A stretch of 64,000 bases of DNA, taken from the NCBI GenBank assembly GCA_963663895.2, contig CAXXRD010000002.1, positions 224,001 through 288,000 on the forward strand. The letters are read 5' to 3'. The notes beneath the pieces were generated by a model. That model worked only from the letters and a program-made list of their open reading frames with translations. It ran no database searches and was not told the origin of the DNA. Positions 1 to 64,000 of this stretch are shown piece by piece. The stretch is from Dehalococcoidia bacterium. GTDB taxonomy: Bacteria; Chloroflexota; Dehalococcoidia; Bin125. Position 1 is the stretch's first letter, and each line of letters begins with the position of its first letter. The position numbers and the translations under genes are program-made.

Positions 1-725
1 GCGATAGTGACGGCCGCCGTGTAAGAGCCGCTGTCGAGGACGATCGCCGGGTAGGTCGCGATGCCGCCAATACGGTCGACAAAGGCGGAGAAGCGTCCAT
101 CGGCCTCTATCGACGCTTCGATCCGATGAACTTGCTCGTCGCCGAGGTCGGGCGAGAGCAAGGGCGTTGTCAGCAACCGGATCTCGTCGCGCGGCGAGAC
201 GGCCAGTACGCGAGGGGGACGGGAAAGCTCAACCGCAACGGGCGGCCACAGGATCTCTTGGCCTCCAAACCAGGGCAGCGGACGAGAGAAACCGGCGGCG
301 CGGAAGGCGGCGGCGATGCGGCGCTCCAAAATCCGCTCGGCGCGATTCTCAAGGGCACGGCGCTGCGCTCGAAGGTCCGCGAGGGGGCTGGCATCGGCAT
401 CAGGAGCCCGCTCCAGTGCCCTAATCTCGTCACCGAGAGCGAAATACCGTTCCAAAATGCGGTCAGCGTCCGCCCCCCGGTCCGCCTGCCCCCGGATGAG
501 AGCACCGACCTCGCCGAAGAGGCCGTCGAGGAGATGCGCTATCTCGAAACGCCCGAGGCTGAAGTGCTCGCCGCTTGTCGCATCGGCGACGAGGTCATTC
601 GGCGATCGGGGCGACTGGCGGGTCAGGCCAAGGATCAGGACGGCGATCGCCGCCGCCGCTGCGATGGCAAGAGCGGCGAGCGGGAGCCAGCGCGCCGCGC
701 GACCACGTGCCCTGGGAGCATCCAT
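1..725 (-). CDS. Hypothetical membrane-anchored protein, runs off the window edge (partial)
   Basis: Manual minus-strand translation from ATG 725: MDAPRARGRAARWLPLAALAIAAAAAIAVLILGLTRQ... gives an N-terminal hydrophobic anchor followed by helical sequence; divergent from the RDD gene. Confidence 0.6.
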   Translation of the reverse strand, partial: MDAPRARGRAARWLPLAALAIAAAAAIAVLILGLTRQSPRSPNDLVADATSGEHFSLGRFEIAHLLDGLFGEVGALIRGQADRGADADRILERYFALGDEIRALERAPDADASPLADLRAQRRALENRAERILERRIAAAFRAAGFSRPLPWFGGQEILWPPVAVELSRPPRVLAVSPRDEIRLLTTPLLSPDLGDEQVHRIEASIEADGRFSAFVDRIGGIATYPAIVLDSGSYTAAVTI

Positions 726-783
726 TCCGCTGCGATCATACGGGTCCGCATGACCGCAAGGCCTATGATAGGAGCGGCCGCTG

Positions 784-1269
784 ATGACAAGCGCGGATGA
801 CTCGCAAGCCTGGATGCCCGCTCGACGCGAAGCCCGGTTCGTGGCGTTCGCGGTGGACGCGCTCTTCCTCGCCGTGCTGTTGCTCCTTTTTCTCGCCTTG
901 GGGGGGCTCGCGGTTCTGCTGCAAAGCGCATGGCTGGCGGTCGATCCGCCCCTGCATGCGTGGATCATCGGATTCGGAGTGGCGGGCTTGTGGCTGATCG
1001 CGCCGCCCCTGTACGCGGCCGTCGGGGCGCTCCGCGGCGGCACCCTGGGTGCGCGCCTGCTGCGACTCTCGATCACGAACGAAGAGGGCGGGGCCATTCA
1101 CAAGGATCGGGCGGTGGCGCGAGCCCTGTTGCTCTACCCCTCGACGTGGGCGCTGGGCTTGGGGCAGGCCGCGGCGTTCGCGGACCCGCTGGGGCGCGGA
1201 CTCCACGATCGATTGGCCGGAACTATCGTCGTCGAGCAGGGCGCCGGCGAGCCAGCGGGCGAGAGATGA
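784..1269 (+). CDS. RDD family membrane protein
   Basis: RF(V)AFAVD N-terminal motif, GGTLG..LLRL, RGLHDRLAGTIVV C-terminal motif. Confidence 0.85.
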   Translation: MTSADDSQAWMPARREARFVAFAVDALFLAVLLLLFLALGGLAVLLQSAWLAVDPPLHAWIIGFGVAGLWLIAPPLYAAVGALRGGTLGARLLRLSITNEEGGAIHKDRAVARALLLYPSTWALGLGQAAAFADPLGRGLHDRLAGTIVVEQGAGEPAGER

Positions 1270-2384
1270 CGGGCCGGGATTCCAATGGTCCTGCGGACGG
1301 AAGCGGCGCCGTGCCGCCGTTGTTCGATCCGCCTCGCCGCGAGTCCGCCGGCTCCAGGGCGCCCGCCCACGGGGGCGCGACGCGAGGCAAGGCGCCGGTC
1401 GAGGATCCACTCCCGCCGCTGCCGCCGCCGTTCGACGAGCCGCCGATCCAGCCGCCCGGCCACGAGCCCTCGATCCCGGAAACGCTCCCGGCCGAACCGA
1501 TGCGGCCATCGGAATGGTTCACGGCCCCGCTGGAGGAAGCCGGGCCGGACTGGTGGCGCGCCGTCTTGCGCTGGGGGGCGATTCTCTTGCTCGCCTTCTT
1601 CGCGATCGTGCTGATCCTGGCGTGGTCCGCGATCCAGATGACGGGCGAGGAGACCGGGCAGCGGATTATCCAGCGCAGCCTGTTGCCCATCACGGAGATC
1701 GACGACGTGCTCGACAGGGAGTACGCGGCCTTGGTGACCGAGGCGCGGCGCAATCCAGACCCGGCGACGACCATGTTCGTGCCGAGCTACCCGATCAGGA
1801 TCCCCATCACGGCGCAAGCGCTCGCGACGATGTCGCAGGGGGAGTTGCGCGCCTTCCTCCTCGGGGAGTCGACGAAGCGGATGTACGAGCAGGGGGTGAG
1901 CGCTTTCCAGCGCGAGACGACGAGCTTCAGCGGCGGTTTGCTGGGAGCGCGCGGGGTGCTGCGACTGACGGTGGGGCAGATCACGCGCGACAGCCATCAG
2001 ATCGCCCAGATCCTCGGCGGACTGCTGCTGGCCGCGACTGCGGTGCTGGTGGGCGCAGTGGTGCTGCTGAGCGATGGCTTCCGACGGATCCGCAACGTGG
2101 GCTTCGCGATCGCGATCGGTACGGCTCCGATGACGCTGGCGGTCGTGGGCGCGCGGTTCGCGCTGCGAAGCGCCGGGGATGACGCGGCCGATCCCTTCAA
2201 CGCGGCGTTGTTCGCGATCGCCGGCGACGTGATGTGGATCCCGATCCGCAATTTCATCATCTTCGCCCTGCTGGGGCTGTTGGTTTTCGGGCTGGGGATC
2301 GTGCTGGACCTGTGGCGAGATCGCATTGAGCGAACCGGCTGGCAACCGGCGCAAAGGGAAGGGCGGCAGAGGAGCTCGCCCTAG
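1266..2384 (+). CDS. Hypothetical multi-pass membrane protein with Pro-rich N-terminus
   Basis: ATG overlaps the RDD stop (ATGA); about 4 hydrophobic segments. Confidence 0.75.
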   Translation: MTGRDSNGPADGSGAVPPLFDPPRRESAGSRAPAHGGATRGKAPVEDPLPPLPPPFDEPPIQPPGHEPSIPETLPAEPMRPSEWFTAPLEEAGPDWWRAVLRWGAILLLAFFAIVLILAWSAIQMTGEETGQRIIQRSLLPITEIDDVLDREYAALVTEARRNPDPATTMFVPSYPIRIPITAQALATMSQGELRAFLLGESTKRMYEQGVSAFQRETTSFSGGLLGARGVLRLTVGQITRDSHQIAQILGGLLLAATAVLVGAVVLLSDGFRRIRNVGFAIAIGTAPMTLAVVGARFALRSAGDDAADPFNAALFAIAGDVMWIPIRNFIIFALLGLLVFGLGIVLDLWRDRIERTGWQPAQREGRQRSSP

Positions 2385-4441
2385 CAGGACCCGTCGAAGC
2401 GTTCGACGTCAACCTGGCAGTCGTAGAACGTGCCGCCGCCGCCCACGTCGGTGAGGAGGGGCGAGGTGACGTTGTTGACGGTGCCACGCCCGTCGGACCG
2501 CTTATCCCAATAGCCCCAATAGGTCGCGACCGCACCGGGCTGCACCCTGGTCGAGAGCCGGAGCGGGATCACGAACTCGCCCCGATCGTTGAAAACCCGC
2601 ACGCGGTCGCCATCGGCGAGGCCCTTGCGAGCGGCGTCGTCCGGATGCATTTCCAAAGTGCGCGCCGTGGCCTCCTGGCGTTGCATGACCGGCAGGTGCG
2701 TGTAGTTGGCGTTGACGGTGTCCTTGTGCTTGCGGGAGAGGAAGTTGAAGGGGAAGGGGCCATCCCGTCGCAGAGTCTCGTGCGGCGGCGTGAAGCCGGG
2801 GAGCGGGTCGAGCCCGAGCGCGATCAGACGCGCGGCGTAGAACTCCCACTTGCCGGACGGCGTTTCGAAGCCGCCTTCGGCGAAGGGCAGGAGATCGAGC
2901 TCGTCGGCCGTGTTGACGAAAGGCTGCTGGTACAGCTCGTCCTTGGAGACGGCGTCGGTGAGCACGTCGTCGACGAATTCGGTCGGCGAGAGGTAGAGCG
3001 CGGGCTCTTGGACGCCGAGCGCGCGGGCGAGGTCCTGGAAGACCTCCTGGCTGGTGCGCGACTCGCCGAGCGGGGCGATGGCGGCGCGGCTGTAGCTCGC
3101 GTGGTCGTGGCCGGCCGAGAGGACAAGGTCGTCATGCTCCAGCGTGGAGGTGGCGGGCATGACGATGTCGGCATAGTCGGCCGCGTCGGTCAGGAAAAGG
3201 TCGTGCACGGCGATGAAGAGGTCGTCACGCTGCAGGGCGCGGCGGACGGTGTTCTGGTCGGGCAGGGCGATCGTATTGAAGTTGTAGAAGTAGAGAACCT
3301 CAATCGGCGGGTCGAAGTTGGGGTCGAGCAGGTGCTCGGCCAGCCGCATCATGTTGACGACGCGCGTGCCGGGCGGGATCAGGTCGGTGCGGGCGGCGCG
3401 GTCCACATCCTGGGCGTCGGCCATGCCGCGGCCCCAGGACCAGTAGCCGCCCCCCACGTCACGCCAGGCGCCCGTGAGAGCGGGCAGGCAGGAGATGGCG
3501 CGGACGGCGGCGTAGCCGGCGCCGGTGCGTTGCACGCCGAAGCCGATGCGCAGCGCGGCCGGCCGGCGCGCCGCATATTCCCGGGCGAGCCGCTGGATCG
3601 TCGAGACGGGCAGGTCGCAGGTGCGCGCCAGATCGTCGAGCGAGAGGGCGCGCAGCCGTTCGAGGAGCTGATCGTAGCCGACGGTATAGCGGCGGACGTA
3701 ATCGTGATCGGCCAAGCCCTCCTCGGCGATCACCTTCATCATGCCCATCGCCAAGGCGGCGTCGGTGCCGGGCCGGATGGGGATGTGCTCGTCGCTGCTG
3801 CGTGCCGTGCGCGAGAGATAGGGATCGATGGTGATGACCTTGGCGCCGCGCTTCTTGGCCTCCAGGACGTGGCGCCAGACGTGCATGCCGGTGTTGAGGG
3901 GGTTGGCCCCCCAGAAGATGATCAGGTTGCTGTGCTCCAGTCCCTCCGGCGGGAAGCCGCCGATCAGGTCGGGGAAGTGCTCGATTGCGCCGAGGTAGGC
4001 GCCGTCGCAGATCGAGCGGTAGAGGATCGAGGTGCCCAGCACGTTGGCGAACCGCCGGTCCATGCCCCAGCCCTGGTAGATCCCGAGCGTGCCGGAATAG
4101 GAGTAGGGCAGGATCGACTCGGGCCCGTGCCGGTCGATCGCTGCACGCATCTGGCCGGCCGTGACCGCGATCGCCTCTTCCCACGAGATGCGCTCGAAGC
4201 GGGCGCCGGGGCCCTTCGGCCCGACCCGCTTGACGGGGTGGAGCAGGCGCTCGTCGGAGTAGACGCGATCGAGGAAGCGGTTCACTTTGCCGCAGAGCGC
4301 GCCGCGCGTGTAGGGATGGTCGCGGTGGCCGGCGATCTGCACGGCGCGCCCATCCTCGACGGTGACGTCCATCAGGCAAGCGTCCGGGCAGTTGTGGGGA
4401 CAGCCGACGTGGACGACCTGCGGAGCAGCCGATGGAGCCAT
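2381..4441 (-). CDS. Molybdopterin (bis-MGD) oxidoreductase family protein
   Basis: CPHNCPDAC...LC Fe-S motif, ADYADIVMPAT, C-terminal EMHPDDA...GDRVRVFNDRG molydop-binding domain. Confidence 0.9.
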   Translation of the reverse strand: MAPSAAPQVVHVGCPHNCPDACLMDVTVEDGRAVQIAGHRDHPYTRGALCGKVNRFLDRVYSDERLLHPVKRVGPKGPGARFERISWEEAIAVTAGQMRAAIDRHGPESILPYSYSGTLGIYQGWGMDRRFANVLGTSILYRSICDGAYLGAIEHFPDLIGGFPPEGLEHSNLIIFWGANPLNTGMHVWRHVLEAKKRGAKVITIDPYLSRTARSSDEHIPIRPGTDAALAMGMMKVIAEEGLADHDYVRRYTVGYDQLLERLRALSLDDLARTCDLPVSTIQRLAREYAARRPAALRIGFGVQRTGAGYAAVRAISCLPALTGAWRDVGGGYWSWGRGMADAQDVDRAARTDLIPPGTRVVNMMRLAEHLLDPNFDPPIEVLYFYNFNTIALPDQNTVRRALQRDDLFIAVHDLFLTDAADYADIVMPATSTLEHDDLVLSAGHDHASYSRAAIAPLGESRTSQEVFQDLARALGVQEPALYLSPTEFVDDVLTDAVSKDELYQQPFVNTADELDLLPFAEGGFETPSGKWEFYAARLIALGLDPLPGFTPPHETLRRDGPFPFNFLSRKHKDTVNANYTHLPVMQRQEATARTLEMHPDDAARKGLADGDRVRVFNDRGEFVIPLRLSTRVQPGAVATYWGYWDKRSDGRGTVNNVTSPLLTDVGGGGTFYDCQVDVERFDGSC

Positions 4442-4512
4442 AACGCCTCCAGCAACAGTGTAGAGCAGCGCCGGTTGCGGCGGGCGGCGGGAGAGGGTTC
4501 AATGCCTGCACA

Positions 4513-4587
4513 GCGGGAGTAGCTCAGCGGTAGAGCATCTGCTTCCCAAGCAGAGGGTCGCGGGTTCGACCCCCGTCTCCCGCTCCA
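4513..4587 (+). tRNA. tRNA-Gly (CCC)
   Basis: Full cloverleaf: acceptor GCGGGAG/CTCCCGC, anticodon arm TCTGC-TTCCCAA-GCAGA, GGTTCGA T-loop, encoded CCA. Confidence 0.97.
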
Positions 4588-4736
4588 ATGCCTCCTATGG
4601 ATATAGAGAGAGCGGACGGCCGTCGGGGCCGCCCGGGCATCGGGATCGGTGACCCTCTGCTTTCCCAGCACGCCGATGAAGCCCATACCACGCGACCCGA
4701 TCCACGCCCCGTCTGCCTCGTGCCCAGGCTTACCAT

Positions 4737-4791
4737 CCTTAGCAACGGCGCGATCGCTAGCAAAGGTAGCGTTTGCTAAGGGTTGCTAGCG
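4737..4791. repeat. Two interleaved 9-bp inverted repeats with TAGCAA core (possible integrase arm or regulator binding sites)
   Basis: CCTTAGCAA(4737-4745)/TTGCTAAGG(4773-4781) and CGCTAGCAA(4755-4763)/TTGCTAGCG(4783-4791). Confidence 0.55.
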
Positions 4792-4812
4792 GATCGGAGC
4801 CGCGCGGCGCCC

Positions 4813-5223
4813 TTACCAGGTAAGACTGTCCTCTGCCTCCTCCGGACGGCAGCGCGCGGCGATCGCGGCTACGTATTCCTCCGACGGCTCGGCCAGGGTA
4901 ACCGGCGGGTCGAGGGCGATCTCGGCAACGAACGCCGTGAAGGCCGCGCGCTGGGCGGCCGCCAGGGCGTGGAGGGCGGGCGTGAGCGGGTCGGCGCCGA
5001 ACACCGTCGCGACGACTTCCCCCTCGATCGCCAGCGCCCGGAGCAGGTGATGGGCGGCGCGGATGCCGTCGCGCAGGAGATCCTCCAGGGGTGGCAGCTG
5101 GGGCTCGCCCGTGTCGCCTGTGTCCCCGGGGACCGCCATGCCCCGCAGCTCCTCCGCGACCACGCGTACCTCCCGGTCGAGATACGGGTCGAGGGGCTCG
5201 TCCGGACCACTAAGATCGCGCAT
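4813..5223 (-). CDS. Hypothetical protein
   Basis: ORF with protein-like helical composition; no family recognised. Confidence 0.5.
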   Translation of the reverse strand: MRDLSGPDEPLDPYLDREVRVVAEELRGMAVPGDTGDTGEPQLPPLEDLLRDGIRAAHHLLRALAIEGEVVATVFGADPLTPALHALAAAQRAAFTAFVAEIALDPPVTLAEPSEEYVAAIAARCRPEEAEDSLTW

Positions 5224-5564
5224 TGCAGCGGATCGCACCGGACAGCGCCAGCTGGATCATCACCGACGCCGACGGGACCGAGATCACACCGGACGTATCG
5301 GGATGCGTCCCCGGCAGCCCCCGATCGCGCATCGCACCCTGATGCAGGACGACGACACGGCAGATGATGAGGAAGCGTGCGACGAGGAGTGACAGACGCT
5401 CCGCGCAACCGACAGCGAGGCCGCTGCGCTTGGTTGACAGACGGAGCACGGCCCCAGCCGTACCCAACCGGGAAGTGTCAGTTTCTCGACGATCCGAGAA
5501 GCCGCCTCGTCACTGCGGGCGATACTCTTCTGTAAGATGGTCGCGCGGCGGCGTGGAGCGCGGG

Positions 5565-5807
5565 ATGAGCGGGGACGACGGTCTGCGAAGGAAGATCCTC
5601 AGTGGGCAATCGGATGCCAACGTCCGCTTTGAAGAGCTCCGTTCGTACCTGTTGCAGTTAGACTTCACCGAGCGCGTCCGCGGAAGCCACCATATCTTCC
5701 GGAGAGAGGACGTCCGCGAGCTGATCAACCTGCAGCGCGACGGGAGCCAGGCGAAGCCCTACCAGGTACGGCAGGTCCGCCAGGCAATCCTGAGAAACCA
5801 CCTGTGA
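5565..5807 (+). CDS. hicA: HicA family toxin
   Basis: RGSHHIF motif, KPYQVRQV; directly upstream of HicB. Confidence 0.85.
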   Translation: MSGDDGLRRKILSGQSDANVRFEELRSYLLQLDFTERVRGSHHIFRREDVRELINLQRDGSQAKPYQVRQVRQAILRNHL

Positions 5808-5817
5808 GGACAGCCGG

Positions 5818-6030
5818 ATGCACAAGTACGAGATCATCATCTACTGGAGCAACGAGGACGACACGTTCGTCGCGGAGGTGCCCGAGCTTCCCGGTTGCAG
5901 CGCCCACGGCGATACCAAGGCGGCCGCCCTGCAAAGCGTCGAGCAGGCGATCGGCCTCTGGATCGATACGGCACGGGAGTTCGGCGACCCTGTTCCGGAC
6001 CCTAGGGGTGAACGCCTGATGCTGGCGTAG
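5818..6030 (+). CDS. hicB: HicB family antitoxin (short form)
   Basis: FVAEVPELPGCSAHGDT...AL...A...G.PVP.P typical HicB. Confidence 0.9.
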   Translation: MHKYEIIIYWSNEDDTFVAEVPELPGCSAHGDTKAAALQSVEQAIGLWIDTAREFGDPVPDPRGERLMLA

Positions 6031-6039
6031 AGGCACAGG

Positions 6040-6300
6040 ATCGGTGTCACCCCAGCCGACATCGAAGATGTCGCGCTGGGGTGGCTCGCGGCCCTCGGCT
6101 GGCCGATCGACGCACGGCTCGCGACGCTCACGCTCCGCGGCGTCGACATCGGCGACTTCTCCAGCCGTCAGACCAACTACACGGGCGTCCCCGAAGACGG
6201 CTTGCCGGTCACGACGGTCGTTGCGGAAGCGGTGCAGAACGGCGCGACGGTTGCGATCGATCCGCACGACACCGATGAGGAGACGGCGCGGCGTCCAACA
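6040..6300 (+). pseudogene. Chimeric remnant: type I R-M HsdR N-terminus-like fragment joined to a cadherin-like beta-sandwich fragment
   Basis: Start-less frame IGVTPADIEDVALGWLAALGWPI then DARLATLTLRGVDIGDFSSRQTNYTG...TTVVAEAVQNGATVAIDP. Confidence 0.4.
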
Positions 6301-6336
6301 CGAACACAGCGACATCCCGGTGTCCCCGCCCGGCCG

Positions 6337-7900
6337 TCACTCCCCCGGCGGCTTGGGCATGCTGTAGCCGACACGCAGATGATTGACGATGTACACGGGG
6401 TTCTTGGCATCGTCGCCCAGCTTCCGCCGGAGCTGCTTGACGACCGTGCGCACCAGGCCGTTCCTGCCGGGGTGGCCGGGGCCCCAGACGCGGCCCAGAA
6501 GTTCGGCGTGCGTCAGCACCGCGCCGGGGTTGCTGGCGAGCTCATAGAGCACGCGGTACTCGAGGTCGGTCAGCTCCAGCGGGCGGCCCGCCAGCGTCGC
6601 TCGCCGTTCGTGGAAGTTGATCGTCAGGTCGTGCAACGCGTACGGGCCGGCCGGCTGAGGGGAGTTGCCGCCCGCCCAGCGGCGCAGGACCGTGCGAATC
6701 CTCGCGACCAGCTCCGTGGGGGGAAAACGGCTTCACGATGTAGTCTTCCGCCCCCATCTCCAGGGCCCGCGCCACGCGCCGGTCGCCTCCATACGCGGAG
6801 AGGAAGATGACCGGCAGTTCCTTCAGCGCCGGGACGGCCTCCATGAGCTCGATGCCATCGGTCTCGGGCAGCATGAGGTCGAGCAGCACGAGCTGCGGAT
6901 GGTGCTCGTCGATGAGACGCTCCACGGCTTCCGGGTCGCCCGTCAGGAACGGCTCGAAGTGGGCCTGTGTCAGCGCATCGCGGACGTGGCGGAGCGTCTG
7001 CGGGTCGTCATCCACGACGAGCACACGAACCCGGCGCCTGCCCGCCTCGTCGTGTTGCGGCGCACGCTTCGGCATGACCGGCTCGCCGGGGATCGCGTTC
7101 GGTTCGGCGATCGGCAGGGTGAAACTGAAGCGGGCTCCTTTTCCTAGTCCCTCGCTCTGCGCCCAGATGCGGCCCCCGTGCGCCTCTACGATGCCCCGAG
7201 AGATGGCCAGTCCCAGTCCCGAATCACTCTGCCCCTCGGGACGCGCCAGCTCCCGCCGCGAGAACTTGCGGAACAGATGCGGCAGCTGCTCCTCCGCGAT
7301 CCCCGCCCCGGTATCGCTGACGGAGAACTCCAGCTGGACGCCCCGCAACTCGACGCGCAGGCGGATCAGCGAGCCGTCCGGGCTGGCGCGCTCGGCATTG
7401 GTCAGGAGATTGACCAGGACTTGCGCGATGCGTCGCCGGTCCGCCATCACCGGCGGCAGGTCCGGGGGCATGTCGATCTCGATGTTGTCCGTACCGCCTC
7501 CGCTGATGAACGACCCGCGGGCACGGTCGATCAGGTCGCGCACCTCGGCCGGCTCGGGCGAGACGGAGAGGGCGCCCACCTCGATCCAGGCCACGTCCAG
7601 CAGGTCCGTGATCAGCGCCTGCATGTGGTTGGCCTGTTCGTCGATGAGCCGGTGAAACTGGACCAGCTCCGCCGAGCCCAGCGCCAGATCCGAAGCGAGC
7701 AGGATCGCGGCCGAGCCCTTGATCGACGTGAGCGGCGCGCGCAGTTCGTGACTGACCATCGCCAGGAATTCCGCCCGCATCCGTTCCAGGTCCTCGAACG
7801 CGGCCACATCCTGCATGGTCACGACCACGGATTCGACCTCGCCCTCGGGGGAACGGATGGCCGTGGCGTTGACGATCACCGTCACGCTGCGCCCGTCGGG
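6337..7900 (-). pseudogene. Hybrid PAS-histidine kinase-REC-OmpR wHTH protein, 5'-truncated and frameshifted
   Basis: SHELRAPL H-box, NLLTNA, GLGLAI, VLVVDDD REC; removing one C of the C6 run at 6718-6723 restores [13 protein letters not shown] and joins the trans_reg_C ORF 6337-6636. Confidence 0.8.
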
Positions 7901-8299
7901 CGCCCTTGAGTGGACCCCGGTTGACCATGCGCCCAGGTGATGATGACACCGGGATGCGGGAGTGCTCCGGCGTCTCGTCCAGCTCCCCGGCGCTGCTGTT
8001 CGGCGGGAACCTTCTCCCGGGACGATGCGTATAGAGACTGACAGGCCCCCTGGAGTATGGAAGCGATGAGAGAGGGGGCGATGGAGATGATGGATGGATA
8101 GGAGCATGGCCTGCCTGAACAGGCGGGGTGGGCGGCGGTGATCGCCTTGGCCCTGTGCGTGACGACCGCCGCCCTGCTAGCGGCGTGCGGCAACGAGCGG
8201 AAGGCTCGGACCTAGCGGACCTGAGAGGCCGGCAGACAGTACGACGTTCGAGTTGAACGTTACCCATGGGTCTGAAGTCGAGGCACCCCGGAGGTCCGC

Positions 8300-9988
8300 T
8301 CAGGACTCGATCAGCCCATCCTGGGGCTGCGTCCAGGGCAGCTGATAGAGGGGCGCGAATTGCGGGGCGCGCGGGATGGGCATGTCGCCGAACGGCACGT
8401 CGATGACCACCGGTTCGTCGTGCGCCAGCGCCGCCGGCAGAAGGGTCGCCAGCTCCATCGGATCCGCCGCCCGCATGCCGACCGCGCCGAACGACTCGGC
8501 GAACCTGACGAAGTCCGGGTTGTGCAGGTCGGTTCCGTAGGCGCCGCCGAACGCCATCTCCAGATCGCGCGCGACGTTGCCGTAGGAGTCGTTCCTGAAG
8601 ACGACGGTCGTCACGTTGATGCCGTGCTGCACGGCGGTGGAGAGTTCGGACGCATTGAACAGGAACCCCCCGTCGCCAACCATGCAGACCACGGGGCGAT
8701 CGGGCTGGGCCACCTTGACGCCCAAGGCCGTCGGGAACGCGTAGCCGACGTTGAACTGATACCCGGAGTCGATGTACGTCTTGGGATGGTTCACTTTGTA
8801 GTGCGTGCGGGCGTAATAGCCGAATTGCGTGACATCCCACACGATGAATGCGTCCTCCGGGATGTTGCCCTGGATCGCCTCCAGCACCGGGTACTGCGGC
8901 TCCTTCAGCCTGATGTCGTAGTAAGAGATCAGGTTCCGGGCCGCCTCAACGCCCTCGGCGGGCGACGGGCGATCGCCCGCTCCGGCCTCGTGGAGCCAGG
9001 GGAGCATCGCTTTGATCGTCGCTTTCGCGTCGCCATGTAAGGGGATGGTGTTGGACTGAATCCGCATCAGCTCGCTGTCGTCGACGTTGATGTTCACCAG
9101 CGTGGCGGCGTTGCCCGCCGGGTTGCCGAGCGAGAAGCGCGCGCCGATCCCGATCACGACGTCGGCCGCCTGCATCACCTCGAACAGCTGGTTCATCTCC
9201 TGCCGCTCGCCCCGCGGGCTGAAGCAGGAGCCGTAGGAGAGCGGATGGCTGTCCGGGATCGTCCCCTTGCCGCCGCTGGACGTGACCACCGGGATGTTCG
9301 TCGCCTCGGCCAGCTTGACGAGGGCGTCCTCCGCATCTGATCGCGCCACCCCGCCGCCAGCGTAGATCAAAGGCAAGCGCGCCGCGGCGATCACACGGGC
9401 CGCCTCCCGCAGCTGGTCCGGGCTCGGCACAATCGGCGCGACGGGCGCCGGATCCCACAGCTCGACCTCTTCCCGCTCGACGCCCACCTCTGGCGGCACC
9501 TCGATCAACACCGGGCGCGGACGCCCACTGCGCATCTGTCTGAAGGCTTCGGTCACGGCCGCGGGAATCTCCCGTGGCCGCATCGCCGCGCGCCGCCACT
9601 TGGTCACCGCGCGCACCGTGTCGGCCTGATCCAGCACCTCGTGCACCGCCCCGGCGTTCTTCCCGATGGCGGCGCGAGGGATCTGGCCGGCGATGACGAG
9701 TACGGGTGAAGAGCGGGCGTATGCCGTGGCCAGGCCGGAGGCGGCGTTGTACAGGCCCACGCCGGGCACCACCAGCGCGACGCCCGGCTTCCCGGAGGCG
9801 CGGGCATAGCCATCGGCCATGTAGGTCGCGGCCTGCTCGTGGCGGGTTGCGATCAGGCGAATCCCCGGCTCGTCGCGCAGCCCCGCGACGAGCCCGTATA
9901 TCTGAATGCCCGGGATCCCGAAGACGACCTCGACGCCCTCCTTGACGAGGGATCGGGCCAGGGCTTCGCCGCCGCTGCACTTGGCCAC
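8300..9988 (-). CDS. Thiamine pyrophosphate-binding protein (acetolactate synthase-like family)
   Basis: VFGIPG, RHEQ.A..MADGYAR, GDGGF...N TPP-binding motif. Confidence 0.9.
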   Translation of the reverse strand: MAKCSGGEALARSLVKEGVEVVFGIPGIQIYGLVAGLRDEPGIRLIATRHEQAATYMADGYARASGKPGVALVVPGVGLYNAASGLATAYARSSPVLVIAGQIPRAAIGKNAGAVHEVLDQADTVRAVTKWRRAAMRPREIPAAVTEAFRQMRSGRPRPVLIEVPPEVGVEREEVELWDPAPVAPIVPSPDQLREAARVIAAARLPLIYAGGGVARSDAEDALVKLAEATNIPVVTSSGGKGTIPDSHPLSYGSCFSPRGERQEMNQLFEVMQAADVVIGIGARFSLGNPAGNAATLVNINVDDSELMRIQSNTIPLHGDAKATIKAMLPWLHEAGAGDRPSPAEGVEAARNLISYYDIRLKEPQYPVLEAIQGNIPEDAFIVWDVTQFGYYARTHYKVNHPKTYIDSGYQFNVGYAFPTALGVKVAQPDRPVVCMVGDGGFLFNASELSTAVQHGINVTTVVFRNDSYGNVARDLEMAFGGAYGTDLHNPDFVRFAESFGAVGMRAADPMELATLLPAALAHDEPVVIDVPFGDMPIPRAPQFAPLYQLPWTQPQDGLIES

Positions 9989-10219
9989 GGATCACCTGCC
10001 TCCACCGGGATCGGGCTCCGCAAGGAGGAACCACCGCCTGCGAAAGTCAGACGTCCTCGGCTTCTCTAGGCATTCACAATACGTGTTCTGGCGATTACTC
10101 ACCCTAGAGCCTATCTACATTCAGCACGAGAACGCTCCATGGACAGCGCCAAGTACGCAATAGCACGTTCGCTGTCATCACCTGCCTCTCTGCGTGTCAC
10201 CTACTGTAGGAGTGGCAGA

Positions 10220-10293
10220 AGCTCTGTGGACGAATGAAACGCCGCTTGCCTGGCAGGCGTGAGATCCCGGTTCGAATCCTGGCAGAGCCACCG
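10220..10293 (+). pseudogene. Degenerate tRNA-like sequence (apparent GGC anticodon)
   Basis: GCTCTG/CAGAGC acceptor, CT-GGC-AG loop, GGTTCGAATCC T-arm; mismatches in D, anticodon and T stems, ends ACCG. Confidence 0.5.
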
Positions 10294-10486
10294 CGGCTGT
10301 AGTGCCTTGACGCGGGTCGCCTCGGGGCGAGCGCCTACTCGGTGGACACGCGGTGGGCCGACACGGACTGTCCTGCGCACTTTCAGGCGGCCGGTGGCTC
10401 TAGAGACGCCGAGCCGCTCGGTACCGCGAGTCGGCGAGGGTTCGGGTCCTCGTCAGGGGTGACCGGCGACCGAGCAGCCACGCGTA

Positions 10487-10707
10487 TCAGGCCGCCGGTG
10501 ATGCCGGCGCGGCATCGGAGGACTCAGGAAGGAGCGCCCTCACGGCGGGAACGCGATCGTTCGGGATCCCCATCACCGTTTGCGACTTCTGCTTGAGGGT
10601 AGCCTCGATCTCCGCCGCCAACGCGTCGTCCGACAGCCCTTCGTCGTGCGCAATGACGTGGCGCACGCGCTCTTCATCCCCGCCGGCGGGAACCTGTTTG
10701 TCGTGAG
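10487..10707 (-). pseudogene. Frameshifted small antitoxin-like hypothetical protein
   Basis: TNRFPP / DEERVRHVIAH...QTVMGIPNDRVPAVRALL resembles a small FPPGWDEERV-type family recalled from memory; no start codon. Confidence 0.4.
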
Positions 10708-10783
10708 AGGTGGCCCCGATGTCGTGAGAGCCATGACTGAGTGCTAGGGTGTGGAGAAGGAGCGTTGACGCGGAGCGAGATTG

Positions 10784-11948
10784 ATGCCAATGCCCTGGCC
10801 TACACGAAGGGCTACGAGTCGGCCCGGGCGCTCGATCCGGAGAGGGCGCGGAAATACGTCGCGCATACGGTCATCGGCGACCCCGAAGCCGACGCGTTGC
10901 TGGAGGAGCTTGCCCCTCTCGGACAGGAGGAGTTGGGCAGGCTGATCCAGATCGGGATGGACGGCGACGAGCGCGCGCTGCGGGACGTGCCGGCCGTCCT
11001 GCGAGAGTTCTTCGCGTCCTGCGCGGCTCCGCCCGACTGGCTCGACCTCCCGGGCACATGCCCGGCATCCGCATGTACCACCGCAATTCGAGGCTGGTGC
11101 TGGGGGCGATGGTGGCTGGCACCCTGGTGGAGGGATTCGCCACGAACATCGCCAAGTCGTTCTTCATCACGGGCAAGGTGCGGGATCAGGGCATTCGGCG
11201 GCTGAAACAGAACAACCGCCACATGGTGGAGATCTTCCTCCCCGGCGGCCTGGAACGAGACGGCGATGGCTGGAAGCTGTCCGTTCGCATCCGGCTGGTC
11301 CATGCAATGGTCAGGCGCCTGCTGGACACCTCAGAGGACTGGAACCACGAGGCCTGGGGCACCCCGGTCAGCGCCGCCCACACGGGCTTCGCGATCACCG
11401 CTTTCTCAGCGAGGTCCCTGAAACACCTGCAGAGCCTGGGAGCCCAGTTCACCGACGAAGAGCGCGCGAGCTTCATGCAGGTCTGGCGCTACTCCGGTCA
11501 TCTCATGGGCATCCCCGAGACGATCCTGTTCCGCGACGAAGCAGATGCCCTCGAGACATTCAAGGTTGGCCTTGCGTGCGAGCCGGAGGCCGAGCTGGAG
11601 TCGATCTCCCTTGCCAACGCGCTGGTCAACTCCTCTCCACTGATTGCGGGGGTGACCGACCCGGCCGCGCGCCGCAAGCTGGCCCACTACGTGTACCGCG
11701 TCTCGCGCGCGCTCATCGGACCCTCGATCGCCGACCAGCTCATGTTTCCTCGCTACCCGACGGCCGGGGTGCTCTGGTGGTTCCGCATGCAGAACCGGTA
11801 CGACGACTGCATGAACAGGCTCTTCAAGAGTCGCGCCCGGAAGAACAACCAGCTGAGCGCCATGCTCGATGTCGCGATGGTCGACGAAGCGGGGATCAAC
11901 TACAGGCTGCCGGACCACGTCTATGCAGAAGAGTCATCCCGGTGGTGA
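10784..11948 (+). pseudogene. MpaB/Lcp-like (DUF2236) oxygenase, frameshifted
   Basis: GDPEADAL...PPDWLD in one frame continues as RIRLVHAMVRR...WGTPVS...WRYSGHLMGIPE in another (shift ~11050); possible second shift near the start. Confidence 0.75.
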
Positions 11949-12110
11949 TCCGGCGCGGTCATCGCGTTCGGGTCGCTGCGGATGCGCCGTCCTTCGCAGG
12001 ATCCGGGAGTCATGCCTGAGTGGGCGCACTTCAACACGGATCGGCATGAGTCCAGCCTTGCCCCTCGTTTACACCACCGTAAGGAGAGCGGTCACAAGAC
12101 ACAGGAGTGC

Positions 12111-12539
12111 ACGACGACGCTGAACATCTACCTCACATTCGACGACAACTGCCGCGAGGTCTTCGCGTTCTACCGTTCCGTCTTCGGCGGGGAATTTCCA
12201 GCACTACAAACCTTCGGCGACGGTCCGCCCGACATGGGCGTCCCGGACGACGCCAAGCACCGCATCATGCACGTCTCGCTGCCGGTTGGCGACAGCGTCC
12301 TGATGGGCAGCGATGCCAACCCCGCCTTCGGTCCCGGCCCCGGCGCCGGCACCAACTTCTCCATCAGCTACACCCCCACCAGCCGTGCCGACGCCGATAT
12401 AAAGTTTGCTGCGCTCGCTGCGGGCGGCAAGGTCTCGATGCCCATGGCCGACATGTTCTGGGGCAGCTATTTCGGCTCCTGCACGGATCAGTTCGGCATC
12501 GGCTGGCAGATCAACTGGGCACTGCCGCCATCCGACTGA
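12111..12539 (+). CDS. VOC/PhnB family protein (start uncertain)
   Basis: YLTFDDNCRE...FY.SVFGG, IMHVSL, LMGSD, FWGSYFGSCTDQFGIGWQIN; AGGAG SD followed by ACG rather than ATG. Confidence 0.8.
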   Translation, partial: TTTLNIYLTFDDNCREVFAFYRSVFGGEFPALQTFGDGPPDMGVPDDAKHRIMHVSLPVGDSVLMGSDANPAFGPGPGAGTNFSISYTPTSRADADIKFAALAAGGKVSMPMADMFWGSYFGSCTDQFGIGWQINWALPPSD

Positions 12540-12608
12540 CCAGGCGTCTCACGCCGGCGCCCGATTCCCCCCTTCCCGCCAGGCGTGCGGCTCCGGTCCA
12601 TCGGGCCC

Positions 12609-12794
12609 AAGCAGTTGCTGCGGCCGTTGGGGCGGGCGGCGGGGATCTCCCGGGTCCATGCCCATCGTTTCCGGCACACCTTCGCGACCTAGGCCATCGC
12701 CCATGACGCGCGCGAACTCGATGTCCAGCACCTGCTCGGCCACAGCACCCCGGACATGGTGCGCCGCTACAGCGCCACCGACGGCAGTGTCTAG
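12609..12794 (+). pseudogene. Tyrosine recombinase/integrase C-terminal fragment
   Basis: KQLLRPLGRAAGISRVHAHRFRHTFAT*AIAHDARELDVQHLLGHSTPDMVRRYS: HxxR, LLGH and catalytic Y; internal TAG, N-terminus absent. Confidence 0.85.
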
Positions 12795-13045
12795 GCAGCC
12801 TTCTCCCACAGCGATGGGGTGCTGGTGGAGGCGCACTGAACGGTGAGTCGTGGGAGACGGGTGTCCCCCAAGGCGATGAAGCGGTCAATGCAACAGACGA
12901 GCGGCGCCGTGGCGGATGCGACCCGCCCATGCATTCAAGCGGCCGTGATCTCGACCGTGAGGCTGCGGCCCACCGCGCCGAGCGCCTTACGTTCATCGTG
13001 CGCGAGGCGCGCAGGCACGGCGCCTGAGGACAACGGGGCTCCCGA

Positions 13046-14185
13046 CTACTCCCCGGCCCCGAGCAACCCCGCAGCGGCAGCCTCGTAGCCCAGCGGCGAC
13101 ACCGCCACGTGCTTCGTGAGGGCGTGCACGTCGCGCCAGGCGCGGGCCAGCGGCGATGATGCGTCGAGGGCGGCCGACCCCCCAGCCTCGAAGAGGAGCG
13201 TCGTGGCGCGGGCAGCGCTGTTGGCGGCGTGGATGGAGGCGAGAGACACGCGGGAGGCCTCCTCGCGCCCCAGGGCATCTCCCGCCGCGACGGTGTCCCA
13301 GCTCGACCGGGCGACCTCGAAGAACCAGGCGCGGGCGGCGCTCACAAGCGCCTCCGCCTCGCTGAGGCGAACGCGCACGCCCTGGCGGTCGCCCAGGGGC
13401 TCGCCCGTGTACAGCGTGCGGCGTGAGCCGGCGAGCGCGAGGAACTCGTCGATGGCGTGCCGCCCGATACCGAGCGCGACGGCCGCGAACGAAACCGCCG
13501 CGTGATGGTTGAAGGGGTAGTGGTAGAGCGGGCCGCGCTCGAAGGGCCAGTCGTCGAAGACGCCGAAGGTGCGGCGCAGGGGCACGAGGCTGCTCTCGAC
13601 GCGGAAGTCGTGGCTGCCCGTGCCCCGCATCCCGACGGGATCCCAGTTCTCGATGATCTCGACCTCGCTCGCGGGGAAGGCCATGGCGCGGATGACGGGG
13701 CCATCGCTGCCGTCCGCGGGACGTTCGCCCTCAAGGATGCAGTTGGCGGTGAAGAAGGTGGCGTGGTGGGCGCCGCTGGCGAAGTTCCAGTGCCCGCCGG
13801 CGAGGTAGTCGCTGTCGACGGGCCGGGCGGTACCGCCCGGCTTCCCCGAGCCCGCGATAAGCGCCTCCTTCGGCCCGAAGATCTCCGCCTTCGTGGCGGG
13901 CTCGAGGGCGCCCGCGAAGAGCCCGCCGCCCGTACCGATGGTGACGGCCCAGCCGAAGGAGCCGTCGATGCGGGAGGCGGCCTCGAACACCTCGACGGCA
14001 GTCGGCATGGGCATCTCAGGAGCGTCGATGGAGCGCGGCAACCACAGCCGGTATAGCCCTGCCTCGATGATGCGCTCGTTGACGGCAGGGGTCGTGCGCG
14101 CCTCGCGCTCGGAGCGCTCGGCCTCGGCGGCGACGAGCGGGGCCATGTCCCGGAGGGCGTCGAGGTAGGGTGCGGCGGCGTTCAC
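13046..14185 (-). CDS. Acyl-CoA dehydrogenase-like flavin-dependent hydroxylase (HsaA-like group D monooxygenase)
   Basis: G.WNFASG..HA, W...GMRGTGSHDF, PLARAWRDVH. Confidence 0.85.
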   Translation of the reverse strand: MNAAAPYLDALRDMAPLVAAEAERSEREARTTPAVNERIIEAGLYRLWLPRSIDAPEMPMPTAVEVFEAASRIDGSFGWAVTIGTGGGLFAGALEPATKAEIFGPKEALIAGSGKPGGTARPVDSDYLAGGHWNFASGAHHATFFTANCILEGERPADGSDGPVIRAMAFPASEVEIIENWDPVGMRGTGSHDFRVESSLVPLRRTFGVFDDWPFERGPLYHYPFNHHAAVSFAAVALGIGRHAIDEFLALAGSRRTLYTGEPLGDRQGVRVRLSEAEALVSAARAWFFEVARSSWDTVAAGDALGREEASRVSLASIHAANSAARATTLLFEAGGSAALDASSPLARAWRDVHALTKHVAVSPLGYEAAAAGLLGAGE

Positions 14186-14720
14186 AGGGGCAGGGTATCA
14201 GCGGCGGGCGTATCGTTCGGGGCTTATATCGCTGTGTACCCAGGGAAGAGAACCAGGCGTGCCTACTTCTGCTTGTGGCATGCGGCAGGTCCGCAGACGG
14301 CGACTCTCCGCCGGCAACGCCGGACGGACCAGTCGAGCCTGCCAAGCCGGATCCACCCCCATCCACCCCAGCACCGCCGACCGCGCCGCACGACACCCGG
14401 CCCGATAACGAAGATGACACCGATCCGCCGGTGGCGTGCACGGCGCAGGCCCCCAGCCACCCGCTGCCGCCCATACGCTACAACCGGCTCGATATCGAGG
14501 GGGGTGCCGGCGCGCCCGGCTTGGGCATCTCCCGAGGGAATGACCCCAGTAAAGGCAATTTTGACAGCCCAGGTCTCTGTTTCGACAGTCACCAGTCGCC
14601 TCATGTACGGTGCTTGACCCCTTTGTGATAAACCGAGTGGAGACAGCTGCCACGAGTCGACGAAGGCCAGGAACCAGCGTTGGATATCCAAAGCGGTAAG
14701 GCCACGTTACAAATCAAACT

Positions 14721-15236
14721 CTAGCTGCCAATAAAGCGGCGCCATGACAGATGTTTGCGGACCGCAGCGAGATAGGCGCCTTTGAATGGTGCGCTAGCGC
14801 TCAAGTCGATGTCCGCGATATTCATCTGTTCGTCCTGCTCAATGGGCTCCATCTCCCATGCACGACGCATTGCATCACCAGCTGTGTGCCTAGTTTCTCT
14901 GATCAATGCATCATATTTCTCAGCGACGTTCAGAGACTCGGTGTGTAGCCATGCAGCATGAAAAGCTAATCGCTCTTGCACCGCACGAATCTCAGTCGAG
15001 ATACGGATACGCTCGTCCTCGGGCATGCTCACTCGACGGCGGCGGATGACGAAGGGGAATTCTTCGTAGGCGACGACTGCAGCCAGCGCATCGGCGAATC
15101 GCTCCCGCCTGCGTGCCTTTGTCTCCCTACGTACGGTAAGCCAGCCACCAACGATCTGCCCGCTGAGCGCCAGTACACCAGGCAGCGCTGCCGCAACGAG
15201 GGCTGCGACGGCAATCGGCCATTCCAGTACTGCCAT
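14721..15236 (-). CDS. Putative CBASS effector: one N-terminal TM segment plus helical domain, family not recognised
   Basis: Third gene of a tightly packed operon after CD-NTase and E2; hydrophobic N-terminus followed by basic RRETKARRRER. Confidence 0.65.
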   Translation of the reverse strand: MAVLEWPIAVAALVAAALPGVLALSGQIVGGWLTVRRETKARRRERFADALAAVVAYEEFPFVIRRRRVSMPEDERIRISTEIRAVQERLAFHAAWLHTESLNVAEKYDALIRETRHTAGDAMRRAWEMEPIEQDEQMNIADIDLSASAPFKGAYLAAVRKHLSWRRFIGS

Positions 15237-15247
15237 GCTAGCTAAGG

Positions 15248-15745
15248 TCAAGTTGCGAGGTCCTTCCGAGCGAGGACACCGTGAGGGGCTTCAGGCCCGA
15301 GCCATTTGGCCTTACCGTATTTTGCAATGTCTTCTCGGTAAAATCCTTCGCGAATTAGGTGGGTTCGGACGTGGCCGAGGAGCGCAAGGAGCCCGTCTTC
15401 CTCTTGCCAGCGAGACTCACGCGGATCCCCCGGATACCACATGCAGAGCCTGATACGGCCTTTCCCTTCGACAAGGTATCGGTGTGGCGATTCCGTGGGA
15501 CCATCGACAACTACCCGAACCTCTTGGCCTCCGTCCGACCCTCCGAGCATGCCTATGCTGGGCAGGCTCAGTGGTACGAGGATGTCAACCTTACGTGGTT
15601 CAAATCGGTCTGGCTTGATGGTCACAAGATACCGAGTACCGATCGGCTCCCCAGGGACGCTGATCCGACGCTCTAGTTCAGGGTAGATGTCGAAGACACC
15701 ACGCTCGAACCATGGCTCAGCAAGCACCGAGCCTGTCGCCTCCAT
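15248..15745 (-). CDS. Prokaryotic E2 (ubiquitin-conjugating-like) protein
   Basis: SPHRY...RLCMWYP...W, with a Cys at the expected catalytic position; C-terminal W.GPEAPHG; overlaps the CD-NTase stop; start uncertain. Confidence 0.7.
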   Translation of the reverse strand: MEATGSVLAEPWFERGVFDIYPELERRISVPGEPIGTRYLVTIKPDRFEPRKVDILVPLSLPSIGMLGGSDGGQEVRVVVDGPTESPHRYLVEGKGRIRLCMWYPGDPRESRWQEEDGLLALLGHVRTHLIREGFYREDIAKYGKAKWLGPEAPHGVLARKDLAT

Positions 15746-16751
15746 ACGCGCGGGTGTCACGCTGACGTTCCCTGTCTTTGCTCAGCGCTGGGAATCCGGC
15801 GACCGTGAATAGCTTGCCGCCGCTCTCCAGGGATGTCCGCATTTCTGAGTCAGACACCGGGCATGCTTCAACTCGCGAGGGGAACAGTTGGGAGAGTGAG
15901 GTACGCACAGCGCATTCGTCTTCCGCATTGGCAAGGGCTTCACGCACCAACCGACCAGCCCGGGTCCAGCGCTTCACCGCTATCGAGCGCTTGAGCAGAG
16001 TCTTGATCGGGGGTGACACGCCAGCTGGATCGAGAGTCTCGTGCGCCTCAAGATCATCCGCTCCATACTCAAACAGTTCCGCGAGTGCAATCCCCAGGGA
16101 CTTGCCAGCCTCGACGCTCCCCAATGCAAGCGCTTCTATGTTGAACGAACAGATGGCTTTCTCCGAATACTCCACGTTCTCGCCCTTGGCCAACCGGATG
16201 ATCCGTGCCCGGTTCTGTCGGAGCGTTCTCGGCTCCGCAGTCAGCAGCCTCGTGTGGCATTCGGGATGGGAAGCATCCCAACCAGCCTTCTCAATGTTGG
16301 GGATCCACAGACCAGGCTGAGGATCCTTTCGTGTGAGAGCAACGATCAGGTCGACTTGAGGATCGGTGCCGTCCGACAAGGGCTCCCCGTAGGTGACGCG
16401 GATCGCTCGTTTTGTCACACGGAATGCGATGTCTGGATGCTCCGGCTTCAATTGCTCCCGGAGGAAGGCTCGCACGTCATTGATCACCTCGGAGGGCCCT
16501 TCACCCTCGCCGTCGGGGCCCAGACTCAAATAGGCGCGCCTGTCGAGGACGATTCCGCAGTCGGCATCGGTGTCGAAATTGGCTGTGCGGTGCGCGAGCG
16601 AACCGGACCAGTACGTCCGCAGACACCCGGAATATCTGGCCGAAGCCGTCAGCACCTCGTCGCGCCGTTTTCGAGCCGTCATGATGACGTCGTCCCCGGG
16701 GTGCAGCTTTTTGAGCACGTCCTCTAGAATCTCGTTCACATAATTCGTCAC
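15717..16751 (-). CDS. cGAS/DncV-like nucleotidyltransferase (CD-NTase, SMODS-type)
   Basis: SGSLAHRT..DTDAD Pol-beta motif, third Asp in VDLIVA, WIPN...W..SHP, SFNIE, DPAGVS; C-terminal TRAYGG. Confidence 0.8.
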   Translation of the reverse strand: MTNYVNEILEDVLKKLHPGDDVIMTARKRRDEVLTASARYSGCLRTYWSGSLAHRTANFDTDADCGIVLDRRAYLSLGPDGEGEGPSEVINDVRAFLREQLKPEHPDIAFRVTKRAIRVTYGEPLSDGTDPQVDLIVALTRKDPQPGLWIPNIEKAGWDASHPECHTRLLTAEPRTLRQNRARIIRLAKGENVEYSEKAICSFNIEALALGSVEAGKSLGIALAELFEYGADDLEAHETLDPAGVSPPIKTLLKRSIAVKRWTRAGRLVREALANAEDECAVRTSLSQLFPSRVEACPVSDSEMRTSLESGGKLFTVAGFPALSKDRERQRDTRAYGGDRLGAC

Positions 16752-16801
16752 GTTGCGATCCGCCGCCGCCGCGCGGTCAAACGGTCAGACCGCTACCACC
16801 T

Positions 16802-16830
16802 AGCCTATGTGCGCTTATCTCGAATGTCAA
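16802..16830 (-). promoter_or_regulatory. Sigma70-type promoter of the CD-NTase operon
   Basis: TTGACA-17 nt-TAGGCT on the minus strand, ~50 nt upstream of the CD-NTase start. Confidence 0.65.
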
Positions 16831-16925
16831 TATCACCTACGTATGAATGATGTTATTTTTACAAACTGTTGACGAAATTGACCTACCAGGCACTGTGTGG
16901 GATATTGGACTCTAAGAATCAGGAG

Positions 16926-17243
16926 TTGAACCTTCTGAAGATCGACGCTATCTATCGGCACGTTGGCGGTGAGATCCAGCGCGCGCGAAAGCGCCGCGGG
17001 ATGACCCAGAGTGCCTTAGCTACCCGTGCCGACCTCACCCGAACCTCAGTATGCAACATTGAATCTGGCCGGCAACGCCTGACCATCCATGCCCTGCTCA
17101 AGATGGCAGCTGCGCTCGACGTATCCCCTGCCGATCTGCTCCCAGATCCCCAGACTCCGCCTTTGCCCGACCTGCACATGTTGATGGAACGGGGAGCGAG
17201 CCGGGAGGAAGCGGATAGGCTGACACGCATTCTCTCTTCTTAG
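16926..17243 (+). CDS. XRE-family HTH regulator (CapH-like)
   Basis: IQRARKRRGMTQSALA...LTRTSVCNIESGRQ HTH; AGGAG before TTG 16926; divergent from CD-NTase. Confidence 0.85.
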   Translation: MNLLKIDAIYRHVGGEIQRARKRRGMTQSALATRADLTRTSVCNIESGRQRLTIHALLKMAAALDVSPADLLPDPQTPPLPDLHMLMERGASREEADRLTRILSS

Positions 17244-17252
17244 GAGCGAGCC

Positions 17253-17771
17253 ATGACGAGATTTATCTCCGAGGAGAAAATTAGACGTGAAGTGGAGACC
17301 CTTTTCGAACAGGTCGGCATTGAAGGACCTCCCGTTCCCGTAGAGGAGGTTGCGCGTTCACTAAACGCGCGTGTGATTCTCGAACCTTTCAAGACGGATC
17401 TGTCGGGCGTTCTCCATCTAGTGGAGGAGGGCCCCGTCATAGGTGTCAACTCGGCGCAGAGTCGAGCGCGCCAGCGATTTACCATCGCGCACGAGTTGGG
17501 GCACCTGAGATTGCACGGTGAGGAAACGTTCGTTGATCGGGCTTTCACTTTCCGGCGCGATCAGAAAGCAGCAGCAGGCACCGCGCGACAGGAAATCCAG
17601 GCCAATATTTTCGCAGCAGAATTGCTAATGCCGAAACGCTGGCTCGTCGAAGACATTGAGAATCAAGACATCGATATAGCGGATGATCAAGCGCTGCGGG
17701 ATCTAACGCAGCGCTATGACGTGAGCCATGCTGCGCTGGCATTTCGCCTTGCTAATCTACAGCTAGGGTAG
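17253..17771 (+). CDS. ImmA/IrrE family metallopeptidase (CapP-like)
   Basis: RQRFTIAHELGH (HExxH), EIQANIFAAELLMP. Confidence 0.9.
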   Translation: MTRFISEEKIRREVETLFEQVGIEGPPVPVEEVARSLNARVILEPFKTDLSGVLHLVEEGPVIGVNSAQSRARQRFTIAHELGHLRLHGEETFVDRAFTFRRDQKAAAGTARQEIQANIFAAELLMPKRWLVEDIENQDIDIADDQALRDLTQRYDVSHAALAFRLANLQLG

Positions 17772-17904
17772 AGGTCGAGGTCGACCACGTTCTCGTCGTG
17801 CATGTGGTCCTAGCCGTGCCCCTCACTCCGAGCGGGTCGCTCGGGATCGAGTAGGACCTGAGCCAGACGCACGCCTATCGATCCTGATCATTGGCCGTAC
17901 GCTA

Positions 17905-18470
17905 CTAGCTCTCGCATCCAACGCCATCCTGGTCCCGTCCGTCGAACCGATGCGGGTCGTTTCCGACGACCAGGAAGCGGCGATGGGGGATGTCACCATA
18001 GTCAAGGTCCGGCCGAAAGGGCGGGATGCACACATCGGGATACGACGGATCACAGCGGATACTGGACTCCGACGCCAGCGCGGGTGCCGCTACTGGCGCG
18101 GGTTCTGATGCCGCCTCACTATTGGCCGCCCCACAGCCAGCAAGCCACGCGGTGATGGTGACCTGCTCCGTCACGGTCAGAGTGAGAACCCACGCCTGCT
18201 TCACATCGCGGTCCTACCGCGCATAGGCGCACTGCTCGCCGCCGTGTCGATAATCATGGCCGCAATGCCGGTCAACTGGTCCGGCGTGTGACTCCCCTTG
18301 CTGGCGTTGAACGATTGCACCGTCAGGTTCAGGTCCACCCGATCACTGGAGAAGAGAGCCTTCATCGTTGCGGACCAGTCGCAGCCCCCCGACACGTGCG
18401 GATCCCGGAGCGCCACGTGGTGATCGTGCGTGATAGCCCGCGAATTCACGGCATCGTACGTTTCGTCCAA
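17905..18470 (-). pseudogene. Degraded secreted HNH (DUF1524-like) nuclease with C-terminal Excalibur-like domain
   Basis: HDHHVAL...SGG..W...NASKG and CDPSYPDVCIPP..PDLD...DPHRFDG.D.DGVGCES split across frames. Confidence 0.6.
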
Positions 18471-18645
18471 GTCGGTGCGGTCAGGCGTCCTTCACCCCCA
18501 GGTGGTGTCCCAGGAGGGAGGCTTGGCATAAGGAGTATTGTTGGCTGAAACTAAGGCACCCTGCGGGTGGCCTGGTTTAGGGCTAATTGTTGGGTCTAGA
18601 TCGAGAGCGATCGCAACAGGTGTGCATAATACGCGGATGGATTCC

Positions 18646-19521
18646 ATGACCGACCGAGTCCCCACCCGTGAAGAGCTATGCCTGCCGACCCTCCGGGTTC
18701 TTCAGCAGCGAGGCGGGTCGGCCTCCATTCGGGAGATCTCCGATGACATGGCGGTCCTCCTGGAGCTTCCGGATGCCGTGCGCGAGGTGGCTCACGGCGA
18801 TGGTCCGCAATCGGAGTTCGACTACCAGGCGGCCTGGGCACGGACCTTCCTGAAACACATGGACGCGGCCACGAACAGCAGCCGGGGCGTGTGGTCGATA
18901 ACCGAGCACGGAAGAGATCTCACCGCAGAGGCCGACACGGCAGAGGCCGTCGTTCAGGGCAGGATTCTTGAGCACATCCGAAGCTACCAGAAGTCCTTCA
19001 CCCGTCGGGCCAAGAACGCGCCCGCGGCTGATTCACTCGGCAGCACGGAAGACGACGCGGACACCGAATGGACAAACGAATTGCTCGGTGCGTTGAGGGA
19101 GATGCCCCCAGACGCCTTCGAGCGCCTCTGCCAACGGCTTCTCAGGGAAAAAGGATTCACCAAAGTGGAGGTCACCGGTCGCCCAGGCGACGGCGGAATT
19201 GACGGCATTGGCGTCCTGAGGGTCAATCTCATCTCGTTCCAGATCGTCTTCCAGTGCAAGCGCTATGCGGATTTGGTCGGCTCCAGGGCGATTCGTGACT
19301 TCCGGGGATCGATGGTAGGCCGCGCCGACAAAGGCCTCTTCATGACAACGGGCCGGTTCAGTCCGAGCGCGCAGCAGGAAGCCGTTCGCGATGGGGCTCC
19401 AGCCATCGACTTGATCGACGGAAATGAGCTGTGCGGTCTCCTAAAAGAGCTTGATCTCGGCGTACGGACCGAGACGGCCGAGAGAGTGATCGTTGAGGCG
19501 AGCTTTTTCGAGTCGATCTAG
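18646..19521 (+). CDS. mrr: Mrr family (type IV) restriction endonuclease
   Basis: Mrr N-terminal wHTH (WARTFLK...SRGVWSITE.G), FERLC..LL, DGGIDG, FQCKRY, IDLIDG. Confidence 0.9.
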   Translation: MTDRVPTREELCLPTLRVLQQRGGSASIREISDDMAVLLELPDAVREVAHGDGPQSEFDYQAAWARTFLKHMDAATNSSRGVWSITEHGRDLTAEADTAEAVVQGRILEHIRSYQKSFTRRAKNAPAADSLGSTEDDADTEWTNELLGALREMPPDAFERLCQRLLREKGFTKVEVTGRPGDGGIDGIGVLRVNLISFQIVFQCKRYADLVGSRAIRDFRGSMVGRADKGLFMTTGRFSPSAQQEAVRDGAPAIDLIDGNELCGLLKELDLGVRTETAERVIVEASFFESI

Positions 19522-19714
19522 GGTGGTTTCTTGGGTCAGGAGCCGCCGCCCAGGCCCGGCAGAAGCGCTCCCATTCCTCCAGCGATAGCTTGTCGTTCTG
19601 CAGCCGCCGGGCGGGCGCTGGATAAAGAACACCGTGCACGGCCACGCTCACCACCGCGGCGTACGCCGGCACGCTCGTCTAGGCAAAGGCAGCAAGGACC
19701 AGACCACGCTTGGG

Positions 19715-20425
19715 CTACAGACGTGGTCCTTGCGCGCCAGCCTCAGTCTCCCCCGTAAGTTCCCGCCCTCGCAGGAATCCGGCGCCGAGGATCACGGTCC
19801 ACGCCACCCATGGGAAGTAGCAAAGCCTGGCCAGCGTGATCATGTCGGGTTCGGGAACGTTGTGACCGATGATCAGCGCCACGAGGCAGACCAGGGAGAT
19901 CGCCGCCACCGCCAGCGCGGCCATCTTGCGGCGTCCCGATGGGAGGAGCGCCCAGAGACCCAGGTTGAACACCAGGAACCCGGATGCGACCGCCATACTC
20001 GACAGGATCGCGACGCCCGTATCCACGTGATAGACGGCGATGGCCCGATCCACGTCCCGTGCCGAGTCGAGGTCCGTCCCGGCGAGAACGTGGGCAAGCC
20101 CCGACGCGAGGATCCAGCCGAACACACCGACGGTCATGCAGAGGATGCCTAGGCGCGACAGCGCAGCAGCCATGCTGTCGCCGCCGATCGCGCGACTGAT
20201 ACCGGAGAACCCGTAGAGCATCAGGATCAGGCCGAGCGGCACCATGAGCGCCACAGTGTGGGCGATGGCGGCGTTCGATGCCAGCGCCCGAATGGTCGCC
20301 TCGGCGTCGCCGTACTCAGCCCGGTCGAAGACCAGCGCGCCCGGCTCCAGCAGGAAGAACGTCAGCGCCAGAACGGGGCCCGTGATCAGCCCCCAAGCCT
20401 CCAGCCTGTGCACACGCGATCCCAT
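19715..20425 (-). CDS. Hypothetical multi-pass membrane protein
   Basis: About 6 hydrophobic helices; GGAG SD before ATG 20425. Confidence 0.75.
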   Translation of the reverse strand: MGSRVHRLEAWGLITGPVLALTFFLLEPGALVFDRAEYGDAEATIRALASNAAIAHTVALMVPLGLILMLYGFSGISRAIGGDSMAAALSRLGILCMTVGVFGWILASGLAHVLAGTDLDSARDVDRAIAVYHVDTGVAILSSMAVASGFLVFNLGLWALLPSGRRKMAALAVAAISLVCLVALIIGHNVPEPDMITLARLCYFPWVAWTVILGAGFLRGRELTGETEAGAQGPRL

Positions 20426-20755
20426 GCTCCGCTCCCTTCGGCAGGACGGCACGATTCGCTACATCGTCTGGACGGTCCGGACCGGCAGCACCGGCGCGGC
20501 CGAACATGAGCATGATATAAGGACCGGTGTCGCGCACGACCATCCACTGGCGTGCGGCTCCGATAAGGTGACACGGAGAGAGTCGTCTCTCGCGCGGCGA
20601 TCGTCCGAACGAGCCACTGCCGTCCATATCCGGCGATAAAGAGAGCGTGCTGCGCGGTGGTGTTCCTGTGCGCAGGGAGCCATCGGGTATGATCGGCTTG
20701 CGGGTCGGAGGAGGCGATCATCCAGCGCACCCACGCCAAGTGAGAGGGAGTACCA

Positions 20756-21505
20756 GTGGATGGCCGAGTCATACATGCGTTGAGTGCGCTGCTCGTGGCG
20801 GCCGCGCTCCTGCCGGCGCTGGCCGCATGTGGGGGAACGGACACAGTGGTGATCGCCACGGTCGGCAATTACCACCCCTTTGACTTCATCAATGAGGAAG
20901 GTGAAATCGACGGCCTGGAGCGGGAATTGGGAGACGAGCTGTGCCGCCGCGCCGATCTGAAGTGTGCGTGGGTCCTGAATGATTGGGAAACGCTGATCCC
21001 CGACCTGATGGCGGAGGAGTTCGATGCCATCCTCGCCGGCATGAGCATCACTGCCGAACGGGAGGAACGGATCGACTTCACAGAGGCGTACTATCCCCCA
21101 ACTCCCTCGGTGTACGTGGCGCAGGCCGGTGCGGGGGACGCAGCCGCCCAAGGCACGATCGGCGCGACGGCCAACACCATCTACTCGGACTATTTCACAG
21201 CATTAGACAGGCCGTTCGTGTCGCTGGATGGCTCGATCGACGCCGTTGACGCCGTGCTCAAGGGAGAGGTAGATGCGGTCCTCGTGGACCACGGCTATGC
21301 CGTAGAGAGACTGGCGGAGTACGAGGGCCAACTGGCCATCGTGGGGCCGTCGGTGACGCTGGACCAGGGTCTCGGCATCGGCGTCCGTAAAGGCAGCGCG
21401 CTCAAGGACGCCTTCGACGCCGCCCTGGCGTCGATGAAGGCGGACGGCACTCTGAACGCGATCCTCCGCACGTGGATAGGGGAGGATGCGGCGACGTTCC
21501 AATAG
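20756..21505 (+). CDS. Polar amino acid ABC transporter substrate-binding lipoprotein
   Basis: LAAC lipobox, YHPFDF, FDAILAGMSITAER..IDFT, DGTL. Confidence 0.9.
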   Translation: MDGRVIHALSALLVAAALLPALAACGGTDTVVIATVGNYHPFDFINEEGEIDGLERELGDELCRRADLKCAWVLNDWETLIPDLMAEEFDAILAGMSITAEREERIDFTEAYYPPTPSVYVAQAGAGDAAAQGTIGATANTIYSDYFTALDRPFVSLDGSIDAVDAVLKGEVDAVLVDHGYAVERLAEYEGQLAIVGPSVTLDQGLGIGVRKGSALKDAFDAALASMKADGTLNAILRTWIGEDAATFQ

Positions 21506-21739
21506 CAACACGGATTCAAGGAGACTGCGAGGAAAGGAGGAATTCTAGAACCCATCGAGCGAGTGGTTGCCAAGCCGCCCGTAGAAATCCTTACCAGCCC
21601 GGATGCAGCGCGGCCTACGGCAGCGCCCAGGTGGCAGCGCGCCACGCCGCCCTCTCGCCAGGGGATGGCATGTTTGCACATCCGTCATAGACCACACGGC
21701 AGGTCCCCTCCTCCACTCCCTTGCCCTGCTCCATTGTGG

Positions 21740-21784
21740 TTCCCAAGCCGAGGGTCGCGGGTTCAATCACCGTCTCCCGCTCCA
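21740..21784 (+). repeat. att-like copy 1 of tRNA-Gly 3' half
   Basis: 41/45 identical to 4543-4587. Confidence 0.9.
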
Positions 21785-21785
21785 A

Positions 21786-21968
21786 CGCCTGCGAGCCAGG
21801 CAGTGATGGTGGCCTGCTCCGCAGCGGTTAGGGTGAGAGGTCCCATCCTTGTTTCACGGCGCGGTGCTGATGCTCATAGCGTACTGCGCCGCCGCCGTGT
21901 CGATAATCCGGGCCGCGATGCCGGTTAACCGATCCGGCGTGCGACTCCCCTGGCTGGCGTTGAACGAT
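21786..21968 (-). pseudogene. Second, diverged fragment of the HNH nuclease remnant
   Basis: Colinear similarity to ~18135-18315 (shared cgccgccgtgtcgataatc, tccggcgtg.gactcccc, gctggcgttgaacgat). Confidence 0.6.
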
Positions 21969-21983
21969 CGAGATGTGCCGCTG

Positions 21984-22289
21984 TTACTCTCCCAGGCTGT
22001 ATCCGGCTCCATCAAGACGCCGTTGAGCTTCAGTCAACTCCTCGCCGGTGAACAAGGCGCTCCACGGATCCCGGAGCGCGAGTGCTTCGACTGAGAGAGC
22101 GAGACGCTCCTCTTCCCACAATCGAACAAATCCGTCCGACAGCTTATCGCCGCTCAGCAAATGCTTGGCTGCGGAGAGGCCGCCCCGGTCCACCACCATC
22201 CTCAGAAAGTAATTCGGATAGTAGTCAAACTCTTTGGCTTCTTCGTAAATCCTCAGCATCTCTTGCTGAAATCTGTCCTCCAGGCTCAT
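21984..22289 (-). CDS. Small hypothetical protein
   Basis: GGAG SD; Y.P.YFLRMV...GG..AAK.L...SDGF..LWE..RL.LSVEAL; lower-GC codon use. Confidence 0.7.
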   Translation of the reverse strand: MSLEDRFQQEMLRIYEEAKEFDYYPNYFLRMVVDRGGLSAAKHLLSGDKLSDGFVRLWEEERLALSVEALALRDPWSALFTGEELTEAQRRLDGAGYSLGE

Positions 22290-22376
22290 TCCACTCCTCA
22301 TCTCTCATCTCGGTTCGGTGCGCCCAGAGCTCAGTGAACGGCCTTCCAGAAATTGATCGCACAATAGGATACTGGC

Positions 22377-23282
22377 TCACCCTCTCGAGTGGCCCCTCCG
22401 CCGGATGAGCAGCCATCCGCCGACGGCCACGACCCCCAAGACGACCCCCGCCGCGACCACCCCTGCCACCACGGCACCGCTAATCCCGCCTGACGGGACG
22501 TCGCTCTGCGACAAGGCGGTGGCTTGCGGCTCCGGTGTCGGCGCCGCCGGTTCTCGCACCGGCGGCGGACTGACCGGTTCGGATTCCTCCGGCGACGCTC
22601 CAGATTCAACCGCGGGAGCAGGCTGGGGAAGGGAGGGTGCTGGCTCTTCCAGGGTCGCTTCGGCCACCAAGAGCACGTCGCCGGGCCGAATGATCGACTC
22701 CAGCGTGAGCTCCGGGTTCAGCGCCAGCAGCTCGGCCGCCGAGAGCCCGTAGCGGTCCGCAATGCCGTAGAGAGTGTCGCCCGGCTCCACCGTGTGCGTC
22801 GCCTCGGGCGCGGGCCGGACGGCCGCGGGCTCTTCCTCGGTCCCTTCGGCCACCATGAGCACGTCTCCGGGCTGAATGATCGACTCCAGCGTGAGCTCCG
22901 GGTTCAGCGCCAGCAGCTCGGCCGCCGAGAGCCCGTAGCGGTTCGCGATGCCGTAGAGAGTGTCGCCCGGCTCGACTGTGTGTTTCCCGTCGGGCGCGGG
23001 CTGGACCAGAGTGACGGGCGCTTGTGACTCGGTCTGCGGCTCTGGTGTCGTGCTGGTTTCCGGCAGGGGTAGCGGTTCCAAGGACGAGCCGCTGTCGCAG
23101 GCACGAATGGGATCGTTCCGGTGATAGAACCCGGCTTCGATCCCGTAGTCCGCGCAGTCCGTGCGGCAGGTATGACACCCGTTGCTGTCCGTAGTACCGG
23201 GATGCGCCTCTGCCGGCAGCGCGTTGAGCAAGCCGCAGGCGAGCAGCAGCACCAGAGCCAGGAGTAGCCCGACGCGAATCAC
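22377..23282 (-). CDS. Surface protein: signal peptide, YHYH-like domain, two LysM domains, C-terminal TM anchor
   Basis: AEAHPGTTDSNGCH...YH; HTVEPGDTLYGIA.RYGLS x2; C-terminal hydrophobic helix + RRR. Confidence 0.85.
   Translation of the reverse strand: MIRVGLLLALVLLLACGLLNALPAEAHPGTTDSNGCHTCRTDCADYGIEAGFYHRNDPIRACDSGSSLEPLPLPETSTTPEPQTESQAPVTLVQPAPDGKHTVEPGDTLYGIANRYGLSAAELLALNPELTLESIIQPGDVLMVAEGTEEEPAAVRPAPEATHTVEPGDTLYGIADRYGLSAAELLALNPELTLESIIRPGDVLLVAEATLEEPAPSLPQPAPAVESGASPEESEPVSPPPVREPAAPTPEPQATALSQSDVPSGGISGAVVAGVVAAGVVLGVVAVGGWLLIRRRGHSRG
22688..22942. repeat. Intragenic LysM duplication, 186-bp period
   Basis: 22688-22756 identical to 22874-22942 (69 bp). Confidence 0.9.
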
Positions 23283-23562
23283 GGCGGCCTTGCCTCCAGC
23301 GTGAGCGAATCGGCACGAGGAGGCGACTGCCTGCGGTCACTCGGTGCCCTCGTGGACTCACCGCTGGCGATGCTACTACTACGGAAGAGTGTGCCCGGAA
23401 GGGACGCCGAGATCGGCCCCGCCAGATCGGTGGTTCTCAGGTTCAGTTGGGGCAGGTTCGCCGGCCGAACCCGCAGGCCGTCGCGCGTCCGCTTCTGTCA
23501 TCCCCCTGCCTACGAGCGGGCCACAAGCGCGCCTTGGCCGCGCAGATCGCGGCGGCGGCGAC

Positions 23563-24357
23563 TCAGTGCAGGAACTCCACCGCCCGCTTCGCGACACGTT
23601 CGAGCTGTTCGAGCTGAGGAACGTGCGCCGCGCCCGCGACGATCGCGGTCGTCGCATGGGGAATCGCGCGTTCGAACTCCTCCGCGTAGACGGGCGGCAC
23701 AAGGCCGTCGCGCTCGCCGAAGAGCGCCAGCGTCGGTGCGGCGATCCGGTGCGCCCGCCGGCGCAGGCCCCGATCGGCGAGGGGCCAGACGAACTTCCCC
23801 GTGCACGCCAACACCCACATGCGCTGGATCAAGGCTTCGTTGCCAGCGTCCTCGTCTTGCGGGACCGCCGCGAAATCCTGGGCGAGCGGCCCGGCGGAGT
23901 CGGCGAAGAGGCGCTTCGGCAGCTCCTCCTCTGAGAGCACCATGTAGTTCGGGATGGGAGCGTCGTCGCGCCACAGGCCCAGCGGTGCGATCAGGACGAG
24001 CTTCGCAACCCGCTCGGGCGCCGTCGCCGCGACCTCGGCTGCGACCATGCCCCCGAACGAGTGTCCCACCAGCCGCGGCGCCGGCAGCGCGAGCGCGTCG
24101 AGCAGCTCGTAGTGATAGAGCACCAAGTCCCACAAGTCGTGCAGCGCCTGAATGCCGTCGGGTGCGCCCGGCGTGGTGCCCGGATGCTCGGGAGCGTAAA
24201 CCGTGAACGACTGGGCCAACCGCTCCAAGAACGGATCCCAGGTCAGACCGTAGGCGCCGTGCAAGAAGACGAGCGGATCGCCCGAGCCGCCGACGAACAC
24301 CCGTGTCTGGATCCGGCCCTGCCGCAGCGACAGCGTGCGCTCCTCGGAGGCCGCCAT
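23563..24357 (-). CDS. Alpha/beta fold hydrolase
   Basis: LVFLHG, GHSFGG nucleophile elbow, D..VP, AHVPQLE. Confidence 0.9.
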   Translation of the reverse strand: MAASEERTLSLRQGRIQTRVFVGGSGDPLVFLHGAYGLTWDPFLERLAQSFTVYAPEHPGTTPGAPDGIQALHDLWDLVLYHYELLDALALPAPRLVGHSFGGMVAAEVAATAPERVAKLVLIAPLGLWRDDAPIPNYMVLSEEELPKRLFADSAGPLAQDFAAVPQDEDAGNEALIQRMWVLACTGKFVWPLADRGLRRRAHRIAAPTLALFGERDGLVPPVYAEEFERAIPHATTAIVAGAAHVPQLEQLERVAKRAVEFLH

Positions 24358-25607
24358 CAGGAGGTCCCGTTCCCGTTCGGGGGCAGCGGGCGCTTGCCGC
24401 GGATGCGCTCCGGCCACCAGTGGTTCGTCCACTCGTCGTCCCAGATATCGCGCACGTGGGGCAACACCTCGCGCGTGAACAGGTCGATGTTCTTCTTGGT
24501 GAGCTCGGGGGGCATCGATCCGATGTGCAGCAGCACCATCAGGTTGCCCACTCGCAGCTTCCGGATCGCCTCCTCAAGCTGTTGACGGACCGATTCGGGA
24601 CCGCCCGCGATCACGAACTGGTTCTCGACGAAGTCGCCATACCCCCACTCGGGCAGCTGCTCGCGCAGGTCGGCCCAGATGTTGCCCTGGGTTCGGACCG
24701 AGTTCGCCAGGCTGCGGTAGTCCTGGAAGCCGGGAGGGTTCGCGAACTCCGGCGCGATGTGCAAGGACTTGTCGTAGAAGTAGCGGATGTGCGGGTAGTA
24801 CTCGCGCTCCGCGTCGGCGTCGGTCTCGCCGACCGCGACCAGCTGCAGGAAGCCGGCGCGGTAGGGGTTGGGGTCGTGGCCGCCGTCCTCGACGAACCGC
24901 CAATACCCGTCCATCACCTGCTTGCCCAGGTTGTTGCCGAAGTACGAGAGGAAGCAGTAGCAGTGGCCGTGCTTGGCGGCAAAGTCCCACGTCGAGAGGC
25001 TGCCGCTGCCCGGCACCCAGATCGGCGGATGGGGCTGCTGGATCGGGCGCGGCCACGGGTTGACCATCGGCAGCTGCGTGTACTTGCCGTTGAACGGGAA
25101 GATCTCCTCGGCCTGCCAGGCCCGCAGGATCAAGTCGTGCGCCTCGTAGTAGCGCTCCCGCTGCTCGACCGGCGGGATGCCGTAGCAGACCCCGTCCATG
25201 GCCGAGCCGAGTGGCATGCCCGCGATCAGGCGCCCCCCCGACATGCAGTCGAGCATGGCGTACTCCTCCGCGACGCGGATCGGCGGGTTGGTCATCGGGA
25301 GCGTCGCCCCCATCTGCACAATGCCGACGTCGCTGCCGTTCGTGGCGCGCGCCAGCACCGAGCCCATGAGGTTGGGGCCGGGCATGAAGCCGTAGGCGTT
25401 CTGATGGTGCTCGTTGACGCAGATGCCGTCGATGCCTGCCTTGGCGGCGTAGATCAGCTCGTCCAGGGTCCAGTTGTAATACCGGCCCACGGTCTCCGCG
25501 TCGGCCAGCTCGCTCCAGGGCGGATCGACCCAGACCGAGTGGTACCGCTTCTCGAAGTCGTCCGGTAGATCACGGTGCGGCATGAGGTGGAACATCGAAA
25601 TCTTCAT
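24357..25607 (-). CDS. LLM class flavin-dependent oxidoreductase
   Basis: NEHHQ, PIRVAEEYAMLD.MSGGR, PRPIQQPHPPIW; GAGGAG SD. Confidence 0.92.
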   Translation of the reverse strand: MKISMFHLMPHRDLPDDFEKRYHSVWVDPPWSELADAETVGRYYNWTLDELIYAAKAGIDGICVNEHHQNAYGFMPGPNLMGSVLARATNGSDVGIVQMGATLPMTNPPIRVAEEYAMLDCMSGGRLIAGMPLGSAMDGVCYGIPPVEQRERYYEAHDLILRAWQAEEIFPFNGKYTQLPMVNPWPRPIQQPHPPIWVPGSGSLSTWDFAAKHGHCYCFLSYFGNNLGKQVMDGYWRFVEDGGHDPNPYRAGFLQLVAVGETDADAEREYYPHIRYFYDKSLHIAPEFANPPGFQDYRSLANSVRTQGNIWADLREQLPEWGYGDFVENQFVIAGGPESVRQQLEEAIRKLRVGNLMVLLHIGSMPPELTKKNIDLFTREVLPHVRDIWDDEWTNHWWPERIRGKRPLPPNGNGTS

Positions 25608-25923
25608 GGCGTCCCTCTCCTCGTGATGCGTGCGTGCGAGGGCGATCGTCGCAGCCGCCGGCCCAAGCGACGCCAGCATATCCGTTCCCGGCGGCCCGCA
25701 GATCCACCGGCTTCCAGAAGGCGCGGCCACGGTCCGCGTCCTGCGATCGCCCCGGCGATGCACTCTTCAGCGCCAGCGCCAGCGCCGGGGCGTTCCTCAT
25801 CGCGGTTTGACCTCCCCCCCCCCCCCGCACGTGGAGCGTTCTCCGCCCGGTGCGCAAGGCGTCCCCTTGGACTCGGGCCATGGGGATCGCCGGCCTGAGG
25901 GCTTTACGAGAGAGATCGCACGG

Positions 25924-26526
25924 CTAGAACGGAGTCAAGAGCGTCTTCGAACTCGGTTCCGGCGCACGATCGAGGGCATGGAACAGCTCCGTGATCGTAC
26001 GCACGACCACGACGCCCTCGCGGGCCCGGCGTGATGTGAAGCCCTGCGCGACCAGATGATCGAGCAGGTCCAACAGAGGTTCCCAATAGCCGTCCCCGTC
26101 GATGACGATGATCGGCTTGTCGTGGAGCCCGATCTGCCTCCAAGTCAAGACCTCGAAGAATTCATCGAGGGTGCCGAAGCCGCCGGGAAGCACGACGAAC
26201 CCGTCGGATCGCTCGAACATCTCCTGCTTGCGCCGGTGCATGGTGTCGGTGACGAGGATCTCCGACCGATCACCGAAGCAGCTCGATTCGGTGGGGAGCA
26301 GCTCGCTGGTCACGAAATGCCTGGGGAGGACGCCGACCACCCTGCCGCCGCCGGCCAGCACCGCGTCGGCCAACGCTGCCATCAGGCCGATGCCGCCACC
26401 GCCATAGACCAGCGTAATGTCGCGCTGCGCCAAGGCCCCGCCTAAACGGCGGGCGGTCTCGGCGTGGCGCTTGTCGCGACCCTTTTGCGAGCCGCAATAG
26501 ACGCAGAGTGCAGTAATGGTCGCGAT
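25924..26526 (-). CDS. LOG family (TIGR00730-type) nucleotide phosphoribohydrolase
   Basis: CVYCGS, LVYGGG.IGLM, PGGFGTLDE; conserved N-terminus starts at an ATC codon 7 nt after AGGAGG. Confidence 0.85.
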   Translation of the reverse strand: MATITALCVYCGSQKGRDKRHAETARRLGGALAQRDITLVYGGGGIGLMAALADAVLAGGGRVVGVLPRHFVTSELLPTESSCFGDRSEILVTDTMHRRKQEMFERSDGFVVLPGGFGTLDEFFEVLTWRQIGLHDKPIIVIDGDGYWEPLLDLLDHLVAQGFTSRRAREGVVVVRTITELFHALDRAPEPSSKTLLTPF

Positions 26527-26715
26527 AGCGCGGCCTCCTTTCAGGCATCCCTGTGCGCGTCCCCCGCCGTGCTGCGATGGCAGCGCGCGCCGCGGCTCCG
26601 GCTTCGGCGCAAAGCCAGAGGCCGGGGATGGTGGCGGGGCGGGCAGGAGCGGCTAGACCGCGATGCCCCGTTTCACGAGGGAGCGGCTCGAACCCAGCAC
26701 GGCTCCTCCCACGCC

Positions 26716-27132
26716 TTAGATGGCGTCCGGTTCGCGCCAGAGCTTGAGCGCCATCTCGACCGCGAGGATCGGCATCCCAATATCGATGACCACCCAGAGG
26801 AAGGCGACGGGACCGAACTCGCCGCCCCAGCTATCCGCGAACCAGTTGCTCAGGAACCCAAGGAGCAGGGCGACGGCGAAGTAGAAACGGCCGTTCGCAA
26901 CAAGCCAGTCCCTGGTGGCGGCACCCTCGGCGAGGGCTCGCTTGCCCGCGAAGGTGACGAGCACCAGGAGGATGGCGGCGATCGCCATGAACCAGTTGAG
27001 CACCTCCCACACGTCATGGGCGCCCTCGGCATCTCCTTGGCCCGCGTAGAGGGGAGCGATAACGAAATAGGCCCCGACCGCCACCCCCACCAGCAGCAGA
27101 TAGACGGCGACGAGGCGGTGCAGTCCTGCCAT
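26716..27132 (-). CDS. Hypothetical 4-TM membrane protein (paralog of 32742-33173)
   Basis: M.GLHR..A, VWEV.NWFMA motif shared with the paralog. Confidence 0.75.
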   Translation of the reverse strand: MAGLHRLVAVYLLLVGVAVGAYFVIAPLYAGQGDAEGAHDVWEVLNWFMAIAAILLVLVTFAGKRALAEGAATRDWLVANGRFYFAVALLLGFLSNWFADSWGGEFGPVAFLWVVIDIGMPILAVEMALKLWREPDAI

Positions 27133-27350
27133 GCGGTCTCCTCCTTGCCCGAGAGGCGAAACGCTCGCCTCTCATCAGAAGCGCCGACCGAGAACGGCGA
27201 ACAGGATGAATGAAATACGACGGCGGTTCAATGGAGATGAACCGAGCGTCGGAATCGGCGGTTTCTGGAGGGTGATCGGGGGCAGGGGCTTGGCTTCCCC
27301 TCGAGCCGGCTCGCGTTCGCCGACGTCGCGCCGGGAGCCTCAGTCCCTGC

Positions 27351-28010
27351 CTACCGCGCTTGTTGCTCCAGCACTCCAACGGAGCAGCCGACGCCGGTGC
27401 CGCCGATGCCACAGTAACCGTGGGGATTCTTCGCCAGGTACTGCTGGTGGTAGTGCTCCCCGTAGTAGAACTCGGGCGCATTCAGAATCTCGGTCGTGAC
27501 CGGGCCGTAGCCGGCGGCGGTCAGCGCCTCCTGATAGTCGGCGCGGCTCTGCTCGGCGGCCGCGCGCTGCGCCGCGCTGTAGACGTAGATGCCGGAGCGG
27601 TACTGCGTCCCGACGTCGTTGCCCTGCCGCATGCCCTGCGTCGGGTCGTGCCCCTCCCAGAAGGTGCGAAGCAGCTCGGCGTAGCTGATCTCCGCGGGGT
27701 CGAAGAGGACGCGCACGACCTCGTTGTGGCCGGTGCGAGAGCTACAAACCTCCTCGTAGGTGGGATTCGGGGTGAGCCCCCCGGCGTACCCGACAGCGGT
27801 GGTGTAAACGCCAGGGAGCTGCCAGAACAGGCGCTCCGCACCCCAGAAGCAGCCCATCCCGAAGAGCGCGCGCTCCATGCCCTCCGGGAACGGCTCAGCG
27901 AGCGGACGGCCGTGGACATCGTGCTGCGCCGGGACGGGCATACGCTCGGCGCGGCCCGGCAGAGCCTCGGTCGCCGTCGGCAGTTCGAGCTTCTTGGAGA
28001 ACCAGGACAT
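27351..28010 (-). CDS. msrA: Peptide-methionine (S)-S-oxide reductase
   Basis: [37 protein letters not shown]. Confidence 0.95.
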
Positions 28011-28122
28011 CGTCGCGCCTCTCGCTATACGCGTGCGGTGCCAATCGCGACCCGTGAGCGCTTCCACGCCGGGCAGCCCGCTTCCGCCCTTCCATGCTAC
28101 GCGTTCCGTCGCAAACCGCGCA

Positions 28123-28365
28123 TTACATGAAAGCCTGCCGATGCAGCGCGACCGGACCATCCCGGTGCGGAGGAGCTGGCGACAGGCGAGTGTCCTGCGA
28201 ATGTTCCGCCGGGGGCCGTGACCCAGGTGATCCGGGGAGCGAGCGTGCACGGACTGCGCGGAACGCTTCCTGTAGCGCTCCCGGTGCGACTTTCAGCAGG
28301 TCGACGACAAGGGAGTCGTCACACAGCGCCCAACGGAGTTCGTCCTTCGACCGACCGAGATCCAC
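28123..28365 (-). CDS. Possible small hypothetical protein
   Basis: GAGGAGG SD upstream of GTG; no family recognised. Confidence 0.3.
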
Positions 28366-28579
28366 CTTGTGTCCTCCTCGCGAGCGTCATCAACGCCCCT
28401 CATGCCAACGAACGCGAAGAACAACCCACTTCGCCCGTGGACCGGGAATGAACATCTCAACAGCATTGGAGCGCGAACTTTGGGGAATTATGTACCCGTT
28501 GACCCACCTTTGAACCGTCGCGCCTCTCGCTATGTGTGGGCTGCGGCACGATCGACCGGCAGGTCCATCCCGATCGGCA

Positions 28580-29806
28580 TTATGCGATCACCCCGTCAAT
28601 CATCATCTGCGCGATCCGTTCGTCGTCGTAGCCCAGTCGCTCCTTCAGCACCTCGCTCGTGTGCTCGCCCAGCTCCGGCGCCGGCCGCTCAATGGTGGTC
28701 GGATGATTGCGAAACGCGACCGGGTGACTCGGCAACAGCTTCCGGCCCAGCGTCGGGTGCTCGTACTCCGTCAGGTAGCCGTTTGCGATCACCGCCGGGT
28801 CGTTGGGCAGGTCACGGATGTGCTGCACCGGGTCGAAGATCAGGTCGGGCTCGGTCGACAGCCGCTCCAGCCAGACCGACCGCGGCTCCTCCTCGAACCG
28901 CTTCTGCAGCTCGACGATCAACGCGCGCCGCTCCGCGAAGCGTCCCTCCGCGATGGCAAAGCGCGGATCGTCCAGCAGCCCCGGCAGATCCAGTGCCCGG
29001 CAGACCGAGGGAAAGTCCCGCTCGATGTTCACGCAGGCGATGAAGATCCACTCCCCATCCCCGCAGCGGTACTGGTTGAACAGCGGATTGGCCGCATCGT
29101 GGCGGTCGAAGCGCGGCCACTCCGCTATTCCCTGCAGCATGCTCGCCGCCACCGCCCAGTACGAGAGCCAGATCGACCCCATCATGTGCGATACCTCCAC
29201 CTTCTCCCCAATCCCCGTGCGATCCCGCGCCGCCAGCGCCGCCACCACCCCGTAGGCCAGCATGTTCGCCCCCATAGAATCCGCCAGCGCCAGGCTGTGC
29301 CAGTTCGGCCCGTCCTGCGGACCCCCGTGCGTCCACATCAACCCCGACCGCGCCTGCCCCACCGGATCCAGCGCTGGCCGCCCCGCGTCCGGCCCCGCGA
29401 ACCCGTGCCCGGACGCCGATGCATAGATCAGCTTGGGGTGAATCTCCTTCAGCCGCTCGTAGCCGACGCCGAGCCGATCGAGCGCTCCCGGCCGAAAGTT
29501 CTCCAGCACGACATCCGCGTCGCGCACGAGCTCCAGCAGCACCGCTTTCCCCGCTTCCGTGGACAGGTCCAGCGCCATGCCTCGCTTGTTGCGGTTCATC
29601 GCCTCGAACATCAACGACCGCCCGTCCTCCAGGGTCATGTCGAACCCCGCGTTCGATAGGAGATTCCGGCCGCTGTCCGGCCGCCGTGGATTCTCGATCT
29701 TCACCACGTCCGCCCCCAGGTCGCCCAGCATCGCGCCCGCCAGCGGACCCAGCATCCACAGCGTCAGCTCAATCACCTTCACACCGGCCAGCGGTCCCTC
29801 GCTCAT
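28580..29806 (-). CDS. Class III CoA-transferase (CaiB/BaiF)
   Basis: PLAGVKVIEL...GP..LGDLGADVVKIE, NRNKR, ENFRPG, APELGEHT. Confidence 0.92.
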   Translation of the reverse strand: MSEGPLAGVKVIELTLWMLGPLAGAMLGDLGADVVKIENPRRPDSGRNLLSNAGFDMTLEDGRSLMFEAMNRNKRGMALDLSTEAGKAVLLELVRDADVVLENFRPGALDRLGVGYERLKEIHPKLIYASASGHGFAGPDAGRPALDPVGQARSGLMWTHGGPQDGPNWHSLALADSMGANMLAYGVVAALAARDRTGIGEKVEVSHMMGSIWLSYWAVAASMLQGIAEWPRFDRHDAANPLFNQYRCGDGEWIFIACVNIERDFPSVCRALDLPGLLDDPRFAIAEGRFAERRALIVELQKRFEEEPRSVWLERLSTEPDLIFDPVQHIRDLPNDPAVIANGYLTEYEHPTLGRKLLPSHPVAFRNHPTTIERPAPELGEHTSEVLKERLGYDDERIAQMMIDGVIA

Positions 29807-29898
29807 CGAACCCTCCCGATCCGTCCGACGCCCGATCCACCCAGAAAACCGTCGCCGATTCTAGGGGCCGCCCCGGCCGCGACGATAGACTGCCCGCC

Positions 29899-32364
29899 AT
29901 GCTCCGCCCCTACACCGTCCTGGATCTGTGCGACCACCGCGGCGAGCTCGCCAGCATGATTCTGGGCGACCTCGGCGCCGATGTGATCAAGATCGAGCCC
30001 CGCCAGGGCTCCGACAGCCGTCGTGTCGGTCCTTTCCTGGAAGACGCACCCGCCGCCGAGCGCTCCCTCACCTACCTCGCTTACAACCGCAACAAGCGCT
30101 CCGTCACCCTCGACCTCGACGCCCCAGCCGACCGCGCCCGTTTCCTCCAACTCGTCCGCCGCGCCGACTTCCTCTTCGAGTCCGACACCGCCAGCGCCAC
30201 GGGCCCCACGACATCCATGAATCAGCGCGGCCTCGGCTTCGATACGCTCCGCGCCGTCAACCCGCGACTCGTCTACGTCGCTATCTCCGCCTTCGGGCTG
30301 GACGGGCCCTACGCACCGCACGCCGCCAGCGACCTCACCATCGCCGCCATGGGCGGGCCCGTCTCCTTGCAAGGCGATCCCGACCGCGCTCCCATCCGTC
30401 TCTCCGTCCCCCAAGTCTGGCGCCACGCTGCCGCCGAGGCGGCGGTCGGCGCGCTCACCGCCCACGCCCGCATGCTGCGCAGCGGGCAGGCCCAGTTCGT
30501 CGACCTCTCCGCTCAATGCGCCATGGTCTGGACCATGCTCAACGCCATGGTCGCCTCCGCCATCCAAGGCTTCGACTTCGAGCGCCGCGGATCCCTCCTC
30601 CAGCTCGGCGTGCTTACCTACCCGCTCGTCCACGAGTGCGCCGACGGTCACGTCGTCGCCCGCCCCGACGGCTCCGTCATGATCGGCGTTGTCGCCTCGC
30701 TCGTGGCGGAGGGCATCGTCCCCGTGCAGTGGATCGAAGAGGACTGGGCCACCTACGACAAGCGCGTACTAGACGGGGACCCCGTCCGCTACACCAGGAC
30801 CGCCGTGCTAAAGGCCCTGCGACGCTTCATGCGACGCCATACCAAGGCCGATCTCTTCGACCTCAGCCTGCGGGAGGGCGTCACCTTCGCCCCCGTCAAC
30901 ACCGTCGCCGACGCCGTCGACTTCCCCCAACTACGGGCGCGCGACTACTGGCTCGATGCCCCCTTGCCCAACGGACGAACCGCTCCCGTCCCCGGCCCCT
31001 TCGTCCGACCCTCCAAGACGCCTACCTCCGTCCGCCGCTGGGCCCCTTCCCTCGGTCAGCACAACGACGAAGTCCTTTCAGAAATGGCGGTGGTTAACGA
31101 CAGCCCCCCACCTGCACCCGATACGCCGCCCACCCCCCTCCCCACAAAGCCCTTCAGTGGACTAAAGGTTGTCGACCTCTCCTGGATCGGCGTCGGTCCC
31201 ATCACCGCCAAGCACCTCGCCGACCACGGCGCCACCGTCGTCCACGTTGAAACCGCAGACCCCCCAGACCGTCTCCGCCTCGGCGGCCCCTTCAAGGACG
31301 ACCGGCCCGGCCTCAACCGGTCCCAGTTCTTCGGCGACTTCAACACCTCCAAACTCGGCCTCGCCCTCGATCTCAAGAACCCAACCGCGCTCGGCGTCGC
31401 CAAACGTCTGATCGCTTGGGCCGACGTGTACCTCGAGAGCTTCACGCCCGGCACCGTCGACGACCTTGGCCTCGGCTACCCAGTCGCCCATGAGCTCAAC
31501 CCCTCCGTCCTCATGGTGAGCACTTGCCTCATGGGCCAAACCGGTCCCGCCGCCCGCTACGCCGGCTACGGCTTCCACGCCGGCGCCGTCGCGGGCTTCT
31601 ACGAGGTCGCCGGCTGGCCCGACCGTCCTCCCAACGGTCCATGGATCGCCTACACGGACACTATCGCCCCGCGCCTCCTCGTCACGACCATCATGGCTGC
31701 TCTCGACCATCGACGCCGAACCGGCGAAGGCCAGCACATCGACGCCGCCCAGCTGGAGATGGGCCTTCACTTCCTCACTCCCGAGCTCCTCGACTTCCAC
31801 GTCAACGGCCGCGTCGCCACACGCAACGGCAACCGCGCCCCCGACATGGCGCCGCACGGCGTTTACCCATGCGCAGGGGACGACCAGTGGTGCGCCATCG
31901 CCGTCGCCAACGACGCCCGCTGGCACGCCCTCCGCACCGCCCTCGGCGACCCCCCCTGGGCCGCCGATGCCTTGTACGAAACCCTTGCGGGCCGCCTCGC
32001 CCGCCAAGGCACCATTGACGCGCACATCGCCGACTGGACCCGTACTCGGACCGCCGCCGCCGTCATGGATCAGCTGCAAGCGCACGATGTCGCCGCCGGC
32101 GTCGTCCAGCGGAGTAGCGACCTCCTGCGCGACCCCCAACTCGCGCATCGCGGCTTCCATCGCTACCTGGATCACCCCGAGATGGGCCGCATCCCCTACA
32201 GCGGCCACCAATTCCGCATCACCGATTCCAATCGCGAGTACGAGAGCGGCCCGCGCTTCCCCGCCCCTTGCCTCGGACAGCACAGCCGTGCGGTCATGCG
32301 CGACCTCCTCCGTATGTCCGACGCAGAGATCGACGCCGTCTACGCGGCAGGGGCCATCGCTTAG
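29899..32364 (+). CDS. Tandem two-domain class III CoA-transferase
   Basis: Two CaiB repeats (LGDLGADVIKIE...APSLGQHN; LADHGATVVHVE...APCLGQHS). Confidence 0.9.
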   Translation: MLRPYTVLDLCDHRGELASMILGDLGADVIKIEPRQGSDSRRVGPFLEDAPAAERSLTYLAYNRNKRSVTLDLDAPADRARFLQLVRRADFLFESDTASATGPTTSMNQRGLGFDTLRAVNPRLVYVAISAFGLDGPYAPHAASDLTIAAMGGPVSLQGDPDRAPIRLSVPQVWRHAAAEAAVGALTAHARMLRSGQAQFVDLSAQCAMVWTMLNAMVASAIQGFDFERRGSLLQLGVLTYPLVHECADGHVVARPDGSVMIGVVASLVAEGIVPVQWIEEDWATYDKRVLDGDPVRYTRTAVLKALRRFMRRHTKADLFDLSLREGVTFAPVNTVADAVDFPQLRARDYWLDAPLPNGRTAPVPGPFVRPSKTPTSVRRWAPSLGQHNDEVLSEMAVVNDSPPPAPDTPPTPLPTKPFSGLKVVDLSWIGVGPITAKHLADHGATVVHVETADPPDRLRLGGPFKDDRPGLNRSQFFGDFNTSKLGLALDLKNPTALGVAKRLIAWADVYLESFTPGTVDDLGLGYPVAHELNPSVLMVSTCLMGQTGPAARYAGYGFHAGAVAGFYEVAGWPDRPPNGPWIAYTDTIAPRLLVTTIMAALDHRRRTGEGQHIDAAQLEMGLHFLTPELLDFHVNGRVATRNGNRAPDMAPHGVYPCAGDDQWCAIAVANDARWHALRTALGDPPWAADALYETLAGRLARQGTIDAHIADWTRTRTAAAVMDQLQAHDVAAGVVQRSSDLLRDPQLAHRGFHRYLDHPEMGRIPYSGHQFRITDSNREYESGPRFPAPCLGQHSRAVMRDLLRMSDAEIDAVYAAGAIA

Positions 32365-32741
32365 CCAGTCAACCTACCGAGATCAGGCGATGAAACCATC
32401 GTCTTCCAACTGCTCGCTATTTTGTTGTTTTGTTGTGGATTGAGCCAGCGGGCGCGCAGTTCCACGTCCGATCCCGCCGCCATCACCCCGGCCCTGGGCG
32501 TGCGCAAGCCGAGCGCCCAGATGACCGTGGACCAGGAGGGCGCGCGGCGAACACCTGTAGCGCCGCGCGTCCAGCGATCCCTTGCTGCCACCTCCTCGCG
32601 CGTCTTCACGGTGTGGTATGCATGGAGACGAAGAGTAACTGGCTTGCACGGATCATCCGTCGCGCGCGGCGTTCGGCTGCGGCTGGTATGTTGGGGAGGC
32701 CGCAGGGGGGACCAGTGCGCGTACCCAAAGGAGATCCTGGC

Positions 32742-33173
32742 ATGGACGGACTGCACCGGGCGTTGGCGGCTCTGCTCATCGCGACCGCGGTCGCGGCGTT
32801 TCTCAATCTCATCCTTACGCCCGCGTACCACGATGGCGCGGCCGAGTATCCCGTCTGGGAGGTCATCAACTGGTTCATGGCGGCTTCGACGGTGGTCGCG
32901 CTGGTCGTCAACTTCCTGCGCCAGCGCGCCCAGGCCGATGGCGAACGCGAACCGTCGGTCATCCAGTACCTGCGGGTCACGGGCGCGTACTACGGGGCAA
33001 TCGTGCTGACGATGCTCTTCTTCTGGGAGTGGATCTGGACGCTCAACCCGGACAGCGAAACCGGCGACGCGGTGACATCCCACATCGTCTACTTCCCGAT
33101 CGTGGACGCGCTGTTCGTGGTCATCGCGCTCTCGACGGGTCGCTACTTGTGGACCAGGGTGGGGCGCGCGTAG
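32742..33173 (+). CDS. Hypothetical 4-TM membrane protein (paralog of 26716-27132)
   Basis: AAGGAG SD; MDGLHR...VWEVINWFMA. Confidence 0.75.
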   Translation: MDGLHRALAALLIATAVAAFLNLILTPAYHDGAAEYPVWEVINWFMAASTVVALVVNFLRQRAQADGEREPSVIQYLRVTGAYYGAIVLTMLFFWEWIWTLNPDSETGDAVTSHIVYFPIVDALFVVIALSTGRYLWTRVGRA

Positions 33174-33227
33174 CCACACGGCCGACCGATCCGGAGTCGG
33201 GAACCACGGTCCGGCACGCCATTGCGT

Positions 33228-33965
33228 TCAGAACGTGGGTGCCGCCGGCCCGAACCACTTCGTGATCAGAGCGTTCAGCGAGCCATCGTCCTTCATGCTC
33301 GCGATGGCCCAGTCCAGCCGGTCCCGCAACCAGCCATCGCTTTCCCGCACGCCGACGCCCACCCCGGCCCCCAACCGCACGGCGGGGCCGACGAGGGTCA
33401 ACTGGCCCCCGCTCCCCGCCAACGCGTCCAACCCAACCCCTAGGTCGATCAGCGCGGCCTCTGCTTCGCCCCGCAGAACAGCCGCGACGGCCTCCGGCAC
33501 CAGGGCATACTCCACCAGGGTAGCGTTGGATTGTGCCAGGTATCCAGCCTGGACGGTACCCACTTGGGCAGCGACGGTGCCGCCGGTCACGGCGTCGTCC
33601 GCCCCCGCTCGGGCCACGTAGACCGAGGGGCTGGACGGGAGGTACGGCTGCGTGAAATCGATCAACGCCTCCCGCTCGGCCGTGATGCGAACGCCGGTGA
33701 GGAGGGCGTCGTAGGCGCCTGCCACGAGGTTGGCGATCATGCCCTCCCAGGCATCGGTTACCCAGATGCACTGGAGGTCGGCCCGCCGACACAGCGCGTC
33801 GCCCAGCTCCCGCTCGAACCCGTCCACTTCGCCATCGGCGTTGAGGAAGTTGTAAGGGGGATAGGCCCCTTCCGTTGCCAGCCGGACGGCGGGGGATCCG
33901 CTGCTGCAGGCCAGGCTAGCGGCGGCGAGGACGAGCAAGGCGGCGGCGCAGAGCAGGCGAGGCAT
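33228..33965 (-). CDS. Polar amino acid ABC transporter substrate-binding lipoprotein (paralog of 20756-21505)
   Basis: LAC lipobox, TEGAYPPYNF, ERELGD.LCRRADL.C.WV shared with the paralog. Confidence 0.9.
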   Translation of the reverse strand: MPRLLCAAALLVLAAASLACSSGSPAVRLATEGAYPPYNFLNADGEVDGFERELGDALCRRADLQCIWVTDAWEGMIANLVAGAYDALLTGVRITAEREALIDFTQPYLPSSPSVYVARAGADDAVTGGTVAAQVGTVQAGYLAQSNATLVEYALVPEAVAAVLRGEAEAALIDLGVGLDALAGSGGQLTLVGPAVRLGAGVGVGVRESDGWLRDRLDWAIASMKDDGSLNALITKWFGPAAPTF

Positions 33966-34613
33966 GGGGATATTCTGCCCCACTGCCGGTGGGAGTGCAT
34001 GTCGCTGCGCGACTCTGCTGGCGTGGCCCAGGGTGGGAATCGGCGATCACGGCATGGCATGCTCGGAAGGGCTATTAAAGCATCCTAACTGGTCCCGGTC
34101 GCTGTGAAGCTCCATGGCCATAAAGTTAAAACAACAAGGCTGCACTGCTGTCCCCGCCGGTCCCCAATCAACGGGTGGACGTCCAGCGCTCAGATCGCGT
34201 ACAGGGGTGCACCCCGCTCGACCGCTTCCAGCAACGGCACGCGGGCAAGGGTTCCGCGGCCCCACACCGGCCCCCACGGCCGTACCGCACGATTCCGTTG
34301 CTGAAACGCGCGCTGCAATCGGCGGATCCGGCGGGCTCGTGGCTGAGGGGCAGCGGCTGCGAGGTGCGGCTTCAGCTCATGCAGCGTATCTTGCCTCCGG
34401 CCTTTGATGATGGTGGCGGGAGGGCGACCGTCTGCGACCCGTAGCATCGACCTGCCCACTGTTGATGGTGATGGTCGGGTCTTTGTGGACCCGGGCGGGG
34501 CGCGACGAAGGTTCCAGACAGCCGGTCAACCGCTTGGACATCGGAGCGCAAGGATTGCTACAGGGCGTACGCACACAACCGTTGCCGCTAACCCAGCCGG
34601 TATCGGTCTGGCG

Positions 34614-35819
34614 TTAGCGGTCCTTCCAACTCGGCGCGGGGTAGATGATCCCGGCGACGGCTGCATTGGCTGGAGCCACGAGAAGCATCTCGCCGTTCTG
34701 TATCTGAATCGTGCCCATGGGCTTGGTTGCGTTCTTGCCCGTGGGATCGAATGTGATCGGGCCGTAGAAGGTGGCTGCGTCCAGATTGCGCAGGGCGGTC
34801 CTCACGGCATCTGCGTCCAGCGAGTCGGCGGTCTCAATGGCCAGGTGGAGTGCCAGAGCGGCGGCTGTGGCGCTGGCCGCCTGGTAGGTAGGCGTCTTTC
34901 CCCACTGCTCCCGGTAACGGTCGGCGTAGTCGAACGCGGAGCCGAAGTACTTGCCAGTGTAGCTCATCGACGGGTCCCACTGGGTGGGGCCCATCAGGTA
35001 ATCTGCGTCTGCGCCGACCCGTTCGATCAACCCCGGGTCGGTTGGTCCGACGGTCATCAACGTCGCCTTCGGGTTGAAGTCCAATGCCTTGGCGGCGCGC
35101 ACGAAGAGAACGGCATCGTCAAAGTACCCTCCCACCACGAAAAGGTCCGGGTTCAGGTCCTTGAAGACGGATACCATCTCGCTGACGTCGGTCACGTCCT
35201 GCGGATAGGCCTCAACAGCCAGCACTTCCAGACCGTACTGCTCGGCCCACTGCTGCGCGCCCTCAGCGACGCTTGCAGGGAAGATGGCATCTGCGTAGGC
35301 AATCACGACCGACTTCGCCCCCCGCGCGGAGAGTGCCCGCAGCGCGGACTCAGTGTAGTTCCCGGCGGGCGTCAGCACGGCGAAGAGGTTTTCATACGAC
35401 TGATTGAACAGCGTTTCGGACGCCCCCGTGCCCTCGACCAGGATGACGCTCCGCGCATCAGCAACCCTGATAGCCGACTGGGTAAGCGTGGAGCTGTACG
35501 GCCCCAACAGGAAGTCCACCTCGTCCTCGTCAATGAGTTGTGCCACCAGCCGGGCGGTGGTGTCCGGGTCGCTCTGGTCGTCGTACATGATCAACTCGAC
35601 CTTGTGGAGTTCGCCACCCACGTCAATGCCGCCGCGCTCGTTATTGACCCAATCCTCCCAGAGGAGATACCCCTCCCGGGTGTGATTACCTTCCTCGGCA
35701 TACCTGCCGGTCTCGCTGACGGCGGAACCGATCCTGATGACCGGCTGCTCCGGGGAGCAGGCTCCCAGCGCCAGGAGGACGGTGAGCGGCAACGCGAGGC
35801 GCAGGACAAAACCAACCAT
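34614..35819 (-). CDS. Branched-chain amino acid-type ABC substrate-binding lipoprotein
   Basis: LGAC lipobox, YDDQSDP, VDFLLGPYSS, TFYGPITFD. Confidence 0.9.
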   Translation of the reverse strand: MVGFVLRLALPLTVLLALGACSPEQPVIRIGSAVSETGRYAEEGNHTREGYLLWEDWVNNERGGIDVGGELHKVELIMYDDQSDPDTTARLVAQLIDEDEVDFLLGPYSSTLTQSAIRVADARSVILVEGTGASETLFNQSYENLFAVLTPAGNYTESALRALSARGAKSVVIAYADAIFPASVAEGAQQWAEQYGLEVLAVEAYPQDVTDVSEMVSVFKDLNPDLFVVGGYFDDAVLFVRAAKALDFNPKATLMTVGPTDPGLIERVGADADYLMGPTQWDPSMSYTGKYFGSAFDYADRYREQWGKTPTYQAASATAAALALHLAIETADSLDADAVRTALRNLDAATFYGPITFDPTGKNATKPMGTIQIQNGEMLLVAPANAAVAGIIYPAPSWKDR

Positions 35820-36366
35820 GTGCTTTTCCCCGACCTTGGTTGATACGACCGTTCGTCCCGCGCCGTCATTTTTACCATATTGGACGACCCATGTACCGAT
35901 ACATCGGCGTGCTCTCCCGTTGCGTCGCCAACCAGATCGCCGCAGTCGCGCGCGAGGAGGCGGCCCGCGCCGCCCGGCAACCGGCTCTCGCAGCGACCGC
36001 AGACCGTTCCCGTCTCACGCGTGGGCCCTGTAGCTATCCCTACAGTCCGGCAGGCGAGCAGCGACCGTATCGCCGGGGAGCCACCCCGGCCATCGATCGC
36101 GGCGGGGCACGGATACGCCGCTCGGCTGGCCGTCCCACCGCCCGATCCGCGGCGATCTCGCCCGGCGCTATCCCCGGCCCAGCACGCTGCGGGACGGCAC
36201 CCCGGTGGTCTTCCACCCGTTCACGGACGCCGACCGCGCCCCCGCGCTCGCCTTCCGCTACTCTAACCCACAGGCAGGATGGTATTGACCATCAATCCGC
36301 GCGCTCGACATCTGAACAACCCAACGGACAGGATCCGCCGGCGACAATCGCTCAGGAGATGGAACC

Positions 36367-38352
36367 GTGAAACGCTTTGTGGCTCTCAGCGCCCCCGCCC
36401 TCATCGCCCTCTGCTTCGTCGGCTTCGCCGCCGCCGCGCACTCGCCGGCGGCGCCCAGCGGGGTGACGCTGGTCAGCACCGAGGAAGGCGTCCTCGTCAG
36501 CTGGGACCAGAATGATGCCGCCGCCCACTGGGTGGCGTGGATGAACGACGACGAATACCGGGCGGCCAGAGACGCCGGCGACTGGACCGCGGCGCTGCAC
36601 TACGCCGCCGTCCCGGCCGGCGCCACGCACGTCGTACCAGCCGAGAGTCTCATCAAGGACGACGCCTACTGGTTCAGCGTGGGCAGCGAGAGCCGGCAAG
36701 CCCCCGCCGCCACTTCCTGGAGCGCGTGGCAGTCGCTAACCGCGATCCATGGCCTGATGAACAAGGACGATGCGCTGACCCGTGCCTACGTGGAGCGGGC
36801 CATCGCCTACTACGACAAGCATGGGCGTGAAGCGACGTTTGCGTACTACAACAGCCGGGAGAGCTTCCAAGGCGAGCGGTCAATGCTCATCTACGAGCCG
36901 GATACGCTCACCGTGCGGGTATATCCGGTGTTCCTAGACCTGGTAGGAAGCTATTTCTCCCCCAACAGCGAATTTGGCGGGATCCTGGCACGGTGGAAAC
37001 AATTGGCGGTCCCCCAGGGAGATGGCTGGATTGAATTCCAGACCCTCAACTGGGACACCCAGCAAAGCGAGCCCAAACGGAGTTGGGGCGTCATGCACGA
37101 CGACCTGATCTTCACTTCCGGGCATTTCATCCTCCAAGAAAATATCGGCGACGCTACCAAGAATTACGTGAGCAAGGCGATACGGTACTACGAGACCAAC
37201 GGGCGGGAAGCCACTGTCGCCCACTACAACAGCCGGGACAGCTTGGAAAACTTCTTCTACCTGTTCCTGATGGACGAGAACGACATCTACCTGGTCCACC
37301 CGATTTTCCCCGACCTGATTGCCACCGACATCAAGGACGTGGTCGGGACAGACTTCGAGGGGAATGATTACGAGCTGGGCAAGGCTATAGCCAAGGCCAC
37401 GGAGGAAGGCCATTGGGTGGAATATATGTGGCTCAACCCGGTCAGCGGCCGAGAGGAGCTCAAGACCACCTGGGCCATCCGATACGACGGGCTGATTTTC
37501 GCCTCAGGCTACTATCGTCCTCAATCGGCCCAGGACCGTCCCTGGCTGACCGCCGATCCCCACGAGTTCACCGTGGACTACGTGAACCGGGCCATTGAAC
37601 GCTACAAGGACGACCCAGAGGCCATGCTGGAGTACTACAACAGCGTGGCGTCCTACGAGGGGGAATGGTATCTGTTCGCCACCAACGCGAACGATATCTA
37701 CATCGTTCACCCGTTCAAACCGGCGCTGAAAGGAACCGACATCAAGAATGTAGTGGGGAATGATGGTTACGAGCTGGGCAAGGCCCTGGCCGAGGCTGGG
37801 GAGGGAGTAGGGGTCTGGGTGGAATACGACTGGCCGCACCCGGCGACCGACTATAATGCTCCAAAGGTTTCCTACGCCATCCGGCACAACGGAATGCTCT
37901 TCGCCTCGGGTTACTACCCGGCTCCCGATGACCAGCCGGCGTTCGCCAAAGCCTTCGTGCGTGAGGCCATCGACCTGTATGACCACGAGGGGCTGAATGC
38001 CGTGGTGGATGCCTATGACGAAGGGCAAAACTCCGACGGCCTGTGGTTCCTGTACCTAGTGGACGAGAATGACGTCTTCCGTGTCATGGGCTTTGCTCCC
38101 GGTCTAGTGGGAACCGACTTCAAGAGCCTGTATTTCAGAGACGTTGACGGCAACCCGGTCGGGGTGGAAGCAGTAAAAACGGAGGAAAAGGAAGGCCGCT
38201 GGGTCAACTTCCACTGGCCAGTAACCGGTGCGCAGAACTTCATCGCGCATCTCTGGGTGGAACGGCACGATGGGCTTCTGTTCGGAACCGCGTACTTCGA
38301 CACCTTGTTGTGTGTGCCGAACCCTTACCCTACCGGCACGTGTGTCCATTAG
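36367..38352 (+). CDS. Secreted protein: N-terminal FN3-like module plus about four single-Cache domains
   Basis: Signal peptide; repeated YV..AI.YY...G.EA...YN...WVEY.W.NP...DGLIFASGYY; no TM or output domain. Confidence 0.8.
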   Translation: MKRFVALSAPALIALCFVGFAAAAHSPAAPSGVTLVSTEEGVLVSWDQNDAAAHWVAWMNDDEYRAARDAGDWTAALHYAAVPAGATHVVPAESLIKDDAYWFSVGSESRQAPAATSWSAWQSLTAIHGLMNKDDALTRAYVERAIAYYDKHGREATFAYYNSRESFQGERSMLIYEPDTLTVRVYPVFLDLVGSYFSPNSEFGGILARWKQLAVPQGDGWIEFQTLNWDTQQSEPKRSWGVMHDDLIFTSGHFILQENIGDATKNYVSKAIRYYETNGREATVAHYNSRDSLENFFYLFLMDENDIYLVHPIFPDLIATDIKDVVGTDFEGNDYELGKAIAKATEEGHWVEYMWLNPVSGREELKTTWAIRYDGLIFASGYYRPQSAQDRPWLTADPHEFTVDYVNRAIERYKDDPEAMLEYYNSVASYEGEWYLFATNANDIYIVHPFKPALKGTDIKNVVGNDGYELGKALAEAGEGVGVWVEYDWPHPATDYNAPKVSYAIRHNGMLFASGYYPAPDDQPAFAKAFVREAIDLYDHEGLNAVVDAYDEGQNSDGLWFLYLVDENDVFRVMGFAPGLVGTDFKSLYFRDVDGNPVGVEAVKTEEKEGRWVNFHWPVTGAQNFIAHLWVERHDGLLFGTAYFDTLLCVPNPYPTGTCVH

Positions 38353-38402
38353 CATGACCATGACGCGACGGGCCGGCTCCTGACGCGGATGCAGCCAAAT
38401 CA

Positions 38403-38481
38403 GGAGGGCGACGAGGAAACCGGCTCGCGGAAGATCGCGTACGCCACAGGCTTTCGCCTGCCCGGTCAAGACCAGGTCTTC
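38403..38481 (+). repeat. 79-bp direct repeat of 39710-39788
   Basis: 78/79 identical. Confidence 0.92.
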
Positions 38482-38501
38482 ATCGCTCAGGAGATTGGAA
38501 C

Positions 38502-39821
38502 GTGAAACACTTTCTGGCTCTCAGCGCCCTCGCCCTCACCGCTCTCTGCTTCGTCGGCTTCGCCGCCGCGCACTCGCTGGCCGCCGCGCATCCGCCGGCG
38601 GCTCCGACCGGCGTCATGGTGCACAGCGCCGGCGAGGGCGTCCTCGTCAGCTGGGACCAGAACGAGGCCGCCGCCCACTGGGTGGCGTGGATGAACGACG
38701 ACGAATACCAGGCGGCAAAAGACGCCGGCGACTGGACCACGGCGCTGCGCTACGCCTCCGTCCCGGCCGGCGACACGCACGTCGTCCCCGCCGCGCGTCT
38801 CATCAAAGACGCGGACTACTGGTTCGCCGTGGGCAGCGAGAGCCGACAAACCCCCGCCGCCACTTCCTGGGGCGCGTGGCAGTCGGTGACCGCGATCGTG
38901 GACGACCGGATCACCGCGAGTGAGGTGACGGACCGTCCCACGCTGAGGGCCTTTGTCGAAGGCGCGAAGGACTACCTGGAGAGCGTCACGACGGTCACGG
39001 GGATAGCGCGGCTGCGCGATGCCTTCCGGTCCGAGGGCCCGTGGAAGTCGGGCTCCCTCTTCTTGACGACTCTGACGCAGAACGGAAACATTCTGATTCA
39101 CGGCGACGATCCAACCTCGGAGAACAAGCGGGTGGTCGCCGTTGAGGATGAGCTCGGCAGACCGGTGGGACAGGAGCTGCTCGCCGCGGCCGAGCGTGGC
39201 GGCGACTTTGTCGATTACCGCTGGGACGGCACCGATCGGGTGGCCTACGCCGTCCAGTACGCTTCGGGTCTGACTGCAAATACGCTGATGGTGGTCGGCG
39301 GCTTCGCGCAGGACCTGACCTCGGTCCCGGTCGAATTTACCCCGTTGCCGCGTCCGGAGGTGACCGCCGCCGAGGTCGTAGATCGCGAGACGCTCGCCAC
39401 CTTCGTCAACGCGGCCGCGAAGGCGTACCTGGAGGCCACGCTGTCGCCGAACTTAAGCGGACTGGGGAACACGAAGACCGCCTTTCGCCAGGAGGGCGGC
39501 GACTGGAAGTCGGGTTCGGTCTACGTCTTCGTGGCAAGCACCGACGGGTATACTCTCTTCCACGGGGCGTTCCCCGTTCGGTTCGAGGGCCGTCAGTTCG
39601 AGGACATCGACCGGCAAGACGCAAATGGCGTCCTCTACATCCGGGAGGTGCTGGCGGCGGGCGAGGCGGGCGGCGGTTTCGTCGAGTATTTGTTCGACAA
39701 CCCGGTGGTGGAGGGCGACGAGGAGACCGGCTCGCGGAAGATCGCGTACGCCACAGGCTTTCGCCTGCCCGGTCAAGACCAGGTCTTCGTTGTCGGATCC
39801 GGCTTCTATCCCGATGACTGA
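38502..39821 (+). CDS. Secreted protein: same N-terminal module plus two Cache domains
   Basis: N-terminus highly similar to the 36367 gene (GVLVSWDQN.AAAHWVAWMNDDEY.AA.DAGDWT.AL.YA); WKSGS.Y/F repeats, GGGFVEYLFDNP...K.AYA...VGSGFY. Confidence 0.8.
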   Translation: MKHFLALSALALTALCFVGFAAAHSLAAAHPPAAPTGVMVHSAGEGVLVSWDQNEAAAHWVAWMNDDEYQAAKDAGDWTTALRYASVPAGDTHVVPAARLIKDADYWFAVGSESRQTPAATSWGAWQSVTAIVDDRITASEVTDRPTLRAFVEGAKDYLESVTTVTGIARLRDAFRSEGPWKSGSLFLTTLTQNGNILIHGDDPTSENKRVVAVEDELGRPVGQELLAAAERGGDFVDYRWDGTDRVAYAVQYASGLTANTLMVVGGFAQDLTSVPVEFTPLPRPEVTAAEVVDRETLATFVNAAAKAYLEATLSPNLSGLGNTKTAFRQEGGDWKSGSVYVFVASTDGYTLFHGAFPVRFEGRQFEDIDRQDANGVLYIREVLAAGEAGGGFVEYLFDNPVVEGDEETGSRKIAYATGFRLPGQDQVFVVGSGFYPDD

Positions 39822-39967
39822 TTCCAACGGGGAGGGGGCTGCGACAATGTCCAGGACCGTAGAGGTAGCGTAACGCCTGCCCGGGCCGCCTCGGCGCGGG
39901 AGCGGCGGCGGCCCGGGCAGTGCGCGGTGCGGCAGCAGCGCCGACGGGCCGACGATAGAATGCGGCC

Positions 39968-42736
39968 GTGAATCGAGCTTGGATAGCTCTGAGCGTGCTG
40001 GTCGCCCTGACCACGGCGGTGTCGACCGCTGCGTGCGGTTCGGACGACCCTCCCGCCCCTCCCGATCCGCCCGCCACCGCCACCACGCCTGCGCCATCCC
40101 CAACGCCTACCCCCTCAGCGGCCCCGGCAGAACCTTCCAGCCCCACTGCAGTCGACCCCAGTGACGCTTATTTCGCCCTCGACAGGGTGCTGGAAGTCGT
40201 GATCGAGATAGAAACCGAGGACTGGGACACCCTGCGTCATCAGACGCGGACATTCGAGGACGTGCTGGCGGAGATCGAGCGATACAACCTCTCTCAACCG
40301 TTCGCGGGCATCTACGACTGGTTTCCGGCCGCGGTGACCGTGGACGGCGAAACGCACACCGAGGTGGGCGTCCGCAAGAAGGGGTTCCTCGGCTCCCAAA
40401 GCGATACCAAGCCTGCCCTCAAGCTGCGCTTCGACAAGTACGTGGACGGCCAGGTGCTGGGTGGCGTCATGGAGCGGATGACCCTCAACAACAGCATCCA
40501 GGACCCTTCCATGGTCAACACCTGCCTGGCCTATCAAGTCTTCGCCGCCGCCGGCTCGCCGTCGCCCCGCTGCAACTTCGCCACGGTCTCGGTGAACGGC
40601 AAGAACCTCGGCCTCTACGTTCACGTGGAGGAGATCAAGCCACCCTTCCTGGGACGCCATTTCGACAGCGCCGCCGGGAACCTGTACGAGGGAACGGTCA
40701 GCGACTTCACTCCCGCGTTTCGCGGCACCATCGAGAAGAAAACCAACGAAGACGCCGACGACTGGTCGGACATCGACGCCCTGGTCGCGGCTCTCCAAGA
40801 CCCTTCAGCAGCCGGGCTGGCAGCCCTGGCCGCCGTCGTTAACCTGGACCGCTTCCTCTCGTTCTGGGCGACGGAAGTGCTGGTGGGCCACTGGGACGGT
40901 TACGCCGGCGACCGCAACAACTACCACTTCTACCGGGAACCCGGCGGCCCCTTCGTGTTCATTCCGTGGGGAGTGGATGACACCTTCCACCTCAAGGACG
41001 ACCCCAACCCCTTCGACAACATCAGCGATCCGCCGCCGTCGGTGCTGGCGCTCTCGGCCATTCCCAACCGGCTCTACAACCACCCGGACTGGCGGGGGCA
41101 ATACGCCCACCGGCTGCAACACCTGCTGGATACCGTCTGGAACGAAGATGCGCTGCTGGCCAGCGTGGACGCAATGGCCGCCATCGTGCAGCAGCACGCC
41201 TTGCCCGATACGAGAGCGACACGGGCCGCCGACACGGAGCGGGTGCGCAAGTTCATCCTGAAGCGGAAGGGCGAGATCCTGGCGGACCTCACGCCGGAGC
41301 CGCCGGACTGGCCCGAGCCAGGCGGGGGTGCGCCGCCTCCCGGCGCGCTGGAAGTGGTCTTCGAATCCACCTGGGGAAGCAACCAGCGCGCCGATCCCTT
41401 TGCCGGGGGATCAGTGACCCGTCTTGTCGTGAACGACATGGAGGAATCCGTCGAGGGAGTGGCGGCGATCGTCGGCCCTGCGACACCGGCGGAGCAAGAG
41501 ATCCTGCCGGGTGTCGGCGATCTAGCGTCTCTCAGCATCTTCAGCGTCGACGCCGACGGCTCGGTCAATGGGATGACCATCGTGCTGCCCGTGGCCCAAC
41601 TGACGCCGGGCGCCACGCGGGTCATCGGCGAGGATGCGATTGGGGGCGGGGGCTGGACCATCCCGCCGGGGGCGGCCGCCCCGTCCAGCTTCCTCCCCTT
41701 CACCGCAGGAACGCTTGCGCTGACGGAAGCCGGGACAGAGGACGGCGCAACGGTCGCCGGCCGCTTCTCCGGCGTCTTTGGCGAGCCCGGGCCCGCAAGG
41801 ACCGCCGCAGCCCCAGCCACCTTTGATCCCGGCACTGTGAGCCTGCGTGTGGAGGCCACGTGGGGATCCATCCGCAGCGCCGATCCCGTCAACGAAGGGG
41901 CTGTGCTCTCTCTCCTGCTGAACGGAACGGAGCGATCCCCCAGCGACTATGGCGTCATTGCCGGGATCGCCCGTCCCGATGAACGGAGCCTGTTGCCGGA
42001 TGTTGACGAGGTGGCGGCGCTGATCGTCATGACGATTGGGCCGGATGCCGTGCAGGGATTTACCGTGGTGTTTCCCGTGTCCGCAGTCGCCAGCGGAGCC
42101 ACGCTGACCGTCGGCGAGGACGCCATCGCCGGCGGGCGCTGGCGCGTTGCCATCGCGACCGGTGCGCTGGAACAGTTCTCCCCCTTCACTGCGGGAACGC
42201 TGGAGTTGACCAAAGCGGGAACGGAGCCCGGCGCGGCCATTGTCGCAAGCTTTTCCGGGGCCTTCGGAGGAATGGCGTCTCCCGCGGATGGCGACACCGC
42301 GGCGGCGGCGGCGCCTTCCCCCACGGCTTCCGGGAACGTCGGCTTGGTGATCAACGAGGTGGCCGCCAAGGGCGACCCGCTGGACTGGTTCGAGCTATAC
42401 AACGCCACGGATTCCCATATCGCCCTCGCCAACTTGGTCGTCGCCGACGACCTGACGGACCCCGGCAAGCGCGTCGCCTTCCCGGCAGACCAGGTCATTG
42501 CCCCGGGTGCGTACCTGCAAGTGGAACTGGACAAGGCCGGCTGGCCTGGCTTTGCGCTGGGCGGAGACGAAGAGTTGGGCATCTGGACGGCCGACGGGAT
42601 CCTGGTCGCCCGCGTGGATTGGGCCGAAGGACAGGCCGACGCGGGCGAGAGTTTCGCCCGCGTTCCGGACGTTACCGGGGAGTTCCAAACGGTCGGCACC
42701 CCCACTCCGGGCACGGCAAATCAGCCCGGCAACTGA
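39968..42736 (+). CDS. CotH kinase family lipoprotein with two internal repeats and a C-terminal lamin-tail domain
   Basis: AAC lipobox, VGVRKKG, GLYVHVE, WDGY...NNY.FY..IPWG.D; LVINEV...DWFELYN lamin-tail motif. Confidence 0.85.
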   Translation: MNRAWIALSVLVALTTAVSTAACGSDDPPAPPDPPATATTPAPSPTPTPSAAPAEPSSPTAVDPSDAYFALDRVLEVVIEIETEDWDTLRHQTRTFEDVLAEIERYNLSQPFAGIYDWFPAAVTVDGETHTEVGVRKKGFLGSQSDTKPALKLRFDKYVDGQVLGGVMERMTLNNSIQDPSMVNTCLAYQVFAAAGSPSPRCNFATVSVNGKNLGLYVHVEEIKPPFLGRHFDSAAGNLYEGTVSDFTPAFRGTIEKKTNEDADDWSDIDALVAALQDPSAAGLAALAAVVNLDRFLSFWATEVLVGHWDGYAGDRNNYHFYREPGGPFVFIPWGVDDTFHLKDDPNPFDNISDPPPSVLALSAIPNRLYNHPDWRGQYAHRLQHLLDTVWNEDALLASVDAMAAIVQQHALPDTRATRAADTERVRKFILKRKGEILADLTPEPPDWPEPGGGAPPPGALEVVFESTWGSNQRADPFAGGSVTRLVVNDMEESVEGVAAIVGPATPAEQEILPGVGDLASLSIFSVDADGSVNGMTIVLPVAQLTPGATRVIGEDAIGGGGWTIPPGAAAPSSFLPFTAGTLALTEAGTEDGATVAGRFSGVFGEPGPARTAAAPATFDPGTVSLRVEATWGSIRSADPVNEGAVLSLLLNGTERSPSDYGVIAGIARPDERSLLPDVDEVAALIVMTIGPDAVQGFTVVFPVSAVASGATLTVGEDAIAGGRWRVAIATGALEQFSPFTAGTLELTKAGTEPGAAIVASFSGAFGGMASPADGDTAAAAAPSPTASGNVGLVINEVAAKGDPLDWFELYNATDSHIALANLVVADDLTDPGKRVAFPADQVIAPGAYLQVELDKAGWPGFALGGDEELGIWTADGILVARVDWAEGQADAGESFARVPDVTGEFQTVGTPTPGTANQPGN

Positions 42737-42777
42737 GCCAGGAAATACCAGTTGGCGGGCAGCGCGTCTGGATGTCC

Positions 42778-42810
42778 CTTCCCAAGCAGAGGGTCGCGGG
42801 TTCGACCCCC
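42778..42810 (+). repeat. att-like copy 2 of tRNA-Gly 3' half
   Basis: 33 bp identical to 4542-4574, then decays. Confidence 0.9.
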
Positions 42811-42813
42811 CTC

Positions 42814-45003
42814 TCACTCAACCCCGCTGACCAGGTGCCGGTACAGGTCGAGCGCCAAACGAGGGTCCTCCTGTTCCAGTCTGTCGAGAGAGACGGGCGT
42901 GAGGAGCAGCGCCCGGCTCGGCTCCATCGCCTCTACCGCGAGATTGGGAGATCCGGCAGCCGGCAGTCCGAAGATGTCCCCGATGCCCCGTTCCTCGAGC
43001 CGGACGCCGGCTGCTCCCTTGCGGAAGGCCAGGCGCCCCTCGACCAGAAGCAGTATGCCCTCCTGGCGCTGGTCTTCCCGGGTCACGGTCTCTCCCTCCG
43101 CATAGCGCCGGGCATCCGTGTAGGGGGCCAGGCGCTCGACGAGGTCTTCAAAGGCCGTCTGCACGTCAAGCCGGTGCAGGATCTCTGCCAAGGATCGCTC
43201 GGAGATGGCGCCGGCGGCGTCCTCGTCACCACCGCGAATACGCTCCCACTCGGCGAGCAGGATCTCCTCGCACCGCTCCAGCCCGCCGTCGAAGTCCTCT
43301 TCGAAGTGGAGACGCGTCCTGTCCGCCTCAGGAACAACATCCAGCAGTGTCGCCCTGAAGCCCGCCGGCATGGCGCTGACGACCACGGCAGTGTCCCGGG
43401 GATGCGCCGCCCGGAGGAAGCTGTGCAGCGCGGCGGCGGCGGAGACATCAAAGCCGCTCACGGCCGTGAAGTCGAGGAGGACACATCTCGGCGGCGGCTC
43501 TGCTTTCAGCGCGCTCTTGAGCCGTTGGACGAGGGGGAAGGCGCTGCCGAAGAAAAGGAAGCCGTGCAGCTGGTAGCTCTGCATTCGGTCGCCAAGCTCC
43601 CGCAGGATGACCAGGTGCGGCGTCGGCCGGTTCCTCGTGCTCTGCTCGTGCTGGCCCCGTCCCGCGACCGCGTCCCTGACCGGATCCATCCGGCTCAGAC
43701 GGACGATGAACAGGACCATGGCGGCAATCAGCCCCGCCCCCAGCCCTTCCACGAAACCCCGGGCGGCGACCACGGCCAACACCAAGATGACGATGCCCCA
43801 GTCCACGAGAGGCAGTCTCCTGTTGATCCTCAGAGCCCAGCTGTTCAGCAAGTCGATCCCCAGGTAGAACACGACCCCTCCCAGCAGCGGCAGGGGAATC
43901 AGCCGGATGATTCCGGTCCCGTAGAACAGGACGGCGAGGACGACGAGCATGGCCACGATGCCGGTCAGCCGCGTATTGGCCCCCGAGGCATGGCTGGCCG
44001 CAGAGAGAGACACCACGTAGTGCCCCGGAGCGCTGCCCGCCAGGCCTACCGCCCCGTTAACGACTCCAGCGACGCTGAACTCCCGGTTCATGTCCAGTTC
44101 GACGCCCGTGCTTGCCTCCACTCCGCTCGTGTTGGTCAGGGTCGAGAGCAGGGTCACGACCACCACGATCGCCATGGCCGGAACTTGCGTGGCGACGGTT
44201 CCCCAGTCGACCCGGTCGAGACTCCCCAGGTAGGTGATGGGCCACTGGCTGCCGGAGACCCCTTCCGCGAACAGGATGCCGAGCGCTTCCGCCCCGTCCA
44301 ACGAGATCCCGGCGGAGGCCATGACCACGTGATAGAGAGCGGTGCAGACCACGATCGATAAGGGCAGGATGAGGAAATGGGACCATCGCCGAAGGACGAG
44401 GAACACGGCCACGCCAAAGGCCACGCCGGGGCCCCAATTCAGGACTAGGTCCAGACCGAAGAACTCCGGCAGCGCTCCCCAGCTCAACCGGATCCCGGCC
44501 ATCGTTTCGAGGCCGCTCACCGCGAGCACCCAGCCGATGCCGGCCAGGAAGCCGGCCACCACGGGGTAGGGGAGGAAGCGCAGATAGTTGGCTAAGCGAA
44601 AGCGTCCCGCGATCAGCAACGCTGCGCCCGCGGCAAGGGACGTGATGCCCATGATCGTCGCCATGGTCGTGAACTGCACGTCGCTGCTTTCGCCGGCCAG
44701 GGCGGCGCCGACGGAGACGCCGATCGCCGCCAATGCCGCCAGCGCCAGGGGAAACGGTGCGGCGATGGCCCCCCTGAAGTCGCTGGTCAGGGCGCTCACC
44801 AAGGTCATGACGAGGCTGCCGACGAGCAGCAGCACGGCGCCCTGCAAAGCCAGGGACGCCAGCGGGCCCGAGAACACGACCAGTGCAAAGGACGACATGG
44901 GAACGACGAGGAGGATGCCCAGCAGCGGACCGACGGTCAGCGCCGCCGGCAGCTTGGACGATCCGGCGTCGGCTTTCAGCTCGGAAAGAAGCGAGCGGAG
45001 CAT
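42814..45003 (-). CDS. SulP family anion transporter with STAS and cNMP-binding domains
   Basis: RFLPYPVVAGFLAGIG, GFLFFGSA..LLDFTAVSGFD.SA STAS, C-terminal cNMP-like domain; start uncertain. Confidence 0.88.
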   Translation of the reverse strand: MLRSLLSELKADAGSSKLPAALTVGPLLGILLVVPMSSFALVVFSGPLASLALQGAVLLLVGSLVMTLVSALTSDFRGAIAAPFPLALAALAAIGVSVGAALAGESSDVQFTTMATIMGITSLAAGAALLIAGRFRLANYLRFLPYPVVAGFLAGIGWVLAVSGLETMAGIRLSWGALPEFFGLDLVLNWGPGVAFGVAVFLVLRRWSHFLILPLSIVVCTALYHVVMASAGISLDGAEALGILFAEGVSGSQWPITYLGSLDRVDWGTVATQVPAMAIVVVVTLLSTLTNTSGVEASTGVELDMNREFSVAGVVNGAVGLAGSAPGHYVVSLSAASHASGANTRLTGIVAMLVVLAVLFYGTGIIRLIPLPLLGGVVFYLGIDLLNSWALRINRRLPLVDWGIVILVLAVVAARGFVEGLGAGLIAAMVLFIVRLSRMDPVRDAVAGRGQHEQSTRNRPTPHLVILRELGDRMQSYQLHGFLFFGSAFPLVQRLKSALKAEPPPRCVLLDFTAVSGFDVSAAAALHSFLRAAHPRDTAVVVSAMPAGFRATLLDVVPEADRTRLHFEEDFDGGLERCEEILLAEWERIRGGDEDAAGAISERSLAEILHRLDVQTAFEDLVERLAPYTDARRYAEGETVTREDQRQEGILLLVEGRLAFRKGAAGVRLEERGIGDIFGLPAAGSPNLAVEAMEPSRALLLTPVSLDRLEQEDPRLALDLYRHLVSGVE

Positions 45004-45224
45004 CCCGAGGTTCCTAGGAACCGAAACGCCGGTGCGTCCCCGGTTCCAGAGCATCGCCGTCAGGCAGGGCATTGACGGCGGCGTGAGTGGCGTTTCCGTC
45101 AGCGTCGAGGGCGCGAGGTCGGTCGCCTCTTAGTAGCCAAGCAATTGGATCGCGCATTCCCGACACTCCACGGGTTCAGCAGTCTATGGGAGCGTGTCTT
45201 CTCCATGACAGGGCGGCAAAATCC

Positions 45225-45250
45225 GGTGGAGCTGAGGGGACTCGAACCCC
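45225..45250 (-). repeat. Orphan 3'-end fragment of a tRNA-Ala-like gene (att scar)
   Basis: Minus strand GGGGTTCGAGTCCCCTCAGCTCCACC = T-arm plus acceptor 3' strand. Confidence 0.65.
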
Positions 45251-45362
45251 AGGCGCCTGGGCTGCCCCGAACAGCGCTCCGCGCATCGGCCGATGTCTCC
45301 CAGCACCCCCGTGCACCCGGGCCGATCGGGGCTTGGCTTGCGCTGCGGGGAAGGGCCTCAGC

Positions 45363-45953
45363 TCAGCGGCGCGGCCGTGGCGGAGCCGGGGGACCGGGGT
45401 CGGCAACGGTGTAGCCCAGCGACCGCAGGTCCGCGGTGATGCGGGCGGCCAGGGCGCGGGCGTAGCGCTCGGCGTCGCTCCCTTGGAAGCCCTGCCACAG
45501 GTAGAAGACGTTGCCGCCCGAGCCGCCGAAGCGCTCCGGGTCCCAGGGCGCGATGCGGACCGACCATTGCGGGGCGATGGGGACCCCGTCCTCGCGGGTG
45601 TAGGCGGCCCGGTCCTCGCGCACGTAGACGCGCAGGCAGGCCGGGCCCTCAACATCCACGAAGATCGGGAAGGGGGTCCGTCCGCAGAGCCCGTCGCGGA
45701 AGCGCCGGGCCGTCTCGTGGACCGTGAAGTCGACCGCGGCGCTGCGGCCGTCGATCGCGTTGGCGTAGGAGACCCGCCAGGTGAGGCAGTCGGCGTCGGC
45801 GAGCGAGGGCGCGCCGTCGTTGGAAGCGCCGCCGTCGTTGGAAGCGCCGCCGTCGTTGGAAGCGCCGCCGTCGTTGGCGGCAAGGGTCGCCGTCGAGGCG
45901 GCGACGGCCAAGAGGGCGGCCAGGAGAACGATGACGGCCTTGCAGCGGATCAT
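45363..45953 (-). CDS. Hypothetical secreted protein with NDGGAS tandem repeat
   Basis: Signal peptide; GC3-rich frame. Confidence 0.65.
   Translation of the reverse strand: MIRCKAVIVLLAALLAVAASTATLAANDGGASNDGGASNDGGASNDGAPSLADADCLTWRVSYANAIDGRSAAVDFTVHETARRFRDGLCGRTPFPIFVDVEGPACLRVYVREDRAAYTREDGVPIAPQWSVRIAPWDPERFGGSGGNVFYLWQGFQGSDAERYARALAARITADLRSLGYTVADPGPPAPPRPRR
45813..45877. repeat. 18-bp tandem repeat (GCCGTCGTTGGAAGCGCC) x ~3.6
   Basis: Directly visible perfect units. Confidence 0.9.
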
Positions 45954-46398
45954 GGCGGCCAGGCCTCGCGGAAAACGACCGCCCCCGCAGGTTCATGCGC
46001 GGCGGGGAGCCGTGCGCTTCCCGCTGAATCTTCGGCGCGACGCGTCTCTCATCGCTTTGGCCGGACCGCCAGGCGAGACCATCGTCCGAAGCGTATTCGC
46101 CGGAAAGATAGGACAATCGCGCGCCCGCCAAGCCGCACACAAAAGGGCAGGGAGACGCGGATCGAGCCGCCGACCGTCTGGCCGCGCGGCGCCTCCACCC
46201 AGAGGAGGTAGCCAGCCTCAATGACAAAGTCCTCCCGGCTTTGGGCGGGCGCGGAGGTGCGGTCCCAAGCCCGCAGGGCCCGGTTGCAATTCAAGATGAG
46301 CAGCACGTCCATGCCCCCGAAGAGGCGGGGCACGGTCACGCCGGGCCGCACGTACCAGCCTCGCATGTGCGCCCAACCCCGCTACGATGCCGGCAGCG

Positions 46399-47379
46399 AT
46401 GAAGATCGACGTCCACGCGCACGTCCTGAGCGAGTCGTACCTTGACCGTGTGGTTCGCGAGGGGGCTTTCGGCTTCCAGCGCGGCGAGGACGGCGCCGCG
46501 CTGATGCCCGACTACGGGCCGCTCGACCCCGGCGTCTATCGCCACGAGGAGCGACTGACGCGGCTAGTCGAGACGGGGATCGACCTGCAGCTCGTCGGGC
46601 CGCTGATCAACTTCGTCGCCTGGCCCGGTGGAGCCGCCGGGGTGGAGCAGGGGCGTGCGCTCAACCAGAGCACAGCCGAGTGCGTCGCAGGGTCGGGAGG
46701 GCGCTTCGCGGGATTGGCGGCGCTGGCGCTGGGCGAGCCGGATCAAGCCGTCGCGGAGCTGGGGCGGGCGGTGGAGGAGCACGGCTTCGTGGGCGCGGTG
46801 ACCGGCACCTACGCGGGAGATCGCCCGCTCGATCATGCGTCGCTGGAGCCGCTGTGGGCGGAGATCGAGGCGCGCGAGCTGCTGCTGTTCATGCATCCCA
46901 GCAGCGCCGAGCCGACTCCGCTCTGGGATGAGTACACGCTGGCGGTGGCGCTGGCCTGGCCAAACGAGACGGCGCGCGCCGTGTCGCGGCTGATCTTCGC
47001 GGGGACGCTGGAGCGCCACCCAGCCCTGCGTCTGGTCCTGGCGCACGGCGGCGGCACGCTGCCGTTTCTGCGGGGCCGGCTCAACCTGGCCTACGCGGCG
47101 CCGACCTACGAATACAACCCGGACTGCCACGCCCAGATCTCGAAACCGCCCGCCGATTACTTCGACCAGCTGCTGTTCGACACGGCCGTGGGCGCCGCCG
47201 AGAGCCTGCACTTTCTGATCGAGAGCGTGGGCGCGGAGCGGGTGGTGCTAGGCACCGACGACCCGTTCGAGATCGCCGACACCGGCGGGCGCGTGGCCTT
47301 CCCCGCGTTGCAGGAACGCCCGGCCAGGGAACGGGAGCGGATCCTGGGCGGCACCCTGGCGGGGCTGCTCGGGCTGTAG
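46399..47379 (+). CDS. Amidohydrolase_2 family protein (ACMSD-like decarboxylase/hydratase)
   Basis: IDVHAH, FMHP, LAHGGGTLPFL.GR, LGTDDPF. Confidence 0.9.
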   Translation: MKIDVHAHVLSESYLDRVVREGAFGFQRGEDGAALMPDYGPLDPGVYRHEERLTRLVETGIDLQLVGPLINFVAWPGGAAGVEQGRALNQSTAECVAGSGGRFAGLAALALGEPDQAVAELGRAVEEHGFVGAVTGTYAGDRPLDHASLEPLWAEIEARELLLFMHPSSAEPTPLWDEYTLAVALAWPNETARAVSRLIFAGTLERHPALRLVLAHGGGTLPFLRGRLNLAYAAPTYEYNPDCHAQISKPPADYFDQLLFDTAVGAAESLHFLIESVGAERVVLGTDDPFEIADTGGRVAFPALQERPARERERILGGTLAGLLGL

Positions 47380-47404
47380 ACGGCCGCCGCGCGTGCGGCC
47401 TTCC

Positions 47405-49831
47405 CTAGGCGCCGGGCTGCAGGAGGCGCCAGAGCTTCTCGGAACCGAGCGTCATGTCGATGTGGCGCACGCCCAGATCGCTGAGGGCGTCGACGGCGGC
47501 GTTGACGATGCAAGGCGCCGAGCCGATCGTGCCGGCTTCGCCGATGCCCTTGGCGCCCAGCGGGTTGAGCGGCGTGGGCGTCACGGTGCTGCCCAGCTCG
47601 AAGGTCGGGAAGTCGGTCGTACGCGGCAGGGCGTAGTCCAGCAGGGAGCCGTTCAGGGGCTGGCCGTTCTCGTCGTACACCATCTCCTCGTAGAGAGCGG
47701 TGCCGATCCCCTGCGCCAGCCCTCCGTGGATCTGCCCCTCGACGATGAGCGGGTTGACCACGGTGCCGCAGTCGTCGACGCCCACGAAGCGGCGGATGAT
47801 GAGCAGGCCGGTGGCGGGGTCGACCTCGACCAGTGCGATGTAGCAGCCGAAGGGGTAGGTGGATCCGGCCGGCTCCCAGAAGGCTTCATCGCTCAGACCC
47901 GGCTCCAGGCCGGAGGGGAGCGAGGCGGGCGCGTAGGCGTAGCGCGCCACCTCGGCCAGGGACAGTCCGCTCTCGGTGGCGCCCGCCACGCTGATCGCGC
48001 CGTCCGCGAACACCAGATCGTCCGCCTTGGCCTCCAGGAGCTGGGCGGCGAAGCGCGCCATGCGCGCCTTGACCTTGCCGGCTGCCAGCAGGAGGGCGGT
48101 GCCGCCGACCGCCTGGGAGCGGCTGCCGAAGGTGCCGATGCCTTGCTTGACGATGGCCGTATCGCCGTGCTGGATCGTGATCGCTTCGAGCGGCGCGCCG
48201 AATTCGTCGGCCAGGAGCTGGGCGAAGGTGGTCTCGTGGCCCTGCCCATGGGAGGACGCCCCAGTGGTCGCCGTGATGACGCCGTCCCGCTCGACCGTGA
48301 CGCCGGCATGCTCCCAGCCACCGAACGAGACTTCCGAGGAGGGGCCGATGCCGCAGACCTCCACGTAGAAGGCCAGCCCCAGGCCGAGGCGGCGGCCCGC
48401 GGCGCGGGCCGCGTCGCGCTGGGCGCGGAGGCCGTCCCAGTCCGCCAGGTCGAGCGCGTGGTCCAGCAGGCGGCCGTACTCGCCGGAGTCGTAGGTCGCC
48501 CCCGCCTGGGTGCGAACCGGGAAACGCTCGGGCGCGATGAAGTTCCTGCGCCGCAGCTCGGCCGGGTCGATCGCGAGCTCGCGCGCCAGCATGTCCATGG
48601 CCCGCTCGACGAAGTAGATCCCCTCCGGCCGTCCGGCGCCGCGATAGGGATCGGTGGGCGTCTTGTTGGTGAAGGCCTCGTACAAGTCGGCGCGGATGGC
48701 GGGGATGTCGTAGACGCCGCTCAGCATGCCCTGGGTGAGGGTCGGCACCACGACCGTGAAGAGCCCCTGGTAGGCGCCGATGTCCGCGATCAGGCGCAGC
48801 TTGATCCCCAGCAGGGCGCCGTCGCGCTTGGCCGCGAGGTCGACGTAGCCGATCACGCCGCGGCCGTGGGCGGTCGCCAGGAAGGCCTCCGAGCGCTCCT
48901 CGATCCACTTGACGGGGCGGCCCAGCCGCTGCGCGACGGCGGCGGCGGCGTAACCCTCGGCGTAGGGGTTGGTCTTGGCGCCGAAGCCGCCCCCGACTTC
49001 GGGCGCGATCACGCGGATCTGGTTCTCGCCCAGGCCGAGCGCCTGCGCCATCAGGGTGCGCACGACGTGGGCGCTCTGGGTGGAGATCCAGAGCGTGAGG
49101 AAGTCCTTGCCCGTGTCATAGTGGGCGACGACGCCGCGCGGCTCGATCGGCGAGGGGGCGACGCGGGGGCTGACCATCCGCTGGGAGATGACGACCTCCG
49201 CCCGCGCGAAGGCGTCGTCGATGGCGCCGTTATCGACTGTCCCGGCCTCGGCGTCGACGCCGGTGCCGCTGGACACGACGGGGATGGCGAGGTTGTCGGG
49301 GTAGCCGTCGTGGATCAGCGCGGGCTGGCCCGTGAGGGCGTGCTCGGGGTCGACCACGGCCGACAGCTCTTCCACCTCGACGTCGATCGCGTCGACCGCG
49401 TCTCGGGCGATGTAGCGGTCGCGGGCGACGACGACCGCCAGCGGCTCGCCCACGTAGCGCACCTTGTCCCGCGCGAGCGGAAAGAAGTCCGGCGCGGGAT
49501 AGGGGGTGAGGACGGGCATCGACGGGAGGTCGCGGAGGTCGCCGGCGGTGAACACCGCCACCACGCCGGGCAGGGCGGCCGCCGCAGTGGCGTCGATGGC
49601 GACGATGCGGCCGTGCGCGATATCGCTGCGGCGGAAGCCGAGGTGCAGGAGACCGGGCAGCTGAACGTCGTCGACGTAGGTGCCGCCGCCTTGGATCAGC
49701 CGCTCATCTTCCTTGCGGCGGATGCTCTGCCCAACGAATTGGGGCGATCGGGGGGCTGCGGGCAAGGAGTCGCTCCCCTCGCTGGGGCGGGCTCGCGTCG
49801 CGCGGAGTCCACGGTGAGCGGAGCCCAGCAC
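47405..49831 (-). CDS. Xanthine dehydrogenase-family molybdoprotein large subunit (form II CoxL-like)
   Basis: RKEDERLI.G.GTYVDD, VGGGFGAK, PYRGAGR active-site loop, NPLGAKGIGEAG; start uncertain. Confidence 0.9.
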   Translation of the reverse strand: MLGSAHRGLRATRARPSEGSDSLPAAPRSPQFVGQSIRRKEDERLIQGGGTYVDDVQLPGLLHLGFRRSDIAHGRIVAIDATAAAALPGVVAVFTAGDLRDLPSMPVLTPYPAPDFFPLARDKVRYVGEPLAVVVARDRYIARDAVDAIDVEVEELSAVVDPEHALTGQPALIHDGYPDNLAIPVVSSGTGVDAEAGTVDNGAIDDAFARAEVVISQRMVSPRVAPSPIEPRGVVAHYDTGKDFLTLWISTQSAHVVRTLMAQALGLGENQIRVIAPEVGGGFGAKTNPYAEGYAAAAVAQRLGRPVKWIEERSEAFLATAHGRGVIGYVDLAAKRDGALLGIKLRLIADIGAYQGLFTVVVPTLTQGMLSGVYDIPAIRADLYEAFTNKTPTDPYRGAGRPEGIYFVERAMDMLARELAIDPAELRRRNFIAPERFPVRTQAGATYDSGEYGRLLDHALDLADWDGLRAQRDAARAAGRRLGLGLAFYVEVCGIGPSSEVSFGGWEHAGVTVERDGVITATTGASSHGQGHETTFAQLLADEFGAPLEAITIQHGDTAIVKQGIGTFGSRSQAVGGTALLLAAGKVKARMARFAAQLLEAKADDLVFADGAISVAGATESGLSLAEVARYAYAPASLPSGLEPGLSDEAFWEPAGSTYPFGCYIALVEVDPATGLLIIRRFVGVDDCGTVVNPLIVEGQIHGGLAQGIGTALYEEMVYDENGQPLNGSLLDYALPRTTDFPTFELGSTVTPTPLNPLGAKGIGEAGTIGSAPCIVNAAVDALSDLGVRHIDMTLGSEKLWRLLQPGA

Positions 49832-49855
49832 GGCCCCGGGAGGGGACCGTGCGCC

Positions 49856-50824
49856 CTAGGCCAGGGCCATGATAGCGATGCCGCCGATGACGATCAGCGC
49901 GCCCAGCCACAGCCAGCGCGTGACGCGCTCTCCCAGGAAGAGGGCGCCGAAGGCCATGCCGATCAACGGGGAGACGGAGAAGAAGACCGTGAACTCGCCG
50001 GCGCTAATGTGCTGGAGGGACAGCGTGACGAGCACCGCCAGCAGCCCGGTCCCAACGGCGCCGGAGAGCAGGATCCAGGGCAGGCTGCGACGCGGGATCG
50101 ACCAGCGCCGCAGGCTGGATCGGGGTTGGACGAGGGCCACAGTGAAGACGAAGGGCAGCACGACGGGAATGCGCACGCTGGCGGCCGCGGCGGCGTCGAA
50201 CCCTTCCGCCGCGTACCGCAGCAGGACGGAGGCCGCGCCGAAGAGGACGCCCAGGAAGATCGCCAGGCTCAACCCGATGGCGAAGCGGTGCTGGTCGCAG
50301 AAATGGCGCCAGGCGCGGCGCGGCGGGTCGGCAGCGATCGCATCCCGCCGGAGGATGGCCGCCGCGTCGTCCACAGAGATCGCCTCGCTGGGCCGGCCGT
50401 AGTTGGCGACCAGGTACACGCCGGCGAGCACGATGACGGAGCCGATCCCGATGGCGATCGTGACGGCGTCGCCCAGGAAGGTGGCGCCGAAGGCGAACGC
50501 GGCCACGACGGAGACCCCCGTGGTGATCGTGAAGGTGCGACTCAACCCGAAGAGAGGGATCGCGACGGCGTAGAGCGTTTCGCCGATGCCGCTGGCCAGC
50601 AGCCCCTGCGCCAAGAGCAGCCCGACATCCTCGGCGCTCATGCGACCGAACTCGCCGGTCGCGCCGAGCGCCGGGACGGCGATCACGAAGAAGATCGCGG
50701 CCGCCAGCATGCGCAAGGCGCTGAGGGAGTAGGGGTCGACGTGGCGCGCCTGCGCCGACATGACGAGGCTGGCCAGGGCCCAGGCGGCGGCCGTGCCGAG
50801 CGCGGCGGCGATTCCTAGCGCCAT
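49856..50824 (-). CDS. DMT/EamA family transporter
   Basis: About 10 TM in two repeats, FLGE/FLGD motifs. Confidence 0.85.
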   Translation of the reverse strand: MALGIAAALGTAAAWALASLVMSAQARHVDPYSLSALRMLAAAIFFVIAVPALGATGEFGRMSAEDVGLLLAQGLLASGIGETLYAVAIPLFGLSRTFTITTGVSVVAAFAFGATFLGDAVTIAIGIGSVIVLAGVYLVANYGRPSEAISVDDAAAILRRDAIAADPPRRAWRHFCDQHRFAIGLSLAIFLGVLFGAASVLLRYAAEGFDAAAAASVRIPVVLPFVFTVALVQPRSSLRRWSIPRRSLPWILLSGAVGTGLLAVLVTLSLQHISAGEFTVFFSVSPLIGMAFGALFLGERVTRWLWLGALIVIGGIAIMALA

Positions 50825-51008
50825 GGCCTCGGCGTCACCGCGGGATCAGGCGCCCGCCCGGCCCGCGATGGGGAAGCTCTCCATGCGCGCCCTGCCGCCG
50901 CCCGGCATGGACGCCCGCGTGCACCTTCCTCCGCGCTTTCCTTCACGTCTTCCTCAATGACCGCAGCGAAGGAGACCACCCCGCAAGGGGGCGCGACCGG
51001 GGGCGGCT

Positions 51009-51899
51009 TCACCGGATGCGATTCGCGGCCTTGTCCTCGGCGCGCTGCCGTCGCCGGGCTTCCCCGGCGCGGCGGAGCGTCTCGCGGTTCTCCTCGGTGA
51101 CCGCCAGGAAGCGGTCCCGCCAGCCCTGGTCCTCACTCCAGACGGCGGGCGATTGCACCGTCGTGCGGGGCAGCGTCGCGTGCTCCAGCAGGTCCAAGGC
51201 TTGGCCGACGATGGCGTGCTGCATGGCGGCGTCGTAGGGCCGCCCGCAGGAGTTGCCCAGGGGGAAGTCGGTGAAGAGGAAACGGGGCACGCCGCAGTGC
51301 TCGATCACGTCGCGGGCGCTGCCGACGATCACGGTGGGAATCCCGTTCGCCTCGAGGTGGCGCGCCGCCAGTCCAACGGACTGATGACAGACCGGTCAGA
51401 TCGGCACCAGCAGCGCCACGTCCACGCCGTCCTCCCGGCAGCGACGCAGCAAGGCGGGCGCGTCCGTTTCCCGCGTATGGCGCTGCGCGTACTCCGTGGG
51501 GAGCCCGTAGAAGCGGGGCGAGAGCTCGCCGAACCGCCCCAGCGCGCGCCAATCCTGCAGTTGGCGGATCGGGAGGTACGACTCCCGATCGTCCATGTGG
51601 GTCGCCTCGCGGTCCCAGCTCAGATCGTCCGTATAGAGCCGCTCCGGCAGGGCGTCGACCGGCGCGGCATAGACGCGCTTGGGACGCGGCGTATCGCCGC
51701 TGCCGGGATCGAGCGGCATCGCGGTGGTCACCAGCCCCAGCCGGCACTGCGCCAAGGGCTTGCCCAGGGGCGCGAACGGGACGTCGGCGTGGAAGGCGTA
51801 GCGGTAGGGACGCTCGTAGCCGTGCGCCCGGTAGTACTCGCGCGTCCGATCGATGTAGCCGACGAAGGTCGGGTAGGCCGGATCGATCTCCTGCGGCAC
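51009..51899 (-). CDS. GrdB/PrdB-like selenoprotein (Sec at TGA 51396-51398)
   Basis: ORFs 51396-51929 and 51009-51332 are in the same frame; read-through gives VDVALLVPI-U-PVCHQSVGLAARHLEANGIPTV (UxxC); AGGAGG before GTG 51899. Confidence 0.85.
51363..51389 (-). promoter_or_regulatory. Bacterial SECIS-like hairpin
   Basis: TGTCATCAGTCC-GTT-GGACTGGCGGCG; G-first apical loop 18 nt after the UGA. Confidence 0.7.
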
Positions 51900-52088
51900 G
51901 GTCGTCCTCCTGCGGCTCCGCCGGTCCACTCCGCTCAGGGTACGTCACCGCGGCGGCCGGGCGCACGACCCCCACGGCGGCGCTAGGGTGATCGCCATCA
52001 GCGCACGCGCCGACGACGCCCCCGCCGGCAAGCGGAGGGAGGCGATCGCCGAGAATGCCCACGTCATCCGAGGAAGAGGTATGCGGTC

Positions 52089-53255
52089 ATGATCGACTGG
52101 CTTGGGATCGAGCACCTGTTCGAGCTTTCCGGGACGGAAGCGATCGCGGGGTTTTTCACCCCGCTGGCGATCTTCGCCGTGTTTTTCCTGGCGCAGCTCA
52201 TCCTGCCGGCAAGACGGGTGCCTGGCTACGTCGTCGATCCGGCCACCGGTGAACCCCGCCGCTACCGGCTCAACGGCCTGCTGGTGTTCGCCATCGCGCT
52301 GATCGTGTGGGCGACCGAGATCACGGGGATGCCGCGCGACTGGTTCTACCGCTCCTCGATCTACGCGGTGGCCGGCGGCACGCTCTTCACCGCCATCTTC
52401 ACCATCGCAGCGGTGTTCAGTCAGCCACACGCCGGCCGAGCCGGACGGCAGCGGCACGCTGAGATTGGAAATCCGATCCTGGCGCTGTGGGTGGGGCGGG
52501 TCCAGGAGCTGTCGCTCTTCAACAACCGCGTCGACATCAAGATGTATTTCTACGTCGTCGGCGGGACGATGCTGGCGCTCAACGCCCTCTCCGGGGCCGT
52601 GTACCATCACGAGCGCTTCGGCGACGATGCCAATCTCGGCGTGTACCTGTACGCGGCCTTCTTCACCTTCTACGTCCTGGACTACTTCATCTTCGAGCGC
52701 GTCCAGCTCTATACCTACGACCTGATCCACGAGAACCTCGGCTTCAAGCTGTTCTGGGGCGGCCTCGTGGTCTACGGGTGGCTGTTCATCCTCCCGCTGT
52801 GGGGCATGGCCGCCTACCCGGACCCCGGATTCTCGCCGGCCTGGACCTCCGTGTGGCTGATCGGCACGGCGGCGCTGTTCCTGTTCGGCTGGGGCATCTC
52901 GCGCGGCGCCAACCTGCAGAAATACACCTTCAAGCGCTGGCCCGAACGCAAGTTCCTGGGGCTGATCGAGCCCCAGTACATCGAGGCCGGCGACCGCAAG
53001 ATCCTGTGCAGCGGTCTCTGGGGGGTCGCCCGCCACTTCAACTACCTGGGCGAGGGGTTCCTGGCCCTGGCGATCGCTCTGGCCTTCGGCTACTTCGCGA
53101 ATCCCTGGGCCTGGACCTACTTCGCCTTCATCGTCTCGCTGTTCCTTTGGCGGCAACGGGATGACGACAAGCTCTGCGCCGAGAAATACGGCGCCGAGAA
53201 ATGGGCGGAGTACCGGGCGCGGGTGAAGTACCGGATCTTTCCCGGCGTCTATTGA
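52089..53255 (+). CDS. ERG4/ERG24 family sterol reductase
   Basis: LCSGLWGVARHFNYLGE and RDD..CAEKYG..WAEY..RVKYRIFPGVY signatures; multi-TM. Confidence 0.88.
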   Translation: MIDWLGIEHLFELSGTEAIAGFFTPLAIFAVFFLAQLILPARRVPGYVVDPATGEPRRYRLNGLLVFAIALIVWATEITGMPRDWFYRSSIYAVAGGTLFTAIFTIAAVFSQPHAGRAGRQRHAEIGNPILALWVGRVQELSLFNNRVDIKMYFYVVGGTMLALNALSGAVYHHERFGDDANLGVYLYAAFFTFYVLDYFIFERVQLYTYDLIHENLGFKLFWGGLVVYGWLFILPLWGMAAYPDPGFSPAWTSVWLIGTAALFLFGWGISRGANLQKYTFKRWPERKFLGLIEPQYIEAGDRKILCSGLWGVARHFNYLGEGFLALAIALAFGYFANPWAWTYFAFIVSLFLWRQRDDDKLCAEKYGAEKWAEYRARVKYRIFPGVY

Positions 53256-53430
53256 GGGGGCTCCCCGCAGCGCTCACAACGCTCCCGCCCTGCCCGCCGG
53301 GCCGTCTCTTCAAGAGACGTAACCGGCTTGCCGCCGTACGTCTCTCTATGCCAGCGTTTTCTATGCCAGTGTTCTACGCCAACGCCCCCGAACCGGCCGC
53401 CGCCGGATTCGCCAACGACGGGAGAGCCCG

Positions 53431-53808
53431 ATGAGCCAGACGGCAGGGAACCAGCCCTTGGGAAATCAACGCTCCGTTTGGAAGTGGATCCTCCTCGCGA
53501 TCGTGACCTTCAGCTTCGCCACCTACTTCTGGACCTTCGTGACCCACGACGAGCTGCAGCAGTACCGGCGGCAGGGCGTGGGCGCCGGACTCGGATTCAT
53601 CATCTACTTCCTCTTCAGCCCCGCCACGTTCTTCATCCTCCCCATGGAGATCGCCGCCCTCTACACCGAGGATGGCCGGCCCGCTCCCTTCTCTTGGAAG
53701 ATCGGGCTCTGGTTTCTGCTGCCTCTCGTGGGCAACATCATCTGGTTCATGAGCGTGCAGGGAGCCCTCAACGACTTCTGGGGCTCCAAAGGCGCGCCAG
53801 CGGCCTAG
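53431..53808 (+). CDS. DUF4234-like membrane protein
   Basis: RSV...ILL.IVTF..Y.FW...E..., IIW...VQ..LNDFW. Confidence 0.7.
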   Translation: MSQTAGNQPLGNQRSVWKWILLAIVTFSFATYFWTFVTHDELQQYRRQGVGAGLGFIIYFLFSPATFFILPMEIAALYTEDGRPAPFSWKIGLWFLLPLVGNIIWFMSVQGALNDFWGSKGAPAA

Positions 53809-53936
53809 GCTCCGCCGCCGCGCACGCGCCGCCGATCAGGGACCGGGCCGGTTTCGCGCGACCGGGAGAGGACTATGATCACGGCATGGACGCACAGCGG
53901 CGCATGGGGCCGGGGAACGGCCGGAGAGGCGCGCGC

Positions 53937-54944
53937 GTGACGCGATGGATCGCGGTCGCGCTGGCGGTGGCGCTGCTGGCGGGCGCCACGCTGGCGGCCT
54001 GCTCCTCCGGGAAGGACCCGATCGTGTTCAACGATCTGAACTGGGGGAGCGCGCGCTTCCAGAACCGCGTCGCCCAGTACCTCGCGGAGAAGGGCTACGG
54101 TTATCCGACGGATCTGACCTCGGGGCCCACCATTCCGCTGTTCGAGGGCCTGCGGCAGGGCGAGAGCGACGTGACGCTGGAGATCTGGCTGCCCAACCAG
54201 GACGAAGCGTGGGAGGCCGCGCTGGCGGCGGACGAGGTGGTCGAGCTGGGGGAGAGCCTGGGCCGCATCGGGCAATCGGCGTTCACGATTCCCGCCTACG
54301 TGCGGGAGGCGCACCCCGACCTGGACAGCGTGGACGATCTGCAGGAGGCGCGCTTCCGGGCGCTGTTCGCGACGGCGGAGAGCGGAGACAAGGCGCGGCT
54401 GGTCTCGTGTCCGGCGGGCTGGGGCTGCGAGGCGGCCAACGCGAAGCAGATCGAGAGCTACGGCCTCGCGGACGGCATCGAGATCGTCGTGCCCGAGTCG
54501 GAAGCGGCGCTGTTCGCAGACGTGCTCGCGGCGCACGAGCGGGGCGATCCCTGGCTGGGCTACCTCTCGAGCGAGATGCTGCCCTGGCTCAAGCTGGAGA
54601 TGGTGCGGCTGGAGGAACCGCCCTACAGCCACGCGTGCTGGGAGACGACGAAGGCCTGCGGCTACCAGGAAACGGTGATCGTGATCGCGGCCCGGCCCGC
54701 CCTGGTGGAACGCGCGCCCGAGGTGGCGGCGATGCTGCGGCAATGGGACATGAACCTCGATCGCTACCGGGAGGCGGCGATCTGGACGTTCGAGAACGGG
54801 GCGGGCGCGGGCGATGCCGCTCTCTGGTGGCTGCAGGCGAACGGGGAGGTATGGCGCGAGTGGGTGACGGCGGAGGCCGCGTCCCGCATCCAGAAGGCGC
54901 TCGATGCGGGCGAGCGTCCGCAGGGGTGGCCGGAGGAGGAGTAG
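53937..54944 (+). CDS. Glycine betaine/proline ABC substrate-binding lipoprotein (OpuAC/ProX-like)
   Basis: LAAC lipobox, DLNWGS, LEIWLPN, SCPAGWGC, W..WV. Confidence 0.85.
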   Translation: MTRWIAVALAVALLAGATLAACSSGKDPIVFNDLNWGSARFQNRVAQYLAEKGYGYPTDLTSGPTIPLFEGLRQGESDVTLEIWLPNQDEAWEAALAADEVVELGESLGRIGQSAFTIPAYVREAHPDLDSVDDLQEARFRALFATAESGDKARLVSCPAGWGCEAANAKQIESYGLADGIEIVVPESEAALFADVLAAHERGDPWLGYLSSEMLPWLKLEMVRLEEPPYSHACWETTKACGYQETVIVIAARPALVERAPEVAAMLRQWDMNLDRYREAAIWTFENGAGAGDAALWWLQANGEVWREWVTAEAASRIQKALDAGERPQGWPEEE

Positions 54945-55054
54945 AGGCGGCGGCCTTGCACCGGCACAACCTTTTGCTCCATGCGGGGCGGCGTACGGCG
55001 CGCGCGGGAGGGGGATTAGTCCTCACGCTCGGCGAACTGGCGCCACTTCCCTTG

Positions 55055-55102
55055 CTGCTTCCCAAGCAGAGGGTCGCGTGTTCGACCCCCGTCTCCCGCT
55101 CC
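55055..55102 (+). repeat. att-like copy 3 of tRNA-Gly 3' half
   Basis: 47/48 identical to 4539-4586. Confidence 0.93.
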
Positions 55103-55218
55103 GACACTTCCCTCTGAGACACAGGCCGGCCAGGCTGCCAGCGAACCTCCTTCTCCAACCCGACATACACCATGTGAAGTGAATGAAGTTTCTCTCCCGT
55201 GCCAGATCGCCACATGTA

Positions 55219-55237
55219 AGTACATATGTTCTACAAT
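55219..55237 (+). promoter_or_regulatory. Putative LexA (SOS) box abutting a -10 element
   Basis: AGTAC-ATAT-GTTCT (one mismatch to AGAAC-N4-GTTCT) followed by TACAAT at 55232-55237. Confidence 0.55.
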
Positions 55238-55333
55238 GCAAGTAGTGACGATCCTAGCAAGCTATCCATGCCCGAGGCGACGGTTCGGGTTACGCGCACT
55301 AGAGTTGCCGATGACGGAGTGATGGAGACTACT

Positions 55334-56071
55334 GTGAGCGAGCACTCCACGATTGAATGGACTGACGCGACCTGGAACCCCGTTACCGGATGTGCGGTCG
55401 TCTCGCCTGGCTGCGCACACTGCTATGCGAAGACCTTCGCTGAGCGGTTTCGGGGTGTGCCTGGCCACCCCTACGAACAGGGCTTCGACCTCAAGCTCTG
55501 GCCGGAGCGTCTGAACATCCCGCTCACCTGGAGGAAGCCGAAGCGTGTTTTCGTCAACTCGATGTCCGACCTCTTTCACCCGGACGTGCCGACCGACTTC
55601 ATCCAGCAGGTGTTCGACACAATGCAGCACGCGACACAGCACCAGTTCCAGGTGCTCACGAAACGCTCCGAGCGCGCGCGGGAGATCGCACCGTTGCTGC
55701 CGTGGCCCTCGAACATCTGGCTGGGCGTTTCGGTCGAGAACCAGCACTGGACATCCCGCGTAGAAGACCTGCGTCAGATCCCTGCGGCGGTGCGCTTCCT
55801 GTCGTGTGAGCCGCTGCTCGGTCCGCTGAAGCTCAACCTCGACGGCATCCACTGGGTGATTGTCGGTGGCGAGAGCGGCCATCGCGCCCGCCCTATGCGT
55901 GAGGACTGGGCTGCAGAAATCCGCGACCAGTGCGCGCCTGCTGGCGTTGCGTTCTTTCTCAAGCAGCTAGGAGGAAGACGCGGCAAGCGGTCAGGAGCAG
56001 AGGCAACCCTGGACGGACGCCAATGGCGTGAGTATCCAGTAGCGGTGAACCGAGAGCAGCATGTCTCCTAG
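55334..56071 (+). CDS. DUF5131 (phage Gp37/Gp68) three-Cys-motif protein
   Basis: IEWTDATWNPVTGC..VSPGC.HCYA, FVNSMSDLFH, QVLTKR, FLSCEPLL, WVIVGGESG, FFLKQ. Confidence 0.92.
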   Translation: MSEHSTIEWTDATWNPVTGCAVVSPGCAHCYAKTFAERFRGVPGHPYEQGFDLKLWPERLNIPLTWRKPKRVFVNSMSDLFHPDVPTDFIQQVFDTMQHATQHQFQVLTKRSERAREIAPLLPWPSNIWLGVSVENQHWTSRVEDLRQIPAAVRFLSCEPLLGPLKLNLDGIHWVIVGGESGHRARPMREDWAAEIRDQCAPAGVAFFLKQLGGRRGKRSGAEATLDGRQWREYPVAVNREQHVS

Positions 56072-57158
56072 CGGTACCACGTGGACTCTGGAGCCACACA
56101 CAATTGGCAAACACCTGGTACTCAAAGGTTACATGCAAGCGTGGCTGCCAATCATGACTAAGTGGAATGGCCGCATCCTCTTCATTGACGCGTTCGCAGG
56201 GCCAGGCGAATACTCAAGCGGTGAGCCGGGGTCGCCCGTCATTGCGTTGCGTGCCTTGATCGACCATCGTGCCCAGAAGCAGTTCAAGAGTGAAGTGACT
56301 TACCTGTTCGTTGAAAAAGATCCGGCTCGAAGCAAACACTTGAAAAGGGTTCTTGGAAGCTTTGAGGGCCAGTTGCCGTCCAAGTGCAAATACGAAGTCA
56401 TCAACTCCACCTTCGATGAGACACTCACAGATGTTCTCGATAAACTTGAAGCGCAACGAGTCAATTTGGCTCCAGCATTTGTCATGATTGATCCATTCGG
56501 AGTCTCTGAAACTCCTATGAGGATTATCGAAAGGATCTTGCGCAACCCGAAGTCTGAAGTCTATATATCTTTCATGTACGAATCGATAAATAGGTTCAGA
56601 GAACATCCCAGTTTCGAAAAACATCTAGACGATCTCTTCGGATGCCGAGAGTGGCGCAAAGGTATAGACCTGACGGAGGGTAAGGAGAGGAAAGCTTTCT
56701 TTTATGAACTGTATCAAAACCAGCTCAAGACCAACGGTGCCAAATACGTCGTATATTTCGAGCTATACGATGGCGATAGGCTAGTATATGCAATCTTTTT
56801 CGGCACCGATAGTTTGAAAGGTTGCGACAAGATGAAGCAAGCAATTTGGAAAGCTGCTCCATTCGGAGATTTCAAGTTCCGAGGTGGCAAGCTGGGGCAA
56901 CTTACGCTTGGTGAGAACATTGTTGATTTTAGCCTGCTTAAGAGTGACCTGCGCAATCGGTTCACATCAAATGGTTGGCAAAAAATAGAAGATGTCGAGG
57001 ATTTTGTGAAATCCGATGCGACGAACTTTCATTCAGGTCATCTCAAAAACAAGGCCTTGAAGCCTATGGAGGCTCAGGGAGAAATCGAAATATGTCCAGG
57101 TACTCGCAAACGATTACGTACGTATCCACCTGGAACTGTCCTCCGATTCCTCTCGTAG
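56061..57158 (+). CDS. tcmP: Three-Cys-motif partner protein (methyltransferase-like fold + wHTH)
   Basis: HT..KH..L..Y..AW, FIDAFAGPG, MIDPFG, MKQAIWK; overlaps DUF5131; markedly AT-richer. Confidence 0.85.
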   Translation: MSPSGTTWTLEPHTIGKHLVLKGYMQAWLPIMTKWNGRILFIDAFAGPGEYSSGEPGSPVIALRALIDHRAQKQFKSEVTYLFVEKDPARSKHLKRVLGSFEGQLPSKCKYEVINSTFDETLTDVLDKLEAQRVNLAPAFVMIDPFGVSETPMRIIERILRNPKSEVYISFMYESINRFREHPSFEKHLDDLFGCREWRKGIDLTEGKERKAFFYELYQNQLKTNGAKYVVYFELYDGDRLVYAIFFGTDSLKGCDKMKQAIWKAAPFGDFKFRGGKLGQLTLGENIVDFSLLKSDLRNRFTSNGWQKIEDVEDFVKSDATNFHSGHLKNKALKPMEAQGEIEICPGTRKRLRTYPPGTVLRFLS

Positions 57159-57319
57159 TCGCCTATCATCTCGCGTATTGCACTGACGACATCCTTCCAC
57201 GGCTGGGCACCGCCGTGCGGAGCATGATGCGGCTCCGGAAGGGAGTCGGGCGACCTCTCGCTCTTCGCCCGGCTCCCGCTCGCATTCGGCAAGCAACGGT
57301 CGGATAGCCAGGGGGACAC

Positions 57320-57640
57320 GTGAAACGGACGATCGGGGGATTGCTAGCGGGTTGCGCGCTGGTCGCGGCCGCGGCGTGCGGTGCCGGCGACGAGCAGCCC
57401 TACGGCCCGCCGCCGGAGTGGCGCACGGCCGACGGGTCGGTGACGCCAGAGCAGAAGATCGAACTCGACGCGGCCTGGGAAGAAGTGTGGCGCGCACATA
57501 TGGAGCGCGTGCAGCGCGCCGGGGACGGTGCGGCCGCGTGCGAGATCGACAGCGATTACATGTACGGGCTGCGGGTCCCGGAGGGGCTGCAGGCGTACGA
57601 CACGGCGTGCCTTGCCGACGCGGCTGCGGCGCGCGAGTGA
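57320..57640 (+). CDS. Hypothetical lipoprotein
   Basis: AGGGGG SD, MKR + hydrophobic stretch + AAAC lipobox. Confidence 0.6.
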   Translation: MKRTIGGLLAGCALVAAAACGAGDEQPYGPPPEWRTADGSVTPEQKIELDAAWEEVWRAHMERVQRAGDGAAACEIDSDYMYGLRVPEGLQAYDTACLADAAAARE

Positions 57641-58032
57641 TGGAATACACCGCCAACGTCCCGATGGCGCTGATCGCCGCGTGCTCGCCAAACCGGCGCG
57701 ACTGGTCGAGCAGCCGCGATCTGCTGGTCCACGGTTCCGAAAACGCTGGTATCGGCGACCCTGATCGATCTTTTGATTTTGGCTTCTTTACCAATAGCTG
57801 TGACGCAAATTGGCGGTCCCATCGCCAGAACAATGGCATGGGGCTGGAAGCGATCCTCGCCCAAAGATAACCATCACAGCGCGACCACTCCCTGGCTGAG
57901 GGATACGTTCTGGTTGTCAACGCCGCGCGGTGGCGACTACTTTGTTTTGCATGAACCCGTGGCGAACCTGATTGTGCCGCCTTCGTGGCCGGTGGATGAC
58001 CGCTGCGGGCGCCGCCGGTTAGAGTAACCATC

Positions 58033-58905
58033 GTGCAAGCCGTGAAGTACGCGCGCCCGTCCTCCGTCGAAGAGGCGGTGGAGTTGCTGGAGCGGGGCGG
58101 GGCCGGCGCCCGCGTCCTGGCCGGCGGCACCGATCTGATCGTGCTGGCGCGGGAGCGGCGCATCGACGTCGACCTGCTCGTGGACGTGAAGGCGCTGGAA
58201 CCGCTGACGGCGATCCGCTACGACCCAGCGGACGGCCTCACGATCGGCGCGGCGGCGCCCTGCTATCGCATCGCCGCCCATCCGGCGGTGCAAGAGCACT
58301 ATCCCTGCCTGATCGATTGCGCCACGCTGATCGGCGGCGTCGCGATCCAGGGCCGGGCCAGCCTGGGCGGCAACCTCTGCAATGCCTCGCCCGCGGGGGA
58401 CGGCATCCCGGCGCTGATCGCGCTGGGGACGGCGGTCGAGATCGCGGGGCCGGAGGGGCGGCGGACGGTGGCGGCCGAGCAGTTCTGCACGGGTCCGGGA
58501 CGGAACGTGCTGGGGAGCGGCGAGTTCGTGGTGGCGCTGCGGGCGCCGCCGCCGGACGGCCGCGCCGGGGCCGCCTTCCGGCGCTTCATCCCCCGCGGGG
58601 AGATGGATATCGCCGTCACGAACGCGGCCGTCCACCTCCGCTTCGACGGGGACCGGGTCGGCGATGCGCGGGTGGCGGTGGGGGCGGTCGCGCCTAGGCC
58701 GCTGCTGGTCGCGGAGGCGGGCGCGGCGCTGGCCGGGGCGCCGCTGTCGGAAGCGACAATCGAGAAGGCGGCCGCCGCCGCGCGGGCGGCCGCGCGGCCG
58801 ATCGACGACATGCGCGGGACCGTGAAGCAGCGCCGGCACCTGGCCGGGGTGCTGGTGGCGCGCTGCATCCGCATCGCCGCGGAGCGGGCGGGAGTGGGGC
58901 CGTGA
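58033..58905 (+). CDS. Xanthine dehydrogenase family FAD-binding subunit (CoxM-like)
   Basis: LAGGTDL, RASLGGNLCNASPAGD, PIDDMRG. Confidence 0.92.
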   Translation: MQAVKYARPSSVEEAVELLERGGAGARVLAGGTDLIVLARERRIDVDLLVDVKALEPLTAIRYDPADGLTIGAAAPCYRIAAHPAVQEHYPCLIDCATLIGGVAIQGRASLGGNLCNASPAGDGIPALIALGTAVEIAGPEGRRTVAAEQFCTGPGRNVLGSGEFVVALRAPPPDGRAGAAFRRFIPRGEMDIAVTNAAVHLRFDGDRVGDARVAVGAVAPRPLLVAEAGAALAGAPLSEATIEKAAAAARAAARPIDDMRGTVKQRRHLAGVLVARCIRIAAERAGVGP

Positions 58906-59399
58906 GGGCGGCAGCGGGCAGCCGCCGCATCGTCGTCGGGGCGACGATCAACGACGAGCCGCAGGAGTTCCTGGCGGACGAGCGCGACAGCCTGCTGGAG
59001 GCGCTGCGCGAGCGCATCGGCCTCACGGGGGTCAAGGAGGGCTGCAACAACGGCAACTGCGGCGCCTGCACGGTGATCCTGGACGGCCGCCTCGTCTGCG
59101 CGTGCCTGGTGATGGCGGCGGAGGTGGAGGGGTCGGCGATCACGACGATCGAGGGGATCGCGTCGAGCGAGGGGCTCCACCCCTTGCAGCAAGCCTTCCT
59201 CGATGATGCGGCCCTGCAGTGCGGGGTCTGCACGCCGGGGTTCATCGTCGCGGCCAAGGCGCTGCTGGACGTCAACCCACACCCTGCGGAAGATGACGTG
59301 CGTCTGTGGCTGGCCGGCAATCTCTGCCGCTGCACGGGTTACGACAAGATCGTGCAGGCGGTGCTCGACGCGGCCGGCGACGGGAAGGAGTCCGCCTAA
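58902..59399 (+). CDS. (2Fe-2S)-binding subunit (CoxS-like)
   Basis: GCNNGNCGAC...C and QCGVCTPG...NLCRCTGY. Confidence 0.93.
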   Translation: MRAAAGSRRIVVGATINDEPQEFLADERDSLLEALRERIGLTGVKEGCNNGNCGACTVILDGRLVCACLVMAAEVEGSAITTIEGIASSEGLHPLQQAFLDDAALQCGVCTPGFIVAAKALLDVNPHPAEDDVRLWLAGNLCRCTGYDKIVQAVLDAAGDGKESA

Positions 59400-61684
59400 T
59401 GGTGACGACGGAGAAGCCCTACAAGGTTGTCGGGACGCGCCCGATCCGGCCGGACGGGACCGACAAGGTCACCGGGCGGGCCAACTACGGTGCGGACATC
59501 CGGCTGCCGGGCATGCTGTACGGGCGGGTGAAGCGCAGCCCGATCGCGCACGGCACGATCAAGCGGATCGACGCCTCGAAAGCCTTGGCGCTGGCGGGCG
59601 TGCGGGCGGTGATGACGGCGGAGGACCTGCCGCGCAAAGGGAGGCGCGAGTTCGCGCCGCTGGGCTCGGTCAAGATCAGCCTCGCCACCCTCTCCGGCAA
59701 CGTCATGGCGCGCGACAAGGTGCGCTACGAGGGGCACGCGGTGGCGGCGGTCTGCGCGACGGACCCCCACATCGCCGAGGACGCGCTGGAGCTGATCGAG
59801 GTCGAGTACGAGGAGCTGCCGCCCGTCCTGCACGCCGACGAGGCGATGCTGGCCTCCGCGCCGCTGATCGATGAAGCGCTGCACACGCGCGAGATGGCGA
59901 CGGGCGAGTCGGCCGAGGAGCCGAGCAACGTCGCCATGCACTTCGTGGCGGAGATGGGGGACGTGGAGGCGGGCTTCGCGGAGGCGGACGTCGTCCTGGA
60001 GCGGACGTTCAAGACGCAGATGGTGCATCAAGGCTACATCGAGCCGCACAACGCCACGGCGTTCTGGCGGCAGGACGGCGGCCTCGAGATCTGGTGCAGC
60101 ACGCAGGCGACCTTCGTCATGCGCGACCATCTGGCGGGCCTGCTGGAGCATCCGGTGTCGCAGATCCGCGTCACGCCGCAAGAGATCGGCGGCGGCTTCG
60201 GCGGGAAGATCTCCGTGTACCTGGAGCCGCTGGCCGCGGTGCTGTCCCGCAAGACGGGCAAGCCGGTCAAGATGACGCTGACGCGCGACGAGGTCTTCCG
60301 CGCGACCGGACCGACCTCCGGCACCGCGATCCGCGTGAAGCTGGGCGCCAAGCGCGACGGCACGCTGGTCGCGGCCGCGGGCGAGTTGGTCTACGAGGCC
60401 GGCGCCTTTCCAGGGTCGCCGGTGGCCGCGGGCGTGCGCTGCATCTTCACCGCCCACGCGATCCCGAACCAACGCATCGACGGCTACGACGTGCTCGTCA
60501 ACAAGCCCAAGGTGCAGCCCTACCGCGCGCCGGGCGCGCCGGCCGCCTGCTTTGCGACCGATTCCGTGATGGACGAGCTGGCGGAGCGGCTGGATCTCGA
60601 TCCGATCGCCCTGCGGCTCAAGAACGCGGCCGTGGAGGGCACGCGCAGCGCCGACGGCGCGGCCTTCGGCGTGATCGGAAGCCGCGATTGCCTGGAGGCG
60701 ATCCGCAACAGCCCGCACTACCGCTCCGAGCTACAGGGCCCCAACCGGGGCCGCGGCGTGGCGCACGGGTACTGGTACAACGCGGGGCTGGAGTCGAGCG
60801 CCTACGCCAGCGTCAACTCTGACGGGACGGTGGCGCTGGTGCTGGGGTCGCCGGACATCGGCGGCACCCGCGCCTCGATCGCGATGCAGCTGGCGGAGAC
60901 GCTGGGCATCGCGGCCGAGCGCGTGATCCCGCAAGTGGTCGACACGGATTCCGTGGGCTTCACGAGCGTGACGGGCGGCAGCCGCACGGCCTTCGCCGGC
61001 GGCTGGGCCGCCCACGAGGCGGGGCTGGACCTGCGCCAGCAGCTGGCTGCGCGCGCGGCCAAGATCTGGGGCGTCGAGGCCGAGCAGGTGCGCTACCGGG
61101 ACGACGCGGTGATCGTCGGTCCGGCCGGGGAGGACGGCGGCGAGCGGTCGATCACGTTCACGGAGCTGGCGGCGAAGCTGGCAAGTACGGGCGGAATGAT
61201 CGTGGGGCGGGCGGACAGCAACCACGCGAGCGCGGCGCCGACGTTCGCGACGCACCTCGTCGACGTGGAGGTCGACCCGGAGACGGGCAAGGTCGAGGTC
61301 CTGCGCTACACGGCCGCGCAGGACGTGGGCACGGCGATCCATCCGTCCTACGTGGAAGGACAGATCCAAGGCGGCGTGTCGCAGGGCGTGGGATGGGCGC
61401 TCAACGAGGAGTACCGCTTCGACGAGAAGGGGCGGATGGAGAACGCGAGCTTCCTGGACTACCGCATGCCGACCGCGCTGGACCTGCCGATGATCGAAAC
61501 GGTGTTGGTCGAGGTGCCGAACCCCGGCCATCCCTACGGGGTGCGCGGCGTGGGCGAGGTGCCGATCGTGCCGCCGCTGGCCGCCGTCGCGAACGCGGTG
61601 CACGCGGCCACCGGGCATCGCTTCACCGAGCTCCCGATCTCCCCGGGCGCCGTGCTCGAGAAGCTGCTGCCCGGCGAGGACTAG
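59399..61684 (+). CDS. Xanthine dehydrogenase family molybdopterin-binding subunit
   Basis: DKVTGRA.Y, IGGGFGGK, PYRAPG, GVRGVGE. Confidence 0.92.
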   Translation: MVTTEKPYKVVGTRPIRPDGTDKVTGRANYGADIRLPGMLYGRVKRSPIAHGTIKRIDASKALALAGVRAVMTAEDLPRKGRREFAPLGSVKISLATLSGNVMARDKVRYEGHAVAAVCATDPHIAEDALELIEVEYEELPPVLHADEAMLASAPLIDEALHTREMATGESAEEPSNVAMHFVAEMGDVEAGFAEADVVLERTFKTQMVHQGYIEPHNATAFWRQDGGLEIWCSTQATFVMRDHLAGLLEHPVSQIRVTPQEIGGGFGGKISVYLEPLAAVLSRKTGKPVKMTLTRDEVFRATGPTSGTAIRVKLGAKRDGTLVAAAGELVYEAGAFPGSPVAAGVRCIFTAHAIPNQRIDGYDVLVNKPKVQPYRAPGAPAACFATDSVMDELAERLDLDPIALRLKNAAVEGTRSADGAAFGVIGSRDCLEAIRNSPHYRSELQGPNRGRGVAHGYWYNAGLESSAYASVNSDGTVALVLGSPDIGGTRASIAMQLAETLGIAAERVIPQVVDTDSVGFTSVTGGSRTAFAGGWAAHEAGLDLRQQLAARAAKIWGVEAEQVRYRDDAVIVGPAGEDGGERSITFTELAAKLASTGGMIVGRADSNHASAAPTFATHLVDVEVDPETGKVEVLRYTAAQDVGTAIHPSYVEGQIQGGVSQGVGWALNEEYRFDEKGRMENASFLDYRMPTALDLPMIETVLVEVPNPGHPYGVRGVGEVPIVPPLAAVANAVHAATGHRFTELPISPGAVLEKLLPGED

Positions 61685-61694
61685 CGGTCCGGCC

Positions 61695-61967
61695 GTGGCG
61701 CGCGTCTTCATCCCCGCGACGCTGCGCGATCGTTGCGACGGCCGCAGCGAGGTCGAGGTCGAGGGAGCAACGCTGCGGCAGATCGTCGAGAACCTCGACG
61801 CGGCCTGTCCGGGGATCGCGGCGCGAATCCTGGAAGGGGAGGCCGTACGTCCCGACTTGGCGCTGGCGGTGAACGGCGTCGTGGGAGCGGAGGGGCTGCT
61901 GGAACGGGTGCCGGACGGCGCGGAGATTCAGATCATGCCCGCGATCGCGGGCGGCGGCGCGGGGTGA
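61695..61967 (+). CDS. MoaD/ThiS family sulfur carrier
   Basis: Beta-grasp pattern ending PAIAGG(GAG). Confidence 0.85.
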   Translation: MARVFIPATLRDRCDGRSEVEVEGATLRQIVENLDAACPGIAARILEGEAVRPDLALAVNGVVGAEGLLERVPDGAEIQIMPAIAGGGAG

Positions 61968-62008
61968 CGCGGGCGCTTGAGCCGACTGCTCGTTCGGCTC
62001 ACGGCTAT

Positions 62009-63487
62009 TTAGTTAGTGCGGAAGCTGCCGTCGTAGAACGTGCCGAGGTAGGCGCCCCAGCTCACTGCGTCCGAACCGAGAGGCCCCAGCGCCCGGCGCT
62101 CCAGCGTCCACCCGGCGTCGTCAAAACGGCTCTGCACGAGATCGAGGGCGCCATCGGCGTCGAGATCGATAACGAGGCCCGTCCCGAAAGTGGTGCCGGC
62201 CGTGGCGAGCAGCTCCGTCACCCGCCAGCCGTCTGGATCGATGAGCAGAAGCCGCTGGTTCGCGTCCTCCTCCAAGGGGCTCAGCGTGATGAGCACCTCG
62301 TCCCGGTCATCGCCCACGAGATCCACGGCGAGCGGCGAGGAGAGCAGCGGCAGATCGAACCGCTCCCGCCACAGCAGCTCGCCCGTGGCGCCCGACACCG
62401 CTACGAGGATCGAGGCGGTGTAGGCGGGCAGCATGCCAACGCTGAAGGCGGCGAACAGGTCGGGGACTGCGTCGCCGTCCAAGAAGCCGACGGCCGGGGT
62501 CGCCCAGGTCTCGCTGTCGGGGAACCGCTGCCGCCAAAGCGGCTCGACGGACTCCCCGTCGAGCGCGACGAGGCGTCCGTCGAACGTGGCGGCAACGATG
62601 TCCAGGGTGCCGTCGTCCGTCAGATCGACCAGGGCCGGGGACGCCACGAGCCCGCGGCGATTGTCGGGGGCGATCACCTCCCGTGAACGCGAGAGGTCTC
62701 CCGCGATCACGTCGGCCAGCGGCACGACCCAGAGCGAGCCGGCCAGCGTTTCGCCCCCGGTGCCGAAGACGACGAGATCCGTCCCGTCGGACGCGCGCCG
62801 GTAGACGAGCGCCGACATGTAGGTTTCCGCTGCGTCCGGCGTCTCCCCCGCCGCCAGGATCGCGCCCGAGCGGCCGCTCAGCACCATGAGGTGGCCCGGC
62901 GGGCGGGGATAGAAGGGCGGCAGTCCCGGGTCACCCCCGTTCGCGACCAGGACCTCCGGCACGGCGTCCCCGTCGAGATCGTCGAGGAACTGGGGCGTGT
63001 AGAAGTTGTACCAGCCGTCGAAGTCGGCATATCCGCGCGGGTAGAAGAGCCACAGGACCTCCCCGCTGCGTCCGTCGATCGCGTAGAGCTCGGCATTGCG
63101 CCCGCCGATCACGATGTCCGGCGTGCCGTCGCCGGTGAGGTCGGCGAGGCCGGGCGATCCGAAGATCTCGTCGCGCGTTTGGACGCGCCAGAGCTCGATT
63201 CCGGTGCGCCCGTCGCGCGCCGTGACATAGCCGGCTTGGGGGAGCGTCTCCTGGCCGTGGCCGAGCACGATATCGAGGACGCCGTCGCCGGTGAGATCGG
63301 CGGCGCGGGGCGAGGAGAAGATCCGGAGCTCGCCGCCGGCCACCCACTCCAGCGCCAAGCTGGGGCGGGCGGGCTCCGCCTCGTCACCACAGGCGGCGCC
63401 GAGCGCGCCGAGCGCGCCGAGCGCGAGCAGGCCGGCCGCGGCAACCAGCCCGGCGCCGTTCAGGCACGCGTTCGTCATCCTGCCCAT
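62009..63487 (-). CDS. FG-GAP/PQQ-like beta-propeller lipoprotein
   Basis: GAAC lipobox; repeated SSP..ADLTGDG..DIV and A.DGR.G..LW; start uncertain. Confidence 0.8.
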   Translation of the reverse strand: MGRMTNACLNGAGLVAAAGLLALGALGALGAACGDEAEPARPSLALEWVAGGELRIFSSPRAADLTGDGVLDIVLGHGQETLPQAGYVTARDGRTGIELWRVQTRDEIFGSPGLADLTGDGTPDIVIGGRNAELYAIDGRSGEVLWLFYPRGYADFDGWYNFYTPQFLDDLDGDAVPEVLVANGGDPGLPPFYPRPPGHLMVLSGRSGAILAAGETPDAAETYMSALVYRRASDGTDLVVFGTGGETLAGSLWVVPLADVIAGDLSRSREVIAPDNRRGLVASPALVDLTDDGTLDIVAATFDGRLVALDGESVEPLWRQRFPDSETWATPAVGFLDGDAVPDLFAAFSVGMLPAYTASILVAVSGATGELLWRERFDLPLLSSPLAVDLVGDDRDEVLITLSPLEEDANQRLLLIDPDGWRVTELLATAGTTFGTGLVIDLDADGALDLVQSRFDDAGWTLERRALGPLGSDAVSWGAYLGTFYDGSFRTN

Positions 63488-63604
63488 TCCGGTGCGCTGC
63501 TCCCGCCGGCCGAGCGTAGCAGCAGCGTACGGTACGGTTGCTACACTTTCGGCAATACGAACGGCGGCAAGACGAGCGGCCGCGTACTCGGGAGACGCTG
63601 GATC

Positions 63605-64000
63605 GTGCCCACGGCAGAGCCCATCGACGCGAACGTCTTCACATTCGAGGCGGACGAACTGCGCATCAAGGCCAGCGAGTGCGCGGCCTGCGGAGCGCGC
63701 TTCCATCCTCCCCGGCGATGTTGCGCGCGATGCGCGAGCGGGGAGATGCGCGCCCGCGTCGCCGATCCCGCCGGCACGATCGAGACGTTCACGATCGTGC
63801 ACCAGCGTCCACCCGGAGGGCTGCCGGAGCCGCCCTATACGCTGGCCGACGTCCGGCTGCGAAGCGGCGAGCGCTTTGCTTGCGTGAGCCTCGATACCGC
63901 TGGAATGACGATCGGTGCGCCGGTGCGGCTGCGCGTGGCGGCGTTCGACACCGATACCGGCCCGCGCGCGGGTCTTGTGTTCGATTTGGCACCGGAAGGA
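63605..64000 (+). CDS. Zn-ribbon/OB-fold (DUF35) protein, partial
   Basis: Manual translation: C..CG....PPRRCCARC...GTIETFTIVH...PYTLADVRL; no stop before the window end. Confidence 0.8.
   Translation, partial: MPTAEPIDANVFTFEADELRIKASECAACGARFHPPRRCCARCASGEMRARVADPAGTIETFTIVHQRPPGGLPEPPYTLADVRLRSGERFACVSLDTAGMTIGAPVRLRVAAFDTDTGPRAGLVFDLAPEG

Follow-up and report, generated by a model that had tools for sequence, protein, structure and literature searches.

Half-tRNA repeats behind a tRNA-Gly(CCC) gene of a Dehalococcoidia bacterium suggest a decayed tandem array of integrative elements

Introduction

Mobile elements of the Dehalococcoidia have barely been described apart from the tmRNA islands of Dehalococcoides. 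The stretch of 64,000 nucleotides analysed here (the window) raises the question of how long blocks of metabolic and defence genes came to be separated by partial copies of a single tRNA gene, and whether these blocks can still move. A regenerated target with a displaced 3′ fragment, a class of anticodon-centred attP sites and tandem arrays have been described for tRNA islands elsewhere (PMC4383910). Our analysis indicates that site-specific integrative elements probably accumulated in tandem at a single tRNA-Gly(CCC) and that the array has since decayed, leaving a flexible-genome hotspot with at least three, and probably four to five, integration scars.

The target tRNA gene and its partial copies

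ARAGORN placed an intact tRNA-Gly(CCC) at 4513–4587 on the forward strand (Rfam tRNA model, 69.6 bits), the sole gene of this kind in the five-contig genome. BLAST of this tRNA against the whole genome returned three partial copies, all on the forward strand of the window's contig, at 55055–55102 (48 nt, 1 mismatch), 42778–42815 (38 nt, 1 mismatch) and 21740–21790 (51 nt, 5 mismatches). Compared over the 45 nt that run from the start of the anticodon loop through to CCA, they read as follows:

4513–4587, +: tRNA-Gly(CCC), proposed integration target and regenerated attL side, anticodon loop TTCCCAA at 4543–4549
21740–21784, +: repeat 1 (attR-type scar), 41/45 identical to the tRNA 3′ half, loop to CCA
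42779–42823, +: repeat 2, six differences in 45, with 33 identical nt (42779–42811) and divergence beyond
55059–55103, +: repeat 3, 43/45 identical, the match extending 4 nt upstream to 55055

In all three repeats the 7-nt loop, TTCCCAA, is preserved along with the bases that follow, and identity to the tRNA begins there; the displaced 3′ fragments (21740, 42779 and 55059) share the orientation of the tRNA. The lost part of repeat 2 contains the stop codon of a SulP gene (42814–45072, −), and this repeat is orthologous to a complete one in the same-genus genome G001. Elsewhere in the window, nothing on either strand lies within 14 mismatches of the 45-nt half; five shuffled windows gave zero half-tRNA matches, and a pattern search allowing ≤3 mismatches had an expectation of 0.00 in 100 shuffles. 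BLAST and shuffles thus bear out the three tRNA-Gly 3′-half repeats beginning at the anticodon loop that the first-pass annotation had reported, and the measured distances of 17.2, 21.0 and 12.2 kb agree with its block sizes of ~17, ~21 and ~12 kb.

Integrase relics in the window

Two remnants of one integrase family were located:

12582–12812, +: integrase relic 1, residues 226–302 of a 315-aa Xer-like tyrosine integrase
21607–21684, +: integrase relic 2, last 26 codons and native stop, same family as relic 1

Translation of relic 1 shows an in-frame TAG and a second stop, with the N-terminal 225 residues absent; it is 83% identical to an intact relative (tblastn, E 6.7e-31) and accounts for the single PF00589 match of the window (12579–12779, with one in-frame TAG). 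No half-tRNA repeat was found behind it. Relic 2 covers residues 289–314 (73%, tblastn) and lies directly upstream of repeat 1, and the two together (21606–21784) align unbroken with the integrase 3′ end, spacer and repeat of a second same-genus genome, G002. An integrase relic adjoins only this one of the three repeats. The relics span 77 and 26 residues, and each island's own integrase gene is therefore not present in the window. Where the first-pass annotation had seen a single broken integrase, that fragment was recovered, but a second exists at 21607–21684. Its statement that no intact integrase is present extends to the whole genome (five contigs, 91% complete), in which tblastn with the intact relative found only fragments of the family and no intact homolog of the integrase at 12609–12794. 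With both surviving integrase genes reduced to stubs, the system is dead in this genome; no sign of present mobility was found, and no att × att junction was seen.

Intact integrase–repeat pairs in relatives

The integrase of G002 is an uninterrupted 315-aa ORF whose alignment to PDB 4a8e spans the catalytic domain. Together with one unknown ORF it makes up a live-looking unit of 5.1 kb beside the tRNA, a size from which it follows that the large blocks of the window need not equal single elements. A further uninterrupted integrase, in G001, is 69% identical and precedes a repeat by 82 bp. Among 80 loci encoding integrase relatives, 19 have a same-strand tRNA-Gly half 64–252 bp behind the integrase alignment; these come from 11 genomes, all Chloroflexota/Dehalococcoidia, and ARAGORN called none of the 19 halves a full tRNA. 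When 25 repeat junctions were aligned with two tRNA genes, identity to the tRNA started at TTCCCAA in 24 of the 25. The T-stems vary by host through paired changes (GCGGG/CCCGT, GAGGG/CCCTT, GCCGG/CCGGT and GCGAG/CTCGT), which indicates that the halves derive from working tRNA genes.

Genome G041 carries a live array at its tRNA-Gly, consisting of a 19.3-kb and a 39.5-kb unit that both terminate in an open integrase gene and a repeat, the integrase lying at the far end. Genome G177 has units of 1.7–1.8 kb between near-perfect repeats. Nine G041 copies share homology from ~94 bp upstream of the integrase to the exact 3′ end of the repeat. At least eight integrase–repeat modules of G041 lie on contigs devoid of tRNA-Gly(CCC), which a simple model of integration at this tRNA does not explain. 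The family scores best against Xer models; the NCBIfam model for integron integrases gives it 54.7, where the cut-off is 265.

Proposed history of the locus

The repeats, the relics, the adjacency of integrase and repeat here and in relatives, and the hypervariability between conserved flanks are direct observations. The reading of the repeats as scars of repeated integration at one tRNA by a tyrosine integrase of the anticodon-loop class is supported, and the earlier inference of repeated capture at one tRNA is strengthened by the relic abutting repeat 1 and by the intact integrase–repeat pairs of relatives. Incoming elements would have carried the gene for a 315-aa Xer-like tyrosine integrase at one end and, about 55–250 bp downstream of it, an attP containing the tRNA 3′ half from the anticodon loop. 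Crossover within the 7-nt loop would rebuild the tRNA from the element's copy and displace outward the previous 3′ half together with everything behind it, so that each unit would end in integrase, spacer and half-tRNA and newer units would lie closer to the tRNA. We infer where crossover took place, in what order units arrived, how far units A, B and E extend, and that the cargo came in with the elements. Since then the array has decayed: at least one repeat has been lost, a deletion has truncated another, two defence islets of low GC have inserted into the array, and block order has changed in comparison with same-genus genomes.

Cargo of the blocks

The contents of the array, from the tRNA to the right flank, are listed below.

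4588–4886: conserved arm 3′ of the tRNA (also in G001 and G002)
4588–12812: putative unit A (8.2 kb), ending in relic 1, repeat lost
5553–6030: HicA/HicB (Pfam, unit A)
6542–8107, −: hybrid histidine kinase (Pfam, unit A)
8300–9988, −: TPP enzyme (Pfam, unit A)
10220–10292: tRNA-like element (unit A)
11058–11948: MpaB-like protein (Pfam, unit A)
11982–12539: glyoxalase (Pfam, unit A)
12813–21739: putative unit B (8.9 kb), GC 0.63, with a low-GC defence islet and relic 2 at its end
13046–14185, −: acyl-CoA dehydrogenase (Pfam, unit B)
14721–17771: CBASS-type defence operon (PADLOC), within an islet of GC 0.60 at 14.2–19.6 kb
14721–15251, −: CBASS 1TM effector (PADLOC, 6.7e-28)
15248–15760, −: CBASS E2-like protein (PADLOC, 1.1e-21)
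15717–16751, −: CBASS oligonucleotide cyclase (PADLOC, 1e-103)
16869–17243, +: CapH (PADLOC, 5.2e-11)
17253–17771, +: CapP (PADLOC, 7.6e-33)
18538–19521, +: Mrr-type (type IV) restriction endonuclease (Mrr_cat 2.6e-31, Mrr_N 2e-18; PADLOC mREase_IV)
20756–21505: solute-binding protein (Pfam, unit B)
21785–42778: block C (21.0 kb; Pfam), with a LysM protein, alpha/beta hydrolase, luciferase-like monooxygenase, LOG, MsrA, two CoA-transferase genes, two solute-binding proteins, two Cache-domain proteins and a CotH kinase-like gene (39968–42736)
42824–55058: block D (12.2 kb; Pfam), with a SulP-STAS-cNMP transporter, amidohydrolase, molybdopterin hydroxylase, EamA transporter, ERG4/ERG24-like reductase and DUF4234
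45224–45268, −: tRNA-Ala 3′ fragment (Rfam, BLAST; block D)
53886–54944: OpuAC binding protein (Pfam, block D)
55226–57158, +: DUF5131 and TcmP pair (PADLOC PDC-M30 candidate system), GC 0.535
57982–64000: conserved right flank, CO-dehydrogenase-like FAD, 2Fe-2S and molybdopterin subunits and onward (Pfam)

Alignments of the left flank continue past the tRNA to 4795 in G002 and 4886 in G001, and 4588–4886 may represent the element-borne P′ arm of the tRNA-proximal unit. The first ~55 bp of this arm also occur behind an internal repeat of G001 (82% identity), and the ORF at 4813–5238 (−) has a 50%-identical homolog ~300 bp behind the repeat of another locus, L061. From about 4.9 to 10 kb, no close counterpart was found at the locus in G001 or G002. 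The putative boundary of unit A is drawn from relic 1, and with this relic in mid-block the blocks seem to be composites already, built from smaller units, a picture compatible with an origin from either small elements or large units.

The blocks are multi-gene stretches of 8–21 kb with coding on both strands and a GC of 0.63–0.70, compared with 0.665 in the host, whereas the CBASS/Mrr islet, where the Mrr-type gene accompanies the CBASS operon, and the PDC-M30 islet have a GC unlike that of their blocks. The DUF5131 (Pfam, 9.5e-99) and TcmP (NCBIfam, 6.6e-58) pair follows repeat 3 and precedes the conserved right flank, is missing at the corresponding place in G001 and G002, and recurs immediately before the integrase in the live G041 element and in locus L048; it may be what is left of an outermost unit that has lost its integrase and repeat. 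From 57914/57982 on, the right flank is 88–92% identical to G002 and G001. Pfam searches of the 77 ORFs of the window at E ≤ 0.001 found no relaxase, coupling protein or type IV secretion component; neither did Pfam yield phage genes (capsid, terminase, portal or other virion and packaging functions) among the 77, and the 27 unexplained ORFs gave zero PHROGs matches, in line with the earlier statement that phage and conjugation genes are lacking.

Comparison with same-genus genomes

Between conserved flanks (to ~4.8 kb and from ~57.9 kb), content and arrangement vary among the three same-genus genomes, and the DNA adjoining the tRNA is wholly different in each. The refuting condition named by the first-pass annotation, relatives syntenic across the repeats, gave a mixed outcome. 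At repeat 2, a synteny breakpoint lies 20–50 bp away relative to both G001 and G002; the junction of the CotH gene with repeat 2 is present in G001 (window 42555–42815 against 34377–34638 of C6rc, 91%), where the orthologous repeat is complete (two mismatches) and is followed by 3.8 kb missing from the window. Repeat 3 adjoins presence/absence DNA. Window 22329–32417 is collinear with G001 contig C6, and collinearity extends across repeat 1, where G001 has no repeat and the gap between the solute-binding protein and LysM genes measures 100 bp there versus 788 bp here. The block-wise variation anticipated by the first-pass annotation was seen at repeats 2 and 3; relative to G001, repeat 1 marks an indel between collinear genes, not a block boundary.

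Cargo held in common with the same-genus genomes is 84–95% identical, compared with 86–93% for the flanks, and since the two have diverged about equally, the array predates the split of these species. Most cargo bears no mark of recent foreign origin, its GC being host-like and its divergence flank-like. A two-gene module of 2.3 kb (23464–25727) is 94% identical in G002, located ~127 kb from the array of that genome in a variable stretch near tRNA-Ser(GCT). Homology behind three integrase copies stops at three different points.

Alternative explanations

That the repeats are chance matches, local duplications of tRNA segments or assembler joins is close to refuted and very improbable. The assembly is of metagenome type, and unitigs of public runs break at 4558–4560 inside the tRNA, the behaviour expected for a repeat. 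Nevertheless, shuffles yield no match, the repeats differ mutually at 2–6 positions and are shorter than a read, and a unitig of 3477 bp in two runs (X18 and X19, possibly of the source sample) covers 19241–22717, including repeat 1, with no differences. Moreover, the CotH–repeat 2 junction recurs in the independently assembled G001, and integrase relics and family-wide adjacency cannot arise in this way. A still-working cassette store of the kind suggested by the first-pass annotation, whose integrase-less blocks retain usable attachment sites and undergo excision, permutation or export, in trans or in cis, through the integrase of a sibling element (CIME-type), appears distinctly improbable. 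It would be in keeping with the retention of TTCCCAA and the following bases in all three repeats, uninterrupted family integrases in same-genus genomes, variable block order with a breakpoint at repeat 2 in both comparisons, the same cargo module at different variable loci, and CIMEs and accretion established elsewhere (PMC5704250, PMC3146451). Against it, the five contigs (91% complete) hold no intact family integrase, the 3′ third of repeat 2 is gone, cargo has co-diverged with the flanks, and G001 without repeat 1 has an unchanged gene order; the three end points of homology behind the integrase copies look like deletion, not site-specific exchange.

A somewhat less unlikely alternative is that the repeats are scars of small elements with little beyond an integrase, that most of the DNA between them arrived by other routes (homologous exchange, defence-islet insertion or rearrangement), and that the 17-, 21- and 12-kb blocks were never mobile. 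The 5.1-kb G002 unit with its one cargo ORF and the 1.7–1.8-kb G177 units fit this proposal, as do the host-like GC and flank-like divergence of the blocks and the deviating GC of the CBASS/Mrr and PDC-M30 islets, and just such a split between element genes and island genes has been described for tycheposons (10.1101/2020.12.28.424599). The live units of G041 argue otherwise, being 19.3 and 39.5 kb long and having the integrase at their far end, as does the entirely different tRNA-adjoining DNA of the three same-genus genomes. A decayed array of integrative elements remains the probable reading.

Relation to known island systems and significance

The locus is a well-known kind of genomic island (tRNA island arrays, CIMEs, tycheposon-like islands) in a little-studied lineage. 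Like Islander-type arrays, it has an intact tRNA at one end, same-orientation 3′ fragments at unit ends, a tyrosine recombinase and an identity block starting in the anticodon loop, and later arrivals would displace older units outward (PMC4383910). Arrays of at least three accounted for four of 3919 islands in the Islander survey (PMC4383910). Islander demands an integrase per unit and excludes Xer-like enzymes (PMC4383910), whereas the window holds only relics of a family scoring as Xer; an integrase for each island, absent here, is present in G002, G001 and G041. An integrase family of this kind may be passed over by standard island finders. With CIMEs (the Streptococcus ICESt1 family and others) the locus shares the loss of integration genes, bounding att-type repeats and stacking at one target (PMC5704250): integration and transfer genes are gone, and the repeats keep the loop core with 2–6 changes, one being truncated. 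Unlike CIMEs, it has no conjugation or relaxase genes in the window or in the live relatives examined, and the array lacks a functional partner element.

Prochlorococcus tycheposons are alike in their tRNA-specific tyrosine recombinases, niche and defence cargo between partial tRNAs, island-building serial integrations, and remnants in the form of fragmented integrases and stray partial tRNAs (10.1101/2020.12.28.424599). They usually have a replication module (primase, helicase or polymerase; 10.1101/2020.12.28.424599), domains of which Pfam found in none of the 77 window ORFs, the G002 unit or the 19 ORFs of a live G041 unit; the host phylum also differs. The ssrA islands of Dehalococcoides, from the same class, are likewise arranged in tandem 3′ of a single small-RNA gene; direct repeats of the gene's 3′ end bound them, and many have no integration module (PMC3146451). 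Theirs is a tmRNA target with a 20-bp repeat in the T-loop region and a CcrB-like serine recombinase (DsiB) at the target-proximal edge (PMC3146451), whereas the window has a tRNA-Gly target, the anticodon loop, a 45-nt repeat and a tyrosine recombinase (PF00589) at the distal edge. Integron arrays resemble the locus only in outline, with one recombinase family and units in a row that have recombination sites between them. The cassette- or integron-like comparison made earlier does not hold: the repeats are tRNA halves with no attC-type site, the units are multi-gene and coded on both strands, each unit has its integrase at the far end in place of a single one at the head, and an att × att junction was not encountered.

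The array offers a mechanism of genome flexibility in uncultured Dehalococcoidia that are likely to be sponge- or coral-associated. It marks where CBASS, Mrr and DUF5131/TcmP defence genes and transport and catabolic genes accumulate, and, because it is a fossil, its practical value is that of a hotspot marker and a lead to the live elements of relatives. The tRNA-Gly half is a widely used site, with at least two copies in 27 of 301 sampled genomes of the class (the 27 including one unpublished, G262), but only six of these 27 have a match to the integrase family at E ≤ 1e-40, only seven candidates being scored per genome. A class-wide minimal shuttle, consisting of a Xer-like integrase and a tRNA-Gly half-site with a 1.1-kb module as its sole conserved part, is a speculative and rather unlikely extension. 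Such a shuttle would build the main flexible-genome locus of these bacteria, as tycheposons do in Prochlorococcus, and would leave the integrase-less blocks of the window as substrates for incoming sibling integrases; it would also account for the block permutations between same-genus genomes, for a breakpoint lying at repeat 2 and for the recurrence of cargo modules in different islands. Integrase relatives in 15 viral-contig loci are only 25–35% identical.

Intact tRNA-Gly(CCC) and its half copies

The window (C2:224001-288000) belongs to a 2.37-Mb genome of five contigs with a GC content of 0.665. ARAGORN and Rfam both identified an intact tRNA-Gly(CCC) at 4513-4587, the sole glycine tRNA with a CCC anticodon across the genome. 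Searching the genome with this tRNA by BLAST returned three partial copies, all on the same strand and on the same contig as the tRNA:

21740-21790 (+), repeat 1: match of 51 nt with 5 mismatches
42778-42815 (+), repeat 2: match of 38 nt with 1 mismatch
55055-55102 (+), repeat 3: match of 48 nt with 1 mismatch

Compared with the tRNA from the first base of the loop through CCA (45 nt), repeats 1, 2 and 3 carry 4, 6 and 2 mismatches, respectively. No further half copy was found in the window at up to 14 mismatches, and shuffled sequences yielded none. The BLAST matches and mismatch counts bear out the repeat coordinates, identities and block sizes reported in the first-pass annotation. In repeat 2, 33 nt are preserved, and the 3' third has given way to sequence that includes the SulP transporter gene's stop codon.

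Integrase relics and cargo

Window genes were called with a codon-usage model and Pfam on 77 ORFs, with additional annotation from NCBIfam, PADLOC and PHROGs. Mobility genes are limited to a tyrosine integrase, of which two stubs remain:

12582-12812, relic 1: residues 226-302, with an in-frame TAG
21607-21684, relic 2: the last 26 codons and the native stop

The first-pass annotation had recognised a single broken integrase fragment and no other mobility gene; the gene is indeed broken and alone of its kind, but it survives as two stubs. Its report of neither phage nor conjugation genes also holds, as searches with Pfam (77 ORFs) and PHROGs detected no phage, conjugation or replication genes in the window. 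Relic 2 is followed 55 bp downstream by repeat 1, and in a same-genus genome the segment 21606-21784 has a counterpart that aligns throughout, from the 3' end of the integrase across the spacer to the repeat. Behind relic 1, no repeat was detected by local alignment or by a Hamming scan allowing up to 14 mismatches, and tblastn at E ≤ 10 revealed no integrase remnant ahead of repeat 2 or repeat 3. Because the genome is 91% complete, its missing part could still contain an intact integrase.

The majority of the cargo has a host-like GC content (0.63-0.70). Two islets depart from this. One, a defence islet of GC 0.60 at 14.2-19.6 kb, has genes (14721-19521) for a CBASS operon (cyclase, E2-like protein and 1TM effector) with divergent CapH/CapP regulators, followed by one for an Mrr type IV nuclease. 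The other, of GC 0.535 at 55.2-57.2 kb, holds a DUF5131/TcmP pair between repeat 3 and the conserved flank.

Comparison with same-genus genomes

The comparison comprised G001 and G002, the two same-genus genomes in the collection. The left-flank oxidoreductase is 94-96% identical in both, and a search of 41 genomes recovered close orthologs only in these two, with none in the other 38 relatives. The conserved flanks extend on the left to 4795 or 4886 and resume on the right from 57914 or 57982; between them, the DNA of the three genomes varies in content and order. In G002, the tRNA is followed by a 5.1-kb unit consisting of one uncharacterized 1157-aa ORF and an uninterrupted 315-aa integrase, which ends 54 bp before a repeat with 5 mismatches; a second repeat and two broken integrase copies are additionally present. 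G001 carries a frameshifted integrase near the end of its tRNA-bearing contig, on a 23-kb contig an uninterrupted one (69% identical) with a repeat 82 bp behind it, and most of the blocks of the window on a 58-kb contig.

The first-pass annotation had proposed that differences among relatives should coincide with the repeats, which was true of two of them. A synteny breakpoint lies 20-50 bp from repeat 2 relative to both genomes, and the DNA bordering repeat 3 is missing from both; repeat 1, however, falls within a segment (20781-32417) collinear with the 58-kb contig of G001, where the junction between the solute-binding protein and LysM genes measures 100 bp and lacks both relic 2 and repeat 1. 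Repeat 2 and the CotH 3' end preceding it are orthologous in G001 (91%). There, the repeat is complete and is followed by an arm resembling the post-tRNA arm and then by 3.8 kb absent from the window; sequence comparison therefore indicates that repeat 2 of the window was truncated by deletion. Shared segments are 84-95% identical to the same-genus genomes and the flanks 86-93%, a similar divergence from which we conclude that most of the array is older than the split of these species.

Several local rearrangements were also observed. The CotH-like gene of G001 and G002 lies between the genes for molybdopterin hydroxylase and EamA, with a duplication of the hydroxylase-EamA junction (37 bp in G001, ~149 bp in G002) at its sides; in the window, it precedes repeat 2 (39955-42755) and the junction at 49802-49950 is uninterrupted, while G001 retains a CotH 3' relic ahead of its own repeat. 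The order glyoxalase then integrase relic at 12088-12812 is integrase then glyoxalase on G001 contig C6; an ancestral arrangement of integrase, glyoxalase and integrase with differing losses would fit both. A module of alpha/beta-hydrolase and luciferase-like monooxygenase genes (23464-25727) is 94% identical to G002:C2:934655-936921, ~127 kb from the tRNA-Gly array of G002 and ~9 kb from tRNA-Ser(GCT), in a variable stretch between regions syntenic to C2:102-116 kb and C2:50-60 kb of the source genome.

The integrase family and its tRNA-Gly halves

The integrase combines PF00589 with an N-terminal SAM-like domain, and its best scores were to XerC, XerA and XerD models (below cut-offs) and to PDB 4a8e and 1a0p. 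A scan using one genome per species returned 80 loci. Among these, relatives with at least 46% identity were titled almost exclusively as Chloroflexota, Dehalococcoidia or Chloroflexia, a few as Planctomycetota, Rhodothermales or unclassified bacterium, and none came from a cultured strain; viral contigs contained no close relatives. At 19 of the 80 loci, in 11 genomes, a tRNA-Gly half (≤8 mismatches of 45) in the same orientation follows the integrase alignment at a distance of 64-252 bp, and ARAGORN called no full tRNA among these halves. Four more loci have a half 2.8-3.6 kb downstream and three a full tRNA-Gly(CCC) nearby. Behind 25 integrases without a Gly half, no T-loop motif of another tRNA half was detected within 350 bp. 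A different layout occurs in at least 17 distant relatives (27-35% identity; Actinomycetota in many cases), where a complete tRNA of a different type precedes the integrase by 100-300 bp. When 25 junctions were aligned together with two tRNAs, tRNA identity began at TTCCCAA in all but one junction, and T-stems differed among hosts through paired changes. Literature searches, covering texts without supplements, retrieved no account of this integrase family and none of tRNA-Gly arrays in Chloroflexota.

The array of G041, a further Chloroflexota/Dehalococcoidia genome, shows the live state of the system: its tRNA-Gly is followed by units of 19.3 and 39.5 kb, both of which terminate in an open integrase gene plus a repeat. 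Cargo of the first unit includes insertion sequences, a DUF5131/TcmP-like pair and an AbiJ-like gene. The homology shared by nine G041 modules starts ~94 bp upstream of the integrase and stops exactly at the 3' end of the repeat, and no conserved accessory gene (such as an excisionase or replication gene) accompanies them. Among the loci of the family, a single one shares the first ORF behind the repeat. Repeats and integrase pieces also lie downstream of tRNA-Gly in G042 and G043. On contigs C4, C8, C10 and C11 of G041 (L046-L078), which lack a full tRNA-Gly(CCC), at least eight intact modules of integrase and half-tRNA were found; secondary sites, rearrangement and mixed strains are candidate explanations.

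More broadly, an 18-mer from the loop region was present in 83 of 301 sampled genomes of the class and at least twice in 27 (one unpublished). All 17 sampled genomes of the same family contain it, with more than one copy only in the source genome and one other. Integrase-family matches at E ≤ 1e-40 occurred in 6 of the 27 multi-copy genomes versus 11 of the 274 others, a comparison based on seven scored candidates per genome and on genomes that include non-independent kin. Near-perfect tRNA-Gly halves just 1.2-2.7 kb apart were observed in other Dehalococcoidia genomes, G177:C11 (L140) and G302 (L137-L139), where no integrase of this family is present; these units look more cassette-like than those of the window, and in G177 they consist of a methyltransferase accompanied by a RepSA-like fragment (pSAM2-type replication initiator) and of a PLD-like nuclease.

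Probable tandem accretion and putative unit boundaries

Tandem accretion is the best reading of the array. The attP of the element would lie directly behind its own integrase gene and hold the tRNA 3' half; exchange in the anticodon loop would regenerate the tRNA and push the old half outward, so that each junction would read integrase, spacer, half-tRNA and start of the next older unit. Islander rests on the same principle, and an attP class centred on the anticodon is among those it recognises, as are tandem arrays (PMC4383910). The system is decayed in the source genome. We infer the crossover point and the order of arrival, and from the relics five units with the following putative boundaries:

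4588-12812, unit A, repeat lost
12813-21784, unit B
21785-42823, unit C
42824-55103, unit D
DUF5131/TcmP islet, perhaps unit E

This structure agrees with tRNA island arrays and with the CIMEs that accretion leaves behind (PMC5704250). It also has a likeness to tycheposon islands, for which integrase fragments and isolated partial tRNAs are reported in a preprint (10.1101/2020.12.28.424599), and to the tandem tmRNA islands of Dehalococcoides, whose recombinase is of the serine type and whose repeat measures 20 bp (PMC3146451). Membership tests failed for integron, ICE/IME, prophage and ssrA island, and that for tycheposons failed on the replication module.

Read data and the ancestral site

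Logan contigs of X18, X19, X20 and X1 (4 of 24 sequencing runs found) were checked over window 4000-23900. They contained no joint linking the tRNA to repeat 1, a result with no bearing on mobility because contigs drop rare variants; the joints present had sides of 20-42 nt and look like paralog noise. X20 and X1 gave little or no cover over ~14.6-17.3 kb, to which no weight was given. Around tRNA-Gly(CCC) (-6/+14 kb) in 10 genomes of other genera in the same family, no homologs of window proteins, flank or island, were found (≥40% identity, ≥60% coverage, E ≤ 1e-20).

Other elements and apparent recurrent cargo

ARAGORN calls a tRNA-like element at 10220-10292 (+) tRNA-Ala(GGC), but its Rfam score is weak (34.5 bits) and several of its pairs are non-standard. 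The element is part of a ~330-bp repeat (10055-10377) with further copies at C2:74997-75323 of the source genome (84.5%, paired changes in the acceptor and T stems) and on G001 contig C5 (89%); a normal tRNA-Ala(GGC) is present elsewhere in the source genome. The ARAGORN call of an 83-nt tRNA-Pro(CGG) at 45224-45268 (-) was rejected, the sequence being a T-arm and acceptor 3' fragment. Over the final 26 nt it matches the tRNA-Ala(GGC) of contig C5 at 96% identity, Rfam scores it as a tmRNA-like minihelix (22 bits), and it accompanies the SulP gene in G001 too. Another family of elements may have left it as the relic of an attachment site. Other PF00589 integrases of the source genome lie at C3:190077-190604, next to tRNA-Lys and tRNA-Val (C3:191288-191627), and, as two genes, at C2:98676-101675 in a variable stretch between C2:60 kb and 102 kb; they probably mark further islands.

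The DUF5131 and TcmP pair (PADLOC PDC-M30; 55226-57158), just outside repeat 3, looks like recurrent cargo of the element family. In the live G041 unit (L134), a DUF5131 gene and a partner ORF, whose only Pfam match is GMT-wHTH, lie directly upstream of the integrase, and at L048 a DUF5131 homolog lies ~1.5 kb upstream of its integrase.

What the first reader, a model, noticed from the sequence alone, without database searches (positions are those of the whole stretch)
14721..16751. CBASS-like operon: CD-NTase with GG tail + lone E2 + an unrecognised single-TM putative effector
Seen: three tightly packed, lower-GC minus-strand genes behind a TTGACA-17-TAGGCT promoter. They are a Pol-beta nucleotidyltransferase (GS...DxD...D) ending TRAYGG-DRLGAC, an E2-fold-like protein (SPHRY...LCMW), and a ~171-aa protein with one N-terminal hydrophobic helix and a helical soluble domain. 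No E1 or JAB gene is present. Known: short type II CBASS systems use an E2 alone to process and conjugate the cyclase C-terminal Gly. Inference: the third gene is the effector, but it does not resemble patatin, Cap4/SAVED, TIR-STING, 2TM-beta or 4TM effectors by eye. It may be a new cyclic-nucleotide-responsive membrane effector class, or the conjugation target itself. This is my best candidate for an undescribed system.
Basis: partly seen in the sequence, partly recalled or inferred. Interest (0 to 1): 0.85.

Follow-up and report, generated by a model that had tools for sequence, protein, structure and literature searches.

The report
E2-only CBASS with catalogued 1TM effector
This is an intact anti-phage CBASS operon (signal-making cyclase, a lone E2 regulator and a single-pass membrane effector) of a kind already listed in defence-system databases, although nobody appears to have worked out how that effector acts.

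Summary
Three overlapping minus-strand genes sit in a lower-GC stretch: a CD-NTase (15717-16751), an E2 (15248-15745/15760) and a single-TM protein (14721-15236/15251).

The "undescribed system" reading does not hold. PADLOC already has models for all three: Cyclase PDLC00777 (E 1e-103), E2 PDLC00867 (E 1e-21) and "Effector 1TM" PDLC00666 (E 7e-28).

The same cyclase-E2-1TM trio is present in 10 of 13 other loci that carry an effector homologue. These include Streptomyces and Rhodococcus plasmids.

The E2 model matches the Serratia E2-CBASS E2 best (Z 10.4). The cyclase ends in a conserved R/S-A/S-Y-G followed by a variable 2-8 residue tail in 10 of 10 intact cyclases.

The effector folds with high confidence (pLDDT 95.5) as a TM helix running into a cytoplasmic four-helix bundle. 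No specific structural relative was found.

My literature searches found this effector class only in lists; its mechanism is not described in what I could search.

Verdict: a new member of a known kind, with modest interest.

The parts
16802..16830 (-). Putative promoter TTGACA-17 nt-TAGGCT, 50 nt upstream of the cyclase start
   Evidence: Read directly. Not listed by the consensus scan, so it remains unproven.
15717..16751 (-). CD-NTase (CBASS oligonucleotide cyclase), 344 aa. Active-site residues S49-G50-S51, D62, D64, D134.
   Evidence: PADLOC Cyclase PDLC00777 E 1e-103. NCBIfam CBASS_cyclase_b E 8.8e-17, below its curated cut-off. The active-site residues are invariant in alignment A4. The nearest solved relatives by profile are 6p8u/6p82/6p8j (E about 1e-15) and 9ntn 'CdnD' (E 7e-7). 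6P82/6P8J/6P8U are PaCdnD, clade D (passage read).
15720..15755 (-). Cyclase C-terminus: conserved T-R-A-Y-G (residues 333-337; 15741-15755), then the variable tail G-D-R-L-G-A-C (15720-15740). This is the predicted E2 processing and conjugation site.
   Evidence: T333, Y336 and G337 are invariant in 6 of 6 cyclases. Four further cyclases end in RAYG or RSYG plus a 5-8 residue tail. Removal of residues after the conserved Gly by the E2 is documented for the Serratia system (passages).
15248..15745 (-). E2 (UBC-fold) regulator, 165 aa from ATG 15745 (the ORF is open from GTG 15760). H88, C101 (15443-15445), H129, H155.
   Evidence: PADLOC E2 PDLC00867 E 1.1e-21, covering residues 79-161 only. 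AlphaFold model pLDDT 82.4. Best structural matches are the Serratia CdnG-E2 complex E2 chains: Foldseek probability 0.99, E 0.04; VIA Z 10.4, rmsd 3.7 A over 131 residues. Conserved residues.
14721..15236 (-). CBASS '1TM' effector, 171 aa from ATG 15236 (the ORF is open from TTG 15251). A TM helix is followed by a cytoplasmic four-helix bundle.
   Evidence: PADLOC Effector 1TM PDLC00666 E 6.7e-28 and PDLC00665 E 2.5e-18. No Pfam, NCBIfam or PHROG match. AlphaFold model pLDDT 95.5, pTM 0.83, all-helical. 935 representative clusters at E <= 0.001.
15138..15215 (-). Single hydrophobic (TM) segment of the effector, about residues 8-33, followed by a basic cluster
   Evidence: Only one window with Kyte-Doolittle hydropathy >= 1.6 (residues 1-31). 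Residues 34-80 hold 13 K/R against 8 D/E. The helix spanning 8-58 is continuous in the model.
16869..17243 (+). CapH-like HTH repressor, divergent from the CBASS operon
   Evidence: Pfam HTH_3 E 4e-13. PADLOC capH PDLC04142 E 5.2e-11.
17253..17771 (+). CapP-like ImmA/IrrE (M78) metallopeptidase with an HExxH motif
   Evidence: Pfam Peptidase_M78 E 4.2e-25. PADLOC capP PDLC04141 E 7.6e-33. The HELGH motif is visible in the translation.
18538..19521 (+). Neighbouring Mrr-type (type IV) restriction endonuclease in the same lower-GC stretch. It is a separate defence gene, not part of the CBASS operon.
   Evidence: Pfam Mrr_cat E 2.6e-31 and Mrr_N E 2e-18. PADLOC mREase_IV E 2.8e-26.

Best explanation
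This is a complete short type II (E2-only) CBASS anti-phage operon. It has a '1TM' membrane effector, sits under a divergent CapH/CapP regulator pair, and lies in a small horizontally acquired defence islet.

Proposed mechanism. Only the gene identities, folds and conservation are shown here; every functional step is inferred by analogy.

(1) CapH represses the shared promoter region. CapP cleaves CapH after DNA damage and raises expression.

(2) The E2, using Cys101 with His88 and His155, trims the variable tail after the cyclase's conserved Tyr336-Gly337. It then holds that Gly as a thioester or isopeptide. On infection, E2-driven conjugation activates the cyclase, as shown for the Serratia E2-CBASS.

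(3) The clade-D-like CD-NTase makes a cyclic oligonucleotide. Its identity is unknown. A trinucleotide is plausible only from my recollection that PaCdnD, the nearest solved relative, makes cyclic tri-AMP; no call confirms that.

(4) The signal binds the cytoplasmic four-helix bundle of the single-pass effector. The likely site is the conserved basic and aromatic cluster at the membrane-distal tip (Y57, E59, R65-R67, R76, R78, W127, D135). Binding drives self-association or TM-helix rearrangement, which breaches the membrane and aborts the infection.
For: Identity of the parts: PADLOC hits for the cyclase, E2, 1TM effector, capH and capP.

Catalytic residues are conserved.

The E2 fold is closest to the Serratia E2-CBASS E2.

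A conserved C-terminal Y-G plus a variable tail is present in 10 of 10 intact cyclases of such trios, the window included.

Synteny: among 13 other loci with an effector homologue, 10 have cyclase-E2-effector in the same order, 1 is cut by a contig end but has E2 plus effector, 1 has the effector beside a different cyclase family without an E2, and 1 has neither.

The effector model is highly confident (pLDDT 95.5). It has one N-terminal hydrophobic segment followed by a basic cluster, so the positive-inside rule places the bundle in the cytoplasm.

Residues conserved in at least 90% of 102 homologues are mostly Arg, plus Tyr, Trp, Glu, Gln and Asp. On a schematic helix-rise layout they concentrate near the bundle tip.

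Accessory status: the effector model hits 1 of 41 genomes (own plus 40 relatives) and 2 of 401 in the phylum sample. GC dips over the locus.

Mechanistic precedents, passages read: E2 processing, thioester/isopeptide formation and poly-cGASylation in Serratia; CapH/CapP upstream of and divergent from CBASS operons, including ones with 1TM effectors.
Against: No experiment exists for this locus. Nucleotide synthesis, E2 conjugation, ligand binding by the bundle and membrane damage are all inferred.

The cyclase is not clade G like the studied Serratia enzyme. It is also shorter (344 aa against about 407), so the E2 docking mode may differ.

The lysine used for the isopeptide in Serratia E2 is not conserved here. 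The best Lys column near the E2 C-terminus holds Lys in 35% of 54 sequences.

The effector bundle has no recognisable nucleotide-binding domain. Its best structural matches are generic four-helix sensor bundles at Z 8-10, a range the tool says can arise from common helical arrangements.

The residue clustering at the bundle tip comes from a schematic layout, not from model coordinates.

One homologue (L008) has no cyclase within the 6 kb fetched on each side.

The promoter is unverified.
Confidence: 0.8

Rival explanations
1. The third protein is not a nucleotide receptor. Instead it is the conjugation target or membrane anchor for the E2-charged cyclase, and it is activated by covalent attachment rather than by a diffusible signal.
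For: It has no recognisable nucleotide-binding domain. It is almost always next to an E2 in the loci examined: 11 of 13, counting the contig-cut L003.
Against: No conserved lysine acceptor: the highest Lys frequency in any column is 23% across 102 homologues. L007 pairs the effector with a different cyclase family and no E2. In the studied E2-CBASS the conjugation partners are the E2 itself and other cyclase molecules (passages).
Confidence: 0.07
2. The third protein is a KilB-like or holin-like lethal membrane protein of actinobacterial mobile elements. It merely travels with the cyclase-E2 pair and is controlled by expression level, not by a ligand.
For: In the protein language-model search, the nearest named clusters are KilB (PF27072) clusters. 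Scores were 0.96 for the whole protein and 0.91 and 0.89 for the soluble part alone. KilB of pIJ101 has the same overall plan, an N-terminal TM helix followed by an Arg/Ala-rich helical part. Homologues occur on Streptomyces, Rhodococcus and Clavibacter plasmids. One homologue (L008) has no cyclase nearby.
Against: Profile-profile comparison gives no homology. Probability was 18% with only the TM helix aligned, and 0.06% for the soluble domains alone. The 16 closest effector homologues carry no precomputed Pfam family, whereas all 120 listed KilB relatives carry PF27072. 12 of 13 other loci put the protein directly beside a CD-NTase.
Confidence: 0.08
3. The locus is a decaying or silent remnant with no current function.
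For: It is a rare accessory element: 0 of 40 relatives carry it. One related locus (L009) has a frame-broken cyclase.
Against: All five genes are open, and their catalytic or conserved residues are intact. The overlapping starts suggest translational coupling.
Confidence: 0.05

Closest known systems
Serratia marcescens E2-CBASS (CdnG/cGAS + E2 + exonuclease + 2TM-SAVED); PDB 8yjy and 8hsb. Passages read from bioRxiv 10.1101/2022.05.25.493364 and PMC12948482.
   Same: A lone E2 without E1 or JAB. The window's E2 model matches the Serratia E2 best (Z 10.4). His/Cys/His sit at near-identical positions: H88/C101/H155 here against H87/C101/H152 there. This match is by position number, not by alignment. 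The cyclase has a conserved C-terminal Gly followed by removable residues.
   Different: The cyclase here is clade-D-like and 344 aa, not clade G and about 407 aa. The E2s share only 17-18% identity and show no sequence-level PDB hit. The effector is a 1TM four-helix bundle rather than 2TM-SAVED. There is no exonuclease gene. CapH/CapP regulators are present.
Actinobacterial cyclase-E2-1TM operons already covered by PADLOC models, for example on Streptomyces longwoodensis plasmid NZ_CP109035.1 (L011) and Rhodococcus sp. WAY2 pRWAY01 (L012)
   Same: The same three genes in the same order. L011 hits the same three PADLOC models at E 5.6e-174, 1.4e-79 and 6.9e-27. L011 also has a CapP-like peptidase upstream.
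   Different: L011 is 50% identical to the window effector over 68% of its length. In L011 and L005 the peptidase is a long (346 aa) same-strand gene, not a split divergent CapH+CapP pair. RefSeq annotates these genes as hypothetical proteins.
CapH/CapP regulator module of CBASS (E. coli MS115-1 type III system); passages read from bioRxiv 10.1101/2022.04.27.489752
   Same: An HTH protein plus an M78/ImmA-type Zn peptidase, encoded upstream of the CBASS core genes on the opposite strand.
   Different: Here it is attached to an E2-only system with a 1TM effector. Cleavage of CapH and a DNA-damage response are not tested.
Other nucleotide-gated CBASS membrane effectors (2TM-SAVED, Cap14, Cap15). 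Known to me from listings and passages only, plus recall.
   Same: Expected working principle: ligand-triggered membrane disruption leading to abortive infection (passage).
   Different: There is no SAVED or beta-barrel sensor. The soluble part is an all-helical bundle continuous with a single TM helix. No PADLOC model of those classes matched at E <= 0.1.
Four-helix-bundle sensor domains of chemoreceptors and histidine kinases (HK9 3va9; Tar/Tsr; PcaY; NarX; TorS)
   Same: An antiparallel four-helix bundle that continues from a TM helix. VIA Z 8.3-9.8 over 108-146 residues.
   Different: Those domains are periplasmic and share 4-11% identity with the effector. Foldseek gives nothing better than E 0.5. 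The tool warns that Z below about 13 for helical bundles may reflect only a common arrangement.
KilB of Streptomyces plasmid pIJ101 (Pfam PF27072)
   Same: A small actinobacterial protein with one N-terminal TM helix and an Arg/Ala-rich helical remainder. It is the nearest named look-alike by language-model features.
   Different: No profile-level homology.

Membership tests
CBASS, short type II (E2-only) | CD-NTase with the GS...DxD...D nucleotidyltransferase active site | tested here: met
   PADLOC Cyclase PDLC00777 E 1e-103. S49-G50-S51, D62, D64 and D134 are invariant in 6 of 6.
CBASS, short type II (E2-only) | Stand-alone E2/UBC-fold protein with a catalytic Cys and an upstream His, and no E1 or JAB partner | tested here: met
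   PADLOC E2 E 1.1e-21. The model matches Serratia E2 at Z 10.4, followed by UEV/UFC1/Cap2 at Z 7-8. H88 is invariant and C101 is conserved in at least 90% of 54 sequences. No E1 or JAB among the ORFs scanned in 11982-20452.
CBASS, short type II (E2-only) | Conserved C-terminal Gly on the cyclase, followed by removable residues | tested here: met
   Y-G plus a 2-8 residue variable tail in 10 of 10 intact cyclases.
CBASS, short type II (E2-only) | Covalent cyclase-E2 linkage, cyclic-oligonucleotide synthesis and phage protection | not testable with these tools
   These need biochemistry and phage assays.
CBASS '1TM' effector class (PADLOC PDLC00666/PDLC00665) | Match to the family HMM | tested here: met
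   E 6.7e-28 and E 2.5e-18. In the own genome, E 3.7e-27.
CBASS '1TM' effector class (PADLOC PDLC00666/PDLC00665) | One predicted TM helix | tested here: met
   One hydrophobic segment, about residues 7-33. The model has a continuous helix 8-58.
CBASS '1TM' effector class (PADLOC PDLC00666/PDLC00665) | Encoded next to a CD-NTase | tested here: met
   True in the window. Among 13 other loci: 10 have the full trio, 1 is contig-cut, 1 sits beside another cyclase family, and 1 has none.
CBASS '1TM' effector class (PADLOC PDLC00666/PDLC00665) | Activation by the cyclase product and membrane damage | not testable with these tools
   No experimental study of this class turned up in searches.
CapH/CapP regulator pair | HTH protein plus M78/ImmA Zn-peptidase, divergent from the CBASS core genes | tested here: met
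   Pfam HTH_3 and Peptidase_M78. PADLOC capH E 5.2e-11 and capP E 7.6e-33. The arrangement fits the passage.
SAVED/CARF, STING, patatin, Cap4/Cap5 nuclease, 2TM/4TM effectors | Match to the respective sensor or effector domains | tested here: not met
   No Pfam family at E <= 0.1. The only PADLOC hits are the two 1TM models. The model is all-helical.
KilB (PF27072) | Profile-level homology to KilB | tested here: not met
   hhalign probability 0.5%, 18% with only the TM helix aligned, and 0.06% for the soluble domains. The close homologues carry no PF27072. A fold-to-fold comparison was not possible.
4HB sensor domains (chemoreceptor / histidine-kinase type) | Specific structural or sequence relationship beyond a generic four-helix bundle | tested here: inconclusive
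   VIA Z 8.3-9.8. Foldseek best E 0.5. A profile search against PDB sequences gave nothing credible.

The most novel reading that the evidence does not exclude
The 1TM effector's cytoplasmic four-helix bundle is itself a new kind of cyclic-oligonucleotide receptor, unrelated to SAVED/CARF, STING or cNMP-binding domains. It would read the signal through a conserved Arg/Tyr/Trp cluster at the bundle tip. It would then pass the signal down a continuous helix into a single TM segment, which assembles into a membrane lesion. That would make it a minimal receptor-executioner of about 170 residues.
Probability: 0.4. Interest if true: 0.6.

Novelty: new member of a known kind. Interest (0 to 1): 0.3.

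Why it matters
As a system it is ordinary. The E2-only CBASS architecture, the 1TM effector class and the CapH/CapP regulators are all already catalogued.

Its value is as a clean, compact example outside the Proteobacteria. The closest locus is in a Dehalococcoidia genome assembled from a metagenome. Others lie in Actinomycetota, including plasmids.

It also belongs to a sub-type that differs from the one studied experimentally. It pairs a clade-D-like cyclase with an E2, and it uses an effector whose mode of action I could not find described.

The family is large (935 representative clusters). It also models with unusually high confidence. Both make it a tractable target for working out how a ~170-residue single-pass protein could sense a nucleotide and kill a cell.

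Tried and rejected
KilB lead. The ESM Atlas pointed to KilB clusters. I fetched pIJ101 KilB and built a 36-sequence KilB alignment, picked from 120 listed relatives out of 196 found. hhalign gave probabilities of 0.5%, 18% (TM helix only) and 0.06% (soluble parts). Homology is not supported.

Effector self-association. Complex prediction with two copies returned 'no answer' (score 0.01). This is neither support nor evidence against.

Effector structure searches. Foldseek against PDB gave best E 0.5 and against BFVD best E 0.3. No specific match.

Sequence searches. The effector profile against PDB gave only Spo0A and keratin at E about 0.006, judged spurious. PHROGs gave nothing for the cyclase, E2 or effector. 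tblastn of the effector against phages gave no match.

E2 against PDB by sequence. Nothing for the single sequence. The profile gave only a sub-threshold BIRC6 UBC hit at E 0.75, in the HPN...Cys register.

L008's upstream 358-aa ORF is not a cyclase. It has no PADLOC or Pfam hit, and hhalign probability is 0.15%.

Longer family members. I scanned 10 that I picked (251-382 aa) for fused domains. There were no Pfam domains except one weak Cation_ATPase_C hit at E 0.007.

Island borders and operators. No convincing flanking direct repeats or att-like sites in 14100-20700. Only one weak inverted repeat (75% complementary) in the divergent promoter region. No Rfam family in 12000-21000.

Expression. 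The look-up of sequencing runs listed 4 holders from one study and no RNA holder.

Literature on the 1TM effector. Searches found only class listings (passages). Two other '1TM' mentions concern unrelated systems. The classification paper I recall as the origin of the '1TM' label (Millman et al. 2020) is not held, so that attribution rests on the passage. The Mycobacterium abscessus CBASS paper describes an E1-E2 system with a patatin effector and is not relevant here.

Supplementary tables of the CapH/CapP and E2-CBASS papers were not consulted. They may list this exact sub-type.
Full report
WHAT IS THERE

Three minus-strand ORFs are packed head to tail.
- 15717-16751: 344 aa.
- 15248-15760: 170 aa from GTG. 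Alignment with relatives makes ATG 15745 the likelier start, giving 165 aa.
- 14721-15251: 176 aa from TTG. The protein collection holds the 171-aa form starting at ATG 15236 (P0001).

The first two genes overlap. The ATG of the second lies on the Tyr336-Gly337 codons of the first. The stop of the second overlaps the TTG of the third.

GC is 0.55-0.61 across 14500-18000, against 0.69-0.75 just upstream.

The consensus scan does not list it, and it finds no more promoter-like sites in the region than shuffled sequence gives. It remains a motif only.

IDENTITY OF THE GENES

Pfam gives nothing for any of the three proteins. NCBIfam gives only a sub-threshold CBASS_cyclase_b hit for the first.

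The defence-specific PADLOC library recognises all three:
- Cyclase PDLC00777, E 1e-103.
- E2 PDLC00867, E 1.1e-21, covering residues 79-161 only.
- 'Effector 1TM' PDLC00666 at E 6.7e-28 and PDLC00665 at E 2.5e-18.

[quoted passage not shown]'. I could not open the Millman paper itself.

Two genes lie divergently upstream: an HTH protein (16869-17243) and an M78/ImmA-type metallopeptidase with an HExxH motif (17253-17771). They match PADLOC capH (E 5.2e-11) and capP (E 7.6e-33), and Pfam HTH_3 and Peptidase_M78. This is exactly the arrangement described for CapH/CapP: upstream of the core genes, on the opposite strand, sharing the promoter region.

An Mrr-type type IV restriction enzyme follows at 18538-19521. 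The lower-GC stretch therefore looks like a small defence islet.

I found no flanking repeats, no adjacent tRNA and no integrase.

The effector model hits only the window's genome among 41 genomes (own plus 40 relatives). It hits 2 of 401 in a phylum-wide sample. The locus is a rare accessory acquisition.

THE CYCLASE

S49-G50-S51, D62, D64 and D134 are invariant in the six cyclases aligned.

A profile of these cyclases finds, among solved structures, 6p8u/6p82/6p8j (E about 1e-15) and a chain named CdnD (E 7e-7). It finds no clade-G enzyme. A paper passage identifies 6P82/6P8J/6P8U as Pseudomonas aeruginosa CdnD, clade D.

This matters for comparison. A 2026 analysis reports that 73.65% of the cyclases in E2-only systems are clade G, and that they tend to be long. 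The window's 344-aa enzyme belongs to the minority.

Its C-terminus carries an invariant T..Y-G, followed by tails of 2-7 unrelated residues in the six aligned sequences. Four further cyclases from trios end in RAYG or RSYG plus 5-8 residues. That makes 10 of 10 intact cyclases. L009's cyclase is frame-broken and was left out.

In the window it is followed by seven removable residues, the first of which happens to be Gly.

THE E2

Fifty-four relatives share invariant H88-R89-Y90, H129 and H155, and Cys101 in at least 90%.

Sequence searches of the PDB fail. An AlphaFold model (pLDDT 82.4) does match. Its two best Foldseek hits are the E2 chains of the Serratia marcescens CdnG-E2 complex (probability 0.99, E 0.04). 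These are followed almost entirely by eukaryotic E2 and UEV proteins.

The second-look aligner gives Z 10.4 (rmsd 3.7 A, 131 residues, 18% identity) for the Serratia E2. The next group scores Z about 8 or less: TSG101 UEV, UFC1 and Cap2.

In the Serratia system the E2 alone carries out the whole cascade. It removes what follows the conserved Gly. It forms a Cys101 thioester and a Lys159 isopeptide with that Gly. It then builds poly-cyclase chains that activate signalling. H87, C101 and H152 are required (passages).

The window's H88/C101/H155 sit at nearly the same positions. This is by residue number; I did not align the two proteins residue by residue.

The isopeptide lysine is not conserved in this sub-family. 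The best Lys column near the C-terminus holds Lys in 35% of sequences. The window does have K161.

THE EFFECTOR

The word-based search found only 16 close relatives, all unnamed or 'hypothetical' and without a Pfam family.

A profile search found 935 representative clusters at E <= 0.001 and 661 at E <= 1e-10. The family is large.

It has one hydrophobic segment, about residues 7-33, followed by a run of basic residues. By the positive-inside rule this places the rest of the protein in the cytoplasm. That placement is an inference.

With a 102-sequence alignment, AlphaFold gives pLDDT 95.5 and pTM 0.83. The model has a continuous helix 8-58, which is the TM segment running on into the cytoplasm, and then helices 72-100, 102-128 and 146-163. 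In short, it is a membrane-tethered four-helix bundle.

Foldseek finds nothing significant in the PDB or in viral models.

The exhaustive aligner's best matches are four-helix sensor domains of histidine kinases and chemoreceptors, at Z 8.3-9.8. The tool itself warns that such values are common for helical bundles. I treat this as a description of shape, not as a relationship.

Residues conserved in at least 90% of 102 members are R42, R44, A50, Y57, E59, R65, R66, R67, R76, R78, Q87, L111, R116, G120, W127 and D135. On a schematic layout of the bundle, most of the polar ones lie towards the membrane-distal tip. I could not verify this on coordinates.

An arginine-rich patch flanked by Tyr and Trp is what one would expect for a site that binds a phosphate-bearing, base-stacking ligand. 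That reading is inference.

IS IT REALLY THE EFFECTOR?

I examined thirteen other loci that carry a homologue.
- Ten have cyclase-E2-homologue in the same order: L001, L002, L004, L005, L006, L009, L011, L012, L013, L015.
- L003 is cut by the contig end but has the E2 and the homologue.
- L007 has the homologue followed by a cyclase of another PADLOC family (PDLC00802, E 8.7e-38) and no E2.
- L008 has no cyclase within the 6 kb fetched on each side.

Travelling with two different cyclase families, once without an E2, fits an effector better than a conjugation substrate. So does the absence of any conserved lysine: the highest column frequency is 23%.

A two-copy co-folding job returned no answer and says nothing either way.

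THE KILB LEAD

The language-model atlas placed the protein, and also its soluble part alone, nearest to clusters carrying Pfam KilB. KilB is the plasmid 'kil' protein of Streptomyces pIJ101, and it has the same overall plan.

Profile-profile comparison gave no support, with probabilities of 0.5%, 18% (TM helix only) and 0.06%. The close homologues also lack the precomputed PF27072 tag that all listed KilB relatives carry.

I reject homology at the sequence level. A fold comparison remains open.

HOW IT MOST LIKELY WORKS

Shown here: gene identities, conserved residues, folds, synteny and accessory status.

Inferred by analogy with the cited systems:
- CapH represses the operon until CapP removes it.
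- The E2 trims the cyclase tail and holds Gly337 covalently.
- Infection shifts the E2 towards activating conjugation.
- The cyclase makes a cyclic oligonucleotide of unknown identity.
- The signal binds the effector's cytoplasmic bundle.
- The effector then self-associates and damages the membrane, which aborts the infection.

I give about 0.9 to the identification as an E2-only CBASS with a 1TM effector. I give about 0.4-0.5 to direct nucleotide sensing by the bundle.

COMPARISON AND NOVELTY

The closest studied system is the Serratia E2-CBASS. The window shares its lone E2, the conserved Gly and the E2 fold. It differs in cyclase clade and length, in the effector (1TM bundle against 2TM-SAVED), in lacking the exonuclease, and in having CapH/CapP.

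The closest sequences are unnamed metagenomic proteins and a Dehalococcoidia assembly. In that assembly the cyclase, E2 and effector are 67%, 62% and 60% identical to the window's.

Equivalent trios on Streptomyces and Rhodococcus plasmids are annotated only as hypothetical proteins.

Everything here is a member of a catalogued kind. What is not in print, as far as searches and the passages read show, is any structure or mechanism for the 1TM effector.

Verdict: a new member of a known kind, interest 0.3.

Noticed in passing
window 16869-17771 (+): A divergent CapH-like HTH gene and a CapP-like M78 metallopeptidase gene lie directly upstream of the operon. They probably control its expression.
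   Followed up: yes
window 18538-19521 (+): An Mrr-type (type IV, modification-dependent) restriction endonuclease with Mrr_N and Mrr_cat domains lies in the same lower-GC stretch. This suggests a small defence islet.
   Followed up: partly
window 17905-18470 (-): Two small ORFs (99 and 89 aa) lie between capP and mrr. The first has a Cys-rich C-terminus with only a very weak Excalibur hit (E 0.34). The second has no family hit. Their function is unknown, and they may be a broken gene.
   Followed up: partly
window 15741-15746 (-): The likely E2 start codon (ATG 15745-15743) sits on the cyclase's Tyr336-Gly337 codons. The E2 stop also overlaps the effector's TTG. This arrangement suggests translational coupling of all three genes.
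   Followed up: no
window 15521-15568 (-), about residues 60-75 of the E2: The window's E2 has a Gly/Ser-rich insertion of roughly 12-16 residues that is absent from the 7 relatives aligned. It is modelled with low confidence (pLDDT below 50 at residues 67-71).
   Followed up: no
L007:1662-3181: In this Dehalococcoidia assembly a 1TM effector homologue is followed by a cyclase of a different PADLOC family (PDLC00802), with no E2. That is a type I-like arrangement using the same effector class.
   Followed up: partly
L008:5908-6549: Actinocorallia aurantiaca carries a 1TM homologue (PDLC00666, E 4.7e-34) with no cyclase or E2 detected within the 6 kb fetched on each side. A TetR-family gene and an unassigned 358-aa ORF lie upstream.
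   Followed up: partly
L009:4623-5520: The cyclase of this otherwise intact trio matches in several reading frames. It is either a frameshifted gene or an assembly error.
   Followed up: no
L011:2028-3068 and L005:3429-4427: In the Streptomyces plasmid and Glycomyces loci, a long (about 340 aa) ImmA/IrrE peptidase lies upstream on the same strand as the trio. The window instead has a split, divergent CapH+CapP pair.
   Followed up: no
window 14721-15236 (-): Language-model features place the effector, even without its TM helix, nearest to KilB (PF27072) clusters of actinobacterial plasmids, yet profile comparison shows no homology. A fold-level comparison would settle whether this is a distant relationship or shared composition.
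   Followed up: partly
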